Origin: a virus
Taxonomy: Duplodnaviria; Caudoviricetes
Strand: one strand, 5' to 3'
IMG/VR virus record: IMGVR_UViG_3300017971_000343
Location: 1 to 53,701 of that record
Length of the DNA stretch: 53,701 nt
The position numbers and the translations under genes were made by a program. Shown piece after piece: positions 1 to 53,701 of the stretch. The stretch's first letter is position 1. Each line of letters begins with the position of its first letter. A model generated the notes under the pieces. It was not told where the DNA came from. It ran no database searches and saw only the letters and a program-made list of their open reading frames with translations.

Positions 1-348
1 GCTCCACGCAGGTCAGCTCCACGCAGGTCAGCAGAGCGAAGGTCAGCTACACGCAGGTCAGCTTCATACAGGTCAGCTTCACGCAGGTCAGCTACACGCA
101 GGTCAGCTTCATGCAGGTCAGCAGAGCGAAGGTTAGCAGAGCGAAAGTTAGCAGAGCTAAGGTCAGCTCCACGCAGGTCAGCTCCACGCAGGTCAGCAGA
201 GCGAAGGTCAGCTCCATGCAGGTCAGCTTCACGCAGGTCAGCAGAGCGAAGGTCAGCAGAGCGAAGGTCAGCAGAGCTAAGGTCAGCAGATCGAAGGTCA
301 GCAGAGCGAAAGTTAGCAGAGCGAAGGTCAGCTCCACGCAGGTCAGCT
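1..348. repeat. 15-bp tandem repeat (e.g. gctccacgcaggtca / gcagagcgaaggtca) encoding the pentapeptide repeats
   Basis: 15-nt periodicity is directly visible, with no unique spacers. Confidence 0.9.
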
Positions 349-419
349 CTCTCCCCGCCTTCACATCTTAGCCAGTTCAAATGATTTTCCAATATTTCGT
401 TTAATTCTTTGCTTACCAT
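3..419 (-). CDS. Pentapeptide-repeat protein (3' end runs off the window)
   Basis: Not in the ORF track. ATG at 419 overlaps the upstream stop (TGATG) and reads MVSKELNEILENHLNWLRCEGGERADLRGADLRSANFRS..., i.e. A(D/N)LxG/S pentapeptide repeats. Confidence 0.9.
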   Translation of the reverse strand, partial: MVSKELNEILENHLNWLRCEGGERADLRGADLRSANFRSADLRSADLSSADLRSADLRSADLREADLHGADLRSADLRGADLRGADLSSANFRSANLRSADLHEADLRVADLREADLYEADLRVADLRSADLRGADLRG

Positions 420-757
420 CATTCTTCTCCTTTAAATAAATTATCTATCCTTATAATAGATCTAGTTTTTGGTTGTATATCTTCGCCACACAAAGAAATA
501 AAAGCCCCGTTAGAAAAATCGTCGTATTGAACAATATCCCCCTCATATATCAGCGTCCCGTTCTTATCCTTTAGACCAGTGCAGCGGAAGATTTGCCACT
601 CGTAGGTGACGTCAACAAATATCTGCCCCATAGAAGGTGTGAACTGATGATTTATTACTTTTCCTTCTTGAGATAGGTATATAAGCCCATCTTTTTCTCT
701 GTCCCCCCACCGCTTCTCAGCAATGTTCCATAACTTAAATTTGTTTGAATCTGACAT
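419..757 (-). CDS. YopX family protein
   Basis: Signature CTGLKDKNGTLIYEGDIV. Confidence 0.85.
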   Translation of the reverse strand: MSDSNKFKLWNIAEKRWGDREKDGLIYLSQEGKVINHQFTPSMGQIFVDVTYEWQIFRCTGLKDKNGTLIYEGDIVQYDDFSNGAFISLCGEDIQPKTRSIIRIDNLFKGEE

Positions 758-768
758 TTTAAATCCTC

Positions 769-1215
769 CTATCCATAACTTATTACAAATTCTTCTGGCG
801 GTATGCTCTCCAAAGGAGTATATTTTAACTTACCACCGCTTTCAAATAATTCGTTCAAATCCGGGTCTGTTCCCCTCTCTAAATATCCCTTGCAAGAATC
901 ACACCAAATTCTCGGTTGCCCGTTCCCTATCCATTTCATTTTAATATATCTTTCCTTATCACAGCCCGGACATTTTACATGCACCCTTCTTTGTTTCCTT
1001 TTTCTTCTTAACGCTTCTGCACTTCTGCACCCACAACTTCTGCTCCTGCCGTCCCTTAAATATTTTCCGTCTATAATTTTCTCTTTCCCGCACTTGCATT
1101 TACAAAGATAATATCTACCCTTATTTTTAGGGTTAGGTCTCGGAACTTGCTTTATTACTGTCCAATACCCTATCTTTGTTCCGGGTTCTATTTCATGTTT
1201 TTGATAAGGAGGCAT
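769..1215 (-). CDS. Cys-rich putative DNA-binding protein (AP2/HNH-associated zinc-binding repeat plus CxxC pairs)
   Basis: G.WTVI...YLCKCKCG..K.....L..G.S.SCGC motif, followed by CPGC and CDSC. Confidence 0.6.
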   Translation of the reverse strand: MPPYQKHEIEPGTKIGYWTVIKQVPRPNPKNKGRYYLCKCKCGKEKIIDGKYLRDGRSRSCGCRSAEALRRKRKQRRVHVKCPGCDKERYIKMKWIGNGQPRIWCDSCKGYLERGTDPDLNELFESGGKLKYTPLESIPPEEFVISYG

Positions 1216-1224
1216 ACTTTGTTT

Positions 1225-1698
1225 TTACCATTCCTTTAAATTAGGATTTTCTGTTAATGCAACTGCAATTGCCATTGCACTCCATATATCTTTTTTTACA
1301 CCGTAAAACTTTCCGCCTTTTTTAAATTCGTGTTCTCCATACCTCATACGCAAACTCGCCCTTATCATTGCATCTTTTTTTGCATTAAAATGCCCTTTAA
1401 TTGTAGGTCTGCCGTAAAGTTTAAACTCTGTAACATCATAATGATTTGCATCCCAGAACGCTTTTAACTCTCCAACAAACATTATTGTCTCAATCGTAGA
1501 CCTTCCCATCTGGAATCCATAATTCTGTATCATTTCAACAGCTATCAAATCTGCCATTTTACATTGAACAAAACTAATATATTTTTTTACAAATGGATTG
1601 TTGTCCATCAACCCGCAGGATAACACGGTTTGTTTTTCTGTATTCCATAGAATATAAGCACTCTGAGTTGTTCCGGGATCGATTGCTAAGATTTTCAT
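1225..1698 (-). CDS. RuvC-like Holliday junction resolvase
   Basis: MKILAIDPGTTQSA, an acidic VE, and C-terminal DIWSAMAIA. Start placed at the ATG at 1698, which overlaps the upstream stop. Confidence 0.75.
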   Translation of the reverse strand: MKILAIDPGTTQSAYILWNTEKQTVLSCGLMDNNPFVKKYISFVQCKMADLIAVEMIQNYGFQMGRSTIETIMFVGELKAFWDANHYDVTEFKLYGRPTIKGHFNAKKDAMIRASLRMRYGEHEFKKGGKFYGVKKDIWSAMAIAVALTENPNLKEW

Positions 1699-1868
1699 TC
1701 CATCCCCTTTTCTACCCTCAAACAATCCGCTTCGGATATTTCTGCGTTGATTAATGGAATACCCAATACTTCCCGATATATTTTGTTGACTTCTTTAAGG
1801 TGATTAATCTGCATGTCCTGCATTGCTTCAATCCACATCCTTAAATTCCCTTGTTCTTCTGGTGTCAT
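1695..1868 (-). CDS. Small hypothetical protein (57 aa, MTPEEQGNLRMW...)
   Basis: Read manually. It fills the gap between genes, has an AAGGAG ribosome-binding site, and has an ATGA overlap with the resolvase. Confidence 0.6.
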   Translation of the reverse strand: MTPEEQGNLRMWIEAMQDMQINHLKEVNKIYREVLGIPLINAEISEADCLRVEKGME

Positions 1869-1869
1869 A

Positions 1870-2805
1870 TTACAACTCCTTTATCCTTTTATTCCAAAAT
1901 CTCGTAGCGGGGATAATACTTTCTCTCCTGTCAATATACTTGCCTGTATATTCAAACCTGTCCCCAAAGAATATCCCTTCGTTTCCTTCGTATTTCTTTA
2001 GCATCTGTTCAATATCCTTTAATTCTTTTTCGTATTCTTTCTTCTCTTTTTTAAGTTGCAAGTATCGTGCCACCATATCTATTTCTTCTTCATCAGATAT
2101 TCTTTTATACCCTTCGTGCATTATTACCCTGTCGGGATTACAAAAGTTTATAAAAGGGCAACTATCACATTCTGAATATTCACATGCCGAATCAGGGGGA
2201 AGCTCTTCTTTGGCAACATATTCGTTTAACATCCGATATTTCGTTTCAAGATCGTTCCATCTTTCAGGTTCATAGAAATATTCAACTTCACATATATCCC
2301 ATTTACTTCTATCCTTTATGAAGAAAACACTCTTTTCCTGTTCTGTTGCCTCCATGTATATTGTTTTTTGGTTCAGGTATCCATTAAACCACCTATTAGA
2401 AGGATTAAGGAAATAATCTATTCCTTCAGCTTTTACTTTGTCGAATGTCCACTTCTCGCAGGTTTTAATTTCGAATAAGATGGGTTTGCCATTATCTTTA
2501 ATTAAGAATCCCTCTATATGTCCTGTAAGTTGTAGATCCTTAATTTCTACAAACTCCTGTAACCGCTCTAAGTCCCATGTAGGGTTAGATTGCATCCATG
2601 CCCTTATATTCTTTTCCTGTTGCTTCCCCTCTCGCATCCTTGCCTTTGCGTCATAAGAAAACGGGGCTTTTCCTTCCGGGCTCATACGTTCATAATACAG
2701 CCTGCGTATGCACTTATAACCGGATTGGCTTGCACGATTGGTTTTTGAGGGGCTGTATGTTTCGTTCATTAAATCTTCTTGCCATTGCTTTTGTATGTAG
2801 GTCAT
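1870..2805 (-). CDS. Cas4-like PD-(D/E)XK exonuclease with probable 4Fe-4S cluster
   Basis: N-terminal Cys (CIRRLYY), GHIEG...FEIKT nuclease core, and C-terminal ECDSCPFINFC. Confidence 0.75.
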   Translation of the reverse strand: MTYIQKQWQEDLMNETYSPSKTNRASQSGYKCIRRLYYERMSPEGKAPFSYDAKARMREGKQQEKNIRAWMQSNPTWDLERLQEFVEIKDLQLTGHIEGFLIKDNGKPILFEIKTCEKWTFDKVKAEGIDYFLNPSNRWFNGYLNQKTIYMEATEQEKSVFFIKDRSKWDICEVEYFYEPERWNDLETKYRMLNEYVAKEELPPDSACEYSECDSCPFINFCNPDRVIMHEGYKRISDEEEIDMVARYLQLKKEKKEYEKELKDIEQMLKKYEGNEGIFFGDRFEYTGKYIDRRESIIPATRFWNKRIKEL

Positions 2806-2820
2806 TGCTCTCCTGCCTTC

Positions 2821-3018
2821 CTATTTTCTAAACTCTATCAATCTTGCAGAAGTTGCTTCCGCCTTGTAGGTTTCCAGAATTTTGTCAAGGGTGTCATCTT
2901 CCGAACCCGATTGCAACGCTTCGTTATACGATTTGTGTACAGACCGTAGCATACGAATATTGTTTTTCATATTCCGATGCACTGCACTTTTTGTCTTGTT
3001 AGAATATTTATGAGCCAT
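2821..3018 (-). CDS. Hypothetical protein (probable start MAHKYS)
   Basis: AGGAGG ribosome-binding site precedes the ATG near 3018. Confidence 0.5.
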   Translation of the reverse strand: MAHKYSNKTKSAVHRNMKNNIRMLRSVHKSYNEALQSGSEDDTLDKILETYKAEATSARLIEFRK

Positions 3019-3056
3019 CGTTATCCTCCTAAAGTTAGTTATTATTTTTAATCCAT

Positions 3057-3272
3057 TCACATTGCCAAAGCATATGCAATTCTCATAACACCTACATGGT
3101 GTATTTTTTTCGAACAACAATTACGGTCGTCATTCCACCATGCGCAGTTTTCTTTGTCGCATAGAATCTGATCCTCACAAGTGGTAAGATAATTACCAAC
3201 CCTATCCGTACAGTTAGGGTTTGATAGAATTGCTGCTTTGTATTTTGGACATATTATTGTATTCTCGTCCAT
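3057..3272 (-). CDS. Small Cys-rich hypothetical protein
   Basis: ICP...C....CAWW pattern common in phage ORFs; GGAG ribosome-binding site. Confidence 0.55.
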   Translation of the reverse strand: MDENTIICPKYKAAILSNPNCTDRVGNYLTTCEDQILCDKENCAWWNDDRNCCSKKIHHVGVMRIAYALAM

Positions 3273-3289
3273 AGTGTTCTCCGTTCTCC

Positions 3290-4042
3290 TTATCCGAAAG
3301 TTATACTTTCAATTTTCTTAATATCCACACCTGCTTTTTCAAGTTCTTCCGCTGTTGGTTCCACTGGATATAGCTTCCTTAAACCTTCTTTAAACATCCT
3401 TGTTTTTGCATGAGAAATAATCTTTCCTTCCTGCTGTTCAGATTGTTTTTTCGCATAAAAGGGTTCTTTTGAAGATACCCTTCCCGTTGGATATGCTTTA
3501 ACGTAAGGATCGTTGGGTTTCCACATTACACAGGAAACCTCTGCAACAAAGCATCCGGTGTCCACGTCCGTATAAGTGTTTACGTGCGGTTGAGTGTAGC
3601 ACACACCCAATCTTGACAACAATTGATTTACCCCCGGTGCGGCAATAGAATAATTCTTCCCGAATTTATTCCAGCAGTTATAAGACTTGTTGACCTTTAG
3701 GATTATTCCTTTTTCAAATTCGACAATTTCTGCAAGATCGGTAAGTCTCTGCATGTATTCTTTCTTTGACATGCGCTCAAGCGCCTGATGGTTTGTCTGA
3801 ATAATAGCAGTCCCAGAGGATCTAACAGGTAGGTTGCTATCTATTACATCATCTTCGTAAACGACAGGTTCATCCGGGATTGGAGGTTGTTCTGCGTCAA
3901 CGATGTCCCGCTTTTGCCCTTGCTCACCAGCAGTTTCACCTTTTTCTTCCGTTTCAGCATTTGTTGAAACTTCCTCTTTTTCTGAAACAGGTATGCTTTT
4001 CTGATTTTCGCCCTTGTTTTGTAAGTCTTTTAATTTAGTCAT
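3290..4042 (-). CDS. Hypothetical protein, possible single-strand annealing/recombination protein
   Basis: Acidic low-complexity N-terminus plus a globular domain, located close to the Cas4-like exonuclease. Function is inferred from context only. Confidence 0.4.
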   Translation of the reverse strand: MTKLKDLQNKGENQKSIPVSEKEEVSTNAETEEKGETAGEQGQKRDIVDAEQPPIPDEPVVYEDDVIDSNLPVRSSGTAIIQTNHQALERMSKKEYMQRLTDLAEIVEFEKGIILKVNKSYNCWNKFGKNYSIAAPGVNQLLSRLGVCYTQPHVNTYTDVDTGCFVAEVSCVMWKPNDPYVKAYPTGRVSSKEPFYAKKQSEQQEGKIISHAKTRMFKEGLRKLYPVEPTAEELEKAGVDIKKIESITFG

Positions 4043-4235
4043 TTTTCGCTTCTCCTTCTTTTAACTTTTGGTTTATTGTTTTGTGTATTTCTTTTAAGTA
4101 TTTAAGTGCAAGTTCGGGATAACCCCTCTCAATAGAATCTATTACCCCACCAATTCTTATTTCTACACCCTCAAGAACCGCCTGATAAAATCCGGTTAAT
4201 CCGGCATACTTTTCTATTATTTGTCCTGTATCCAT
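4035..4235 (-). CDS. Hypothetical protein
   Basis: GGAGG ribosome-binding site; overlaps the next gene in the operon. Confidence 0.55.
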   Translation of the reverse strand: MDTGQIIEKYAGLTGFYQAVLEGVEIRIGGVIDSIERGYPELALKYLKEIHKTINQKLKEGEAKND

Positions 4236-4238
4236 AAT

Positions 4239-4376
4239 TTATTCCTCCTTCATGCAGTCTGCACAATTCTCGTGTGCCAGACCATCATTGTACGATATAT
4301 ATAAATGATCGTCCTCTATTGATTCACCGCATATTTCACAATATGCAATGTGTTCGCCTGTCTGTTGAGTTATCAT
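4239..4376 (-). CDS. Small zinc-finger protein (45 aa)
   Basis: Read manually: MITQQTGEHIAYCEICGESIEDDHLYISYNDGLAHENCADCMKEE; CxxC...HxxC; ATGA overlap with the upstream gene. Confidence 0.65.
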   Translation of the reverse strand: MITQQTGEHIAYCEICGESIEDDHLYISYNDGLAHENCADCMKEE

Positions 4377-4591
4377 GGCAACCCATATCTATTAATATGT
4401 TCAAGAATATCGATCAACCTGCCGAGCTGTTTGTAAACCAGAAATGTTGTAAAATCTCCACATATTTCTCTATTGAGATGGCTTCTCAATAAAGTAGTCA
4501 GGTCGTTATCTTCTTCGGTATCGTTAGGATGTAGCGCCTTGAATAATTGCCTTTGATGTTCTATATATTCGTTTAATAAATCTTTATTCAT
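4373..4591 (-). CDS. Hypothetical protein
   Basis: GAGGAG ribosome-binding site; operonic position. Confidence 0.55.
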   Translation of the reverse strand: MNKDLLNEYIEHQRQLFKALHPNDTEEDNDLTTLLRSHLNREICGDFTTFLVYKQLGRLIDILEHINRYGLP

Positions 4592-4637
4592 ACTTTCTCT
4601 CCTCTCGCATATCTAATATGCAAAGAATGTGCCAAGA

Positions 4638-4877
4638 TTAAAACCCATCCTTTCTCGATCTATGTTCTAAATATTCTGCAAAATAGGAATTATTAATCTT
4701 TTCTCCGTTGTAGCAATCATGTATAAACACCCCTTCTAAATATCTCTCTATAGCCCTTGATAAAGATGTATTGTTGTGTTTCTTTTTACACATTGCCGAT
4801 TTAACTAAAATAGCATTTCTTTCCTTATTATTCACAACTTTTTCCTCCTTAAAAAATTTATTTTCCATGTTTGGCAC
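4638..4877 (-). CDS. Hypothetical protein (possible small regulator); true start probably downstream
   Basis: First ORF after an AT-rich gap; internal GGAGG ribosome-binding site near 4845. Confidence 0.4.
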   Translation of the reverse strand: MPNMENKFFKEEKVVNNKERNAILVKSAMCKKKHNNTSLSRAIERYLEGVFIHDCYNGEKINNSYFAEYLEHRSRKDGF

Positions 4878-4947
4878 GCTTCTTGCTTAAAATTCCTGAT
4901 ATTGCGAAAATAGGGTACACTTTTTGTTTTCTATTATATACACTTTG

Positions 4948-4960
4948 TAAACTATTGATT
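4948..4960 (-). promoter_or_regulatory. Perfect IHF consensus site AATCAATAGTTTA
   Basis: Matches WATCAANNNNTTR, lies in an intergenic gap, and is adjacent to a minus-strand TATAAT near 4932-4937. Confidence 0.5.
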
Positions 4961-4992
4961 TTATTGATTTATTTAACATCTAAAATTGTTCC

Positions 4993-5250
4993 TTATGGGT
5001 GCAGTTTCGAGTTGGGTACAGTTTTTCGTAAATTTTTAACCCATTCTTCTTTGCAGTGATTAGCATGTTGTTTGCAATACAAACCGTCTTTGCCATATCC
5101 ACGCTTTCGCTTGCATTGCAATGTCATAAATCCTCTGTCATACCATACTTCTGCAATACATCTTTCGGGATCTTCTCTTACTAATTGTTTCCCCCTCGAA
5201 TCATTAAACCCATACAATTGTGGCTTTCTAAATAAACTATCTTTCGTCAT
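4993..5250 (-). CDS. Small Cys/His-containing hypothetical protein
   Basis: RCIAEV...QCKRKRGYGKDGLYCKQHA zinc-binding-like pattern. Confidence 0.6.
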   Translation of the reverse strand: MTKDSLFRKPQLYGFNDSRGKQLVREDPERCIAEVWYDRGFMTLQCKRKRGYGKDGLYCKQHANHCKEEWVKNLRKTVPNSKLHP

Positions 5251-5572
5251 TTTCTTCTCCTACAACATCATTCATTATTATAGTGTTCGCCCTATTCATA
5301 TCCTTTCTCAATTTTTTTGTTTGATTCCGCCATTCTTTAAAGATCGCTTCTCTTAAATTCATAATATCGTAATGATACTCCAAAGAACCTTTTGTGCACA
5401 TTCCCGAAAATCCCCTACCTTGCGGAAACACCCATTCGTTTCTATCTGGCTGGTCTCCATAATCAGTCCTATATTGAATTATTGGTATGCCTTGCAATTT
5501 TACATCCTCAAGTTTCGAGTTCTTTAACTTTCTTTCAATTTCCTTCATCAATATTTCAGATTTCTTCGTCAT
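5237..5572 (-). CDS. Hypothetical protein
   Basis: Overlaps the flanking genes at both ends. Confidence 0.55.
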   Translation of the reverse strand: MTKKSEILMKEIERKLKNSKLEDVKLQGIPIIQYRTDYGDQPDRNEWVFPQGRGFSGMCTKGSLEYHYDIMNLREAIFKEWRNQTKKLRKDMNRANTIIMNDVVGEENDER

Positions 5573-5850
5573 TTCTTTTCCTCATCCAATTTAATTATCC
5601 CGAATACTGCATAATTTAATATGTCAAGATACTCGTTCCTAATACTATCAGATATTTCCTGCCTGTTAGACATTTCAATCTGCACAACCCTATGTATCTT
5701 CACAAGCATTTGATCGGTAATAGTAGTCTGTCTCATCTGCCTCCAGCTATCACCATAATCGTGATTCTTCTTCTTCATCAACTTTCTCGCCTCGTCTATT
5801 ACCTTCTCATATTGATAAGACGTGCTTAAATCTAATAATTCATTCTGCAT
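5569..5850 (-). CDS. DUF1599 / nucleotide-modification-associated (Nmad1-like, MazG-fold) protein
   Basis: KKNHDYGDSW...K..R...D..NYA signature. Confidence 0.75.
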   Translation of the reverse strand: MQNELLDLSTSYQYEKVIDEARKLMKKKNHDYGDSWRQMRQTTITDQMLVKIHRVVQIEMSNRQEISDSIRNEYLDILNYAVFGIIKLDEEKK

Positions 5851-5876
5851 ACAATCTCCTTTGTTGTATTCCTAAC

Positions 5877-6083
5877 TTACAACCGATCCAGTTCCTCCTG
5901 TAATTCAGTTACAGCATTCCTTAGTGTAAGATTGTCATCCCTTAAAGACTCTAATATTTCCAAAGAATTATTGATCCACTTTTTCTCGCTGTCACACAAA
6001 ACATCATCATAAGTAGCAAGAATATCTGCAAGAGTTTCCTTAACATAATCAATATCAGGGCATGTCGGATTTGGTAGTTTCAT
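5877..6083 (-). CDS. Hypothetical protein
   Basis: TCPDID...LESLRDDNLTLR; operonic position. Confidence 0.55.
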   Translation of the reverse strand: MKLPNPTCPDIDYVKETLADILATYDDVLCDSEKKWINNSLEILESLRDDNLTLRNAVTELQEELDRL

Positions 6084-6373
6084 TTTGATTGAGTGTAAAC
6101 TGGAGTAATAACTACTGGGACAACAACATAAGCACTTGCATGTTTTTTTCGATATAAATCTGCCAGTTTTTTAGTTGTTAATATACCGACACACAAAGCA
6201 TTGCCTGGATTAACAACTCCCCATTTAACATCATATCGTCTAAAATTTTTTGCCATGTCAAACATTTTTTTTTCAACATGCTTGTCTGGATGTGATTTTG
6301 GATTGAAATGGAAACAATCTCTAATATCTTCTTTTTTCACAAATATTCCTTTCTTCTTGTTAATTCCATGCAA
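6080..6373 (-). CDS. Hypothetical protein
   Basis: ATGA overlap with the next gene; start position uncertain. Confidence 0.45.
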   Translation of the reverse strand: MHGINKKKGIFVKKEDIRDCFHFNPKSHPDKHVEKKMFDMAKNFRRYDVKWGVVNPGNALCVGILTTKKLADLYRKKHASAYVVVPVVITPVYTQSK

Positions 6374-6400
6374 ATACCTATTGCAAAGAACGTGCCATGA

Positions 6401-7540
6401 TTAAAACCAATTAGAAACAATCCATTCAATCACGTTGGTGGTTACGGCATTTCCGAGACATTTGTATCTTTGGGTATCGGATATATTAATTTTATTTCCG
6501 TTTTCGTCAATGCCGTATTTTGTCCAGTTATCAGGAAATCCCTGAAGTCTCTCACATTCTGTCGGGGTAAGTCGCCTTATCCTTCTTTCGTGCATTTCTG
6601 AGCCGTAGATTCTGTTAAAGCTGTGGGTGGGGTTGTTAATCTGGTTTATTTCAACCAATTCATTTTCATCCAATTGATTAGATTTATTTACGGAAGGAAG
6701 TTTCTTTTTTCCACCATGGTTATATCCATGGGTTCCGGAAAGCACAACAACATTGTTATTAGTAGTCTCTCTGAGACATGGAGAATTTTCTTCATAGATA
6801 CCATCTCTTTTATCGTGGAGTACCATAGTTCTTTGCTGGTGGTTATCCATGCCTTCATAATAATTAGAGTCTATGGCATTTGCAATAAGAGTAGTGCCAT
6901 GATCTATGTTTAATTGTCCTGATTGGTTTTTTGTTGAGATGGTTCCGCAAACAATATCTTCCCCATATCCCCCCTCTTTATTCCCTCGATCGCTTTCTCC
7001 GATATGTAATATTTCTCGTCCACATCCTTCTCCAAAACATCCCGCAATGAACACTCTCTCCCTATTCTGCGGGACTCCGAAGTTTTTACTATTGAGAACC
7101 TGCCATTGCACCAGATACCCGATGTCGGCAAGAACCCCAAGTATTGTCTGGAAAGTTTTACCATCTTCGTGACTAAGTAAACCTTTAACATTTTCGAGTA
7201 GAAAATATCGGGGTCTTTTGTCCCTGAGAATCCGAGCGATTTCAAAAAAGAGTGTTCCCCTTGTGTCAGAGAATCCCCTGCGTTTTCCAGCAACCGAGAA
7301 AGCCTGACAAGGGAATCCTCCACACAGAAAGTCGAAGTCTGGTAATTCATCGGTATTAATAGCTGTTGCGTCTCCATATTTTCTGTGTTCGGGGTAGTGG
7401 TATTGGTAGATTGCTGTTGCGTATTTGTCGATTTCTGAGTATCCGACACATTGCCATTCCGGTTTTGCTTTTTCAATCCCATTTTCAAAACCTCCTATTC
7501 CTGAAAATATGCTAAAGTATTTCATTTTATTCATAACCAA
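6401..7540 (-). CDS. dcm: DNA (cytosine-5) methyltransferase
   Basis: Motifs I (FSGIGG), IV (GFPCQ), VI (ENV), VIII (PQNRERVF), IX (RRLTPTECERLQGFP) and X (LGNAV). Confidence 0.95.
   Translation of the reverse strand: MVMNKMKYFSIFSGIGGFENGIEKAKPEWQCVGYSEIDKYATAIYQYHYPEHRKYGDATAINTDELPDFDFLCGGFPCQAFSVAGKRRGFSDTRGTLFFEIARILRDKRPRYFLLENVKGLLSHEDGKTFQTILGVLADIGYLVQWQVLNSKNFGVPQNRERVFIAGCFGEGCGREILHIGESDRGNKEGGYGEDIVCGTISTKNQSGQLNIDHGTTLIANAIDSNYYEGMDNHQQRTMVLHDKRDGIYEENSPCLRETTNNNVVVLSGTHGYNHGGKKKLPSVNKSNQLDENELVEINQINNPTHSFNRIYGSEMHERRIRRLTPTECERLQGFPDNWTKYGIDENGNKINISDTQRYKCLGNAVTTNVIEWIVSNWF
6910..7488 (-). CDS. Nested alternate-frame ORF inside the C5 methylase (candidate second polypeptide)
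   Basis: 192 codons open in a second frame on the same strand, ending in CSLRDVLEKDVDEKYYISEKAIEGI, a segment that resembles C5-methylase variable regions. Confidence 0.45.
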   Translation of the reverse strand: MKMGLKKQNRNGNVSDTQKSTNTQQQSTNTTTPNTENMETQQLLIPMNYQTSTFCVEDSLVRLSRLLENAGDSLTQGEHSFLKSLGFSGTKDPDIFYSKMLKVYLVTKMVKLSRQYLGFLPTSGIWCNGRFSIVKTSESRRIGRECSLRDVLEKDVDEKYYISEKAIEGIKRGDMGKILFAEPSQQKTNQDN

Positions 7541-7569
7541 TGTCTAATTGCAAAACTTGTGCCAAAACA

Positions 7570-7712
7570 AACAAAAAGCGAAAGCCCGGTCGGAAAACGG
7601 AGAAGCCCCAGAGGGGCAAACCGGAAGCTGTATACTATTTTCTCTCGGCGTGAAATTACGCTTTAGCGATAATAATATTAAATGGTTTGAAAATTTAATA
7701 GATCTCTCCTTA
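7570..7712 (-). ncRNA. Putative structured leader/small RNA upstream of dcm
   Basis: Follows a consensus promoter. Outer stem AGCTTCCGGTT/GACCGGGCT encloses a GCCCC-TCT-GGGGC hairpin and is followed by a U tract. Confidence 0.4.
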
Positions 7713-7718
7713 ATACAT

Positions 7719-7747
7719 ATTATATATATTAATTTCATATTTGTCAA
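7719..7747 (-). promoter_or_regulatory. Perfect sigma70/SigA promoter
   Basis: TTGACA-N17-TATAAT on the minus strand. Confidence 0.85.
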
Positions 7748-7845
7748 GTACCAATATAAAAATTTTTTATATATTACCATTTTACTTATATATCCTATTA
7801 TTATATATAAGAAAGTTTCATAACTACTTTTTCATAAACAGGGCT

Positions 7846-7928
7846 ATAATTGTTTATTTTTAACAACTTACGAGCCGTTGGGACGTTTTGCCCCAATCGA
7901 AATAATTGTTTAATTTCAACGACTTACG
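7846..7928. repeat. Two 27-bp direct repeats (24/27 identical), each ending in an IHF-like site
   Basis: ATAATTGTTTATTTTTAACAACTTACG (7846-7872) and ATAATTGTTTAATTTCAACGACTTACG (7902-7928). Confidence 0.75.
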
Positions 7929-8254
7929 TTATGAAAGTTATAATTCATAAATAGTGTCGGTTAGTTTTAATCATATAGTTCTAAGGAGTGCGAACGGGAA
8001 ATTTTTGGATGTCATGTATTTGTATGGCAATTGTTACAAGAATATCATCTCGAATCGCAGGGATTTTTTAAAGCAAGCTACAAAACATGGTTTTACGAAC
8101 AAAATTATGCTAAGTATGGAAGATAAAAACATGTTGGAATAATTTTTTTCATAAAATCATTTACACGTTACTGTCGCAACAATTCTTTTTATGAAAACAG
8201 CTTTATGTGAATGATATGTGTCATTAAATAATTTCGTTTTATAATTCGTACATA

Positions 8255-8340
8255 GAAAAGACCCCGAAACAAGGAACAATGAAAGATTGTGGGATTTAGT
8301 TCCGGGGTCTTATATTTTCTTATCCTTAACATTGTTCCTA
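8255..8340 (-). ncRNA. Putative ~85-nt small RNA ending in an intrinsic terminator
   Basis: Upstream promoter; stem 8299-8311 pairs with 8258-8270 and is followed by a U tract; 5' segment 8330-8339 is exactly complementary to 8272-8281. Confidence 0.5.
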
Positions 8341-8345
8341 TAAAT

Positions 8346-8374
8346 AATATAGGAATTTACGGGGCTAACGTCAA
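8346..8374 (-). promoter_or_regulatory. sigma70-type promoter
   Basis: TTGACG-N17-TATATT. Confidence 0.7.
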
Positions 8375-8408
8375 GGGTTTTATTCATAGTCTTCTATAGT
8401 ATACCTTT

Positions 8409-8648
8409 TTATTTTTTATCCTTTTTTATTTCTTTGAAAATATCGGTAAATTTTTCTATAGTGCGAATATGCAACGTTGGGTAGTGGTAGCCAAAAGGAT
8501 GATATTCGTGATAATGTTTAAATGTGGCTATCCATACCGTTCCTGCGGGAACATCTAACAAATCAGACAGTTGGTAAAAGGCTCGATATCCATTTTCAAT
8601 AAATGGGTAGTATTGTTTAATTTCGTTAATCATTTTACGTTCCTTCAT
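8409..8648 (-). CDS. Hypothetical protein (probable start MKERKMIN)
   Basis: ATGA overlap with the upstream gene stop; purine-rich ribosome-binding site. Confidence 0.5.
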   Translation of the reverse strand: MKERKMINEIKQYYPFIENGYRAFYQLSDLLDVPAGTVWIATFKHYHEYHPFGYHYPTLHIRTIEKFTDIFKEIKKDKK

Positions 8649-8968
8649 CTTCCTTCCCCTCCTGGACACCAATCTGGTATTGGGATATGGGTTAAACTGT
8701 CTGGCAACAATACAGCATCCTTGCTCGTTGCCACCAATATAGCTTGAAATGCTTCTTTGCAATAATATTGTTCCGGGCATGTTCTTATTAAATCACAACC
8801 TATTGGATCTTCAAATCCTTCCTCGTATTCCAAAAACTCACAATCTTCACAACCGGAAGGAAGTGTTTTAGGCTTGTAGTAAAGAGGGCACGTATATGTT
8901 TGATGCCTTACAAATTCCCAATCATAATCGAACCATTGTCCGCACTCGCAAAGTATCTTTCTTTCCAT
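8645..8968 (-). CDS. Cys-rich hypothetical protein
   Basis: CECG, CEDC and IPDWCP motifs. Confidence 0.55.
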   Translation of the reverse strand: MERKILCECGQWFDYDWEFVRHQTYTCPLYYKPKTLPSGCEDCEFLEYEEGFEDPIGCDLIRTCPEQYYCKEAFQAILVATSKDAVLLPDSLTHIPIPDWCPGGEGR

Positions 8969-8970
8969 TT

Positions 8971-9210
8971 TTATTCCCCCTTCCTATAACAAATTGTGAC
9001 AGCTTTTTTATCTCGATTAACTTCGACAATTATTCCCATTACTATTTTCATAACGCAGCCCGCACAATATATGTGCTTTTCCTTGTGCTTGTGGATAAGC
9101 TTGCCCTCTGCGTTATATATCGAACCTGCAATGCCCCTGAATTTGTTAGGGTCGGTGGAACGGTATTTCCCACACTCGTCACATTCGTATGTTATGGAAT
9201 TGGCTTTCAT
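8971..9210 (-). CDS. Small zinc-finger protein (probable start MKANSI)
   Basis: CDEC...HIYCAGC; AAGGAG ribosome-binding site. Confidence 0.55.
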   Translation of the reverse strand: MKANSITYECDECGKYRSTDPNKFRGIAGSIYNAEGKLIHKHKEKHIYCAGCVMKIVMGIIVEVNRDKKAVTICYRKGE

Positions 9211-9223
9211 TTCTTTAACTCCT

Positions 9224-10888
9224 TTATTTTTCGTTAAACACATAAAAATACTTACCTGCAAGATTTATGCCTTTCCCTTCGGCTTCGAGGGTAATGCAGT
9301 ATTCTTTTATCGTATTCGCGGGGACAGTTTTGCCCGTATTTGGTCTCCAGTTCTGGTTTATATCTGATTTAGTAAACAAAGGGTCTCCGCTATCTTTTGT
9401 TTTTCTCACAAGCCAGTCATACAGCCTGTTTTTCATCTTGTCGTCTTTGGTTAGCCCCCTATAATGATATGCTCTTCTTATATGGGGCTTAAAATAATAT
9501 TCTACAATTTTAATTGCCCTTTCCATGTTAGAACCAAGAAGAAACCTGTTTACCTTTTTATCCCTCGCTTCACACATTGTATGGAACAAAAGGGCTATCC
9601 TGCATACATATCCGGGGAGTTTCCCCCAGTGAACTTTTAAATCTTCAGACAACGCATCTGAATCTACCTGATCTTTGTGCATCCCGTTTACCCATTCAGC
9701 AAACAGCTTCTTAGCATTTGAATTCCTATCCAGCATTATATACCCGTCACAATTATAGTTCTTTTCATACTTTTCTATGCATGTATTGTACATCCAGTTA
9801 AAACATCCCCCAACTTTGTCATATAAATCTTGATCAACATATGTGTCAAAATCAAATACAGGGCTTTTGTGATCTGGGTATACAAAAAGGAATCTTGCAC
9901 ACATGCCGTCCCCTATAAACCCGGAACTGCTGTCGTATAGTTTTTTAAGATATTCTGGGAGCAGGTTGCCGAGAAGGGAAAAGAACGGTCTTTTGAGAGT
10001 ATAAGACGATCCCATTTTTCTCTGGACTTTTAACAGGGCAGAACTCCATACAGAGAGCCAGAATTTGCTGTCGGTTCCCCCTCTTGTCTTGTATGCGTCA
10101 AGGGCGTTTATCCAGAAGGATAATTCATCGTATATACATATTAGCCCATCAGGGTTGTCTCTCATTAATTCAGATGCTTTTTCCCTTGTTGCATCACCGA
10201 CTATCAGGGTTTTGAGAACAGGCTTTTTCTCCCCTTTTGCCTGATTTAATTTTTCGAGGTCTTCGTAATTAGCCATTTCCCTTTGAAACCTATCCCATTC
10301 TTTTGCTTCTATGTCGTTAAGGAAGTCTGTACATAATTTCATGGAAGGGGTTTTCTTCGTGGAAGGAGAACCAACTATTGCCGCCCATATACATGCAGTT
10401 TCAATATACTTTGGCTTAACTATCAACTCCTGTTTTAATCCCACGACTCCACTCCAAGCGACCAGCATTGCCATCGCAGGGTAGTCTACGGGGCAGTCAA
10501 GGGAGTCGGCAACCTTTTGTATGTATTCATTAAACGGTTTTGGTATTAGGTCTAACGGGAACTTGGGCGCTTTAGGAAGCCCTGTTGTATGCCTAGGTAT
10601 TAAGTTTAGCGGTTTAAATTCCTTTGCATACTTGAATGTTTTTTGTAGTTTAACGTCCGGGTCAAATATAATTTTATAAATAGGGCATCCTTGACAGGGA
10701 TCTGTTTTAGATAATTCTATGCTATTAACTGCCTGTTCTTCGTACCATTTTCTGAGGTTTCTGCAATACGGTATTTCTTCATCTTCGGCTTTTTCTGAAT
10801 TATCGAGTAAAAAATCAACAAAGCCTTCTTGGAAAAAAGGCTTTAATCTACTTGCGCATTTGCATCGTTCGAATATTATGTCACTCAA
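9224..10888 (-). CDS. DUF3987/YfjI-family P-loop replication protein (primase-associated helicase-like)
   Basis: FPLDLIP...CPVDY, AIVGSPSTKKTP (Walker A-like), YDEL (Walker B), DGMCARFLF. Confidence 0.85.
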   Translation of the reverse strand: MSDIIFERCKCASRLKPFFQEGFVDFLLDNSEKAEDEEIPYCRNLRKWYEEQAVNSIELSKTDPCQGCPIYKIIFDPDVKLQKTFKYAKEFKPLNLIPRHTTGLPKAPKFPLDLIPKPFNEYIQKVADSLDCPVDYPAMAMLVAWSGVVGLKQELIVKPKYIETACIWAAIVGSPSTKKTPSMKLCTDFLNDIEAKEWDRFQREMANYEDLEKLNQAKGEKKPVLKTLIVGDATREKASELMRDNPDGLICIYDELSFWINALDAYKTRGGTDSKFWLSVWSSALLKVQRKMGSSYTLKRPFFSLLGNLLPEYLKKLYDSSSGFIGDGMCARFLFVYPDHKSPVFDFDTYVDQDLYDKVGGCFNWMYNTCIEKYEKNYNCDGYIMLDRNSNAKKLFAEWVNGMHKDQVDSDALSEDLKVHWGKLPGYVCRIALLFHTMCEARDKKVNRFLLGSNMERAIKIVEYYFKPHIRRAYHYRGLTKDDKMKNRLYDWLVRKTKDSGDPLFTKSDINQNWRPNTGKTVPANTIKEYCITLEAEGKGINLAGKYFYVFNEK

Positions 10889-10921
10889 TCCATAGCTCCC
10901 TTCCTTTTATATGTTTTAACT

Positions 10922-11731
10922 TCATTTAAACTCTATCCTTGTCTGCCTTTGGGCTTCTTTGATTCGTGGTCTACAAATTTCTTCAATATACTTTTCAGAA
11001 ATATCAATACCTATATAATTCCTATTTAAAAGTGTTGCCATTTTACAAGTTGTCCCAGAACCACACATTGGATCTAAAATTAAATCTCCTTCGTTGCTCC
11101 AGGAAAGAATATGGTCACGAGCAAGTTGTTCTGGGAAAATTGCAGGATGTTCAACCCCAGCATTATAATTGTTATATTTCCATGTATTAAACCTAATGCC
11201 GTATAATTCAGAACCATATTTTCTATACCCCTTAATAGAGTTATCTTTATTCCTATGCCCCATTTTCCTTTTTTTAACCGGGAGAATCCCTGATAAATTT
11301 TTTCTATCTTTGAGTAAATTAAAACATTTAATGTCTTTTTTGCTAAAAACAAACATATACTCAAAATTTTGCCAATAAGATTTATTACTACCAGTTGATC
11401 CTTGCCCATCCTTTAAACATATCATCGTGTCGTGCAAATTAAATCCTACATATTTAAAATATAATGCTTGTTTAAAAGATGTCCCTGTCTCGCTTCCATT
11501 TATTGTTTGATCTCCGACTACCCAAACAACTACACCTCCATCTTTTGTAATTCTAAATAATTCTTTTGCTAAACTTTTAAAATCAAATCTCATAATCCCT
11601 CAAATCATCGTAAGGCGAACTTGTAACTGTCAAATCAACGCAATTGTCAGGAGCATTTTTTAATACATCTAAATGATCCCCGCAAATCACAGTATTGATA
11701 TGATATGTTCGTCAACCCACTTATTACTCAT
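10922..11731 (-). pseudogene. Disrupted N4-C/N6-A DNA methyltransferase (beta class)
   Basis: The C-terminal part keeps HPAIFP and DPMCGSGTT. The N-terminus (MSNKWVDEHI / NTVICGD...DLTVTSSPYDDLRDY) is in other frames, with an ATATC duplication near 11700, a second shift near 11592, and SPPY changed to SSPY. Confidence 0.8.
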
Positions 11732-12038
11732 CATCTTTTTCATCTTCTTCTATATCTTTTTCTAATTTCTTTTGCATAACTTTCTGGTCGGACAAAAGCA
11801 TATTATTATATTTTGATTGGTAATCTATAAGTTCGGATTTGTATTTATCCAACTGCTTTTGATACCTGTCGATTTCGCAGTCTATCAATTCCTGAACATT
11901 TTTGCCCGGAAACACGTTCTTTTTAAGTTCAGATATTTTGTTCTCTAACTTCTCTATCTGCTTCGGGTAACTCCACTTGACTTTACGTTCAAGAGCATCT
12001 TCGGGGACTTCAGGTATTCCATATTCCTTTCTTGCCAT
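11724..12038 (-). CDS. Hypothetical coiled-coil protein
   Basis: Operonic overlap with neighbours. Confidence 0.55.
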   Translation of the reverse strand: MARKEYGIPEVPEDALERKVKWSYPKQIEKLENKISELKKNVFPGKNVQELIDCEIDRYQKQLDKYKSELIDYQSKYNNMLLSDQKVMQKKLEKDIEEDEKDDE

Positions 12039-12220
12039 TACGAACCTATTTTCATCTTCTCGTTAAAATTAGGAACTTCGATAGTGTTGATCAACTTCCA
12101 TACATAAAAAACTTCCTTTTTACAGTTAGGGCAAATCATTAAGGTTTTCATTTCTCCGTTTTCAATTTTAACAACTTGATCTTCCTGTTTAAAAGTATAT
12201 TTGTGGTTGCAGTCCGTCAT
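12038..12220 (-). CDS. Small zinc-ribbon protein
   Basis: CNH...CPNC; GGAG ribosome-binding site. Confidence 0.55.
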   Translation of the reverse strand: MTDCNHKYTFKQEDQVVKIENGEMKTLMICPNCKKEVFYVWKLINTIEVPNFNEKMKIGS

Positions 12221-12222
12221 AC

Positions 12223-12492
12223 TTATTCTCCTATATCAATAAATAATTTACATGTATTGTCCTCAAATAAAAAAGTATTAACAAAATGCCTATCCCAAAA
12301 TTTTTCCATACTTTTCAATCCCCCACTTTCTTCAATTTTATAATATCTAGCATAGAAAAAATCCAAAATAGGACAAGTATATTCGTTGGATAAAACAGAC
12401 AGATCTCTATCGTAACTTGTTTCATGAATGTAATGAATACATTTTTCACAATATTTCTTTTTATGAAAATCGAACCAATCTTTATCTATCAT
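12223..12492 (-). CDS. Cys-containing hypothetical protein (probable start MIDKDW)
   Basis: CEKCIH...CPI...C; GGGAG ribosome-binding site. Confidence 0.55.
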   Translation of the reverse strand: MIDKDWFDFHKKKYCEKCIHYIHETSYDRDLSVLSNEYTCPILDFFYARYYKIEESGGLKSMEKFWDRHFVNTFLFEDNTCKLFIDIGE

Positions 12493-12795
12493 ATTTATTC
12501 TCCCTTTTATATAATTGTTCAAACTTTGAACAGTTAGTTTGTTTAATTTCTACTCACATGAAATCGCAATGACCCCTAACAAAAATAAAAAAAAGAAAAT
12601 TATAATTAGTAAATACATTCTTTTCTCCTTTTTGGAAGGAAGCCCCTGCCTTTTAGTTTATTTAAGGATTTTTGGTTGGATTGTAAGACTTTTGGTTCGG
12701 CAGGGGCAGTACGAGTTTTGTACAAATAGTTGTTGTACCTGAAGTTTATATTGTGGGTCTTAGGAAGGCTGTACTGTAATGTTAAATATTGCATG

Positions 12796-12993
12796 TTAAT
12801 CCGCTTTTATTCCTAATTCGGCTAAAAATTCTTTATCGAAGTCGTTATAATCTTCTTCGTAAACATCCTCATAAAACAACCCGTCTTTAGTCCATCCGGT
12901 TTCACAATAAACAAATTTGTTTCCCTGTTCTTCCATATATCTTTTATAACACTCTAAAATGAAGATAAGATCGATGATTTCATCTTCGTTCAT
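12796..12993 (-). CDS. Small acidic hypothetical protein
   Basis: GGAG ribosome-binding site directly after ssb. Confidence 0.55.
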   Translation of the reverse strand: MNEDEIIDLIFILECYKRYMEEQGNKFVYCETGWTKDGLFYEDVYEEDYNDFDKEFLAELGIKAD

Positions 12994-13002
12994 AATCTTC
13001 TC

Positions 13003-13353
13003 CTAAAACGGTATGTTCTCATCTCTTGGCTCCCCAGAACCGTCATCAGCATCCCTTTTCTTTTTCATGTAAAAAGGGATAATGTTATTGGCAATTATCT
13101 GAGTTTCAGTTCTTTTATTTCCATCTTTATCTGTCCATGCATTATAAGACAAAGAACCCTCGACAATCAAGGCTGTTCCCTGACAAATATTCGATTCGAT
13201 GTATTCAGCAGTTTTCTTAAACCCAACAACCTTTATCCACCCGGTATTTTCTGGATATATCTTATATGCCATGCTGAATGTTGCCACCTTGCTCTTTCCT
13301 TCGTATGTGGTGGGGTCTTGCCCAACATATCCTTTTAAATATACTTTGTTCAT
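13003..13353 (-). CDS. ssb: Single-stranded DNA-binding protein
   Basis: MNKVYLKGYVGQDP...VEGSL...WTDKDGNKR, with an acidic tail ending DENIPF. Confidence 0.92.
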   Translation of the reverse strand: MNKVYLKGYVGQDPTTYEGKSKVATFSMAYKIYPENTGWIKVVGFKKTAEYIESNICQGTALIVEGSLSYNAWTDKDGNKRTETQIIANNIIPFYMKKKRDADDGSGEPRDENIPF

Positions 13354-13396
13354 CTGCTTTCCTTTCAAAATTTATACATGCAAGTTTTATTCCTTT

Positions 13397-13777
13397 TCAT
13401 TCCTTTTTAAACTTAAACATATCTTTAGGTTTTTTTGTTGCGATATAATATCCGATAAGTTCGTTTATATCTTCATATATAATTCTAATCCCCAATTCTT
13501 CAGCCCTTTTAATTTCAGCTAATGTCCCCTTACTATTCTCCCATCCGGGCAATACAAAGACAACATCGGAAACTTCAAGCCATGCCATTGAATACCTGTA
13601 GTAATCTTCTACCGTTAGGGATTTATCAAAGAATTGAAATTGATAGTCTAAAAAGGGGCAAAAGGGATTCATGCCAGCCTTCATTATTTGAGCAGATACC
13701 TTTATCCCATCGTGTATGTTACCCAATACATCTATTACATTATCTGCCGAATACTTTCCTGCAACGTAGACTCTCAT
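13397..13777 (-). CDS. DUF4406/DUF1937-like protein (nucleoside deoxyribosyltransferase fold)
   Basis: VYVAGKYS...NPFCP...LPGWENSKGTLAEIKRA. Confidence 0.8.
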   Translation of the reverse strand: MRVYVAGKYSADNVIDVLGNIHDGIKVSAQIMKAGMNPFCPFLDYQFQFFDKSLTVEDYYRYSMAWLEVSDVVFVLPGWENSKGTLAEIKRAEELGIRIIYEDINELIGYYIATKKPKDMFKFKKE

Positions 13778-13904
13778 TTATTCTTCTCCCATATAAATAA
13801 TTGTAAAGGTTTTGAATAGTATCCTATCCTCTATTTCAACAATTTCTCCCATTCTCGCATTTTCAACTAAATAACTCCATGCAAAAAATATATTCTTAAA
13901 CCAT

Positions 13905-14099
13905 TTAGTTCGATGATCTTCCCTCTTCACAAACGTTATCCCGTAAGGTGTATTCCTCAATCATTTCGCCCCCCTTTGTATTCTTGATAACTCTTAAAAG
14001 ATTTAGATAATGATCTTCACACAGAAACCATATTTCACCAATAAATAAATATGCCTGTGCATATTTTGAGCATCCATTAATTTCACATTTAGGTTTCAT
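13905..14099 (-). CDS. Small zinc-binding hypothetical protein
   Basis: CEINGC...LCEDH. Confidence 0.5.
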   Translation of the reverse strand: MKPKCEINGCSKYAQAYLFIGEIWFLCEDHYLNLLRVIKNTKGGEMIEEYTLRDNVCEEGRSSN

Positions 14100-14286
14100 T
14101 GTTATATTTTTCCACTACTCTATTTATTCCTTTTATTAGCAAGTCATCTTCGATATGAAAAGGATCTTCTCTGTTTAATTCAAAACTTGCATTGCAAATT
14201 AGCTGAGATAGTCTCCAATCTGGGACTTTAGACCAAGCAATTTCTATTTTTTTTAGCACAATTGGTATTCGATTCGGGTCTCTCAT
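14089..14286 (-). CDS. Conserved small phage protein (MRDPNRI...W...PDWRL.QL type)
   Basis: Recognisable motif pattern; AAGGAG ribosome-binding site. Confidence 0.7.
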   Translation of the reverse strand: MRDPNRIPIVLKKIEIAWSKVPDWRLSQLICNASFELNREDPFHIEDDLLIKGINRVVEKYNNET

Positions 14287-14339
14287 GATCCTTATCTCCT
14301 TTTAGTTAGCCTTAAATATAGATATTTGTGTTTCATTCC

Positions 14340-15434
14340 CTATATCCCAAAATGTAGTTTGTATTCAGAAGTGATGTATTTCTTCTTGGGGTGAACAAAA
14401 AACGAATATTGAAAAGGAACGGACGTGCTTCCATACTTTCTCAATACATACATATCATCCGATACAAAACTTCCGTTTACTAAAAAGAATTTTCTACCCA
14501 ACTGTATAGATGCAATCTGGTGGAAATGACCAATGCAATAGTAATTAAAATTAATCTCAGATTTAGCCAATTCCCCGATTCTTCTCGATACCCCGTAATA
14601 AGGAAGCCCCATCCAGCATCTTACAACTTCTCCGTGTTCAAGGAAAAATTTCTTCCCGTAAATGTCTACTATTTGATAAAAATCGTCAGTTGAATGGAAA
14701 TTTATCCTATCCTCATTAACAAACTGTTGTTCCCAAAACTTGTATATTACAGAATCCCAATTTGCATCAGAAATAGAATCCTTTTGAGTTTCCCCGTGAT
14801 TGCCTGAAACGAGATATAAGTCTACCTTGTCGAACATCTGTAACATATTATGGAAAAACGAAGGGAAGGAATTTTCAGGATCGACGGCAACTTGTATCTG
14901 TTGCCATACAGTTCCTTCAAGTTCGTGAAGATCAACAAACCTTCCAACTATTTCGTTATGAACAATATCGCCCAAAACAAATATAACAAGCCTGTCAATT
15001 GGATGATCTGCCCTTTGCACCTTTGCAATAGTAAATATGCTTTCCTGAAGCATTTTTAATCTATCTCTAAACACTTTAAAGTTAAAGGATTTGGTAAGAT
15101 GCCCCAACTGTGAATCAGAAAGCATTAACCCCATTGTTTCAGGAGTTCCCTTACCTGTTGGTATTATGAATTTGTCAACCTTTAGTTCCGGGAACGATTT
15201 TACTTCAGATATGATCGTGGATTTGAACAATTCTATTGCATCTTCGGTTGTCATTACTTTTTTCTTTTTTTGTAGATTTATTTCTTTAATATCATCGTGT
15301 TCAGAATTTATCCAGTCCCAACCGTCCTGTTCGGTTTCAAACCATTTCTGATGCCGATTCCCCTGATCATCGAAAAACCATGCTCTCCACTTGCTTTTTC
15401 TTAACCTGTTTTTGCTATATATTACAGATGCCAT
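14340..15434 (-). CDS. Calcineurin-like metallophosphoesterase
   Basis: SDSQ, GDIV, GNHG, HG and GHFH motifs. Confidence 0.85.
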   Translation of the reverse strand: MASVIYSKNRLRKSKWRAWFFDDQGNRHQKWFETEQDGWDWINSEHDDIKEINLQKKKKVMTTEDAIELFKSTIISEVKSFPELKVDKFIIPTGKGTPETMGLMLSDSQLGHLTKSFNFKVFRDRLKMLQESIFTIAKVQRADHPIDRLVIFVLGDIVHNEIVGRFVDLHELEGTVWQQIQVAVDPENSFPSFFHNMLQMFDKVDLYLVSGNHGETQKDSISDANWDSVIYKFWEQQFVNEDRINFHSTDDFYQIVDIYGKKFFLEHGEVVRCWMGLPYYGVSRRIGELAKSEINFNYYCIGHFHQIASIQLGRKFFLVNGSFVSDDMYVLRKYGSTSVPFQYSFFVHPKKKYITSEYKLHFGI

Positions 15435-15470
15435 TTATCTTTCCTTTTTATTGTTATCCCCATAGCCCGC

Positions 15471-15566
15471 TTATATTTCTGGATATGTGCATTTTAGCAT
15501 AGCAATTAAATATCCGATTGCACCACCGATTACACAACCCAATAAAATTAAACCAATGTAGATCAT
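15471..15566 (-). CDS. Small membrane peptide (31 aa)
   Basis: Read manually: MIYIGLILLGCVIGGAIGYLIAMLKCTYPEI; AAGGAG ribosome-binding site. Confidence 0.5.
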   Translation of the reverse strand: MIYIGLILLGCVIGGAIGYLIAMLKCTYPEI

Positions 15567-15628
15567 TCCTTCTCCTTTTTACATTTTATTTTTTCTAACT
15601 AAATACACAATGCAAATTTCACGCCATA

Positions 15629-15799
15629 CTACCTATATTGAGTTTTTCTGTGAACCTTCCACCCATTGCCCGAATGGTTTCCACCGTAAGGTCGTCAAAG
15701 AGGGCATCCTTTTTTGCCATATCGAGATTTATATAACCCCAGCATAACCTTATATTCTCTCTCGTTATCTGTTTTTTTTAACTTCTCTTTTGTCTTCAT
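15629..15799 (-). CDS. Candidate small selenoprotein (56 aa, C32-P-L-U35)
   Basis: MKTKEKLKKTDNEREYKVMLGLYKSRYGKKGCPL[TGA]RPYGGNHSGNGWKVHRKTQYR*. The in-frame TGA (15695-15697) sits at the second-Cys position of a CxxC and is followed by a hairpin. Confidence 0.55.
15652..15694 (-). other. SECIS-like RNA hairpin immediately 3' of the in-frame UGA
   Basis: Lower stem GACCUU/AAGGUU, upper stem CCAUU/AAUGG, apical loop CGGGC starting 22 nt after the UGA. Confidence 0.5.
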
Positions 15800-15841
15800 A
15801 TACATAATATATGGATATTGCAAGATTTATGCCAAAGCAAA

Positions 15842-16357
15842 TTATTTTACTTTAGTAATATCGTCGTCAGGGTGATTGCGCATATGGGCAGTTCTCATCT
15901 CTCTTATGCAATCCCTCATAGAATAGATAACAGTTTCTATCCTTCTAAAATCGTCTCTTAATGTATCAAGAGATTTCTTTATAATACTGATTTCGGTGTC
16001 GTGATACCCGATCTTCTTCCCGATTTTTTCGTAATATTCTAAAGAGTGAGGATTCCCCGGATTGTTTTTCCTCCCACCTAAAATCTTCTTGATATCTATA
16101 AGACCACTTCTATCCAAAATTATAAATATAAGAATTATAAGTGCAAGAAAATTATTGTCGGCTTTTTTTATCAGCCAGTCGTTTAAATTTATATCGTTAG
16201 TATTTTTGTTCCCGGCGTTACTATTATTCCCACTATTACTACTCACCTGCCGAACAGTTTTTTGTTCTTCCACTGCAAGCACCTGAGTATACACCAGTAA
16301 GACTGCCAGAGCAACGACCACAGCTATACAAACCGCTTTCATCACATTCGTTTTCAT
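15842..16357 (-). CDS. Membrane protein next to the endolysin (holin-like or lysis accessory)
   Basis: N-terminal signal/transmembrane segment, a second transmembrane segment (FLALIILIFIIL), and a C-terminal coiled coil. Confidence 0.5.
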   Translation of the reverse strand: MKTNVMKAVCIAVVVALAVLLVYTQVLAVEEQKTVRQVSSNSGNNSNAGNKNTNDINLNDWLIKKADNNFLALIILIFIILDRSGLIDIKKILGGRKNNPGNPHSLEYYEKIGKKIGYHDTEISIIKKSLDTLRDDFRRIETVIYSMRDCIREMRTAHMRNHPDDDITKVK

Positions 16358-16442
16358 AATTACCCCCTTTCTCTGGATACAAACCTAACCCTTCTTTCAC
16401 ATACCCAATGTTGTCAAAAATAAAATAACACATAACTTTTTT

Positions 16443-16946
16443 TTAAACGCAGAATCCCCCCCATCTATCTTTCATTAAATATAAATTTAAAAGATACCTG
16501 TAGTCATCCATATTAATATTAGGACACGTCTTTTTTCTGTTAAATTCATAATGCCCTGCAACTTGATTATCTGTAAGGATCTTTCCTTCAATGAAATAAT
16601 CTATTTCGTTACTAGTAGTTAATTGCTTTATCAATTTAAAAGATGCCATTATTTGATTAAATGTGAACTTCTTGTTCCCTATTAAACATATCCCGTAATG
16701 AGATTCATTATAACCCTTGCAATGAGCACCTATATAATTCCTATCCCTACCTATTTGTATAAGCCCATCAAAGTCTTTATTGTATTTGCTTCGTGGGTTT
16801 AAAAATCCGTTGCAAATCACAAAATTATATCCAATGTCGTCAAACCCCCTCTTTAAATGCCAGTCTTTTATCAATTCAGAATCCCCAAATTCACTCATAC
16901 TGCAATGTAAGACTATCCCGATCAGATCCTTGCCTCTTTCTTTCAC
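16443..16946 (-). CDS. N-acetylmuramoyl-L-alanine amidase endolysin (Amidase_2, T7 lysozyme-like)
   Basis: IVLHCS, WHLKRGFDDIGY, GAHCKGYN, GICLIG, GHYE...KTCP. Confidence 0.92.
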   Translation of the reverse strand: MKERGKDLIGIVLHCSMSEFGDSELIKDWHLKRGFDDIGYNFVICNGFLNPRSKYNKDFDGLIQIGRDRNYIGAHCKGYNESHYGICLIGNKKFTFNQIMASFKLIKQLTTSNEIDYFIEGKILTDNQVAGHYEFNRKKTCPNINMDDYRYLLNLYLMKDRWGGFCV

Positions 16947-16959
16947 ATTCTATCCCTTC

Positions 16960-17715
16960 CTATTCAACCGAAGCGGTTGGTAGTATATTAATCTTATATT
17001 CGTTTGTTGTTTTTTTCACTGTTCCCTCGGCATTTGTTTTGTCAATAAAAAGATAATACGTTCCGGCTGTCTGCTGTAAGTTGGCTTTGCTCAAATTTAT
17101 ATACGCCTGCCCTAATGTTGAACCAGATTGGGTATAATTGGTAAAGGGAAGGTTTAATGTATAATTAGCAGACACATAATCTATTTCCTTTTTGCATAAA
17201 CGGAAATTAAGAGTAAACCCTGTAAGAGATTTTTCATCGTGATCCTCATCCCAGTTTGTAATCAAAAAAGACTCGCTGTTGCCGTAATACAATTCTATGG
17301 TTTCCATTGACTTTGGAGGAGGCTGGATTATAAATATGTATTGGTTTGTAGTGTTAGGGGAAGTGCCAGCCGCATTCACTTTGTCTATAAAAAGATGATA
17401 TATGTCTGGTTTTTGGGTTAAATTTGAAATACTTAAATCAAGGGTCGCCACTCCTGTCGTAGAGGAATTAGTGAAGGCTAAATCCAAGAGGTATGTTCCT
17501 GCAACATAATTAGCTACGGAAGTACACAGCCTGAATCTTAAAGTAAAACCTGTTAGAGACTTTGCAGTCCTGTCGCTGTCGTAATTTGTTATATATATCG
17601 ATCTGCTGTCTCCATAATAAACCCTTTTAGTCTTGATCGTTTTAGCTTCAGATTGTAAAGTAAAACTTACAATAAGCATTGCGGTCAAGATAATTAACGC
17701 AATTTTATTTTTCAT
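16960..17715 (-). CDS. Signal-peptide protein made of two tandem ~105-aa beta-rich domains (BppU-N-like)
   Basis: Signal MKNKIALIILTAMLIVSFTLQSEA; YYG.S.S..ITN.D.D...KSLTGFTL.FRLC...Y.LFIDK.NA.GT occurs twice. Confidence 0.6.
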   Translation of the reverse strand: MKNKIALIILTAMLIVSFTLQSEAKTIKTKRVYYGDSRSIYITNYDSDRTAKSLTGFTLRFRLCTSVANYVAGTYLLDLAFTNSSTTGVATLDLSISNLTQKPDIYHLFIDKVNAAGTSPNTTNQYIFIIQPPPKSMETIELYYGNSESFLITNWDEDHDEKSLTGFTLNFRLCKKEIDYVSANYTLNLPFTNYTQSGSTLGQAYINLSKANLQQTAGTYYLFIDKTNAEGTVKKTTNEYKINILPTASVE

Positions 17716-17728
17716 ATTATATTCCTTT

Positions 17729-19618
17729 CTAGTAATCAAACGATTCAAGATAAATATAATCCTCGTCATGAGAATGTATTTCTATATCGTCTGGATCAAA
17801 ACTTTCCATATATATATAATCCTCGTCATAAGATTTTAACTTTTTATAACTCGAAGGTGCTGTTTGGGTGATAGTAATTGTTGGTGTTGCTGTTTTTGTA
17901 GCAGTTACGGTTAATGTCGCAGTAGCAGTTGCAGTTTTGGAAAGAGTTGCGGTTGTTGTCTGCGTTGCGGTCAGGGTTTGGGTTAGTGTGGCTGTTATAG
18001 TTTGAGTTAGCGTTGGTGTTTGCGTTAAAGTGGGTGTGGCATAAGGTGCATAGCAGATCTCAACGTAAGGTCTGAGAGTTGCATCCAGATTGTCTCCGCT
18101 TATCATTTCAATGACACAAGTATCTGCTTCGTTATATAAGAACATATTGACATCCAGATATCCGGGCAAGGCTGCCGATTCTAACAAGGCTATCCCGGTT
18201 GCATTTAGGTCAATGCATTTCCAATCATTAGATTTCCACCATGTAGCTTCTCCAATCAAATCCCCAAGATCATCAATACCTCCTGCATTATTTGTCCAGT
18301 CATTGACACCGTCATATTTATTGTAAGTATCACCTGCATTTGTCCAGTCCTGCTGTAAGGAATATAATTTCATCGTAACGCCATCACCGACTTGGTAATT
18401 ACTGACATATATCCATAATTTAGCATAAGAAATAACAATGTTATCGTATATATCTTCAAGGTCTAATCGCAAGTGAGTATATTGAATCGGAGGGTTGACC
18501 GAAGAAACATAAAGGTTTGTATCTGTTCCATAATTAGTGTCTGCATGAATATCATCGACAAACGTATCTTCCCAATGCCCCGAAGAATCACAATTTGAAT
18601 TTAGCCCCACACGGTAATATTCAGAAGGTCCGGGGCAAGTTTCAGTGGGTGTCGCTGTTACCGTCATGGTTTGTGTTGCCGTTAATGTCGGAGTTGGCGT
18701 TAGAGTTACTGTTACTGTTATAGTAGGTGTTTTTGTCAAAGTTAAAGTCGGCGTAGCGGTTTGCGTAGCTGTCTCGGTTGCTGTTATGGTATCAGTAGGT
18801 GAAATTGTCGGAGTTAGAGTATCGGTTGCAGTCAATGTAGGTGTCGGAGTTGCTGGTGTTTCGGTTGCTGTTGGAGTTAAAGTCAATGTCGGAGTTGCAA
18901 CTAAATCATATACAATCTGAAGATATGGTCTTGCAGCCTGATTTGAATATTCTGAGGACAATCCATCCACTTTATAGTTATTGTCCTCCGAACCAGGAAC
19001 ATCTACCAAGAACACCACATCACCAGAAGCAAGTTTGCTTTCAAGGTATGTTAATCCACCAGCACTAAAGGTTAGATACCCCCACCCAGCACTCCATGTT
19101 GCTGCTGCCCTCTCGGCTATTTCGTCACCAATATCGTCTCTACCACCATTCGTATTTGTCCAGTTGCTTGAACCGTCATATTTATTCCATGTGCAACCGG
19201 CTTCTGTCCAGCTATCTGCATAATTATCCAGTTTATAAGCAGCAACCTTGTAACTTTGTGGTTCGTTAGATTGGTTGAAAATATAGAATTTTGCACTTGT
19301 TATATCGGCGTTATCCGGGAGGGTAGTAATATCAACTCTAACGACAAAGGTATAGTGATAATCGGCATGGTTATAGGCTATCAGGTTTCCTGCACTACCA
19401 TAATTAGTAGTGTTGCTATATTCATACATCTGTGTGTCTTCCCAGTCTCCGGTATAAGTATCAGCGTCCCTGAGCCCGAAAGTTACTGTTGTCGAGGCTT
19501 CCGCTTTATGGATAGCAGTATCACAAACCGTCATAAAAATAAATACAAGAAGTAGTCCTAAAAACAATAGGATAGTTGTTCCTATTGCTCTCCAGAGTCC
19601 ACAATCATCGTTTTTCAT
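17729..19618 (-). CDS. Secreted or anchored protein with two DNRLRE/CBM96-like domains and Thr/Pro-rich linkers
   Basis: Hydrophobic N-terminus; two WEDT...TNYG...AK....(W/Y)NKYDG...WTN..GG.DD.GD...RPY..I.Y units; T-x-T-P linkers. Confidence 0.75.
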
Positions 19619-19634
19619 TATTTTGCCTCTCGGT

Positions 19635-19877
19635 TCATTCTGTTTCTTCGCATGAACTGATTACCTTCCTGATAGTTAATGGTTTTTTAATAAGCAAATT
19701 CCTGTTCCTTATCGCCTGCAAAGCCTGTTTTTCAAGTTCTACATTTATTTTTCTTTTTATTTTATGGAAATCTTCAGGCTTCGTTTTCGAAGGGTCATAT
19801 TGAAGGTCAATGGCAATACTAACTCCGTCTCCCCTTTTCCATTTCAAACCTAACATTAATTTTAGTTTATCCCACAT
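19635..19877 (-). CDS. Hypothetical basic protein
   Basis: Operonic position. Confidence 0.45.
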
Positions 19878-19902
19878 TTTATTACCCTATTACCTTATTG
19901 CA

Positions 19903-20250
19903 TTATTCTACTTTTAAATTTTTAGGCGGTTTGGGACTTCCAAACATACACCAATAAGTCACGGTTTCACTCGCAAGATTCAGAACATTTACTGCGGACA
20001 CATCAAATCTATGCTCTCCGTTCGGCAAATTACTTACATCGAAATGTAATCTTGCTTTTCCATCGTCCCTTACTTCAGGTTCAGACTGAAATGTCTGGTT
20101 CTGATTTATAGTTACAATATAATATTTAATTGTCTGACTTGGAATATCCTGTAAAGCCCAATCGCAGACGAGAAAAGGCTCCGCTTCAAGTATTGCATTC
20201 CAGCAAAACAATACCACCAATAACGATAAAATTATTAAAAACAATCTCAT
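19903..20250 (-). CDS. Small secreted fibronectin-III-like protein
   Basis: Signal peptide, AEPFLVCD, FDVSAVN...SE, PKPPKNL. Confidence 0.6.
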   Translation of the reverse strand: MRLFLIILSLLVVLFCWNAILEAEPFLVCDWALQDIPSQTIKYYIVTINQNQTFQSEPEVRDDGKARLHFDVSNLPNGEHRFDVSAVNVLNLASETVTYWCMFGSPKPPKNLKVE

Positions 20251-21185
20251 TTCTCTCCATCCTTTCTAAATCCAATTTTTTGAAATATTGTTTCAAACCT
20301 ATGTTGATAAGTATGTTCTTCTAAAGTTTTTTGCCTTGCATTTTGAGCAAGTTCCATACAGTAGTCCGGGTGCCTGATCAAATGCTTCGCCTTTAAGACA
20401 AGATCGTCCAAGTTGTCATATACTACGATTTCCTTTCCGTCTACATAGCAATCTTCGATCATGTCGCTATTCCCAGTCAATAAGCATCCCCCTCCTGTGC
20501 AGGCTATTTCAAAATCCCTTGCCTTTGCTTGCAATTTACCGCTTTGACCGCTAACTTCGGATATGTTTAAACAGATATAAGATTGACTGAATATATCTAT
20601 CATGTCGTTAAAGCTAATCCTATCGGTGAAACCCCTACCAAAAGCACGAACATCTATCCCGGCATCTTTTAGCTTTTGTATATATTCCCCCCTGATTCCA
20701 TGAGATTGACCCACAAACGATATTTTATATATCTTAGGTAAGTATCGTGCGGTGAAATATTGTGGATTTCCCGCATAAGTTGAGGGTATAACTTTATCTT
20801 TTGCCCCATAAGCAGAATACCAATTAGCAGCATCGGGGGAAGTTGTGATTATATAATCGAGGTAAGGAATCCAGAAACGGGAAAAATCGTTAAATCTCCA
20901 GACATCATCAAAAAACCAGTTAATTACAAGGTATCCGTTTTCCCTTAATGTTCCGAGAGTGCTGTAATCTATCTCGTCCTTATGCAACAGGCAGAATACA
21001 AGATCCGGGTCAAAGTCCATGCAATTCATAATTATATGTTTCTGTAATTTGTCATGCCCAAGACCTTCTAACTGGCTTACATAATTATAATACAAAACAT
21101 CATGCCCCATATCAATAAGCGAATTGGCAAAGTGTTTCTTTTCTTCAAAATTTATCGTTCCGTGAGTCAAGTAAAAGATTTTCAT
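20247..21185 (-). CDS. CgeB-like (Glyco_trans_1_2) glycosyltransferase
   Basis: WFFDD.WRF, SFVGQ..G.R, KARDFEI, EHTYQHR. Confidence 0.85.
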   Translation of the reverse strand: MKIFYLTHGTINFEEKKHFANSLIDMGHDVLYYNYVSQLEGLGHDKLQKHIIMNCMDFDPDLVFCLLHKDEIDYSTLGTLRENGYLVINWFFDDVWRFNDFSRFWIPYLDYIITTSPDAANWYSAYGAKDKVIPSTYAGNPQYFTARYLPKIYKISFVGQSHGIRGEYIQKLKDAGIDVRAFGRGFTDRISFNDMIDIFSQSYICLNISEVSGQSGKLQAKARDFEIACTGGGCLLTGNSDMIEDCYVDGKEIVVYDNLDDLVLKAKHLIRHPDYCMELAQNARQKTLEEHTYQHRFETIFQKIGFRKDGEK

Positions 21186-21194
21186 CTCTTCTCC

Positions 21195-22232
21195 TTATAC
21201 AAATTTCCAATACCAATCATCGTTTTTGTAAGATATAAAATTCTCATAATATTTAGACAAAGTGCATTTTCCACAATCTCGCTTCGGGTTTATACTGTCC
21301 ATAATTTCGAAATGCTTTTCACTGCCCCAGAACTCTCTTATTTCATCTATGCCGCACAACCTCAAACCCTTTTGTCCCTTTCTATCTATACACAACCACC
21401 AGCCGGAAGGCAGGCATATTCCAAGTAATGGAGCAAGTTCACATTTATCAAATTTTAAACTGACAAGATTGTTGTCGAAACAGGCAAAGAAAGGAATGAA
21501 CTCAAAATTATCGTCTGATAGTTCGTGGCATTTCTTAATCTGTTCGTTAATCAACTTCAAGTCCAATTTCTCTTCTTCGTTTTTGTAAGCCAGAAAATCT
21601 ACGGGTCTAAGATGGAAACTATCACATCTAAGATCTTTTGCAATTTTACAAGCGTCATATATCTCATGTTGATTCTCAGGATGAATTAAAAACTTGAAGG
21701 TTATTCCAACCTTACAATTTTTCTTATCCATCTCTTTATAATATACAAGATTATAAATATTTTTCAAGGTTTTTGTAAATCCGTCTACTTTTTTTAGCTT
21801 TAAAAATGTTCCTCTTGTTGACGCATCGACAGATATGCCAACCCATCGCATGTGATCGGCAATCGTTTCAACTAATTTTGTTGTCCACGAATATCCGTTT
21901 GTGATCATTGCAGATTCGAGTCCTAATTTTGTGCAATGCTTTACAAACAGATCGATTTCAGGATGAAGGCTTGGCTCTCCCCCTCCAGCGAAGCAGATTC
22001 CCAAAGTTCCCCAATTCGCCAAATCATCTAACAATTTAATCATTACATCTTTCGATATCTTCTTCCCATCCAATACACGCTTGGCATTACACCACTGGCA
22101 TTTCAATGTACAGGAATTTATAGGGTCGATATTTACTTCAACTGGGGCAATCAACTTTCTGTCGATTATCCCCTGCATGTTATCCCTGTATAGTAAGCAC
22201 TTGTTTTTATCAAACGATCTTGTCTGTTTCAT
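21195..22232 (-). CDS. Radical SAM protein with SPASM/twitch-like C-terminus
   Basis: CTLKCQWC, GGGEP, TNG; C-terminal C...C...CGKC. Confidence 0.9.
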   Translation of the reverse strand: MKQTRSFDKNKCLLYRDNMQGIIDRKLIAPVEVNIDPINSCTLKCQWCNAKRVLDGKKISKDVMIKLLDDLANWGTLGICFAGGGEPSLHPEIDLFVKHCTKLGLESAMITNGYSWTTKLVETIADHMRWVGISVDASTRGTFLKLKKVDGFTKTLKNIYNLVYYKEMDKKNCKVGITFKFLIHPENQHEIYDACKIAKDLRCDSFHLRPVDFLAYKNEEEKLDLKLINEQIKKCHELSDDNFEFIPFFACFDNNLVSLKFDKCELAPLLGICLPSGWWLCIDRKGQKGLRLCGIDEIREFWGSEKHFEIMDSINPKRDCGKCTLSKYYENFISYKNDDWYWKFV

Positions 22233-22349
22233 TTACAATACCACCATTACCACAAATGTTATGGCGAAACAAAAAATGCATAAAATAGAAAGCACTAATA
22301 AATTACCCCTTTTAGTTTCTGGCAATTCTGGACTCCAATCACTACACAT
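22233..22349 (-). CDS. Small membrane peptide (38 aa)
   Basis: Read manually: MCSDWSPELPETKRGNLLVLSILCIFCFAITFVVMVVL; GGAG ribosome-binding site. Confidence 0.45.
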   Translation of the reverse strand: MCSDWSPELPETKRGNLLVLSILCIFCFAITFVVMVVL

Positions 22350-22351
22350 AA

Positions 22352-23287
22352 TCAATCTCCTATTCTATTAAAAATATCTTTCATCCTGTGTTCCCACGTA
22401 TGTTCTCTTGTTGCACGATTATAAGAATTTAATGCAATATCATATCTTTCATCTTCTCCTTTTGTTAAATAATAATCTATCTTCTCTGCGAAATCGTCCA
22501 TCCCATCCCAATATGCCATCTCATTATCATTGAAATAATTCTTTAATTCAGGAAGATATTCTGCGAGTAAAAATGCTTTGCACATCGGCACTTCGAAATT
22601 TTTTGCCTTTATTGGTTTTAATATCCCCTGTGGAGGATTTGCGAAATGTATGTTTATTTTTGCAGAATTTATCGCATAAAGATAATCGTTAAATGAAATC
22701 CTGCCAGAATCAAACTCATTCCCAAGTGTAACGAATTTATATTTATTGCCAATTCTTTTTTTTAATTCTTCCGTCATTATTTTTCTGGTTCCCACGTTTT
22801 GCCCGGTAAAAACTACATCAATTGTTTTGGGTAGATTTATCGGCATAAAATAATCGGGATTCGCTGCCCATTGAGAATATATTACATTATAAAATTTATC
22901 TTTTTTATACCATTGTAATGCAACTCCAGCCGTTGTTATTGCATAGTCAATATGAGGAAGCCAAAATCTTGTCCCCAAAGGTCTATCCCAATGATAACGC
23001 CAGTGATCGTCTGAAAACCAGCAGGCAACCTTTACTCCCCTTTTTCTTAAAATATCGAATGTTTCATACCTGATTTCTTCTTTTAGAATTATTGCAAATA
23101 CTGTGTCGATATTGCAATACTCCACAATTCTTAAAATATCGTCTTGCAATTTCTGATTATCAGGGCTATCAATAAAAGAATTGTAATTGTAATAAACAAC
23201 CTTATGTCCAAGATTCATTATAGAATCCTTGACTTGATGTTGCTGCTCAAAGTTTGGTTTGCCGTGTGTTAAATATAATATGTTCAT
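22352..23287 (-). CDS. CgeB-like (Glyco_trans_1_2) glycosyltransferase, paralog of 20247-21185
   Basis: YLTHG..NFE, WFSDDHWR, KAKNFEV, EHTWEHR. Confidence 0.85.
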   Translation of the reverse strand: MNILYLTHGKPNFEQQHQVKDSIMNLGHKVVYYNYNSFIDSPDNQKLQDDILRIVEYCNIDTVFAIILKEEIRYETFDILRKRGVKVACWFSDDHWRYHWDRPLGTRFWLPHIDYAITTAGVALQWYKKDKFYNVIYSQWAANPDYFMPINLPKTIDVVFTGQNVGTRKIMTEELKKRIGNKYKFVTLGNEFDSGRISFNDYLYAINSAKINIHFANPPQGILKPIKAKNFEVPMCKAFLLAEYLPELKNYFNDNEMAYWDGMDDFAEKIDYYLTKGEDERYDIALNSYNRATREHTWEHRMKDIFNRIGD

Positions 23288-23300
23288 ATCTTTAAATCTC

Positions 23301-24413
23301 TTACGGAAAATTTTTGCACATCGAATCCTTTATGAAAACCTTTTCTATTATTTCGTTATATGTTCCGAACGTGCATCTTGGACACTCGTTTATGTTTATT
23401 GAATTAATCATTTTTTTATGCTTATCTGATCCCCAAAATTTTAGTATTTCTTCGTGTTTGCACATTACAAATTCCTTTTTACCTCTCATGTCAAAACATA
23501 GATGACAGTTACCGTCTGCACCAAATGTAGCAAGCAAAGGTGTTGCTCTGCATTTACTGAAATTAAGTTTCCTTTTGAAATTTTTCCCGAATTTATGCCT
23601 TATTCCGAATACCTTGAAATTTCCATCTTCAAGTTCCATCGCTTTTGAAATTTGTTCATCAAATAAAGATATGTGTTTAGTAAAATCCAATGTTTCACAT
23701 TTATTGTTTGATTCTATATTATCTACACATGCAGGTCGAAGATGAAAATGCTGACATCCAATTTCTTTGGCAAGTTTAACAGCATCGTATATTTCGGAAA
23801 CATTCTCCGGGAACAGCAGATATTTAAAGGCAATATCACACATCCTGCCTTTTAACTTGCTATTTATTTTACACATATTTTCTATGTTTTTTATAACTTT
23901 GCCGAAAATATCTTTATTTTTTATACCCTTTATTTTAATAAATGTATCGCCATTGCTTGCGTCAACGGATATTCCGCACCATCGAGAGCAATGTAATATT
24001 GCATCTATCTGTTTTTCTGTTATTACAGAGCCGTTTGTTATTACTCCTGATTCTATTGAATGATAATTTAAATCCCAGATAAATGTTGCAAGATGTGGAT
24101 TTAATGTTGGTTCGCCGCCACCCGAAACGCATGTTGATTTTACACCAAAATCCGAATATATGCACACAAGGTTATTTAATTGTTTTTCAGATAAAGTGTG
24201 TTCCTCTTCCGATCTATATTTTTGTGCATTGCAATGCGGGCAATTAAAATTGCATTTGTTTGTAGGGTCTGTATCTACTGTAACGGGCGGAAGAATTTTA
24301 CCCTTTGCAAGCGCTTCCAACTGTTCCCTCCAAACAAGCACCTTCATTGAATTAAAAGGATTTAACTGATCAGACCATTCGGTAAATTCAGTATGATTTT
24401 TTTTTGCTGACAC
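23301..24413 (-). CDS. Radical SAM protein with SPASM/twitch-like C-terminus, paralog of 21195-22232
   Basis: CNFNCPHC, GGGEP, FHLRP, FWGS.KH, CPRC. Confidence 0.9.
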   Translation of the reverse strand: MSAKKNHTEFTEWSDQLNPFNSMKVLVWREQLEALAKGKILPPVTVDTDPTNKCNFNCPHCNAQKYRSEEEHTLSEKQLNNLVCIYSDFGVKSTCVSGGGEPTLNPHLATFIWDLNYHSIESGVITNGSVITEKQIDAILHCSRWCGISVDASNGDTFIKIKGIKNKDIFGKVIKNIENMCKINSKLKGRMCDIAFKYLLFPENVSEIYDAVKLAKEIGCQHFHLRPACVDNIESNNKCETLDFTKHISLFDEQISKAMELEDGNFKVFGIRHKFGKNFKRKLNFSKCRATPLLATFGADGNCHLCFDMRGKKEFVMCKHEEILKFWGSDKHKKMINSININECPRCTFGTYNEIIEKVFIKDSMCKNFP

Positions 24414-25249
24414 TATATTTCCATCTCTTTCAAGTCTCCGATAGTTTTTAAAATGATTGGTTTGCCCTTAATTGCAACGAAAATCTCTTTTATCCCGATT
24501 GCTTTGCGTTCAAAACTAATGTTAAACCCAATTCTGTTCAATAATTTATAGATTGAAGGTTTGTCTAACAAAAAACTTTCTTCGTTCCCAATCGATCCTC
24601 TGTTATTTAGTTCACCATGAGTTCTACCATCTTTTGTTACTTTGCTTTCTCCAGTTCTTTCTTTAAAATAAAACCCGGAATATTTTTCACCTTTATGTTG
24701 TACCTCTATATTTTTGGACGGATCGTGGTTATAATTTGTATGAATAAGCATTAGCTTTTTACACATTTTTGACAATCCTTCCATCCAATCAATTTGTTCG
24801 GGGAAACTCAAGTGGTAAAGTATCCCGGCATTTATAATCACATCAAATTCTCCATATTTTTCTAAAGTGCAATTTCTTACATCATCACAATGAATATGCA
24901 AATTGTTTAAATTAAGAACTTTTTTCACAAATCTCTGCTTTTCACAATGTTCTTCTCTACCTTCAACGGATACAACTTCAGCCCCATGCAATGCAGGTTC
25001 AATAGAATGTAATCCTTCTAATGAACCTAAATCGAGAACCCTTAACTTGTCGAACGGCTTGTTTGTTATGTCCTGCATTGCCTGCATAAATATTCTTAAA
25101 TGCACACCGTTACTACCTGCCCCGTTTTTACTGTTCAGGTAATCTAAACTTACATTATGTCTCGTGTATATTCCGTCACCCAGATATGTATTTGCAGATT
25201 GCCATATACCTAAACTTTTCATCTCTTTTATTACTTGTTCTTTATCCAT
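24413..25249 (-). CDS. Class I SAM-dependent methyltransferase
   Basis: VLDLGSLEG; FDVIINAGILYHL. Confidence 0.85.
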   Translation of the reverse strand: MDKEQVIKEMKSLGIWQSANTYLGDGIYTRHNVSLDYLNSKNGAGSNGVHLRIFMQAMQDITNKPFDKLRVLDLGSLEGLHSIEPALHGAEVVSVEGREEHCEKQRFVKKVLNLNNLHIHCDDVRNCTLEKYGEFDVIINAGILYHLSFPEQIDWMEGLSKMCKKLMLIHTNYNHDPSKNIEVQHKGEKYSGFYFKERTGESKVTKDGRTHGELNNRGSIGNEESFLLDKPSIYKLLNRIGFNISFERKAIGIKEIFVAIKGKPIILKTIGDLKEMEI

Positions 25250-25263
25250 CTATCTTCTCCTAT

Positions 25264-25947
25264 TCATTTTATTGCGATAAAAGTTTCCCTCTGAATACCA
25301 GTTGGTGCTTCAGGGAACATCAATTTATATACCGAACCAAATCCTACGGCAGATAACATTTTTGCTAATTCTTTTTCTTTGAACCAAAAACTTTCGTCAT
25401 TACTAATTGCAGAAGTTAATCTTTTTTCAATCTGAGTTGGGGACAGTCCCTTTATTGGCTCATCGTAAATCATTCCACTATAATTAATGCCCTTATAATT
25501 AAATGTAGCTGGGAGCATATCTTTATATTTGGATGGCAAAACATCACAGCAATTCGTGTCTATTATTAATAGTCTATTGCAACATTTATATACTTCTTCC
25601 AACAAGTTACATATAGAATTAAAGTCAAGGTGATATAATATGCCCGGCAATAAAATAACATCAAAATGTCCGTATTTGTCAATATTAAAATTTTTCACAT
25701 CATCATGGTAGAATATTAAATTGTCGGATTTGTTACACATTGCCTTTTCAATATTTATTTTCCTCCCCTCTATCCCAACAACAATGGCTCCAAGTAACGC
25801 AAGTTGATATGAATAAAATCCTTCAAAACATCCAAGATCTGCAATCCTCAATTTCTTGATTGATATGCCAACAATGTCTCGTATTATTTGTATAAAAATA
25901 TTTAACAATTCATTTTTTCTTATTTTTCTTATTTCCATCCTGTTCAT
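25264..25947 (-). CDS. Class I SAM-dependent methyltransferase (paralog)
   Basis: IADLGCFEG; FDVILLPGILYHL. Confidence 0.85.
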   Translation of the reverse strand: MNRMEIRKIRKNELLNIFIQIIRDIVGISIKKLRIADLGCFEGFYSYQLALLGAIVVGIEGRKINIEKAMCNKSDNLIFYHDDVKNFNIDKYGHFDVILLPGILYHLDFNSICNLLEEVYKCCNRLLIIDTNCCDVLPSKYKDMLPATFNYKGINYSGMIYDEPIKGLSPTQIEKRLTSAISNDESFWFKEKELAKMLSAVGFGSVYKLMFPEAPTGIQRETFIAIK

Positions 25948-26711
25948 TTAATTGCCGCCAATGTCAATCGTGGATCTTTTTTTAACTTAGGGGGATGCTT
26001 AATTTCCAAAATTGTTTTAAACCCAAACTCTATTAGCATGTCATAAACACTCTTTTCGTTAAAAAGCACTGAATTATGATCTAACCCCATCCAACATTCT
26101 TTATTTTTTATAGGCAAAGCTTCTTCCTTCCACTTATCCTCCCTTATCCTTGTTCCATAATATTTATTATTTTTGTATTCTATCTGGTAATCATTCTTGT
26201 CAGTTGTAGTAGTTGATAAATAAAGAAACTTAGAACAAGCATTTGACGCTTCTTCCAAGATTCTTACCCCATAGTCTAAATCCAAATGATATAATAACCC
26301 TGCAACCAAAACTACATCAAATTTTTCATGTTTTATTTCTGGTGGCAATCCTTGTCTCAAATCATATTGGATAAATTTAAGATTATCCATAACAAGCAGA
26401 TTCCTTAACTTGTTTGCCTTTATAATATTCTTATTGTTGGCGTCAACCCCTACTGCATATTCGGCTCCGTTCTGAATTAAAGCGAAAGAGTAATACCCCG
26501 TAAGACACCCCAGATCTATTACCCTAAGACCTTTCAATGAATTGTTAAACATTGACATCGTAACCTGAACCACCTGCTCAACCTTTGTATAAGACCCATT
26601 CTCTTTTAACCAACTACCATCTTCTAACATTATGTTTTGTCCAACCCAGTCCCCATATTTCTCGTAAACGAGAGACATTTCACATCGTATCTTGTCGGGA
26701 TTCATTTTCAT
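25944..26711 (-). CDS. Class I SAM-dependent methyltransferase (paralog)
   Basis: VIDLGCLTG; FDVVLVAGLLYHL. Confidence 0.85.
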   Translation of the reverse strand: MKMNPDKIRCEMSLVYEKYGDWVGQNIMLEDGSWLKENGSYTKVEQVVQVTMSMFNNSLKGLRVIDLGCLTGYYSFALIQNGAEYAVGVDANNKNIIKANKLRNLLVMDNLKFIQYDLRQGLPPEIKHEKFDVVLVAGLLYHLDLDYGVRILEEASNACSKFLYLSTTTTDKNDYQIEYKNNKYYGTRIREDKWKEEALPIKNKECWMGLDHNSVLFNEKSVYDMLIEFGFKTILEIKHPPKLKKDPRLTLAAIK

Positions 26712-27297
26712 CCTTTTTCTTTTCGTTATTTATATTTTCAATATTAGTAGTTATTCTCTTTATGTCAAATATCGTTTTAAATCCTTTTTCAAAAATATTT
26801 TTTTCTAAGTTTGGGAAAGGTTTTATTAGACAATTAAAAAGATATTCACTATTTTTAACAAAACTTGGGAAATTAATTGCAACAACAGGTATGCTCCTGT
26901 GTTCCTTTAAATAGTCAGCTATTTGATAATATCGTTGCATAGTTACCATAAGCTGACGATCAGGGTCTCCCTTTGTTTCTATGTCTAATCCGCCCCTCCA
27001 GTAACCTTCATCCCATCTTTTTATCCTGCTTTTTGCAACTTCTTCAAAATCTCTACGAAGCCATATGTAATAATCAATATCCCATTGATCCAACCATTTA
27101 ATGTCTTTTGCTGTATGCTCATGATCTTTGATTATATATGCATTCAAGTTTCCTTCGAGAAAAAAAGACCTGAATAATTCCTCGTTTTTGTAAGAATTTT
27201 TCCCGTAACCCGTCTCTAATCCTAAATATGACAACAAACACATCAATATTGTCGAACCTGTTCTTCCTGTCCCACCAACTATTATCTTATGTTTCAT
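26680..27297 (-). CDS. Sulfotransferase-like P-loop protein
   Basis: IIVGGTGRTGST (PAPS-binding-like) and LRRD....S. Confidence 0.6.
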   Translation of the reverse strand: MKHKIIVGGTGRTGSTILMCLLSYLGLETGYGKNSYKNEELFRSFFLEGNLNAYIIKDHEHTAKDIKWLDQWDIDYYIWLRRDFEEVAKSRIKRWDEGYWRGGLDIETKGDPDRQLMVTMQRYYQIADYLKEHRSIPVVAINFPSFVKNSEYLFNCLIKPFPNLEKNIFEKGFKTIFDIKRITTNIENINNEKKKDENESRQDTM

Positions 27298-27982
27298 AAA
27301 TCACCTTATGTCCTGTTAAATGAAATTTTCTATCTGGGTACATATCCCTTATCATTTTTTTTATTTCTTTAGTGCATATATCATAATTAGTAGCCGAAAC
27401 CCCATTTTCGTTGTGATACAATAATCCCCCCACAACATCGACTTTTGAAAAATTAGTAATTTTAGACATTCTCAGCCAGTATTCCCAATCTTGGGCAACT
27501 ACAAAACTTTCATTATAAATACCTATATCTTTCCCCAACTTTTTTCTATATATTACAAATTGCCCAATATAATTATGTCCCTCTAATTTTTCTTTTGAAT
27601 ACTCATCTACATGCACCGTATGCATACCATTTCTGGTGTAATCAAAATTAGAATAAACTACTCCTATATCGGGATTACAATCAAGAAACTCAACCATTTT
27701 ATTGGCACTTTCAGGATACCAGTAATCATCCTGACCTATCCAAGAAATATATTCACCTCTGGATAAAGAAATGCCTTTGTTGAGCGCAGTTGCATGACCA
27801 ACATTTTTAGACAATTCTATATATTCTATAGGTAAATCACAAATTAGCGAATACTCATCCTCTGGCGAAGCATCGTTTACTACAATAGTTTCGGAATTGT
27901 TAGCTGACAAACATGATTCAACAGCCTTTCTCAATTTGCCATGACTATTGTATGCCGGTATTATAAAACTAATTTTTTTCAA
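27287..27982 (-). CDS. GT2 glycosyltransferase
   Basis: SFIIPAYN, VNDAS, QDD, QDWEYWLR. Confidence 0.9.
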   Translation of the reverse strand: MKKISFIIPAYNSHGKLRKAVESCLSANNSETIVVNDASPEDEYSLICDLPIEYIELSKNVGHATALNKGISLSRGEYISWIGQDDYWYPESANKMVEFLDCNPDIGVVYSNFDYTRNGMHTVHVDEYSKEKLEGHNYIGQFVIYRKKLGKDIGIYNESFVVAQDWEYWLRMSKITNFSKVDVVGGLLYHNENGVSATNYDICTKEIKKMIRDMYPDRKFHLTGHKVIYET

Positions 27983-28725
27983 ATTGTTTCCTTTCTTAAA
28001 TTAGAAGGGTTAAACTCTATGCCTGCATAATTGCAATACATCTTATATCTTGCAAGCATCATAAAATATTTTCGTTTACTAAGCAAACCATCATATTTCT
28101 TGCTATGTCTCCACTTATATAATATTTGGGGGATATTGCTAATTTTACATTTGGTCATAAACCTAAAAAATAAATCGTAGTCCTGACATCTTTCAAATAT
28201 CTCATCATACATACCCGCTTCTTTTAACAACGATGTCCTGAACATTATAGAACCATGACAGAATTTATTTCTATTAAAAAAATCTTTTCGGATATCTATA
28301 TCTTTAGTTGGCGATTTCACATCCATTTTAAATTTACCGTTTTCATTTATTATCCTATACCATGTCCCAATTAAACCAAAGCCATCGTTATCTTCTAAAA
28401 AATCAATTTGCCTTACAAATCTATCGGGTAGAGAAATATCGTCTGCATCCTGTCTGGCTATATATTTAATGTTGGGATTATCGTTCAAAACCTGTCTTAT
28501 CAAAAAATTCAAAGATTTAGGAAGTCCATAATTCCCTTCCCTTGTAAATATTTTTATTTTTTCGTTACTTCTATATTCGTTGCAAACTTCATAACTATTA
28601 TCCGTAGCACCATCAATTAAAATGTAAAATAAATAATTATCGTAAATTTGGTTTAATATGGATTGTATGGCATCGTTGACATATTCACCTGCATTATATA
28701 CCGACATTATTACAGCAAGATTCAT
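27979..28725 (-). CDS. GT2 glycosyltransferase
   Basis: VIMSVYN, ARQDADD, QDYDL. Confidence 0.9.
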   Translation of the reverse strand: MNLAVIMSVYNAGEYVNDAIQSILNQIYDNYLFYILIDGATDNSYEVCNEYRSNEKIKIFTREGNYGLPKSLNFLIRQVLNDNPNIKYIARQDADDISLPDRFVRQIDFLEDNDGFGLIGTWYRIINENGKFKMDVKSPTKDIDIRKDFFNRNKFCHGSIMFRTSLLKEAGMYDEIFERCQDYDLFFRFMTKCKISNIPQILYKWRHSKKYDGLLSKRKYFMMLARYKMYCNYAGIEFNPSNLRKETI

Positions 28726-31700
28726 TTTTTATTCCTTACAAACAAATTGGGATGCGAGTCTTTAAAATATTTGCGAATTTTGTCGTCATGCCCTTTAGTA
28801 TATATAATATTATATTCATCTTTAAATTCATAATCGTTATTTTTAGCAAGTTCGTTATATATTTTTGATCCCGGCAACCCGATATATACATTCCTTGATA
28901 CCTGCCCCTTGGGGATATATTTATCTATAAAATTTTCGGTTTCAATACGATCTTGCTCTGTTTCATACGGAGTACCGAAAAGAAAAGAGGCATGCATGTT
29001 CATACCTATTCCCTTGCAATATTTTGCAATCTTTATGTTATCCTCCATTTTAAATCCCGGTTTTAATAAAGGCAATAACCTTTCAGAACCAGTTTCAAAC
29101 CCAATAAACAAACCTTTGCATCCAGCCCCTTGCATTTTATCAAGCAATTCAGGTGATAGATCTCTTACAGATGTTTCGCAATACCAATCTATGTCAATAT
29201 TATTTTGCTTCAAAAGATTACAAAAATTATAAATTCTTTCATTATTGAAACAAAAATTATTTTCCCTGAAGTAAATAGAACCAACACCTTTTTCTGCTTT
29301 TAAATATTCTATGTCTTTAATTATTCTTTCGGCACTTTGAAATCTATACTTATTGCCAGATATAGGACCAGAAGAACAAAAAGAACAATTATATGGACAA
29401 CCACGAGAAGTATTCATGTTGAAAAAAGGCAATTTGGATTTGACATGCGACTTATATTTTCTGTCACCAATCAAGTCATATGCAGGCATTGGCAATCCAT
29501 CTAGTTCTTTTATATATTTTGTCTTTATAACATGATCTTTTATTTTACCACTTATAAGATCTAAAATAACATTTTCAGCTTCACCTATAATAATATGATC
29601 TATTTCATCTGGATAATCTTCGGTTACAGACCAATGCGGACCACCAGATATTATTTTCACATTATGTTTTTGGCTTTTTAGTTTGCGAACCTGATTCATA
29701 ACATCTTTAATGCATATTGTGCAGGCATATATACCTACTATGTCAATATCATTACTTTCTAAATATTCAGAATCATAACTATCGGCAGGACCATAGTAGG
29801 GGTCTTTAAAAAAAATATTATGCCCCTCTTCCCTTAAAATAGAAGCTATGTACCCTAAGCCGATAGGAAATAATTTTTCCGATATACTAAAATAAATATC
29901 GTTTTGAATTGGTGCAGATGCAGTAGTTAATAAAATATTCTTGCAATTTTTCTTTGAATATTTTTTGATAATTTTTTCCCCTATCATTTTTCTAGTGCCA
30001 TCTAATTCAGTAGAATACGTCATGGATTTTTGGGAAATATTTACATCTACCACGATCTTGTCAATAAAATTCCACGCATCAACTCCATATTCGTCTAAAA
30101 CTCTAAAATTCATTTCCATGTCACCCAGACATGGCAATGTGTCATCAAAATACCCGATGTCGTCAAAAATTTCTTTCCTAAACATTCTATTACAAGTAGT
30201 CCAATTCCTACCTGTTTCCAAAGGCGATTCCCCTCTTTTTACCATATTGGCAAGAGTATAATTCTCCTCTGGTATTATGTCGCCACATCTATAATTAAAA
30301 TTTCTATTGGCTTTCCCATATACAGCCTTTATACCATTATTTGTAAATCCAGAAATTAAAAGTTCTAATGCATTTGGTCTAAAAAGATCATCATCATCTA
30401 ATTCTGTTACAAAATCTCCAGTTGCCAATTTTAATCCTGTATTTAAGGAAGCAAAAAGACCTAAATTATTGGAATGCCTAACGTAAATATAATTTTCAAG
30501 TTCAGAATCTTTTATTATATTGCGGACATCATCGCCTCCATCATTTACAACAATAACCTCATAGTTTTCATATGTTTGTTTCTTTATTGATTCCAATGCA
30601 CTTAATAATGGCTTCTCCCTATTGTACGTTGGGACTATAATAGATATTTTTTGCAAAGACGGCACAACTGTTTTGAAAACTCTTAAAACATCCTTAGATG
30701 TTATTGACTTTACACATATATCATTGCCACGTGGGCATTTGAGCTTTCTATTCATAGGACGATCTATAGACCAAATTCTACAGCCTAGACAATTTAAATT
30801 TTCATTGCGAATTGCTTTTAATCTTTCTGGATATAGCAAAACAAGTTCCGGGGGAACGCTACCTAGTATTACAGCACCCGGTTTATAATATGCATTGGCA
30901 ATATGCATTGGGGCACTGTCTATGCCGAAAAAACCAGAACAATTCTTTATAATTCCTGCCGATTCCTCCCATGATAAACCACAGTAACTATCAGCTATGT
31001 CTTGGGTCAAATTCCTACTCTTACCAATTTCTATAATTCTATACCCCATTTTCTTTATTTCCAACAAAGATTCTTTAGCAACATCTATTGGCATATTTCT
31101 TCCATCCCAAGGATTGGGACCCAAATGTACAACTATATATTTAAAATTAAAATATTTTTCTACCCATTCTGCTATTTTGTCGGTAAGAAAAAATTCTGGT
31201 CTTTTGTCTTTTAAATGTATTCCTGATTGTGCCATGTAAGAATCTACAATATGACCAATTGATTCCGATTTATGATACATGCATTCGTATGTCATGTCTA
31301 AGTCTATAACGCAATCGTATTTACTCTCATTTATTTTACTAGAAGTCCCTAAAATATTATCTATCTTTGGGTTATTAACTAATAATCCAGGAGCGTTTGT
31401 CACAATAGTTATTTCTGCGTAAACATTTTCTCTCTTTATCTGTTTTATCAATGGAGTTATTAAAAATACATCGCCAGAAGAAGATGTTCTTTTTATTAAA
31501 TATGATTTTTTAAAACTTTTATTTTTTATATAATTAGAGAATTTATCTACCAATATCTTTTCATTTTTTAAATTATATCCCCTTACATCCTCCCTAACGA
31601 GCCGGGAAGTTGGACACGATTTGTCATGTATCATATTAAAAGGAGTATGCTTTATCTTAAACCCTCGCATCCTTGCACATAAACACAAATCGGAATCCTC

Positions 31701-32552
31701 TGCATACGCAAATTCTAATTCAGGAGAAAATAAACCAAATTCTTCGGCATATTCTTTTTCTATTGCAAGACAACTGCCCTCAATGTAATCATAATTATCG
31801 GAATCAACACTATACCCCTTGCCATTATCTAAAAGACGACATTTAGTTGGTCCGCAAATTTTAACATCATGATCGGAAAACCCGGATAATATTTTATCCA
31901 ACCAGTAATCAGACACCGTAATGTCATTATTTAACATAAGAAAATAACGACCATTGGCTTTTTTAAATGCATATTTTTGCCCGCCGATAAATCCAATGTT
32001 TTTCTTGTGCTTTATTATTATTGTTTTTATGTCGTTCTCTTCCTTAAAAGATTGAATATATTCGTATGTATCATCTTGGCTATTATTATCAGTTAATATT
32101 AATTCATACCTTATATCGCCTTTAGAGTTTAAAATACTATTCAAACACTTTTTCGTTTGATCAATCCTATTGCAACACAATATTGATATGGAAAATATAA
32201 TATCTCTTTCGTCTATCTTGGATATTTTCTGATATTCATCCTGCTCATCTAAATCACCAACATTATCTTGCAATATTTCAATTTCATCTGAAGATATCGG
32301 TGTGTCATCGTAATGCATATTTATTATTTCAGGTCTTTCAATATTCGCAATTTTCGAAACCCCAAACTGATCCAATGCAAATGATGGAACGTCTTTTTCT
32401 TCAACACGTTCCCAGCCTTGAGTCAAAAGTGCTTTTACCGAAGCCCGTTTTTTTACAATACAATACCCTTCAAAACATTTAATTACTCCCTCATAATGAG
32501 TAGTGGTTGTATTCCTAAAATAACCTTTTTTATTCATCCAGTACATTTCCAC
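28722..32552 (-). CDS. Multidomain GT2 - GT9 - GT2 - B12-binding radical SAM fusion
   Basis: GT2 (DNNSQD, LNND, EDSDLC); GT9 (SGDV, GIDSAPMHIA); GT2 (IVPTYNR, DDDD); B12 domain (PIGLGYIA, GGPH, GEAE); radical SAM (TSRGCPYNCSFC). Confidence 0.9.
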   Translation of the reverse strand: MEMYWMNKKGYFRNTTTTHYEGVIKCFEGYCIVKKRASVKALLTQGWERVEEKDVPSFALDQFGVSKIANIERPEIINMHYDDTPISSDEIEILQDNVGDLDEQDEYQKISKIDERDIIFSISILCCNRIDQTKKCLNSILNSKGDIRYELILTDNNSQDDTYEYIQSFKEENDIKTIIIKHKKNIGFIGGQKYAFKKANGRYFLMLNNDITVSDYWLDKILSGFSDHDVKICGPTKCRLLDNGKGYSVDSDNYDYIEGSCLAIEKEYAEEFGLFSPELEFAYAEDSDLCLCARMRGFKIKHTPFNMIHDKSCPTSRLVREDVRGYNLKNEKILVDKFSNYIKNKSFKKSYLIKRTSSSGDVFLITPLIKQIKRENVYAEITIVTNAPGLLVNNPKIDNILGTSSKINESKYDCVIDLDMTYECMYHKSESIGHIVDSYMAQSGIHLKDKRPEFFLTDKIAEWVEKYFNFKYIVVHLGPNPWDGRNMPIDVAKESLLEIKKMGYRIIEIGKSRNLTQDIADSYCGLSWEESAGIIKNCSGFFGIDSAPMHIANAYYKPGAVILGSVPPELVLLYPERLKAIRNENLNCLGCRIWSIDRPMNRKLKCPRGNDICVKSITSKDVLRVFKTVVPSLQKISIIVPTYNREKPLLSALESIKKQTYENYEVIVVNDGGDDVRNIIKDSELENYIYVRHSNNLGLFASLNTGLKLATGDFVTELDDDDLFRPNALELLISGFTNNGIKAVYGKANRNFNYRCGDIIPEENYTLANMVKRGESPLETGRNWTTCNRMFRKEIFDDIGYFDDTLPCLGDMEMNFRVLDEYGVDAWNFIDKIVVDVNISQKSMTYSTELDGTRKMIGEKIIKKYSKKNCKNILLTTASAPIQNDIYFSISEKLFPIGLGYIASILREEGHNIFFKDPYYGPADSYDSEYLESNDIDIVGIYACTICIKDVMNQVRKLKSQKHNVKIISGGPHWSVTEDYPDEIDHIIIGEAENVILDLISGKIKDHVIKTKYIKELDGLPMPAYDLIGDRKYKSHVKSKLPFFNMNTSRGCPYNCSFCSSGPISGNKYRFQSAERIIKDIEYLKAEKGVGSIYFRENNFCFNNERIYNFCNLLKQNNIDIDWYCETSVRDLSPELLDKMQGAGCKGLFIGFETGSERLLPLLKPGFKMEDNIKIAKYCKGIGMNMHASFLFGTPYETEQDRIETENFIDKYIPKGQVSRNVYIGLPGSKIYNELAKNNDYEFKDEYNIIYTKGHDDKIRKYFKDSHPNLFVRNKK

Positions 32553-33256
32553 TCTCCTATATAATATTTCCCTTTTTTATACCCGTTCATTGCAACCCGT
32601 ATTGCCCTTACCCTCAAATCAGAACTCCCCCTGAATCTTTCTATTATTTTATTCTTTAATTCGTTTGGTCTTGCATGATGTTTAAAACATTTCAATGGTC
32701 TGCTCCAGTATTGTGTTTTCAAGCTGACTCTCGCCCAGTCAATATCGTCACATCCCCATTTCACCCCGGTTTCTGGTTCGTAACACCTGAACCCACCAAA
32801 CTCTTTCACAACAGGGTGACGGGCAAATATAACCCTGTACGCCCTGTGATGACAATGGTCTATTGTTATCTTCTCGTTTTCCCCAACTGTCATGCTGTCC
32901 ATTTTAGGCATCTTCTCAAACTCTTTTAACACGTCTTCATCCCATCCCGGCAACGCTTCAATGTTCCCGTCTGCCTTCACAAATATATCTTCAGGATTAG
33001 AATCCGGCATCTCTTTTAACCAGAAAATATTTCTTGCTGTAGCAGGCGATAAATGTTCGCTTGATACTTTAAATTCGTGTATCATACCTTTTTCTTTTAA
33101 TGCAGAAAGTTTAACTTCCATGTCAGGATCAGGGCTATGGTTGTCTACATAAAACACCTGAACATTATCCGGGTTCTTTGCGTTTTGCTTCCAACTAACA
33201 GCACATTGTTCCCATACATCAGGTCTGTTCCATTCAACAATAAATATTTTAAACAT
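32534..33256 (-). CDS. Divergent GT2-fold glycosyltransferase
   Basis: WNR, VDNHS, ARN, KADGN, WGCDDIDW. Confidence 0.65.
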   Translation of the reverse strand: MFKIFIVEWNRPDVWEQCAVSWKQNAKNPDNVQVFYVDNHSPDPDMEVKLSALKEKGMIHEFKVSSEHLSPATARNIFWLKEMPDSNPEDIFVKADGNIEALPGWDEDVLKEFEKMPKMDSMTVGENEKITIDHCHHRAYRVIFARHPVVKEFGGFRCYEPETGVKWGCDDIDWARVSLKTQYWSRPLKCFKHHARPNELKNKIIERFRGSSDLRVRAIRVAMNGYKKGKYYIGEWKCTG

Positions 33257-33266
33257 TTTATTCTCC

Positions 33267-36200
33267 TTATCCCTTCGCTAAATTTTTTGTAAGCCTGTAT
33301 AAATCATTTAGATCATCAAAAGATATGTTCTTTGACATATAATTCACAAGAAATGTCGCACCTGCCAACCCAGAAAAATGATCTGTAACTTTTACAGTGT
33401 CCAATAATTTCAAAGAAGGCAAATATGCAGAATTTATTTCCATCTCTGCCTGCACAGTATTGTATCTTCTTATAATATTATTGGCGATTGTAGTTGCCAC
33501 ATCATCTTCCTGAATATAAGGGTTTTCTATCTTTACTGTCTTGCCATAAGTCAGTGTGCCGGAAGTTGCACTTGCCTGAACAAAATCTTCTCCCGTAACC
33601 ACCGCTTCTTTCACAAGCCGATCCCTTCTCTGCCCTGTATACTTTACCGTTACTGCATTATCATTCTCCGTCAATGTGACTCCGGTAGTTGCAGAATGTG
33701 ATGTTATATTACCCCATGTTTTAAAATAAATGTCCCCCTGATTGTTAGTATATACAACTCCATCACAAGCCTGTGCAAGTTTGAAAAGAACATCCCCGAT
33801 GGATTGCTCTTGGATTGTAACATTGGAAAAATATTGTTCGTAATCCTCTAAAAATATATCTTCACCCGGTATATTTGCTTCAGTAAACAACAGATCATGC
33901 ATTATGTCCTTCACTCTCCATTGCCCCTGATAAATCTTGGGATCTGGAGTATTGTCTACCGGCATCCCCAACTTTGTGTCGATTGCTTCTCTTAATAAAC
34001 TCCTGCAATAAATCTGAGCAGTTTCATCATTTGATATTTCTACCCTGTCAATATAATAGCGTCCGCTTAAATAATACTCACTCCTACTACTAAGCTGAAA
34101 TCCAGTAAATATTCTTATTTCATCACTCAAATAATTCCTGTTATAAAATATTGAACTGGTATCAAGTTCAGAAAAATACCTATCTTCATTGTTTACAATT
34201 AAAGTAACATCTCCGGCTACTATATTGCCAAGATCGTCTGGCTTAACAGGAACTTCAGAATTTAAATCGCTAATAGATGTTATGTAATCTGTAATATTGA
34301 TCTTCTCGTCTTCCCTTGCACCCGAAGCCGGAACTAATTGCACTCTGTATATTGGAGTGGAATTTGTCGAGTTCTGAGCGGTCATAAAAGCTGTCGATGG
34401 AACCTGACCGGGATCTGTATATTCGACAGTAAAATTGTTTACTATAGGGCTTCTGCCTGTAGCATGTGTGTTGGCTAAAATTATTGCCCATCTTACGCTA
34501 TAAAAATAATCAGTAGTTGTTCCCGGCATCGCAACATATGTTTCAGGCATCGTTTGAGTTCCGGCAGATGAAGTTGACCAAACAGAATGCCAAACGGGTT
34601 TTTTCTCCCAACTGGCTGCAATCGTAACCGTATTATTGGAATATAAATAAAAACTACCAGATAAAGTTATGCCAACAGAAAGATTCCCGGTTTCAAATAC
34701 ATCGCCGATTATCGTTCCTGGCCCACCTCTTGGAGGTATCCTGCCTTCACCAGAATACAGCATGTTGTAACTGTCAATCGCCTTAAATAAATGTGGAGCC
34801 TGAATGTTATTCTCGTCCCATTCCCCGGAAGAACCAACATCTATTTGATAATCCCCAGCATTTAATTTGTTAAAATCTTCTGTGTATAACTGACATTCTG
34901 CACAATCAGTTGTCTTATTTGTCATATTAAGAGCATATCCCAGATAGCCACCTTCAATTACCGTTGCTCCTCCACGAAGATATAAAGTATTGCCCTTCCC
35001 TGAATTGTCTGTTATTAAATTTCCTGCACCCTCAAAATTGCTGGCAAAATCCCAGAAACCTAAACTTTGGTGCATGTCGGCCATTGCCCCATCATCCGAT
35101 AAGTCGAACTTATACCAGGGTGGCATAGGAAAGCTTGCATCCCCATTATTTATGAATTGCCTGTATGTAGGAACCATACCGCCAACTTCTCCCTGAGGAT
35201 TGATGAAAAGGATATCTAATCCAATATCGCAATGCCCTATATAACCCACTGTATATCCAGCTTTTTTGTTTTGATCCTGCAATGCTAAATTATAACCGTT
35301 CCCTAACATTGGTGGCATTGATAGGCTTGGGTCTAAAATTTTAGGACCTTCGCTACTTACGGATGTATACCCTTTCTTCCAGATAACATCCGGCAGACCA
35401 TAACCCTGACCATCCTGATTGCTCGTATTATAAGTAAAACTAAACATATGATTTATGTCAACAGATGGAAGATGCACGGACATATAGCCAGAGGGGTATG
35501 TTGATGTATCGAGATAATCTCTAACCAAATCCCTCCATTGCTGTGACGATTTGAGATGTCCCTGAGCAAGCATTACTCCATGATATGAAGCACCGGGGAA
35601 TTGTTGAACATTTGAAAATCCCCACGGTCCAATAGGATTTAATAGATCGCAATCATAAGTATCATCTCCGTTGTCTGTTACGTTTACAATTCTATTTAAT
35701 TGAACCTGAGCTCCACTCATGTATTCTGTTGCACCTACGGCAGGTCTACCCCAGAATAAAATATCCTGACCGCTACCTTCATAATCAGTAACTCCGTCAA
35801 CCCAAGAATATTGCCTTGTCAAAGTTACAGATGTATCCCCTTCTACAACTCCGTTTGTCATCATCCATGGACTTCTCGCAAAATAATCGGCACCACCCCA
35901 ACCATTTTCAAAACCGTTGCCCCCACCAATTCTCGGCATCATGGAGACCCGGTAACATTCAAGTTGATCCCCTGTAAATTGAGCAACAATATAATTCCAG
36001 TGATCATGCATCAGAAAATGTCCAAAACCCATATTCATACTTTGCTCAGGTGTAGGCTCTGCCGTATACCATTGACCATCGACATAAGCATGTGCCTGCA
36101 CCATATTTTCATGCGTTACTTCAACCCAGAAATTACCCATATCAAATAATACGGCACCATCAACGGGAGGGTATCCCAGACTTGACATTGGATAAACAAG

Positions 36201-38444
36201 TAATGAAACATGGAATCTTTTATATGGATTGCTGAAACTAGATTCCTGAACAGCACTGCCTATTGTCCTTTTAGTACCATCGTCCCCTGTATAATGAATC
36301 ATACTCTTAGGAAGCCACATATTCAAATCTGGATAATAACAACCATTACTATCAAATGTCGATCCGGGTTCGATAAACGGATTCCCGTCAAACTTGGTGA
36401 AAGTAGTAAAATTAGTGCTTTGAGCAAATCCTATTTTCGCATATTCTCCCGTGCTTTCACCAACATATGCCATATAAACCGCATTGCCACGATATTTTAC
36501 CGACGGTTGTTTTACAGCAAGGGAATCCCATGCCCCTGCCGCACCAACATCAAGGACAATTCTTCTGTCTGCCCTTGTTCTCCATTTCACCCAATTGCTT
36601 GTATCCTGATTATCATCTATCGTATACGCCCCACCGATTTTTGTAACTCTGTAAGAATTGTTTGCAACCCTTGCCATCTTATCAGCATCATAATCATATG
36701 CATAAGTGGACGCACTATCTTCCCCATATCCAACATATTGCAAGCATATGTCATTCCCGCTTACGCCCGATACAGTGCATACTTCGTAATGATCCTGATC
36801 AAAAATTATTGCAAGATCATTGTCAATAAACTTAGTGCCGTCTGATACTGTTATTGAAACAGAAGATTGCCCCTGACTTGAAACCGAAGAAGAAATACTA
36901 ACCCTCGGTCGCTCCCTTGCAGTATAATACATAGCCATGACACCCGGAGCAGACCTCTCATCCCCCTGAATTATTGCAGGATCGGACACTATTTCATCCC
37001 ATACAGCAGGCATGAAAGGTCTAACATTATCTATATAAAGAGTATCGGTTCCGCTTGGTGTACTGTCAGGTTGCACGTCAAATATTACCGACCTAATATA
37101 TTTTCGACCCGCAAAAGAACTAAAATCAAAAGATGTGCTTCCTGTCGCCGCACCTCGTAAAACATTCTCAAAAGTATGAGTAGTAGATGTTCCATCTGCG
37201 GCAAGCAATTTTACAGTTATATCGCCCTGAGTATTTGTCCCGCTTCCCTTATAGTTAAATTGAAAATAATTATAATTACTACCGTTAGTATCATCGGAAG
37301 TTACTTCGAAATTCATAGGTACTGGCATTAACCCCCATAATTCCCCTGCATCAGTATACTCGCATTTCAAGCACGTTACGCCTGTCATTGCAGTTGTAGT
37401 ATCAAGGGAAATAGTCAGATCTGAATCTTCGGAATCCCATACCATGTGCAATTCATCGCTATCTGCATACCCGTTGAATGTTTCAGTTTCGTTCCCATGC
37501 CTTATAATCGGATTTAATTTTTTCGGATTTTGGTTCCCTAAAAATTGACTCCAATTATAATAATCCTGTTCCTCTTTTGATAAAGCAAGACCTATTTGAG
37601 AACTATACTTTTCCCTGTTTCCGGAAAAGAACAATCCGGGCTTATTCCATTCTTCCTTTTCATCCTTTTCGTATGTGTCAACGCCGTCTAATATTCTTCC
37701 GCTCTCAATACCATCGCCTGCCCAATCCCAGGGATATTCCGTCTGCAATCCAAATAAAGGATTATCAGTATCCCTTGTCCATTTCGTATTTGTATTGATA
37801 ACATAAAGTTTATCATCCCTGCTTACTGGTAACGCAAGTTTTTCTATGTATATTCTTGTATATTCATCACTTAAAGTATTATTAACTCCTTCAAGGGATC
37901 TGCCCTCTGTGCAGTCATTGGAATTTAATATTTTATATATCATTACCTGATTATCTTTACTTTTAGAATGTATGGCAACATAATCACCCTGAACAATATT
38001 AGTGTTTTTTACAACATCAACATATCTGAGAGTTGAGACAAGTAATCCATCAGACATATTATAACTATTATCAACAGTTTCAGTTAAATTTAAAGATTGG
38101 TCGTGGACTATGTTGTCAATCAACCCAACTTCCTGATGGTTGGAATCTTCTATAAGAACATAATCCCCATCGGCAAATCCATTTGTATAGGTAACAGATA
38201 TTCCACTATCAGTGTCAGCAACCAGATCCCCGCATGGAGCCTCTATTGCCGCAGGGTCAACCGTTCCGCTCGTTACGGTGGAACCGGGAGCATACAAAAG
38301 ACCTAGTCTTTTATGCTTCCACCTATCCCCGCTTATCTCTACCTGTCCTGCATAAATATCCCCGTCTGGACCAATATCTATATTTTCAACATGAATTTCA
38401 TCCCCAAGCCAATCTTGCAGGGTATTATATGTAAGTGTTGTCAT
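33267..38444 (-). CDS. Large tail/baseplate protein with carbohydrate-binding, beta-propeller (GH32/43-like blade) and LamG-like segments
   Basis: Follows the distal tail gene. Contains G..WD.....P blade repeats, WDF...DNSGKGN (LamG-like), and a hub-like C-terminus (LAQACDGVVYTNNQGDIYF). Confidence 0.7.
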   Translation of the reverse strand: MTTLTYNTLQDWLGDEIHVENIDIGPDGDIYAGQVEISGDRWKHKRLGLLYAPGSTVTSGTVDPAAIEAPCGDLVADTDSGISVTYTNGFADGDYVLIEDSNHQEVGLIDNIVHDQSLNLTETVDNSYNMSDGLLVSTLRYVDVVKNTNIVQGDYVAIHSKSKDNQVMIYKILNSNDCTEGRSLEGVNNTLSDEYTRIYIEKLALPVSRDDKLYVINTNTKWTRDTDNPLFGLQTEYPWDWAGDGIESGRILDGVDTYEKDEKEEWNKPGLFFSGNREKYSSQIGLALSKEEQDYYNWSQFLGNQNPKKLNPIIRHGNETETFNGYADSDELHMVWDSEDSDLTISLDTTTAMTGVTCLKCEYTDAGELWGLMPVPMNFEVTSDDTNGSNYNYFQFNYKGSGTNTQGDITVKLLAADGTSTTHTFENVLRGAATGSTSFDFSSFAGRKYIRSVIFDVQPDSTPSGTDTLYIDNVRPFMPAVWDEIVSDPAIIQGDERSAPGVMAMYYTARERPRVSISSSVSSQGQSSVSITVSDGTKFIDNDLAIIFDQDHYEVCTVSGVSGNDICLQYVGYGEDSASTYAYDYDADKMARVANNSYRVTKIGGAYTIDDNQDTSNWVKWRTRADRRIVLDVGAAGAWDSLAVKQPSVKYRGNAVYMAYVGESTGEYAKIGFAQSTNFTTFTKFDGNPFIEPGSTFDSNGCYYPDLNMWLPKSMIHYTGDDGTKRTIGSAVQESSFSNPYKRFHVSLLVYPMSSLGYPPVDGAVLFDMGNFWVEVTHENMVQAHAYVDGQWYTAEPTPEQSMNMGFGHFLMHDHWNYIVAQFTGDQLECYRVSMMPRIGGGNGFENGWGGADYFARSPWMMTNGVVEGDTSVTLTRQYSWVDGVTDYEGSGQDILFWGRPAVGATEYMSGAQVQLNRIVNVTDNGDDTYDCDLLNPIGPWGFSNVQQFPGASYHGVMLAQGHLKSSQQWRDLVRDYLDTSTYPSGYMSVHLPSVDINHMFSFTYNTSNQDGQGYGLPDVIWKKGYTSVSSEGPKILDPSLSMPPMLGNGYNLALQDQNKKAGYTVGYIGHCDIGLDILFINPQGEVGGMVPTYRQFINNGDASFPMPPWYKFDLSDDGAMADMHQSLGFWDFASNFEGAGNLITDNSGKGNTLYLRGGATVIEGGYLGYALNMTNKTTDCAECQLYTEDFNKLNAGDYQIDVGSSGEWDENNIQAPHLFKAIDSYNMLYSGEGRIPPRGGPGTIIGDVFETGNLSVGITLSGSFYLYSNNTVTIAASWEKKPVWHSVWSTSSAGTQTMPETYVAMPGTTTDYFYSVRWAIILANTHATGRSPIVNNFTVEYTDPGQVPSTAFMTAQNSTNSTPIYRVQLVPASGAREDEKINITDYITSISDLNSEVPVKPDDLGNIVAGDVTLIVNNEDRYFSELDTSSIFYNRNYLSDEIRIFTGFQLSSRSEYYLSGRYYIDRVEISNDETAQIYCRSLLREAIDTKLGMPVDNTPDPKIYQGQWRVKDIMHDLLFTEANIPGEDIFLEDYEQYFSNVTIQEQSIGDVLFKLAQACDGVVYTNNQGDIYFKTWGNITSHSATTGVTLTENDNAVTVKYTGQRRDRLVKEAVVTGEDFVQASATSGTLTYGKTVKIENPYIQEDDVATTIANNIIRRYNTVQAEMEINSAYLPSLKLLDTVKVTDHFSGLAGATFLVNYMSKNISFDDLNDLYRLTKNLAKG

Positions 38445-38447
38445 CTA

Positions 38448-38885
38448 TTAAGAATCCCCAAGTGTAAATGTTGAAGGTATTTCGGAAAGTAAAGACGTTC
38501 CTACAAGTTCTATGTTTCCATAGTAACCTATAGGCGTAAATCCGGCTACGAACGTAAAATTAAAATCATTAGTCCATTGCACCATAAAAGATGCACCTGA
38601 CGCACTAACAGGCGCAGGGTTTATTATAAATTCCTGATGTGTATTATATACAGTCCTGAGATTATCATATTGATCATTTCTAATATAACTACTTTCGTTG
38701 AAGGTAAGATTAAAATGGATGATATAGCCACGATGATAATATTTTGTAAGCCCGCTACCGAGTTTTGTTTCGTTTTGAACATGCTCGTACCAGTGAGCTA
38801 TTTTAGGGTTGTATTCGAATTGGTATTCAGTATAGGGCGAATCGTCGTATAAGAATTTTATGTTGTCTTGATCAAAAACTGCCAT
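38448..38885 (-). CDS. Distal tail protein-like
   Basis: Position directly after the tape measure gene, size, and beta-rich sequence. Confidence 0.55.
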   Translation of the reverse strand: MAVFDQDNIKFLYDDSPYTEYQFEYNPKIAHWYEHVQNETKLGSGLTKYYHRGYIIHFNLTFNESSYIRNDQYDNLRTVYNTHQEFIINPAPVSASGASFMVQWTNDFNFTFVAGFTPIGYYGNIELVGTSLLSEIPSTFTLGDS

Positions 38886-38894
38886 TATTTATCT

Positions 38895-41800
38895 TCACAC
38901 CCTTCCATATCCATCGTCCTGCATTGCAGGTTTTATTTTTTGCCTGTAAAGTTTTCTCCAATACGCAGGATCATCAAAATTCCCAGCACCAACATACAGG
39001 TTTACAGTGTTCCCGCCACCGCCAGTTCCCAACATTCTTGAAGGCATCATGTTCATGCCGGAAAACAATCTTTCTGCCATTGTGCCGAAGAAATCCTTTA
39101 TGTAGTCTCTCGGCAACACAACTTCGTTCGGATGAAGTATTGCAGGGATTGGTTTGGTTCCATGGGTTATCATCCCTTCTGCCGCCTGTGGTATTTTAGG
39201 TAAACTGCCCGGACCTTTCTGGACATATCCTCCTTCTGCAAACATCCCACCTCCAGCGACGGCGCTTGCGAGACCCCTGATAACTCCGAGACCAGATAAT
39301 GACGTGATTGCGGCAGATATCATATCAGCAAGAGCCCTCTTAAATGCTTTTTTCATGTTTTCCCACATTTCACTCATAGATTCAGAAAAACTTTGTCCTT
39401 CTTCAAACATACGGTAAAAAGCATCTGATAATTCCCGCTCAAAAGTATTTATAACGTCAACAATTGCTTGCGCAATACCCCTAAAAACACCCATTATCAT
39501 TTCGCCGATTATCCCCGACTTTCCTCCGAGACTTTCCATCCCCTGACTCATTGCACTGGTTGCCTGCCCCCAAGCTGATTCCATTCCTGCCGCAGTCTGA
39601 TCCCATAAATTGCCAGTTTTATTCGCAAGGTCAAGATTTGTCATGGAAAATTGTTCCGCTTTGCCTTCCAACGCACCTTCGGGCAAATAATCGCTAAGGT
39701 ATTCTTCCCCGGTTCCCCCGCTTTCTCCAACATTTAATGCGGGCAAGTTTACAGTCCCCATCGTGGAAAGCAATATATATCTTCTATATAATTCCCAAAG
39801 ATTTTTGTTTAAATAATCTACCTGTTTGATTTGTTCTTTAATCTGTTGTATGTAATAATCTACAACCCACGTCGATTGACCATACTGTTCTCGTACAATC
39901 TCAACTCCAGCCGCTAACCGTTCGAACTCTTCCTTTTGTTCCCTTGTTAATTCCTTGCCCGTTTTTAAATGTTCAGATAATGCCTGTAAAGAATGGATGT
40001 AACTCGATAGTAAATTAAAACCATCTTCTACAGATCTTGTGTATTTCTCCTGTTCTTCGGTTCCATCAGATGTATAATCATTAACTTTTGTTTGAGTATT
40101 TATAAAAAAATCCGTAAAATCCTTGTATGTTTGATATTTATTATGCAATGTTTTTACAAATGTTTCCCCTTCTTCTTTCGTTATTTTCTCAGCAAGGACA
40201 GCTTTTCTAATTTCAGTGTCCCAAAAATCTAAGAATTTATCACTGTCAACATTTTCTGCTTTTTTTAATAGTTCAGTTCTTTTTTTAATATCTTGATTGA
40301 ACCAATCCCACCAGCTTGTAGATTCATCCATAAATTCTTTTACGTAAGAAGTTATATCTTTTTTTGCTTGAACCATTGCGTGTTCATGCAGGTTAGTCAT
40401 GTTCCTAAAAACTGCTTCAAACCATTTATTCAATATTGGAGTAAGATGTTTCATTATATAAATGCCTACACCCTGAAAATATTTTTTTAGTTTCTCAATC
40501 TGCTTACCGACTTCAACGACACTATCTACAAAATCTTTTTCAAAATATGCCCCCATATCTTTAGCATCTTTATTAAATTTTCTTATCCCAGCAGACCCAT
40601 TTTCTATGATAGGAATGAATTCACGTCCTGTTCTTTCAAATACTGCAATCGCAACACCAGCCTTTGTGCTTGCACTTGTTAATTTGGAAAATCTATCGGC
40701 AATTAAATTTAACTGATCTTCAGGTTTTAAATCTTTTAAGTCTTTAAACGATAAGCCCAATTGACGATAAGCCCATGCTACACGCCCCTTTCCACCACCT
40801 TCCTGCCCTAGCAGGGATATAGATTTACCCATATATGCCAATGCTCTCTGTAATTGTTCCGTAGTAATAAGATAAGTCTTCGCAGCGAGGTCTAATCCCG
40901 AAAGTGCTTCCGTAGAAAATCCGGTAATTTTGGATAGCTGATCCATCTGGCGAGCGGCATCAATAATACCAAGAGTTAAATCTTTCATAAAATCTATCGT
41001 TTTAAATATAACAAAGTATGTTGCAAACCTCGTTGCCCAATGTTTTGTATACCTAAGAAATGCTTGCATTTCGGTTCTTCTTCTACCAAAATGAGCTTTT
41101 TCACTTTTCTCAGCCTGATTCTGCATTCTTTTTTCAGCTTGATATCTTTCAAGGACAAGCTTTTTTCTCATTTTAGCAAGATTTTCTTCACCCTTAAATC
41201 TATTTTTTGTAGATTTTATTCTTGCCATATCCGATTCTCTTTGAGCTTTAAGTTTCTGTCCTTGCATAAATTCTTCGATTCTTGCAGATTCCCTTTCTTG
41301 CTTTATTTTTTCTCGATATCTTCCATAGTCGCTCTTACTTAAATCATCATTCAATTGTTCGATCCGTTTTACTCTACCGTCTGCACTCTTTATGGTTTCC
41401 TTATCTGTATCCTGTTGAAGATCGAGATTGTCTTTCATCATCTTTTCTTTAGTTTTCCCGCCAGTTATTTCTGCCGTTTCTATCTCACCTAAATATTTCT
41501 TTTGCATATCAACGTCACGCTGAGCCCAATATTCTCTACTTTCATATTCCCGCTCTGCCATCTGAGTTGTCTTTTTTAAATGTTCAGTATTTAATGCATC
41601 GTATTTTTGCATAACTCTACCAAGATCTGTCATACCAGTAACCATGCCCCTTTGCCCAGCACCTTCCATCGCAGTGCCAGCACCTTTTCTCCTTACTTGA
41701 TCCATCTTTTCGATGTATCGTTGAATCTTATTCATTTCACCTTCGATTACACGACTGGCATGTTTAAAATCCTTTTCAACTCCTTGCAAACTAACAGATT

Positions 41801-41912
41801 GACTTTTTTCAAACTTCTTTAATGCATCTTCAGCTTTTTTAAGATGATCTACATAGTGTTTTTGTATCTCAATATATAACTCGTATAAAAAATCTTTATC
41901 AGCATTTACCAT
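38895..41912 (-). CDS. Tail tape measure protein
   Basis: Long helical protein; LSKITGFSTEALS, FAEGGYV and PAILHPNEVVLP motifs. Confidence 0.9.
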   Translation of the reverse strand: MVNADKDFLYELYIEIQKHYVDHLKKAEDALKKFEKSQSVSLQGVEKDFKHASRVIEGEMNKIQRYIEKMDQVRRKGAGTAMEGAGQRGMVTGMTDLGRVMQKYDALNTEHLKKTTQMAEREYESREYWAQRDVDMQKKYLGEIETAEITGGKTKEKMMKDNLDLQQDTDKETIKSADGRVKRIEQLNDDLSKSDYGRYREKIKQERESARIEEFMQGQKLKAQRESDMARIKSTKNRFKGEENLAKMRKKLVLERYQAEKRMQNQAEKSEKAHFGRRRTEMQAFLRYTKHWATRFATYFVIFKTIDFMKDLTLGIIDAARQMDQLSKITGFSTEALSGLDLAAKTYLITTEQLQRALAYMGKSISLLGQEGGGKGRVAWAYRQLGLSFKDLKDLKPEDQLNLIADRFSKLTSASTKAGVAIAVFERTGREFIPIIENGSAGIRKFNKDAKDMGAYFEKDFVDSVVEVGKQIEKLKKYFQGVGIYIMKHLTPILNKWFEAVFRNMTNLHEHAMVQAKKDITSYVKEFMDESTSWWDWFNQDIKKRTELLKKAENVDSDKFLDFWDTEIRKAVLAEKITKEEGETFVKTLHNKYQTYKDFTDFFINTQTKVNDYTSDGTEEQEKYTRSVEDGFNLLSSYIHSLQALSEHLKTGKELTREQKEEFERLAAGVEIVREQYGQSTWVVDYYIQQIKEQIKQVDYLNKNLWELYRRYILLSTMGTVNLPALNVGESGGTGEEYLSDYLPEGALEGKAEQFSMTNLDLANKTGNLWDQTAAGMESAWGQATSAMSQGMESLGGKSGIIGEMIMGVFRGIAQAIVDVINTFERELSDAFYRMFEEGQSFSESMSEMWENMKKAFKRALADMISAAITSLSGLGVIRGLASAVAGGGMFAEGGYVQKGPGSLPKIPQAAEGMITHGTKPIPAILHPNEVVLPRDYIKDFFGTMAERLFSGMNMMPSRMLGTGGGGNTVNLYVGAGNFDDPAYWRKLYRQKIKPAMQDDGYGRV

Positions 41913-42410
41913 TTATCGTTTCACCCCCTTTAATTCTCTTTTTAAATTATCTTTTAAAATTTTCATCACATCTATGTCCTGCGCAGTCCATACAAGCACG
42001 GGTCTTGGTAGCATCTTGCTTGTTCCCTTAATTACCCACTCAACATGTTCATCCCATCCCTGCAACCATCCGACAGCACCTTTTATACCTTCCGTTATAT
42101 ACTCGGTTTTCTTGCCCAATTCGTCAGACATCATATGCTCCACTTCATGCACTCCCCATTCTGGTTCATGCCCGTGAAACTGTATCCCAGCATGTCTACT
42201 CGCAAAAGGATGGTCAAAATATGCTCCCAAAACATAATAATGCTGTTCTGGAGATCCTCCGTGCATCGTAAAAGATATATTTTGTTTAACGGCAGAATAA
42301 TATTCCTGTATTGTCCAATCCATAGCCCTTTTACATGCAGACCGAACTTCCTTTGTTTTGTCTTCCATCTGCTTCTTAAAATTTACGTGATATCCCTGTC
42401 TTTTTGCCAA
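41913..42410 (-). CDS. HK97 gp10-like neck/tail completion protein
   Basis: C-terminal GTSKMLPRP motif. Confidence 0.6.
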   Translation of the reverse strand: MAKRQGYHVNFKKQMEDKTKEVRSACKRAMDWTIQEYYSAVKQNISFTMHGGSPEQHYYVLGAYFDHPFASRHAGIQFHGHEPEWGVHEVEHMMSDELGKKTEYITEGIKGAVGWLQGWDEHVEWVIKGTSKMLPRPVLVWTAQDIDVMKILKDNLKRELKGVKR

Positions 42411-42413
42411 TCG

Positions 42414-42749
42414 CTACACCTTCTCCGCATATCCCCTTGATTGTAATTTGTTCATCGCCCTATCCAATGCTTCGTAATCTGCTTTCGTTTGAGGTTTTTT
42501 CAATACTACCCCCTTCTTTTCTCCTTTTGGGTCTTTTATCTTTTCGATCATCTTCTGATTTATCCTTGAATTATTGTAAACAAAGTTTCTAACTTGATCT
42601 CCTGTATGTTCCCACAAAAGCTCTCGATAAGTCCATCCGGTCTCCGTAATAATCCCAGCAATCATTTCTCCTATGGTTTCAATTTTGATGCCATCTGACT
42701 CAGCTTTGACTGTTTTAGAATTGATCTTATCGAAGAGAATTCGAAAAAA
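42414..42749 (-). CDS. Tail assembly chaperone, frameshift extension (lambda gpT-like)
   Basis: Overlaps the upstream chaperone in the -1 frame; entered at T TTT TTC; TGWTYRELLW. Confidence 0.65.
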   Translation of the reverse strand, partial: FFRILFDKINSKTVKAESDGIKIETIGEMIAGIITETGWTYRELLWEHTGDQVRNFVYNNSRINQKMIEKIKDPKGEKKGVVLKKPQTKADYEALDRAMNKLQSRGYAEKV

Positions 42750-43105
42750 TCGAACATCACATCGCATGACAGGCTTAACCCAAACTTTTCATTTTTTATC
42801 TGTTCTACACTAAAGCCTGTGTAGCAAGCCATCATTTCAAATAACTTGTCATGCCTTTCAGTATCGGTATCTTTCCTTAGCCTTTCAATAACATAGCCAA
42901 CGCTAAGCTCAGGATCACCTTCCTCTCTATACGCTTCTTTAAGTTCTTCCATCAGCATGTTGATTTTTAATTCATCCCCATAAAATATAGGCTTTAGCTT
43001 GATCTTCTCTCCGTTCGCATCTGTAATAACATCCTGATCCCCAAGAATCTCCTTGAATTCTGCAATTGCAACTTTTGCATCGTTTAGATTTTTAATCTCG
43101 TTCAT
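42671..43105 (-). CDS. Tail assembly chaperone (lambda gpG-like)
   Basis: Directly after the tail tube gene; carries a slippery heptamer near its 3' end. Confidence 0.7.
   Translation of the reverse strand: MNEIKNLNDAKVAIAEFKEILGDQDVITDANGEKIKLKPIFYGDELKINMLMEELKEAYREEGDPELSVGYVIERLRKDTDTERHDKLFEMMACYTGFSVEQIKNEKFGLSLSCDVMFDFFEFSSIRSILKQSKLSQMASKLKP
42743..42749 (-). other. Programmed -1 ribosomal frameshift site T TTT TTC
   Basis: X XXY YYZ heptamer correctly phased in the upstream frame (GAT TTT TTC); the downstream ORF is in the -1 frame. Confidence 0.7.
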
Positions 43106-43145
43106 GTTCCCTATATCCTTTTCTCCTTGTTTGTTGTTAAATTAT

Positions 43146-43173
43146 AAAAACAAGGGCGGGACATGCCCGCCCC
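43146..43173 (-). terminator. Rho-independent terminator after the tail tube gene
   Basis: GGGCGGG-catgt-CCCGCCC followed by TTGTTTTT. Confidence 0.85.
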
Positions 43174-43180
43174 GTTAAAT

Positions 43181-43765
43181 TTAAGACGCATTTAGGCGTC
43201 TGTATCTGTACAACTGGCTTCCTGCACTCAATGTAGTGCCAAGCCAATCTGAAGTTCCGTTCCACAAATCAAACGAGTAGTCAAATTTGTTGTAATCAGA
43301 AGGATTGAACGGATATGTCAATGCTCCGTTCCCTGAACATTTCCAAATATCGAGACTGATCGTAGCTCCTGTTGGCGTTCTGTGAAAAACTTCTAGTTGT
43401 AAATTAGCAACAGAAATCGTTCCCCCGAAATCATATCGTTCACTGCTTCCTGTAATAGCTGTAGTTCCTGCACCAAGGGCACGATACATATTCTCTATGT
43501 TCCACTCCCACCCCTTTACATTCAAAGTTCCTACCTCTTCAATACAATGTTTTATCGTAGTCCTCTGTGGTGTCCCCTGTTTACAACTCAATAAAGTTCG
43601 GGTGACCTCAAGCGTAACTTCATCTATAGTCCCAAAATCAGTTCCATTGTTATATGGTGTAACACCAGCGGCAGTAGGGGTCGTATAACTTTGACCATAC
43701 AATATACATTGACCTAAAGTTATACTGTCAGTTGTTTGACTAGGTATGTTATAATTAGTCGCCAT
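43181..43765 (-). CDS. Major tail tube protein
   Basis: Position, size, strong GGGGGTGA ribosome-binding site, terminator behind it, Thr/Gly-rich beta sequence. Confidence 0.75.
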   Translation of the reverse strand: MATNYNIPSQTTDSITLGQCILYGQSYTTPTAAGVTPYNNGTDFGTIDEVTLEVTRTLLSCKQGTPQRTTIKHCIEEVGTLNVKGWEWNIENMYRALGAGTTAITGSSERYDFGGTISVANLQLEVFHRTPTGATISLDIWKCSGNGALTYPFNPSDYNKFDYSFDLWNGTSDWLGTTLSAGSQLYRYRRLNAS

Positions 43766-43783
43766 TTAATATCACCCCCTATT

Positions 43784-44194
43784 TTAAGTTCTCCTCAATG
43801 CAAATACTTCGAACGTGCAATAACAATTATATGTTATCGGTTCGCTGTCGGGGTCTATTGTATGCCTCGGAGTATCTGGCATCCCCCCCGTTACTATATG
43901 GTAATTTGTATTTCTAAAATTTTTGATCGCCAATGCACTCTTCATCGCAGAATATATTTGAGCAGCTTCCTTTAATGTTTCTGCATGAGTTCTTATTTCA
44001 AACATGAATCTGGATTCTGTGCTCAATGCTCCACCAACCCGTACGGGCATTACAATATAAAATGTTATGCAGGGAAATTCAACACTTCTTATTTCGGCAA
44101 TCCTCTGCGGATAAACCCTGTCTTTCACGTATCCTTTGACAGTACTGTCTGACTCTAACTCGTTAATAAATATTTGAAATAATTTATGCAACAT
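43784..44194 (-). CDS. Tail terminator/completion protein
   Basis: VKDRVYP...FPCITF; immediately upstream of the tail tube gene. Confidence 0.7.
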   Translation of the reverse strand: MLHKLFQIFINELESDSTVKGYVKDRVYPQRIAEIRSVEFPCITFYIVMPVRVGGALSTESRFMFEIRTHAETLKEAAQIYSAMKSALAIKNFRNTNYHIVTGGMPDTPRHTIDPDSEPITYNCYCTFEVFALRRT

Positions 44195-44197
44195 ATT

Positions 44198-46612
44198 CTA
44201 ATCCGGCACTATATCCTTTCTGCCCGGCATACCTACAATCTCGACATCTTCTGCATATGGCATAATATGATCAAGCATTCTCTTGCTTGCACTATAAACA
44301 GGATGAGCAGGATTTGTATTGGCTATAGCATGTTCAAGGCACGTTCTTGCCTTTCTTATATATAAAGATGCAAGTTGGTTGTGAGATTGAGTCAACTTCG
44401 GAGAATGTATCATTGCCTGCTTGAAATGATATTCTGAATCATCCTCCCTGCCTTCGTTCAATCTGTGTAATGCGAGTGAGAAATGAGCCATGCCATCATT
44501 AGGATTCCCGGCAAGTATCTTCTCGCATATCCTTGCATATCTTTTTAATTTCTTTTCAACAGCCATCGGGTCTTTTAAATATCCAAAATGATGTATGCCT
44601 TCCTGCGGATTGGCAACAAATATTGTTTTGCCATACATTTTTATGTTCGATAAAGAATCGTTCACACTTTCATGTACTTCTCCGCTATATTTCACTTCAG
44701 GCAAATTCCTAAACATTCTACTGTTTTCCGATATGAAATTCTTGCCGCTTGGAACATAATTTATCACAGGGATAACATAAGCAAGCACAGGCTCTTCTAT
44801 CATGCGATAAAATCTAAAAACATCCAATCCCATATTACCGTTACTGAGGCGTTCATCTGGATCTAATTGAAAACACCATTTGGCAGTTGATTTAGATCTT
44901 GCAAAATCCCTCGCATCTGCAAAGTTATCCTTCCATACATAATCATACACTTTCGCCCCATAATGTTCTGCAATCCACTTTGTATTGTCTTTGGAACCAG
45001 TGTCAACTATGACCATCTCATCAAAAAACATATGGTAGCTGTCAAGGAACACTTCAAGATTTTCTTCTTCATTTCTGGCAATCATTATAAGCCCAAGAGT
45101 ATTGTCGGGTGTGTATTTTACAAGTTTCACGTTTACATCTATAAGATGAGAATAATCAGATGCTCCGATCATTCTGGTTCTTTTGTCCGTATCCATGTCC
45201 TGATACCAGTTATATTTCCTTACCCGATCATCCCTGTCAACATACCCATAATGCCTGATCCTGTAAGGAGTAATTACTACATTTTCTATAGGAACCCATG
45301 GCACTGAATTACAATGGAATCCCTGCGGGTGATTGCTGACAATATGCTGGTTAGGCATATTCCTTACCATCCTGACATTCGCCATGTTGCCGAAGATCCC
45401 ATCTGTTCTCTGCATATCTTCGGAATCCCAATGCGTTATGTATCTGAATATGTATGCATGAGTATCAGGGCGAATCGGGTTCATCAGCTTTTCAGCTACT
45501 TCTCTCGTAAACTTTTCTTCAAGTTCTTCGTCCCCGTCGTTGATGATGACCCAGTCTGGATTTCGTGATTTGCACAATTGATAGAGTATCTCTCGATCCC
45601 TTGCTTCGTTAAAGGTAGTTTCTGTTTGTCGATGGATTTCGACAACTTTCTTATGTTTCTGCGCAATTTCCACCGTCTTATCCGTAGAGTTATCATCGAA
45701 AACAACGATTTCATCTGCAACCTCCTCCATTTTAGTTAGCACCCTATCAAACCAGCGTTCTACGTTTTTTACCCGATAGCCAGCGACAAGTTTCTTGTTT
45801 GATTTTTGAGAATTTATCATCTCCCATTTCTTGTGATACGGGAACCTGTTTTTCAGTCCTCTCCTTGCAAAGTCCTGTTTCAATCGAAGGGTCGTCTGCC
45901 CTCCAACATGATGAACAAAGGCGTTTCTTGCAATTACACTGGCATGCCCGGCAAGGTCTGCACGAACAATATAATCGTTATCCTCAAACCCTAACGGCAT
46001 ATCCGTGTTGTTCATTCGGTATTTGTTCAAATCGTCGAGTTCCCCGACCGCTTCAAAACATTCCCTCGTCATTATCCAACAAAAACCCGAAAGGAAACCT
46101 GCTCTTTGAGCAAGGGATTCCCCCTTAATCCTGCACTCCTGCCTTCTTATCTTATCAAGCAAAACAGAAAATTCATGCAAAGTGTTGATGTTATATCTTG
46201 GTTCTTTAATCTGTTGCAATCCTGCCACATGATTCGACATGGGACCAGCAATACCGATCTTGTCCATGCCGAGTATCAATTCGGGGTGTTCTATTGCGTA
46301 AATTAACTTTGTGTCCCATCCCTGAGTGAATACAAGGTCGTTGTTCAATACGGCAAGGTAATTACAATCCTTTGAAGCGGCATTTAATCCGAGATTTATT
46401 GCCTTGCTGTAAGTTAGAAGCGTATCCGAACGCAATACTTTTACTTCGGGGAATTTCTTCAAACATTCAGTTGTCCCGTCAGTTGAAGCGTTATCGACTA
46501 CGATTAGCTGGTAGGGCGTTTCAGTATATGCCATTGCGCTTTTAATTGCATTGACAGTATGTTCCCATCCATCAGAAGCCGCAATCACCATTGCCAGTTT
46601 GTTCTTAGACAT
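44198..46612 (-). CDS. Triple-GT2-domain glycosyltransferase with C-terminal TPR-like helices
   Basis: VDNASTD/LNND/FEDND; FDDNSTD/DGDE; IARNEE/DTGS.D/DPDE/VHE; helical C-terminus. Probable start MSKNK at 46612. Confidence 0.9.
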   Translation of the reverse strand: MSKNKLAMVIAASDGWEHTVNAIKSAMAYTETPYQLIVVDNASTDGTTECLKKFPEVKVLRSDTLLTYSKAINLGLNAASKDCNYLAVLNNDLVFTQGWDTKLIYAIEHPELILGMDKIGIAGPMSNHVAGLQQIKEPRYNINTLHEFSVLLDKIRRQECRIKGESLAQRAGFLSGFCWIMTRECFEAVGELDDLNKYRMNNTDMPLGFEDNDYIVRADLAGHASVIARNAFVHHVGGQTTLRLKQDFARRGLKNRFPYHKKWEMINSQKSNKKLVAGYRVKNVERWFDRVLTKMEEVADEIVVFDDNSTDKTVEIAQKHKKVVEIHRQTETTFNEARDREILYQLCKSRNPDWVIINDGDEELEEKFTREVAEKLMNPIRPDTHAYIFRYITHWDSEDMQRTDGIFGNMANVRMVRNMPNQHIVSNHPQGFHCNSVPWVPIENVVITPYRIRHYGYVDRDDRVRKYNWYQDMDTDKRTRMIGASDYSHLIDVNVKLVKYTPDNTLGLIMIARNEEENLEVFLDSYHMFFDEMVIVDTGSKDNTKWIAEHYGAKVYDYVWKDNFADARDFARSKSTAKWCFQLDPDERLSNGNMGLDVFRFYRMIEEPVLAYVIPVINYVPSGKNFISENSRMFRNLPEVKYSGEVHESVNDSLSNIKMYGKTIFVANPQEGIHHFGYLKDPMAVEKKLKRYARICEKILAGNPNDGMAHFSLALHRLNEGREDDSEYHFKQAMIHSPKLTQSHNQLASLYIRKARTCLEHAIANTNPAHPVYSASKRMLDHIMPYAEDVEIVGMPGRKDIVPD

Positions 46613-46994
46613 TCTTATTCTCCTCGTCATTTAAATATTTTTCGTCGCCGTCATATCTATATTCATCCGGTATATATAAACCAACTTCATCTGGGTTGTT
46701 AGTTTTTTCCCATTTTATAAACTCGATAGAGACTGTTCTTGTAGGCATCCCACATCTTATATCTACGATCCAACAATCAATATCGTTAACCATAAAATCA
46801 GAAAAGTCGTAAGTCAAGAGATCGTATATTGGTTTAGGATATACATGGTAATTATACATATGCTTTAAAGCATTTACCCAACAGTTAGAATTATCTTCTT
46901 TGTGATATTTTATAACATAGGGTTTTCTTTTTTTTATCAAATTGAGATAATACTGCTTACCCCTATTCTCTATGCTTTTACCTATGTCTATCAT
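46605..46994 (-). CDS. Hypothetical protein
   Basis: GGAG ribosome-binding site; operonic position. Confidence 0.5.
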   Translation of the reverse strand: MIDIGKSIENRGKQYYLNLIKKRKPYVIKYHKEDNSNCWVNALKHMYNYHVYPKPIYDLLTYDFSDFMVNDIDCWIVDIRCGMPTRTVSIEFIKWEKTNNPDEVGLYIPDEYRYDGDEKYLNDEENKNV

Positions 46995-46996
46995 TC

Positions 46997-47563
46997 TTAT
47001 TCTCCTGCATCTTCGTTTTTGTTAAAATTAAGAATATCATAAATCTCAAATATATGATCTATGAAATGTTCTTCTAACTGATCTTTCACTTCCATCCAGC
47101 GTTTATGTCTAATGCAGTCAATAGAAAGATCTTCGTTGTTTTCCTTCTTGGCTACAATTTTTTCGCAAATTCTGCATTTCCATTCTACAATATTATCTGT
47201 ACATATATAGCTAAAAAAAGAAAACATGGTTTTTGGCACATTGTTCTTGTAATGGAATTTATCTTCATGTTCTTTAATCAGTGTTTTTATTTTTGATTCA
47301 ACATTGTTCACATCCGACCAACTATAATATGGATATGGATTGCCCTTGATATAAGGAGTTAAAGGTTCATCCGTTCCCGGAGGAACATATGGTTGCGTTG
47401 TAATAGTAGGGATTGAGACAGTATTTGAATGTCCAATTATCTCAATACTTTTTACTAATTCGGCTATTGCCACTATAAGATAATGATATTCAGGTTTTCC
47501 CTTACCTTTAGTTTCTTCAATACATTCTTGAAGTTTTTCGTTTAAAGATTTATTTAATTTCAT
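46997..47563 (-). CDS. Hypothetical protein with C2H2-like C-terminus
   Basis: CRIC...HFIDH; GGAG ribosome-binding site. Confidence 0.5.
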   Translation of the reverse strand: MKLNKSLNEKLQECIEETKGKGKPEYHYLIVAIAELVKSIEIIGHSNTVSIPTITTQPYVPPGTDEPLTPYIKGNPYPYYSWSDVNNVESKIKTLIKEHEDKFHYKNNVPKTMFSFFSYICTDNIVEWKCRICEKIVAKKENNEDLSIDCIRHKRWMEVKDQLEEHFIDHIFEIYDILNFNKNEDAGE

Positions 47564-47573
47564 TCTTATTCTC

Positions 47574-48143
47574 CTATATCTCCGTTTTTGTTAAAATCAT
47601 TTCTTTATGAGTATCCCCATCAAAAGATGTTATGTCTCTAATATTAGAAATAACATAATACTTCGGAACTTTATTTTCTTTTTTTACCAATATATCATCG
47701 TTCTTTAAATCCACATTTGTTGCAGAATAAAAATCAGCATAATAATTAGTCCTCTCCCCCGGCAATTTCAACACTTCCATGTTGGTCTTTGTTCTGAAAT
47801 AACCGTAGATAGTATACTTTGTTACCAGATTTCTGACATCTACGTTCGCTTCATCAAAAGTTTGGATCTTCATATAACCGGATAAACTCGCTGGAGTTAC
47901 CCCCGATAGAGTCGTAAATAAATTCGTGCTTCTCTTTGATATATCGCTAGTATAAGTTAGTGTTTCTACTGTCGAACCATTCAAATAAATCGTTCCCGAT
48001 TGAGCACTATTAAGTGTTATTAATATTAAAGATTCTTTTGCAGGATTTGGCTTTATGGAAACTTCATCAATTATTCCGTCATATAAAACATTGGTATACC
48101 TCTTTATCTCGACTAACTCGTTAGAAATGTCCTGTATCGTCAA
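47574..48143 (-). CDS. Head-closure-like protein with an internal insertion
   Basis: Follows the adaptor; the C-terminus DLKNDDIL...Y.I..I......H.E..L resembles head-closure proteins. Confidence 0.5.
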   Translation of the reverse strand: MTIQDISNELVEIKRYTNVLYDGIIDEVSIKPNPAKESLILITLNSAQSGTIYLNGSTVETLTYTSDISKRSTNLFTTLSGVTPASLSGYMKIQTFDEANVDVRNLVTKYTIYGYFRTKTNMEVLKLPGERTNYYADFYSATNVDLKNDDILVKKENKVPKYYVISNIRDITSFDGDTHKEMILTKTEI

Positions 48144-48153
48144 TTTTATTCTC

Positions 48154-48741
48154 CTATTTGAATTGCCGCCTGAAAGGGTGAAGCAACGTATAAATTCCGG
48201 GAGGCATCCCGTCAGTTAAATCATACCTTGTGTAATAATCTTCCCCTGCCTTTCTGGTTCTTATATCGTCAACACCGGAATCATAAAAATCACGCCTTAC
48301 CAGCTTCATAGTTGCAAGTTTTATCGCATCAGGGATAGCCGTTGAAGCATACCCTGCCGTATAGGTAATCTCGAACTCCTTGTCCCCCTCATACCAGTAG
48401 TCTTTTATGTAGTTTATAACATCTATATTATCAGTCGGTTTTTTTCTCAACATCCCCTTGTCGTAATACGAGTTATAATCGGTTCCCTCTACAACAGCAG
48501 TCCCATGACTCGTTGCCCCTGCTATGCTCGTAACCGGATACTGCTTTAAAAATATCGCAACCTGCTTGTATTTAATGTCATGGTATTCGGTATACGTATC
48601 AGATATTATGTCCCTGTGAAGCCATTGCTGAATCGAAGCAGTATATCCCTTTATAAGCGTATCAAGCCAGCCGTCATATTTTTCTTCGTCAACCAGCTTG
48701 CAAGCCATCTTTGCTTCATTTAAAGTGATAAACTTTGCCAT
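48154..48741 (-). CDS. Head-tail adaptor (gp6/gp15-like)
   Basis: FITLNEAK, YPVTSI, ITYTAGY...IPDAIKLA, LLHPFR. Confidence 0.85.
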   Translation of the reverse strand: MAKFITLNEAKMACKLVDEEKYDGWLDTLIKGYTASIQQWLHRDIISDTYTEYHDIKYKQVAIFLKQYPVTSIAGATSHGTAVVEGTDYNSYYDKGMLRKKPTDNIDVINYIKDYWYEGDKEFEITYTAGYASTAIPDAIKLATMKLVRRDFYDSGVDDIRTRKAGEDYYTRYDLTDGMPPGIYTLLHPFRRQFK

Positions 48742-48762
48742 CGCATAGACTCCTATTAATAT

Positions 48763-49209
48763 TTATTTTTTGGCATTAGGGTTGTGACCCTTAATGTATA
48801 ATTGTAAATGGCTCGTGGGCATAAAAGCATCCCCGCATCCACATTTACATATTCTCTCTGATAAAACTTTCTTTGGCTTTTTATTGAGATTAGACCTTCC
48901 TTTTCTCCCGTAAGTATCCTGCATATATTCCTCTCTCGTAGATGGAAGGGTTTCGCTTTTCCTTTGCTCCCTGCTGTTTTTATCCAGCAAACCCCTCTTT
49001 ACAAAATGATCCCATACATTCTGAGGAAGATCATCGACTGTAATTACTACCGGGAATCCCCTGATTCTCACAGCCGGAACATATTTGTCGTTCTTTACAA
49101 CAGCGTAACCCTTGTAGCATTTAACTATTTCGTCATAAAGCCGCACTTTAGTGACACACGTGTTGTTTGTTATGCCCCCAGCCATGTTTTGCGATAATAT
49201 CGTTGTCAT
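48763..49209 (-). CDS. Capsid-adjacent hypothetical protein
   Basis: N-terminal ~50 aa resemble the N-terminus of the 1276-aa glycosyltransferase; C-terminal CKCGCG...YIKGHN zinc motif. Confidence 0.6.
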   Translation of the reverse strand: MTTILSQNMAGGITNNTCVTKVRLYDEIVKCYKGYAVVKNDKYVPAVRIRGFPVVITVDDLPQNVWDHFVKRGLLDKNSREQRKSETLPSTREEYMQDTYGRKGRSNLNKKPKKVLSERICKCGCGDAFMPTSHLQLYIKGHNPNAKK

Positions 49210-49228
49210 GTACGTTCGTTCCTTTCTT

Positions 49229-49277
49229 AAAAATCGGGGAGCGAGGAAGGAGAATAAAATCTAATCCCCGCATCCCC
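49229..49277 (-). terminator. Intrinsic terminator after the major capsid gene (large CU-rich loop)
   Basis: GGGGATGCGGGGA...TCCTCGCTCCCC followed by GATTTTT. Confidence 0.65.
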
Positions 49278-49287
49278 TTGGAAAAAT

Positions 49288-50250
49288 TTAGTCGGCATCA
49301 GCCCAAATTCCAATAAGTTTAGAAATTTTAAGCGGATTCCTTAAAACGAGAACTTCGTCGCAGAAGATTTCGAACTCGTCATACTGAGAAGTTGTTTTTG
49401 CCAGAGGCATCATTGTTACAGGTGTTAATTCACCTCTCCAGAGATGATCCGTATCAACAAAGTAAATTGAACTGGAAGAACCACCAGTATTTGCCTGCTC
49501 AGTCGTTCCATTGAAGAACTGAGTTATCGGCATGTTGGTGCTGATATAGATAGGTACTCCATTATATGTAAGTACTTTAAATCCACCAGCAACTTCGGTT
49601 ACGTTTACAAATCTCTGATTAGCCTGCAATAAAGCGTTCAACTCTCTACGAGTTCGTCTCGCCATTATAATCATATCGGGGTTACCAATATTCTTGTCCA
49701 TCGCTTCATCCATCAGCGATAAAGTTAAATCATCTCCACCCTGACTTGTCGTACATGCTACCATCTGGTTGTCAGTGCATAGATACTGTATACCTTCAGG
49801 GGTGCTGGCTGAACTTACACCAGTCATAAAAGCCTGATCTTCGGTGTCTTTCCAGCTTTCCATTTTGTTCTCAATTTCTTCCATGAGAACGTCTATGTAT
49901 GAAGCACCAGTTCTTTGAAGTTTCCTCGTTACCCTACCTTTACCAAGGATAGTCCTGTAAGCGAATGAAAACTGTGCATATGAACCAGCATCTTCTGTAG
50001 CAGTATCGGTATCAGCAACCCACTCAGCAGGAGTAGATCCGGGAGATGCCCTGTTTAAAAGCCAATTCTGACCGGAACCCTGTTTCGTAGGAAGATTTAC
50101 CCTGATTGGGTTCTGATAATCTGCAAGTAAAGGGATAACCTTATCGACTACGGGCTGTAAAAGTTTAGTACCCGCACCGGATGAAGTCAAAGCCTTGCGA
50201 ATAGTCGCCAATCCTTCTGTCCAAATATCACCGTGAGCCATATATATCAC
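49288..50250 (-). CDS. Major capsid protein (HK97 fold)
   Basis: Follows the protease and scaffold genes; ~320 aa; strong ribosome-binding site and terminator; YNGVPI and PLAKT...F motifs. Confidence 0.88.
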   Translation of the reverse strand: MIYMAHGDIWTEGLATIRKALTSSGAGTKLLQPVVDKVIPLLADYQNPIRVNLPTKQGSGQNWLLNRASPGSTPAEWVADTDTATEDAGSYAQFSFAYRTILGKGRVTRKLQRTGASYIDVLMEEIENKMESWKDTEDQAFMTGVSSASTPEGIQYLCTDNQMVACTTSQGGDDLTLSLMDEAMDKNIGNPDMIIMARRTRRELNALLQANQRFVNVTEVAGGFKVLTYNGVPIYISTNMPITQFFNGTTEQANTGGSSSSIYFVDTDHLWRGELTPVTMMPLAKTTSQYDEFEIFCDEVLVLRNPLKISKLIGIWADAD

Positions 50251-50315
50251 CCCCTATGTGTCTTGCTCGGCATAATGTTTCGTATTTGCATTGTCTCAAT
50301 TTCCATCCTTAATAT

Positions 50316-51200
50316 TTAATATCCGTGATTCAACTTGGCTTTCGAATCCTTCATAGCCGTCTTGAAACTTTCAATCGGATTCAGCTTCCTTTTGTTCATC
50401 TCATACTTGAACTCAGGGTTGCTTATTTTGTCGAGAAATTCCGTTAGTTCGTTTTCGTCAGAGTCGACATCACGGCTATTTGCAGGTTCCTCTACTATCG
50501 CTTTGCGGTCAGGGATCTCGTTCTTTAATGCCTCGATTTCCCTTTCTTTCTCTGCAAGCAGTGTTTTGAGATTTTCGATTTCAGGATTCTTGTCATCGAC
50601 AGTATTTTGGGGTTCGTTTTTTTCGTCAACAGGCTCTTCTTTTGCATCAGCCAAAACCTCGTCTTTTACTTCGTCTTTTACCTCGTTCACAACTTCAGAC
50701 TCTTTCTTCAACTCGTCACCGATAGGATTTCCGGGAGTGTCAAGAGTCATCCTCTCGGAATTTTTCTTTTCGGCAACCTCTGTTTTAGGTTCAGGCTTAA
50801 CATCGGCATTTGCACTGTCGAGTTGCTCGTTAAGTTCCGCAAGAGTGTCAAGCTGTTCAGGATCAACAACTTTTTTGTTCCTTAAATCAGCTTCCCTTGC
50901 CATTGCTTCCACGTCAACTTCGCCTTTTATTTCCGCTGTTTGTTTTGTTTTTTCTTCTTTCGCCATTTCTTCATCACCCCCTCCTTCTGTATGTTCATCT
51001 AACTCTAAATCTTCCCCTTCAACTTCTTTTTTCTCTTTAACTTCTTCTTCATCACATTTATCCGGGCTTTTCTTTTTACGCTTAAAAATCATAAATTCTT
51101 TCAAATTTGCACCGTCGTCAACGTAAGATACTTCATCTAAAAAAGCCTTTTTAAAAACTCTGGGCTTTTTTTCTTCGCCCTTACTCTTTTTCTTTGCCAT
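50316..51200 (-). CDS. Scaffold-like acidic protein with an N-terminal prohead-protease motif
   Basis: LDEVSYVDDGAN followed by an E/K-rich disordered and coiled-coil region; precedes the capsid gene. Confidence 0.65.
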   Translation of the reverse strand: MAKKKSKGEEKKPRVFKKAFLDEVSYVDDGANLKEFMIFKRKKKSPDKCDEEEVKEKKEVEGEDLELDEHTEGGGDEEMAKEEKTKQTAEIKGEVDVEAMAREADLRNKKVVDPEQLDTLAELNEQLDSANADVKPEPKTEVAEKKNSERMTLDTPGNPIGDELKKESEVVNEVKDEVKDEVLADAKEEPVDEKNEPQNTVDDKNPEIENLKTLLAEKEREIEALKNEIPDRKAIVEEPANSRDVDSDENELTEFLDKISNPEFKYEMNKRKLNPIESFKTAMKDSKAKLNHGY

Positions 51201-51804
51201 CTTCGTCCACCTCCACCAAGCCTACTCCAGATGTGGAATAGCCTCGTATTTCCTTATTTTTTATTTTCTCTAAAACCTGATCGTTTAAAACTTCAGTGTT
51301 CATAAACCATGTACCACGCTTGATCTTGCCGCTTTCAATCAAGTTCATAATTTCATCACTAAAAAACATGCTGTCAACTATAGCCCCGAACTGGGTTTTG
51401 CCGGGAATCTCGTAATCGAGTTCCATCTTCTTTTCAATTTCGACAGCATTTTCTAATTTCTCAAAATCTACTCCGGCTATTTCCCTGCCGTCTTCCGTCT
51501 CATACAATTGTATCGCATCAATGCTCTTTAAAAATTTCTTCAGGTTTGCAACATTACCGTGCATATAAGAAATTATCTGGCTCGTTTTCATGTATTCATG
51601 AGCCATATCCTCTACAACGTCATAAGGGAAGAGATCCCCCTGCCCGTCAACTTCGTCCGCCTGAGTTACAACCCCCCCAACTATCCGCTTTTCCATATCA
51701 ATAACTTCAGGGTCAATGTCCATTTTCTTCTCTATGTATTTTTCTTTATCCATACTCTTTTTTATTCTCTTGCCCGATTTCTTAATCTTGTTGTCTATAA
51801 ACAT
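51181..51804 (-). CDS. XkdF-like putative prohead serine protease
   Basis: KRIVGGVV...VDGQGD...AHEYM...MH...GTWF...IKNKEIRGYSTSG. Start MFIDNK follows a G-rich ribosome-binding site. Confidence 0.8.
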   Translation of the reverse strand: MFIDNKIKKSGKRIKKSMDKEKYIEKKMDIDPEVIDMEKRIVGGVVTQADEVDGQGDLFPYDVVEDMAHEYMKTSQIISYMHGNVANLKKFLKSIDAIQLYETEDGREIAGVDFEKLENAVEIEKKMELDYEIPGKTQFGAIVDSMFFSDEIMNLIESGKIKRGTWFMNTEVLNDQVLEKIKNKEIRGYSTSGVGLVEVDEDGKEKE

Positions 51805-51817
51805 TAATGTTCCCCCC

Positions 51818-52510
51818 CTACGATACAATTTCGTCCACAAGACCATATTTAAGTGCTGTTTCAGCATCCCACCAAATATCGTGTCTCAAAATCTCGTCAA
51901 GTTCGTCTTCGGGAACATTAGCATATTCCCTGTAAGCATTCTTTATCTTCTCCATGAACATATCCATGTTCTTTTTCGAATCGGCAAGTTGCGTATATTT
52001 ACCCATCGAAAAACTCGAAAGTTCATGGATTAAAATAAACCCGTTCTTTTTGATATATCTGATATTACCCACGATACTCATAAGGGTAGCTGCAGAAGCA
52101 GCACTGTTGTCTATCAATGTATATATAGGAATCTTCTGGCTTATGTTCTTAATTTCATCCATCGCACTGAATCCTGCCATTAAATCTCCACCGGAACTGT
52201 TTATATACAGCCATATTTCTTCTGTCTCATCAATCAGCTTTTCTGAGATATAACGTAAGTCCATTATCAATCGCTGAACAGAATACATGTCAACATTATC
52301 ATAAAAATATATGCTTTTCTTTTGTTTTTCCTTTTTTTCGGGTTCGTCCTCAGATTTTACGTTATCGGATAGGGATTTCTGAAAATCAACTTCCTTGACC
52401 CTCGAACGCTTTCCGTCCCCCCATATTACATTGTCTGCGTTCCGCACTTCGTTAAACACACTGCCACCATGACTTAACACGGAAGTAATTATGTCCCTTA
52501 TTTTAAACAT
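51818..52510 (-). CDS. clpP: ClpP-like protease
   Basis: YINSSGG, AASAAT (catalytic Ser), LIHE (His), DIWWDAETALKYGLVDEI (Asp). Confidence 0.9.
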   Translation of the reverse strand: MFKIRDIITSVLSHGGSVFNEVRNADNVIWGDGKRSRVKEVDFQKSLSDNVKSEDEPEKKEKQKKSIYFYDNVDMYSVQRLIMDLRYISEKLIDETEEIWLYINSSGGDLMAGFSAMDEIKNISQKIPIYTLIDNSAASAATLMSIVGNIRYIKKNGFILIHELSSFSMGKYTQLADSKKNMDMFMEKIKNAYREYANVPEDELDEILRHDIWWDAETALKYGLVDEIVS

Positions 52511-53701
52511 TAGCTGTCAGCCCCTTTCGTTTTCTCCTTTAATATGTTTTCTACAAAACCACATATGTCCTGATGTATCGGAACAATTGCCCTGTCCGAC
52601 ACTATCCTCCGTAAATTCTTGGATACATAATTCGTTGACCTGCTTTTAAAATTCCTGTTCCTGAAAACAGATATGCTTTTGGCAATTTTCGATTTTATAC
52701 CGATAAGAAGCAACGAATTAAGGTCTTTGTTTTTGATATTGTTCTCTTTTAGCACATTATTCATCTTGGAATACAACTGATCCCCCATCCTGTCAATCAC
52801 ATTCCTTGTCTTTTCTTTTTCATATATAACCGACTGCACCAAAGCTGGCATTAACCATTTCTCCGATTCGTCAAATACTTCCATCAATTCCTGTTTCAGT
52901 TTAGTGTTCAAATTCTGTTCATCGTCAACATCATCATTGTTCACTTCTTCAACATTATCGGGTTCTTCTTTTTCTTCCTTTGGAAAAAATTTCTTGGATT
53001 TATTATCAACATTATTGTTACCCTGCTCTAATCCGGTAATATTGTTGTTCAAATATGTAAGCTGGTCTGCCATGTCTTTGACAAGGACAGCACCAAAAGG
53101 CAAATTCGGGTGTAATATGTATGGTTCGTCCCCGCCGGGTATTGCATCCTCGTTCAACCTGTATCTGAGTTCGTTTATTGTCAATATCCCCATCGGAACA
53201 AGGTTAGCCAACTGTAAAATATGTGAAAGGTCATCTTCCTTCGGCTTGTCAAACTCGATAGAAATGTTCGGGCTGAAATGCGACCAGATTATCTCTATGT
53301 CTATGTAATCTTTTAATATTAAACTTATAGGGCGAAGCAGTTTGCTGTTGGATATGCTCTCCTGCACCATTGCCGTTGCCCTGGTGGTATCCTCGATGGA
53401 ACCCATTTCCAACGGAGTTATACCAAAGCACCTGAATATCATCCTGTGGATCTTGTCAATGAGTTCTGATAATTGCAGTTCTTTCGGGTCTTTAGTAAGT
53501 CGTGTCCATTCGACTTTCTCCGTATCATGTATAATTGTAAGTTCGTAATCTTTCTTGCCTCCCGAACCGCCTTCTTCAAAATATTCCCTTGCCCTCTCAT
53601 ATGCCTGCTCTCCTATCTTTCCGAGATTCAATATTCCCGGAGGTATCTGGTCGTATTCCGATATTTTAGCAATCAACTGTGTTGAAAGCATTGCAGCAGC
53701 A
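52510..53701 (-). CDS. Portal protein, C-terminal part (5' end outside the window)
   Basis: IPPGIL, IFRCFGITPLEMG, GILTINELR...PGGD, typical of HK97-type portals. Confidence 0.85.
   Translation of the reverse strand, partial: AAAMLSTQLIAKISEYDQIPPGILNLGKIGEQAYERAREYFEEGGSGGKKDYELTIIHDTEKVEWTRLTKDPKELQLSELIDKIHRMIFRCFGITPLEMGSIEDTTRATAMVQESISNSKLLRPISLILKDYIDIEIIWSHFSPNISIEFDKPKEDDLSHILQLANLVPMGILTINELRYRLNEDAIPGGDEPYILHPNLPFGAVLVKDMADQLTYLNNNITGLEQGNNNVDNKSKKFFPKEEKEEPDNVEEVNNDDVDDEQNLNTKLKQELMEVFDESEKWLMPALVQSVIYEKEKTRNVIDRMGDQLYSKMNNVLKENNIKNKDLNSLLLIGIKSKIAKSISVFRNRNFKSRSTNYVSKNLRRIVSDRAIVPIHQDICGFVENILKEKTKGADS

Follow-up and report, generated by a model that had tools for sequence, protein, structure and literature searches.

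A previously undescribed N-terminal domain shared by a giant glycosyltransferase and a small protein encoded next to the major capsid gene of a tailed virus

A giant multidomain glycosyltransferase of an uncultured Caudoviricetes virus and a 148-aa protein encoded next to the major capsid gene of the same virus have homologous N-termini, and the shared segment is a real, conserved and autonomous N-terminal domain of approximately 65–70 residues, which was previously undescribed. Both proteins are encoded in the stretch of DNA analysed here (hereafter the window; 53,701 nucleotides, IMG/VR record IMGVR_UViG_3300017971_000343). The domain is regarded as autonomous because it recurs in other proteins, where it precedes an unconserved stretch and then unrelated payloads at the C-terminus. 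Irrespective of what it does, the domain represents a family that is new and very rare, with seven clusters among 1.84 billion protein representatives. We infer that it is a docking domain, and we estimate a probability of about 40 % for a tethering mechanism in which the phage head or procapsid is the leading candidate partner, while the capsid as such remains a speculative target.

Two proteins with homologous N-termini

The gene of the giant enzyme (28722–32546; minus strand, like the 148-aa gene and its two neighbours) encodes the domain order GT2-GT9-GT2-B12/radical-SAM. A preliminary description of this DNA had given the product 1276 residues from a GTG at 32552; the giant ORF itself stands, but its start is most likely the ATG at 32546, with an AGGAG located seven bases upstream, and in the public protein set the enzyme has 1274 residues. 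Counted from that ATG, the shared domain covers residues 1 to ~65 (32352–32546; profile A3 E 2.1e-23) and is followed by an acidic linker that is predicted to be disordered (residues ~66–116, 32199–32351; pLDDT < 50 at residues 68–78 of an 82-residue model) and by the catalytic body (28722–32198), to which Pfam and the homologues P0015 and P0016 assign GT2, GT9-like, GT2, B12-binding and radical SAM parts. The Pfam matches above the gathering score are PF00535 (177.6 bits with a cut-off of 23.3, E 2.6e-52, in two stretches), PF04055 (76.4 bits, cut-off 29.5, E 3.9e-21) and PF02310 (43.4 bits, cut-off 32.1, E 3.6e-11), and PF01075 is slightly below its cut-off of 22 with 21.1 bits (E 2.2e-4). 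P0015, named GT2/heptosyltransferase by its source, aligns through its residues 969–1463 with enzyme residues 117–628, and P0016 through residues 5–446 with enzyme residues 119–570, the catalytic relatives aligning from enzyme residue 117–119 onward only. Among 24 homologues of parts of the enzyme (P0015–P0038) there was no convincing match to the domain profile (best E 0.029), and since the catalytic homologues are without it, the domain is considered an add-on to the enzyme.

The gene of the 148-aa protein (48763–49209) begins with the same domain (residues 1–72, 48994–49209; profile A3 E 1.3e-29), continues with a basic, predicted disordered linker (residues ~73–117, 48859–48993; pLDDT < 50 at residues 86–91 and 101–112) and ends in a zinc-type motif, CxCGCG..GH (48763–48858 including the stop codon), which is invariant in four orthologues. 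Upstream it adjoins a major capsid protein gene of the HK97 type (49288–50250; PF05065 E 6.3e-14, PF17236 1.2e-8, phrog_212 1e-19) and downstream a head-tail adaptor gene (48154–48741; phrog_442 E 2.3e-19, PF24163 1.3e-3). Examination of the translations showed both ORFs to be present as originally described, and the neighbour had been correctly recognised as the major capsid gene. The low-complexity linkers attributed to both proteins have to be redefined: a stretch of this kind does lie behind the domain in each of them, but it is predicted disordered, acidic in one and basic in the other, and not strictly low-complexity.

The ungapped match between the two N-termini comprises 28 residues with 10/28 identities (enzyme residues 18–45, nt ~32412–32495, against residues 25–52 of the 148-aa protein, nt ~49054–49137). 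BLASTP aligns enzyme residues 10–63 with residues 12–69 of the 148-aa protein (19/58 identical, 31.2 bits, E 2e-5), a similarity that is longer than the segment first described, and no second similarity between the two proteins was found by this method, the remaining HSPs all having E values of at least 0.44. When 72 ORFs were compared all-against-all by BLASTP, E was 0.003 for this pair. The Smith-Waterman score of the pair, 74, was reached by none of 1000 shuffles of the whole 148-aa protein (mean 37.6, maximum 66) and by none of 5000 shuffles of N-terminus against N-terminus (mean 22.6, maximum 52, z 12.3), so that the alignment passes the shuffled control proposed for it. With phmmer, the 75-aa N-termini were reciprocal best non-self matches among the 553 six-frame ORFs of the window of at least 40 aa (E 3.7e-5 and 2.6e-4; runners-up 0.94 and 0.045), and a seven-sequence profile recognised the same two N-termini and no others in the window (E 1.3e-29 in the 148-aa protein and 2.1e-23 in the enzyme; next 0.17). 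The domain of the 148-aa protein is 47, 37 and 32 % identical to zinc-type domains elsewhere, compared with 26 % to the enzyme copy of the same genome.

A rare domain family with variable payloads

The preliminary description had proposed a profile search for the cargo to which the segment is fused, and this search, performed over 1,835,955,588 protein representatives (threshold E ≤ 0.001), yielded nine proteins, namely the two of the window, five further carriers with unrelated C-terminal payloads behind the domain (P0005, P0006, P0007, P0009 and P0010; 85–217 aa, the match beginning at residue 12–22) and two proteins with internal repeats. The latter, P0008 and P0011, were set aside and are not counted as carriers, their matches being short (profile positions 6–26 and 22–44), within the repeats and not N-terminal; in a 38-protein set their E values are no better than 0.0012 and 0.0014. 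A domain profile search among 2500 candidates found six members, all of them already known.

In all seven carriers the domain is placed at the extreme N-terminus, followed by an unconserved stretch and then by a variable payload, which is the CxCGCG..GH zinc motif in four carriers, a 20-aa basic tail in one (P0010), an unknown region of ~90 aa behind a K-rich linker in one, and the giant enzyme, with its 1150 aa of three glycosyltransferases and B12/radical-SAM, in one. The contigs on which the five further carriers are encoded have lengths of up to 1.3–7.3 kb, and a contig with the enzyme has 71,406 bases, more than the window. The 85-aa carrier with the basic tail is taken as a complete ORF because all four members of its cluster are 85 aa long. 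The linkers of the zinc-type orthologues vary in length and composition, and that of P0005 is acidic, like the enzyme linker. The enzyme aligns with P0007 from residue 1 (BLASTP E 8e-12), and the extreme N-terminus is conserved within each subtype, its motif being MxxFLK for the zinc type and MY[WC]M for the enzyme type. The idea that the C-terminus of P0007 represents the start of a GT2 domain found no support in BLASTP or Pfam. Five aromatic positions are conserved within ~50 residues; the invariant positions (Y, C, G and P) may serve the structure and need not form a conserved surface for binding.

Known families gave no counterpart of the domain. A Pfam scan of all seven members detected no family common to more than one of them (best E 0.012), PHROGs had no match to the domain in any of the seven (best E 0.048), and a sequence profile search of the PDB gave nothing significant and no phage head protein (best E 0.029, a partial match of 30 residues). 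In IMG/VR no close relatives were found of the two window proteins, P0005, P0007, P0009 or P0010, and neither the domain (E ≤ 1) nor the zinc part (E ≤ 0.01) had a tblastn match in 50,697 phage records. When the alignment of the four orthologues was searched against metagenome, viral and genome contigs, it matched C-terminal zinc motifs only and never the domain, and a word-based homologue search with the 148-aa protein returned only itself among eight candidates.

Predicted fold

AlphaFold2 predicts a small two-layer alpha/beta fold with the same order of elements in both window copies, beta1-beta2-beta3-beta4-alpha1-beta5-alpha2, and the possibility raised beforehand that the predicted folds might differ was thus not borne out. 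In the enzyme copy the strands are predicted at residues 3–6, 14–17, 20–25 and 28–31, followed by a helix (34–42), a strand (46–48) and a second helix (55–61), with mean pLDDT values of 76–84 for 10-residue blocks over residues 21–60. The corresponding elements of the 148-aa protein are strands 3–6, 21–23, 28–32 and 35–38, helix 41–49, strand 54–56 and helix 63–71, with block means of 87–90 over residues 21–70. In the models, the conserved extreme N-terminus forms strand 1 of the sheet.

Judged from these models, the fold is a generic one. Foldseek searches of the PDB with both models (ranks to 50) gave nothing at E ≤ 0.001 (best 0.89 and 0.38), and in the two VIA-align wide searches (top 50) the best Z scores, 4.3 and 4.5, were under the noise level stated for the tool. 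The BFVD search with Foldseek (top 50) also gave nothing at E ≤ 0.001; an uncharacterised 72-aa phage protein at rank 2 (prob 0.99, TMt 0.61, E 0.12) carries no functional information. The ESM Atlas contained no match of at least 0.9. The matches listed included no capsid-binding protein and no decoration or cement protein of the gpD, Soc or Dec types, but they are weak throughout (best Z 4.5), so that this absence carries little weight.

The zinc-type motif of the 148-aa protein

The residues C121, C123, G124, C125, G126, P131, G141 and H142 are invariant in four of four zinc-type orthologues, and matches to the motif C-x-C-G-C-G ... G-H came from 10 loci in metagenome contigs, 6 in viral and 3 in genome contigs. 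In other contigs it is located N-terminal to HNH (3/8) and TnsA-like (1/8) endonuclease domains (loci L006, L010, L017 and L009), and it is the same motif that the 148-aa protein carries in its last 30 residues (tblastn E values from 1e-7 to 5e-5 in the candidate sets). In these endonucleases, however, the motif precedes the nuclease domain, whereas the 148-aa protein has the new domain instead, and Pfam detected no nuclease domain in it at E ≤ 0.1 or at E ≤ 5, which also sets it apart from the HNH proteins. A GIY-YIG nuclease was rejected by eye, the motif order and the conserved Arg not fitting, and an AP2 or NUMOD4-type DNA-binding module was dropped since Pfam gave no match. The association of the zinc motif with phage endonucleases hints at DNA binding and speaks for DNA no less than for the capsid.

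Genomic setting

All genes from the portal to the glycan cluster are on one strand. The order on the head side is portal, ClpP-like and XkdF-like proteases, a 294-aa protein (50316–51200), capsid, the 148-aa gene and the head-tail adaptor; further along there is an 810-aa multi-GT2 protein in the midst of head-tail and tail genes, and after the tape measure and a 1725-aa protein comes the giant enzyme, which heads a series of 10 glycosyltransferase, methyltransferase and radical-SAM genes together with one 205-aa ORF without a family match. The 810-aa glycosyltransferase, although situated within the structural module, is without the domain according to the seven-sequence profile, an observation that speaks against head docking. 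C5 and N6/N4 DNA methylases are also encoded in the window.

Discussion

The domain would act as a tethering module that binds one lineage-specific partner and places the payload borne by the linker at that partner. A docking architecture is suggested because the N-terminal domain is portable, is combined with diverse payloads and is absent from the catalytic relatives of the enzyme, and the head or procapsid is the leading candidate partner because the 148-aa gene lies inside the head-assembly cassette and both genes belong to the late structural operon. The enzyme would then be held on the assembling particles, which would lead to their glycosylation, and the zinc-finger protein would be held at the head, where it would contact DNA. 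In its complete form, as a portable virion-docking module by which the assembling head of a large phage would hold both a glycan assembly line of 1274 aa and, independently, a zinc finger that binds DNA, this reading is doubtful.

The preliminary description had proposed a small docking domain that binds capsid, scaffold or portal. The portable N-terminal architecture is as expected for such a domain, but beyond gene position no result points to any of these three partners, and the additional statement that there was direct evidence for the glycan system targeting the virion is not justified, the sole argument for the head being where the 148-aa gene lies, with the capsid gene on one side and the adaptor gene on the other. 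Free-standing endonuclease-type genes are frequently found beside capsid genes, and the adjacency may therefore reflect an insertion site rather than a function. Moreover, cassettes of glycosyltransferase and radical-SAM genes near the tail genes of other large phages have been read as serving modification of the host O-chain and not virion glycosylation (PMC7029224).

It is rather unlikely that the domain instead binds nucleic acid; the 148-aa protein would in that case be a two-module DNA or RNA binder, and phage DNA would be the destination of the enzyme, which might for instance produce a complex methylated glycan on a modified base. The top structural neighbours are RRM, ferredoxin-like and NusG/Spt5 NGN domains, which would be in line with this, but these matches are all weak and do not rise above noise (best Z 4.5; Foldseek E at least 0.38). 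The occurrence of the zinc motif in front of HNH and TnsA-like nucleases, the basic linker of the 148-aa protein and the basic tail of P0010 point in the same direction, while P0005 and the enzyme have acidic linkers. DNA methylases are present in the window, and glycosylation of DNA by phage enzymes of the GT-A and GT-B types is known (10.1101/2023.12.21.572611); in that work, however, the DNA glycosyltransferases adjoin C5-MT and 5mYOX genes, whereas here the C5-MT gene (6401–7540) is more than 12 kb from the closest gene of the glycan cluster (at 20247), and no 5-methylpyrimidine dioxygenase was found among the 10 larger left-side ORFs scanned.

We also assign a low probability to a homotypic association module, through which the 148-aa protein and the enzyme would pair, or each would oligomerise, the 148-aa protein being an adaptor, a regulator or an acceptor substrate. 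Two diverged paralogues have been retained in one genome, the greater similarity of the 148-aa domain to foreign zinc types than to the enzyme copy of its own genome fits a long co-maintenance, and P0010, which is little more than the domain, could serve as a competitor. Against this, the stretches behind the domain in the zinc-type proteins are neither Ser/Thr-rich nor conserved, as might be expected of an acceptor region. A co-fold of enzyme residues 1–68 with residues 1–78 of the 148-aa protein (score 0.00, mark 0.32, made without controls) speaks neither for nor against binding.

In polypeptide GalNAc-transferases a tethered lectin domain steers the enzyme to an already glycosylated substrate, and a lectin-like glycan-binding module could in the same way direct the giant enzyme and let the 148-aa protein bind the same glycan. 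The five conserved aromatic positions, the flexible linker that tethers the domain to GT-A type catalytic domains, and the large glycan gene cluster around the enzyme gene agree with this, but the aromatics may merely form the core, no similarity to carbohydrate-binding modules was seen in Pfam or the PDB, and six of the seven carriers, the shorter members, are without a glycosyltransferase domain in Pfam, which makes a lectin quite improbable. That the similarity is due to chance or composition, without a common function, can hardly be maintained: the identity is only ~30 % across ~55 residues and the initial scan took in many ORFs, but no shuffle reached the observed score, each N-terminus is the best match of the other in the window, the enzyme N-terminus is clearly related to that of P0007, and the N-terminal position is kept in five independent carriers.

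The wider interest is that it is largely unknown how phage glycosyltransferases find their targets, whether virion proteins, DNA or the host envelope. The domain offers a concrete handle on this question, since its partner would reveal the substrate compartment of the ~12 kb glycan gene cluster.

Comparison with known systems

In its gene position the 148-aa protein can be compared to gpFI of phage lambda, a DNA-packaging accessory protein that is encoded between the major capsid and head-tail joining genes; both are small proteins made of two parts with a flexible linker. Glycosylation of mycobacteriophage virions was reportedly described by Freeman et al. in 2023, and we know of no shared docking domain from that system. 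Glycosylated phage virions thus have a precedent (PMC12582341), and the resemblance to the window consists in phage-encoded glycosyltransferases that are associated with structural genes and, if the head is the target, in glycosylated virion proteins. Should the capsid prove to be the partner, the present domain would be the first to be defined as recruiting an enzyme to the capsid in phage virion glycosylation, and it would provide a ready-made tag for protein loading or display on this capsid type.

The capsid targeting sequence of phage T4 is a peptide of ~10 residues, which acts via the scaffolding core and is lost through cleavage by the prohead protease. The element in the window is not such a short peptide; it is a predicted folded domain of ~65–70 residues (block pLDDT up to 90) with a long linker. 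The two have in common that they are N-terminal elements shared by otherwise unrelated phage proteins with diverse payloads, and the T4 sequence is a tag that loads unrelated proteins, foreign ones among them, into the phage head (PMC3012670). Chlorovirus PBCV-1 A064R, a protein of 638 aa and three domains, has no separate non-catalytic N-terminal tag in the portion of the source at hand (PMC9614988). The methylating part of the window enzyme is also different in kind, being a B12/radical-SAM domain. What A064R shares with the giant enzyme is that one viral polypeptide combines several glycosyltransferase domains with a methyltransferase activity, and the product of A064R in PBCV-1 is the glycan of the major capsid protein (PMC9614988).

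Homology of the N-terminal domains

Both genes paired in the preliminary description are real open reading frames on the minus strand, one encoding the 1276-aa giant enzyme (28722-32552) and the other a 148-aa protein (48763-49209), and the ungapped 28-residue match claimed for their N-termini is present with 10/28 identities. BLASTP lengthens it to residues 10-63 against 12-69 (19/58 identical, E 2e-5), while the remaining matches between the two proteins start at E 0.44, in keeping with the claim that they are otherwise unrelated. The Smith-Waterman score of 74 was reached by none of 1000 whole-protein shuffles (maximum 66) and by none of 5000 shuffles of the N-terminus (maximum 52; z 12.3). 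Among the window's 553 six-frame ORFs, the two N-termini pick each other as best non-self match (E 3.7e-5 and 2.6e-4). Comparing 72 ORFs all against all gives the pair E 0.003, and the family profile finds exactly two copies of the domain within the window. The match is not due to chance, and the reported similarity is both confirmed and strengthened by BLASTP, shuffles and profile. The ATG at 32546 of the enzyme is preceded by AGGAG, and another in-frame ATG (32537) overlaps the TGA of the upstream gene as ATGA; translation probably starts at ATG 32546 and not at the annotated GTG (32552), and the 1274-aa form is the one in the public protein set (P0004).

In its catalytic body the enzyme has two GT2 domains with a GT9-like part between them, followed by B12-binding and radical SAM domains. 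For residues 100-640, 24 homologues were identified; residues 969-1463 of the closest, P0015, align with enzyme residues 117-628, and residues 5-446 of P0016 with 119-570. None of the 24 gave a convincing match to the domain profile (best E 0.029). Since the alignments begin at residue 117-119 and the domain is absent from these homologues, residues 1-116 (domain and acidic linker) are, as judged from the alignments, a lineage-specific N-terminal addition.

A profile of the two window segments, searched against 1.84 billion representative proteins, returned nine proteins at E <= 0.001, of which two are the window's own and five are new carriers (P0005, 188 aa; P0006, 142 aa; P0007, 217 aa; P0009, 134 aa; P0010, 85 aa). 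P0008 and P0011 were left out as carriers, their matches being short and inside internal repeats. The domain is N-terminal in all seven carriers, in which four positions (Tyr, Cys, Gly and Pro) are invariant, and the first residues are kept within each subtype (MxxFLK or MY[WC]M). Four carriers (P0002, which is the 148-aa protein, and P0005, P0006 and P0009), here called zinc-type, continue with an unconserved stretch that varies in length and charge, and close with the motif C-x-C-G-C-G...G-H. P0010 has the domain and a 20-residue basic tail only, and is a complete gene because each of the four proteins in its cluster has 85 aa. P0007 is similar to the enzyme N-terminus from residue 1 (E 8e-12) and has a Lys-rich linker behind the domain, then about 90 residues without a family match; the sole giant carrier among the seven is the enzyme of the window. 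The copy in the 148-aa protein is 47, 37 and 32 % identical to zinc-type domains elsewhere against 26 % to the enzyme copy of its own genome, from which the two subtypes appear to be old paralogues and not a recent duplication, in a comparison of seven sequences of about 55 residues each, too few for a firm tree. Neither Pfam nor PHROGs has a usable match to the domain, and the same holds for the ESM Atlas and for PDB sequences searched with a profile; the domain, for which there is neither a curated family nor a solved relative, is new, with only seven sequence clusters in the 1.84 billion representatives.

Predicted structure

AlphaFold2 models of both copies were built from 7-row alignments, and the order of elements is identical in the two, which share their alignment and are not independent. 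The model of the 148-aa protein has strands at 3-6, 21-23, 28-32 and 35-38, a helix at 41-49, a strand at 54-56 and a helix at 63-71 (10-residue block means of pLDDT 87-90 over residues 21-70), and that of the enzyme has strands at 3-6, 14-17, 20-25 and 28-31, a helix at 34-42, a strand at 46-48 and a helix at 55-61 (76-84 over residues 21-60). The stretch after the domain is predicted to be disordered in both proteins. Foldseek found no significant neighbour in the PDB (best E 0.89 and 0.38 for the two models) or in BFVD (best E 0.089), and the best VIA-align wide values, Z 4.3 and 4.5, fall on RRM and ferredoxin-like folds and lie at the level that the tool gives as noise. The BFVD entry A0A6J7WW69, an uncharacterised 72-aa protein of an uncultured Caudovirales phage, superposes on the domain with an rmsd of 1.9 over 60 columns at 17 % identity (prob 0.99, E 0.12, TM 0.61 by target) and on these models may be a distant stand-alone relative.

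The zinc motif of the 148-aa protein

With the four zinc-type orthologues as query, matches were found at 10 loci in metagenome, 6 in viral and 3 in genome contigs, in none of which the shared domain was covered; the matches run through query residues 102-148, except at one tandem-motif locus, which matches from residue 52. In these loci the CxCGCG..GH motif, as one copy or in tandem, forms the front part of other proteins, and on unrelated phage and metagenome contigs (L006/L014/L015, L010, L017, L009/L018, L013 and L004) these are endonucleases of the HNH and TnsA-like types and small proteins in which Pfam finds no domain. Among the 8 of 15 translated ORFs that were scanned against Pfam, three have HNH, one has a TnsA-like endonuclease domain and four have none; no Pfam family covers the motif itself in the proteins scanned, and Pfam finds no nuclease domain in the 148-aa protein. 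The motif is thus an accessory module that is widespread among phage endonucleases, and its simplest reading is a putative nucleic-acid-binding zinc finger.

Genome context

With a completeness of about 36 % as estimated by CheckV for the 53,701 bases of the IMG/VR virus record, which the window covers whole, and a capsid protein for which 17 of 50,697 phage records give a match, the nearest with only 24-29.5 % identity, the window is a fragment of a tailed phage that is large, uncultured and poorly related. The minus strand holds 65 of 72 ORFs in a greedy non-overlapping set. The head module runs on one strand in the order portal, ClpP-like protease, XkdF-like protease, 294-aa protein, capsid, 148-aa protein and adaptor, so the 148-aa gene lies between an HK97-type major capsid gene upstream (PF05065 E 6e-14; phrog_212 E 1e-19) and a head-tail adaptor gene downstream (phrog_442 E 2e-19). 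The two protease-type genes adjoin (51181-52510, minus strand) and overlap by about 50 nt, the ClpP-like one at 51818-52510 (PF00574 E 2e-23) and the XkdF/S78-like one at 51181-51867 (PF14550 E 1e-14). A GC-rich hairpin with a U run lies between the capsid gene stop and the 148-aa gene (49229-49277, minus strand); a 91-nt stretch there has an MFE of -24.2 kcal/mol (z -1.9; 10 of 200 shuffles fold equally well), a simple terminator scan does not call it, and it may be an attenuator reducing expression of the genes past the capsid gene.

After the adaptor follow, on the same strand, three small genes, an 810-aa protein, five small genes and the tape measure gene (phrog_9483 E 1.5e-22), then 145-, 1725- and 240-aa proteins and the giant enzyme. 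The 810-aa protein (44198-46630, minus strand) has three GT2-type stretches (PF00535 E 1.2e-40; phrog_13126 E 1.7e-34) and lies amid head-tail and tail genes, far from the main glycan cluster and without the shared domain. Beyond the enzyme come two GT2 genes, an ORF of 205 aa with no family match, three adjacent paralogous class-I SAM methyltransferases (24413-26711, minus strand, 26-37 % identical) and a tandem duplication (20247-24413, minus strand) of a Glyco_trans_1_2-like and radical SAM gene pair (20247-21185 and 21195-22232 against 22352-23287 and 23301-24413; 35 % and 38 % identical, E 3e-51 and 5e-67), followed by 629- and 269-aa proteins and an amidase. Replication and DNA methylase genes lie beyond on this strand, a part that holds an N6/N4 DNA methylase (10922-11593, PF01555 E 4e-37), a DUF3987 protein (9224-10888) and a C5 cytosine DNA methylase (6401-7540, PF00145 E 1.5e-82). 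From their common orientation with the head and tail genes, the glycan genes are likely expressed late, with the structural operon.

Discussion

The shared domain has the anatomy of a tethering module, because a folded N-terminal domain is followed by an unconserved stretch modelled as disordered and by interchangeable payloads, and is absent from the relatives of the enzyme. It would thus tether or dock its variable payload, with the phage head as the leading candidate partner, a tentative reading to which we give a probability of roughly 40 %. What favours the head is the position of the gene and the analogy with the capsid targeting sequence of T4, and nothing else. The docking part of the preliminary description is accordingly reasonable in view of the modular architecture, while the capsid as its target is not established, and nor is the "direct evidence" seen there for a glycan system acting on the virion. 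Of the rival explanations, the shared domain itself, apart from the putative zinc finger at the other end of the 148-aa protein, could bind nucleic acid; the two copies could pair the enzyme and the 148-aa protein with each other; or the domain could bind glycan. Docking, with the head favoured, remains our leading reading, and the observation, which is real and rare, lends itself to testing.

Precedents exist for glycosylated virions. They are described for mycobacteriophages (PMC12582341), and in chlorovirus PBCV-1 the three-domain A064R is described as making part of the capsid glycan (PMC9614988). By contrast, similar cassettes of glycosyltransferase and radical SAM genes by the tail-fibre genes of pelagimyophages are read in one report as modifying the host O-chain (PMC7029224). 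Elsewhere DNA is reported to be glycosylated by phage GT-A and GT-B enzymes encoded beside C5-MT and 5mYOX genes (10.1101/2023.12.21.572611); in contrast to the pathways as outlined there, the C5-MT of the window is more than 12 kb off, and no TET/JBP-type dioxygenase was found among 10 ORFs scanned.

A concept-level search of the literature, in which an unnamed domain cannot be sought by name, gave no account of phage glycosyltransferases bearing a tag of this sort. The capsid targeting sequence of T4 is a short cleaved peptide, whereas the element here is a predicted folded domain. The T4 sequence provides an analogue for an N-terminal targeting element (PMC3012670). Targeting or docking elements shared by the N-termini of phage proteins are of a kind already known, and what is new here is the domain itself.
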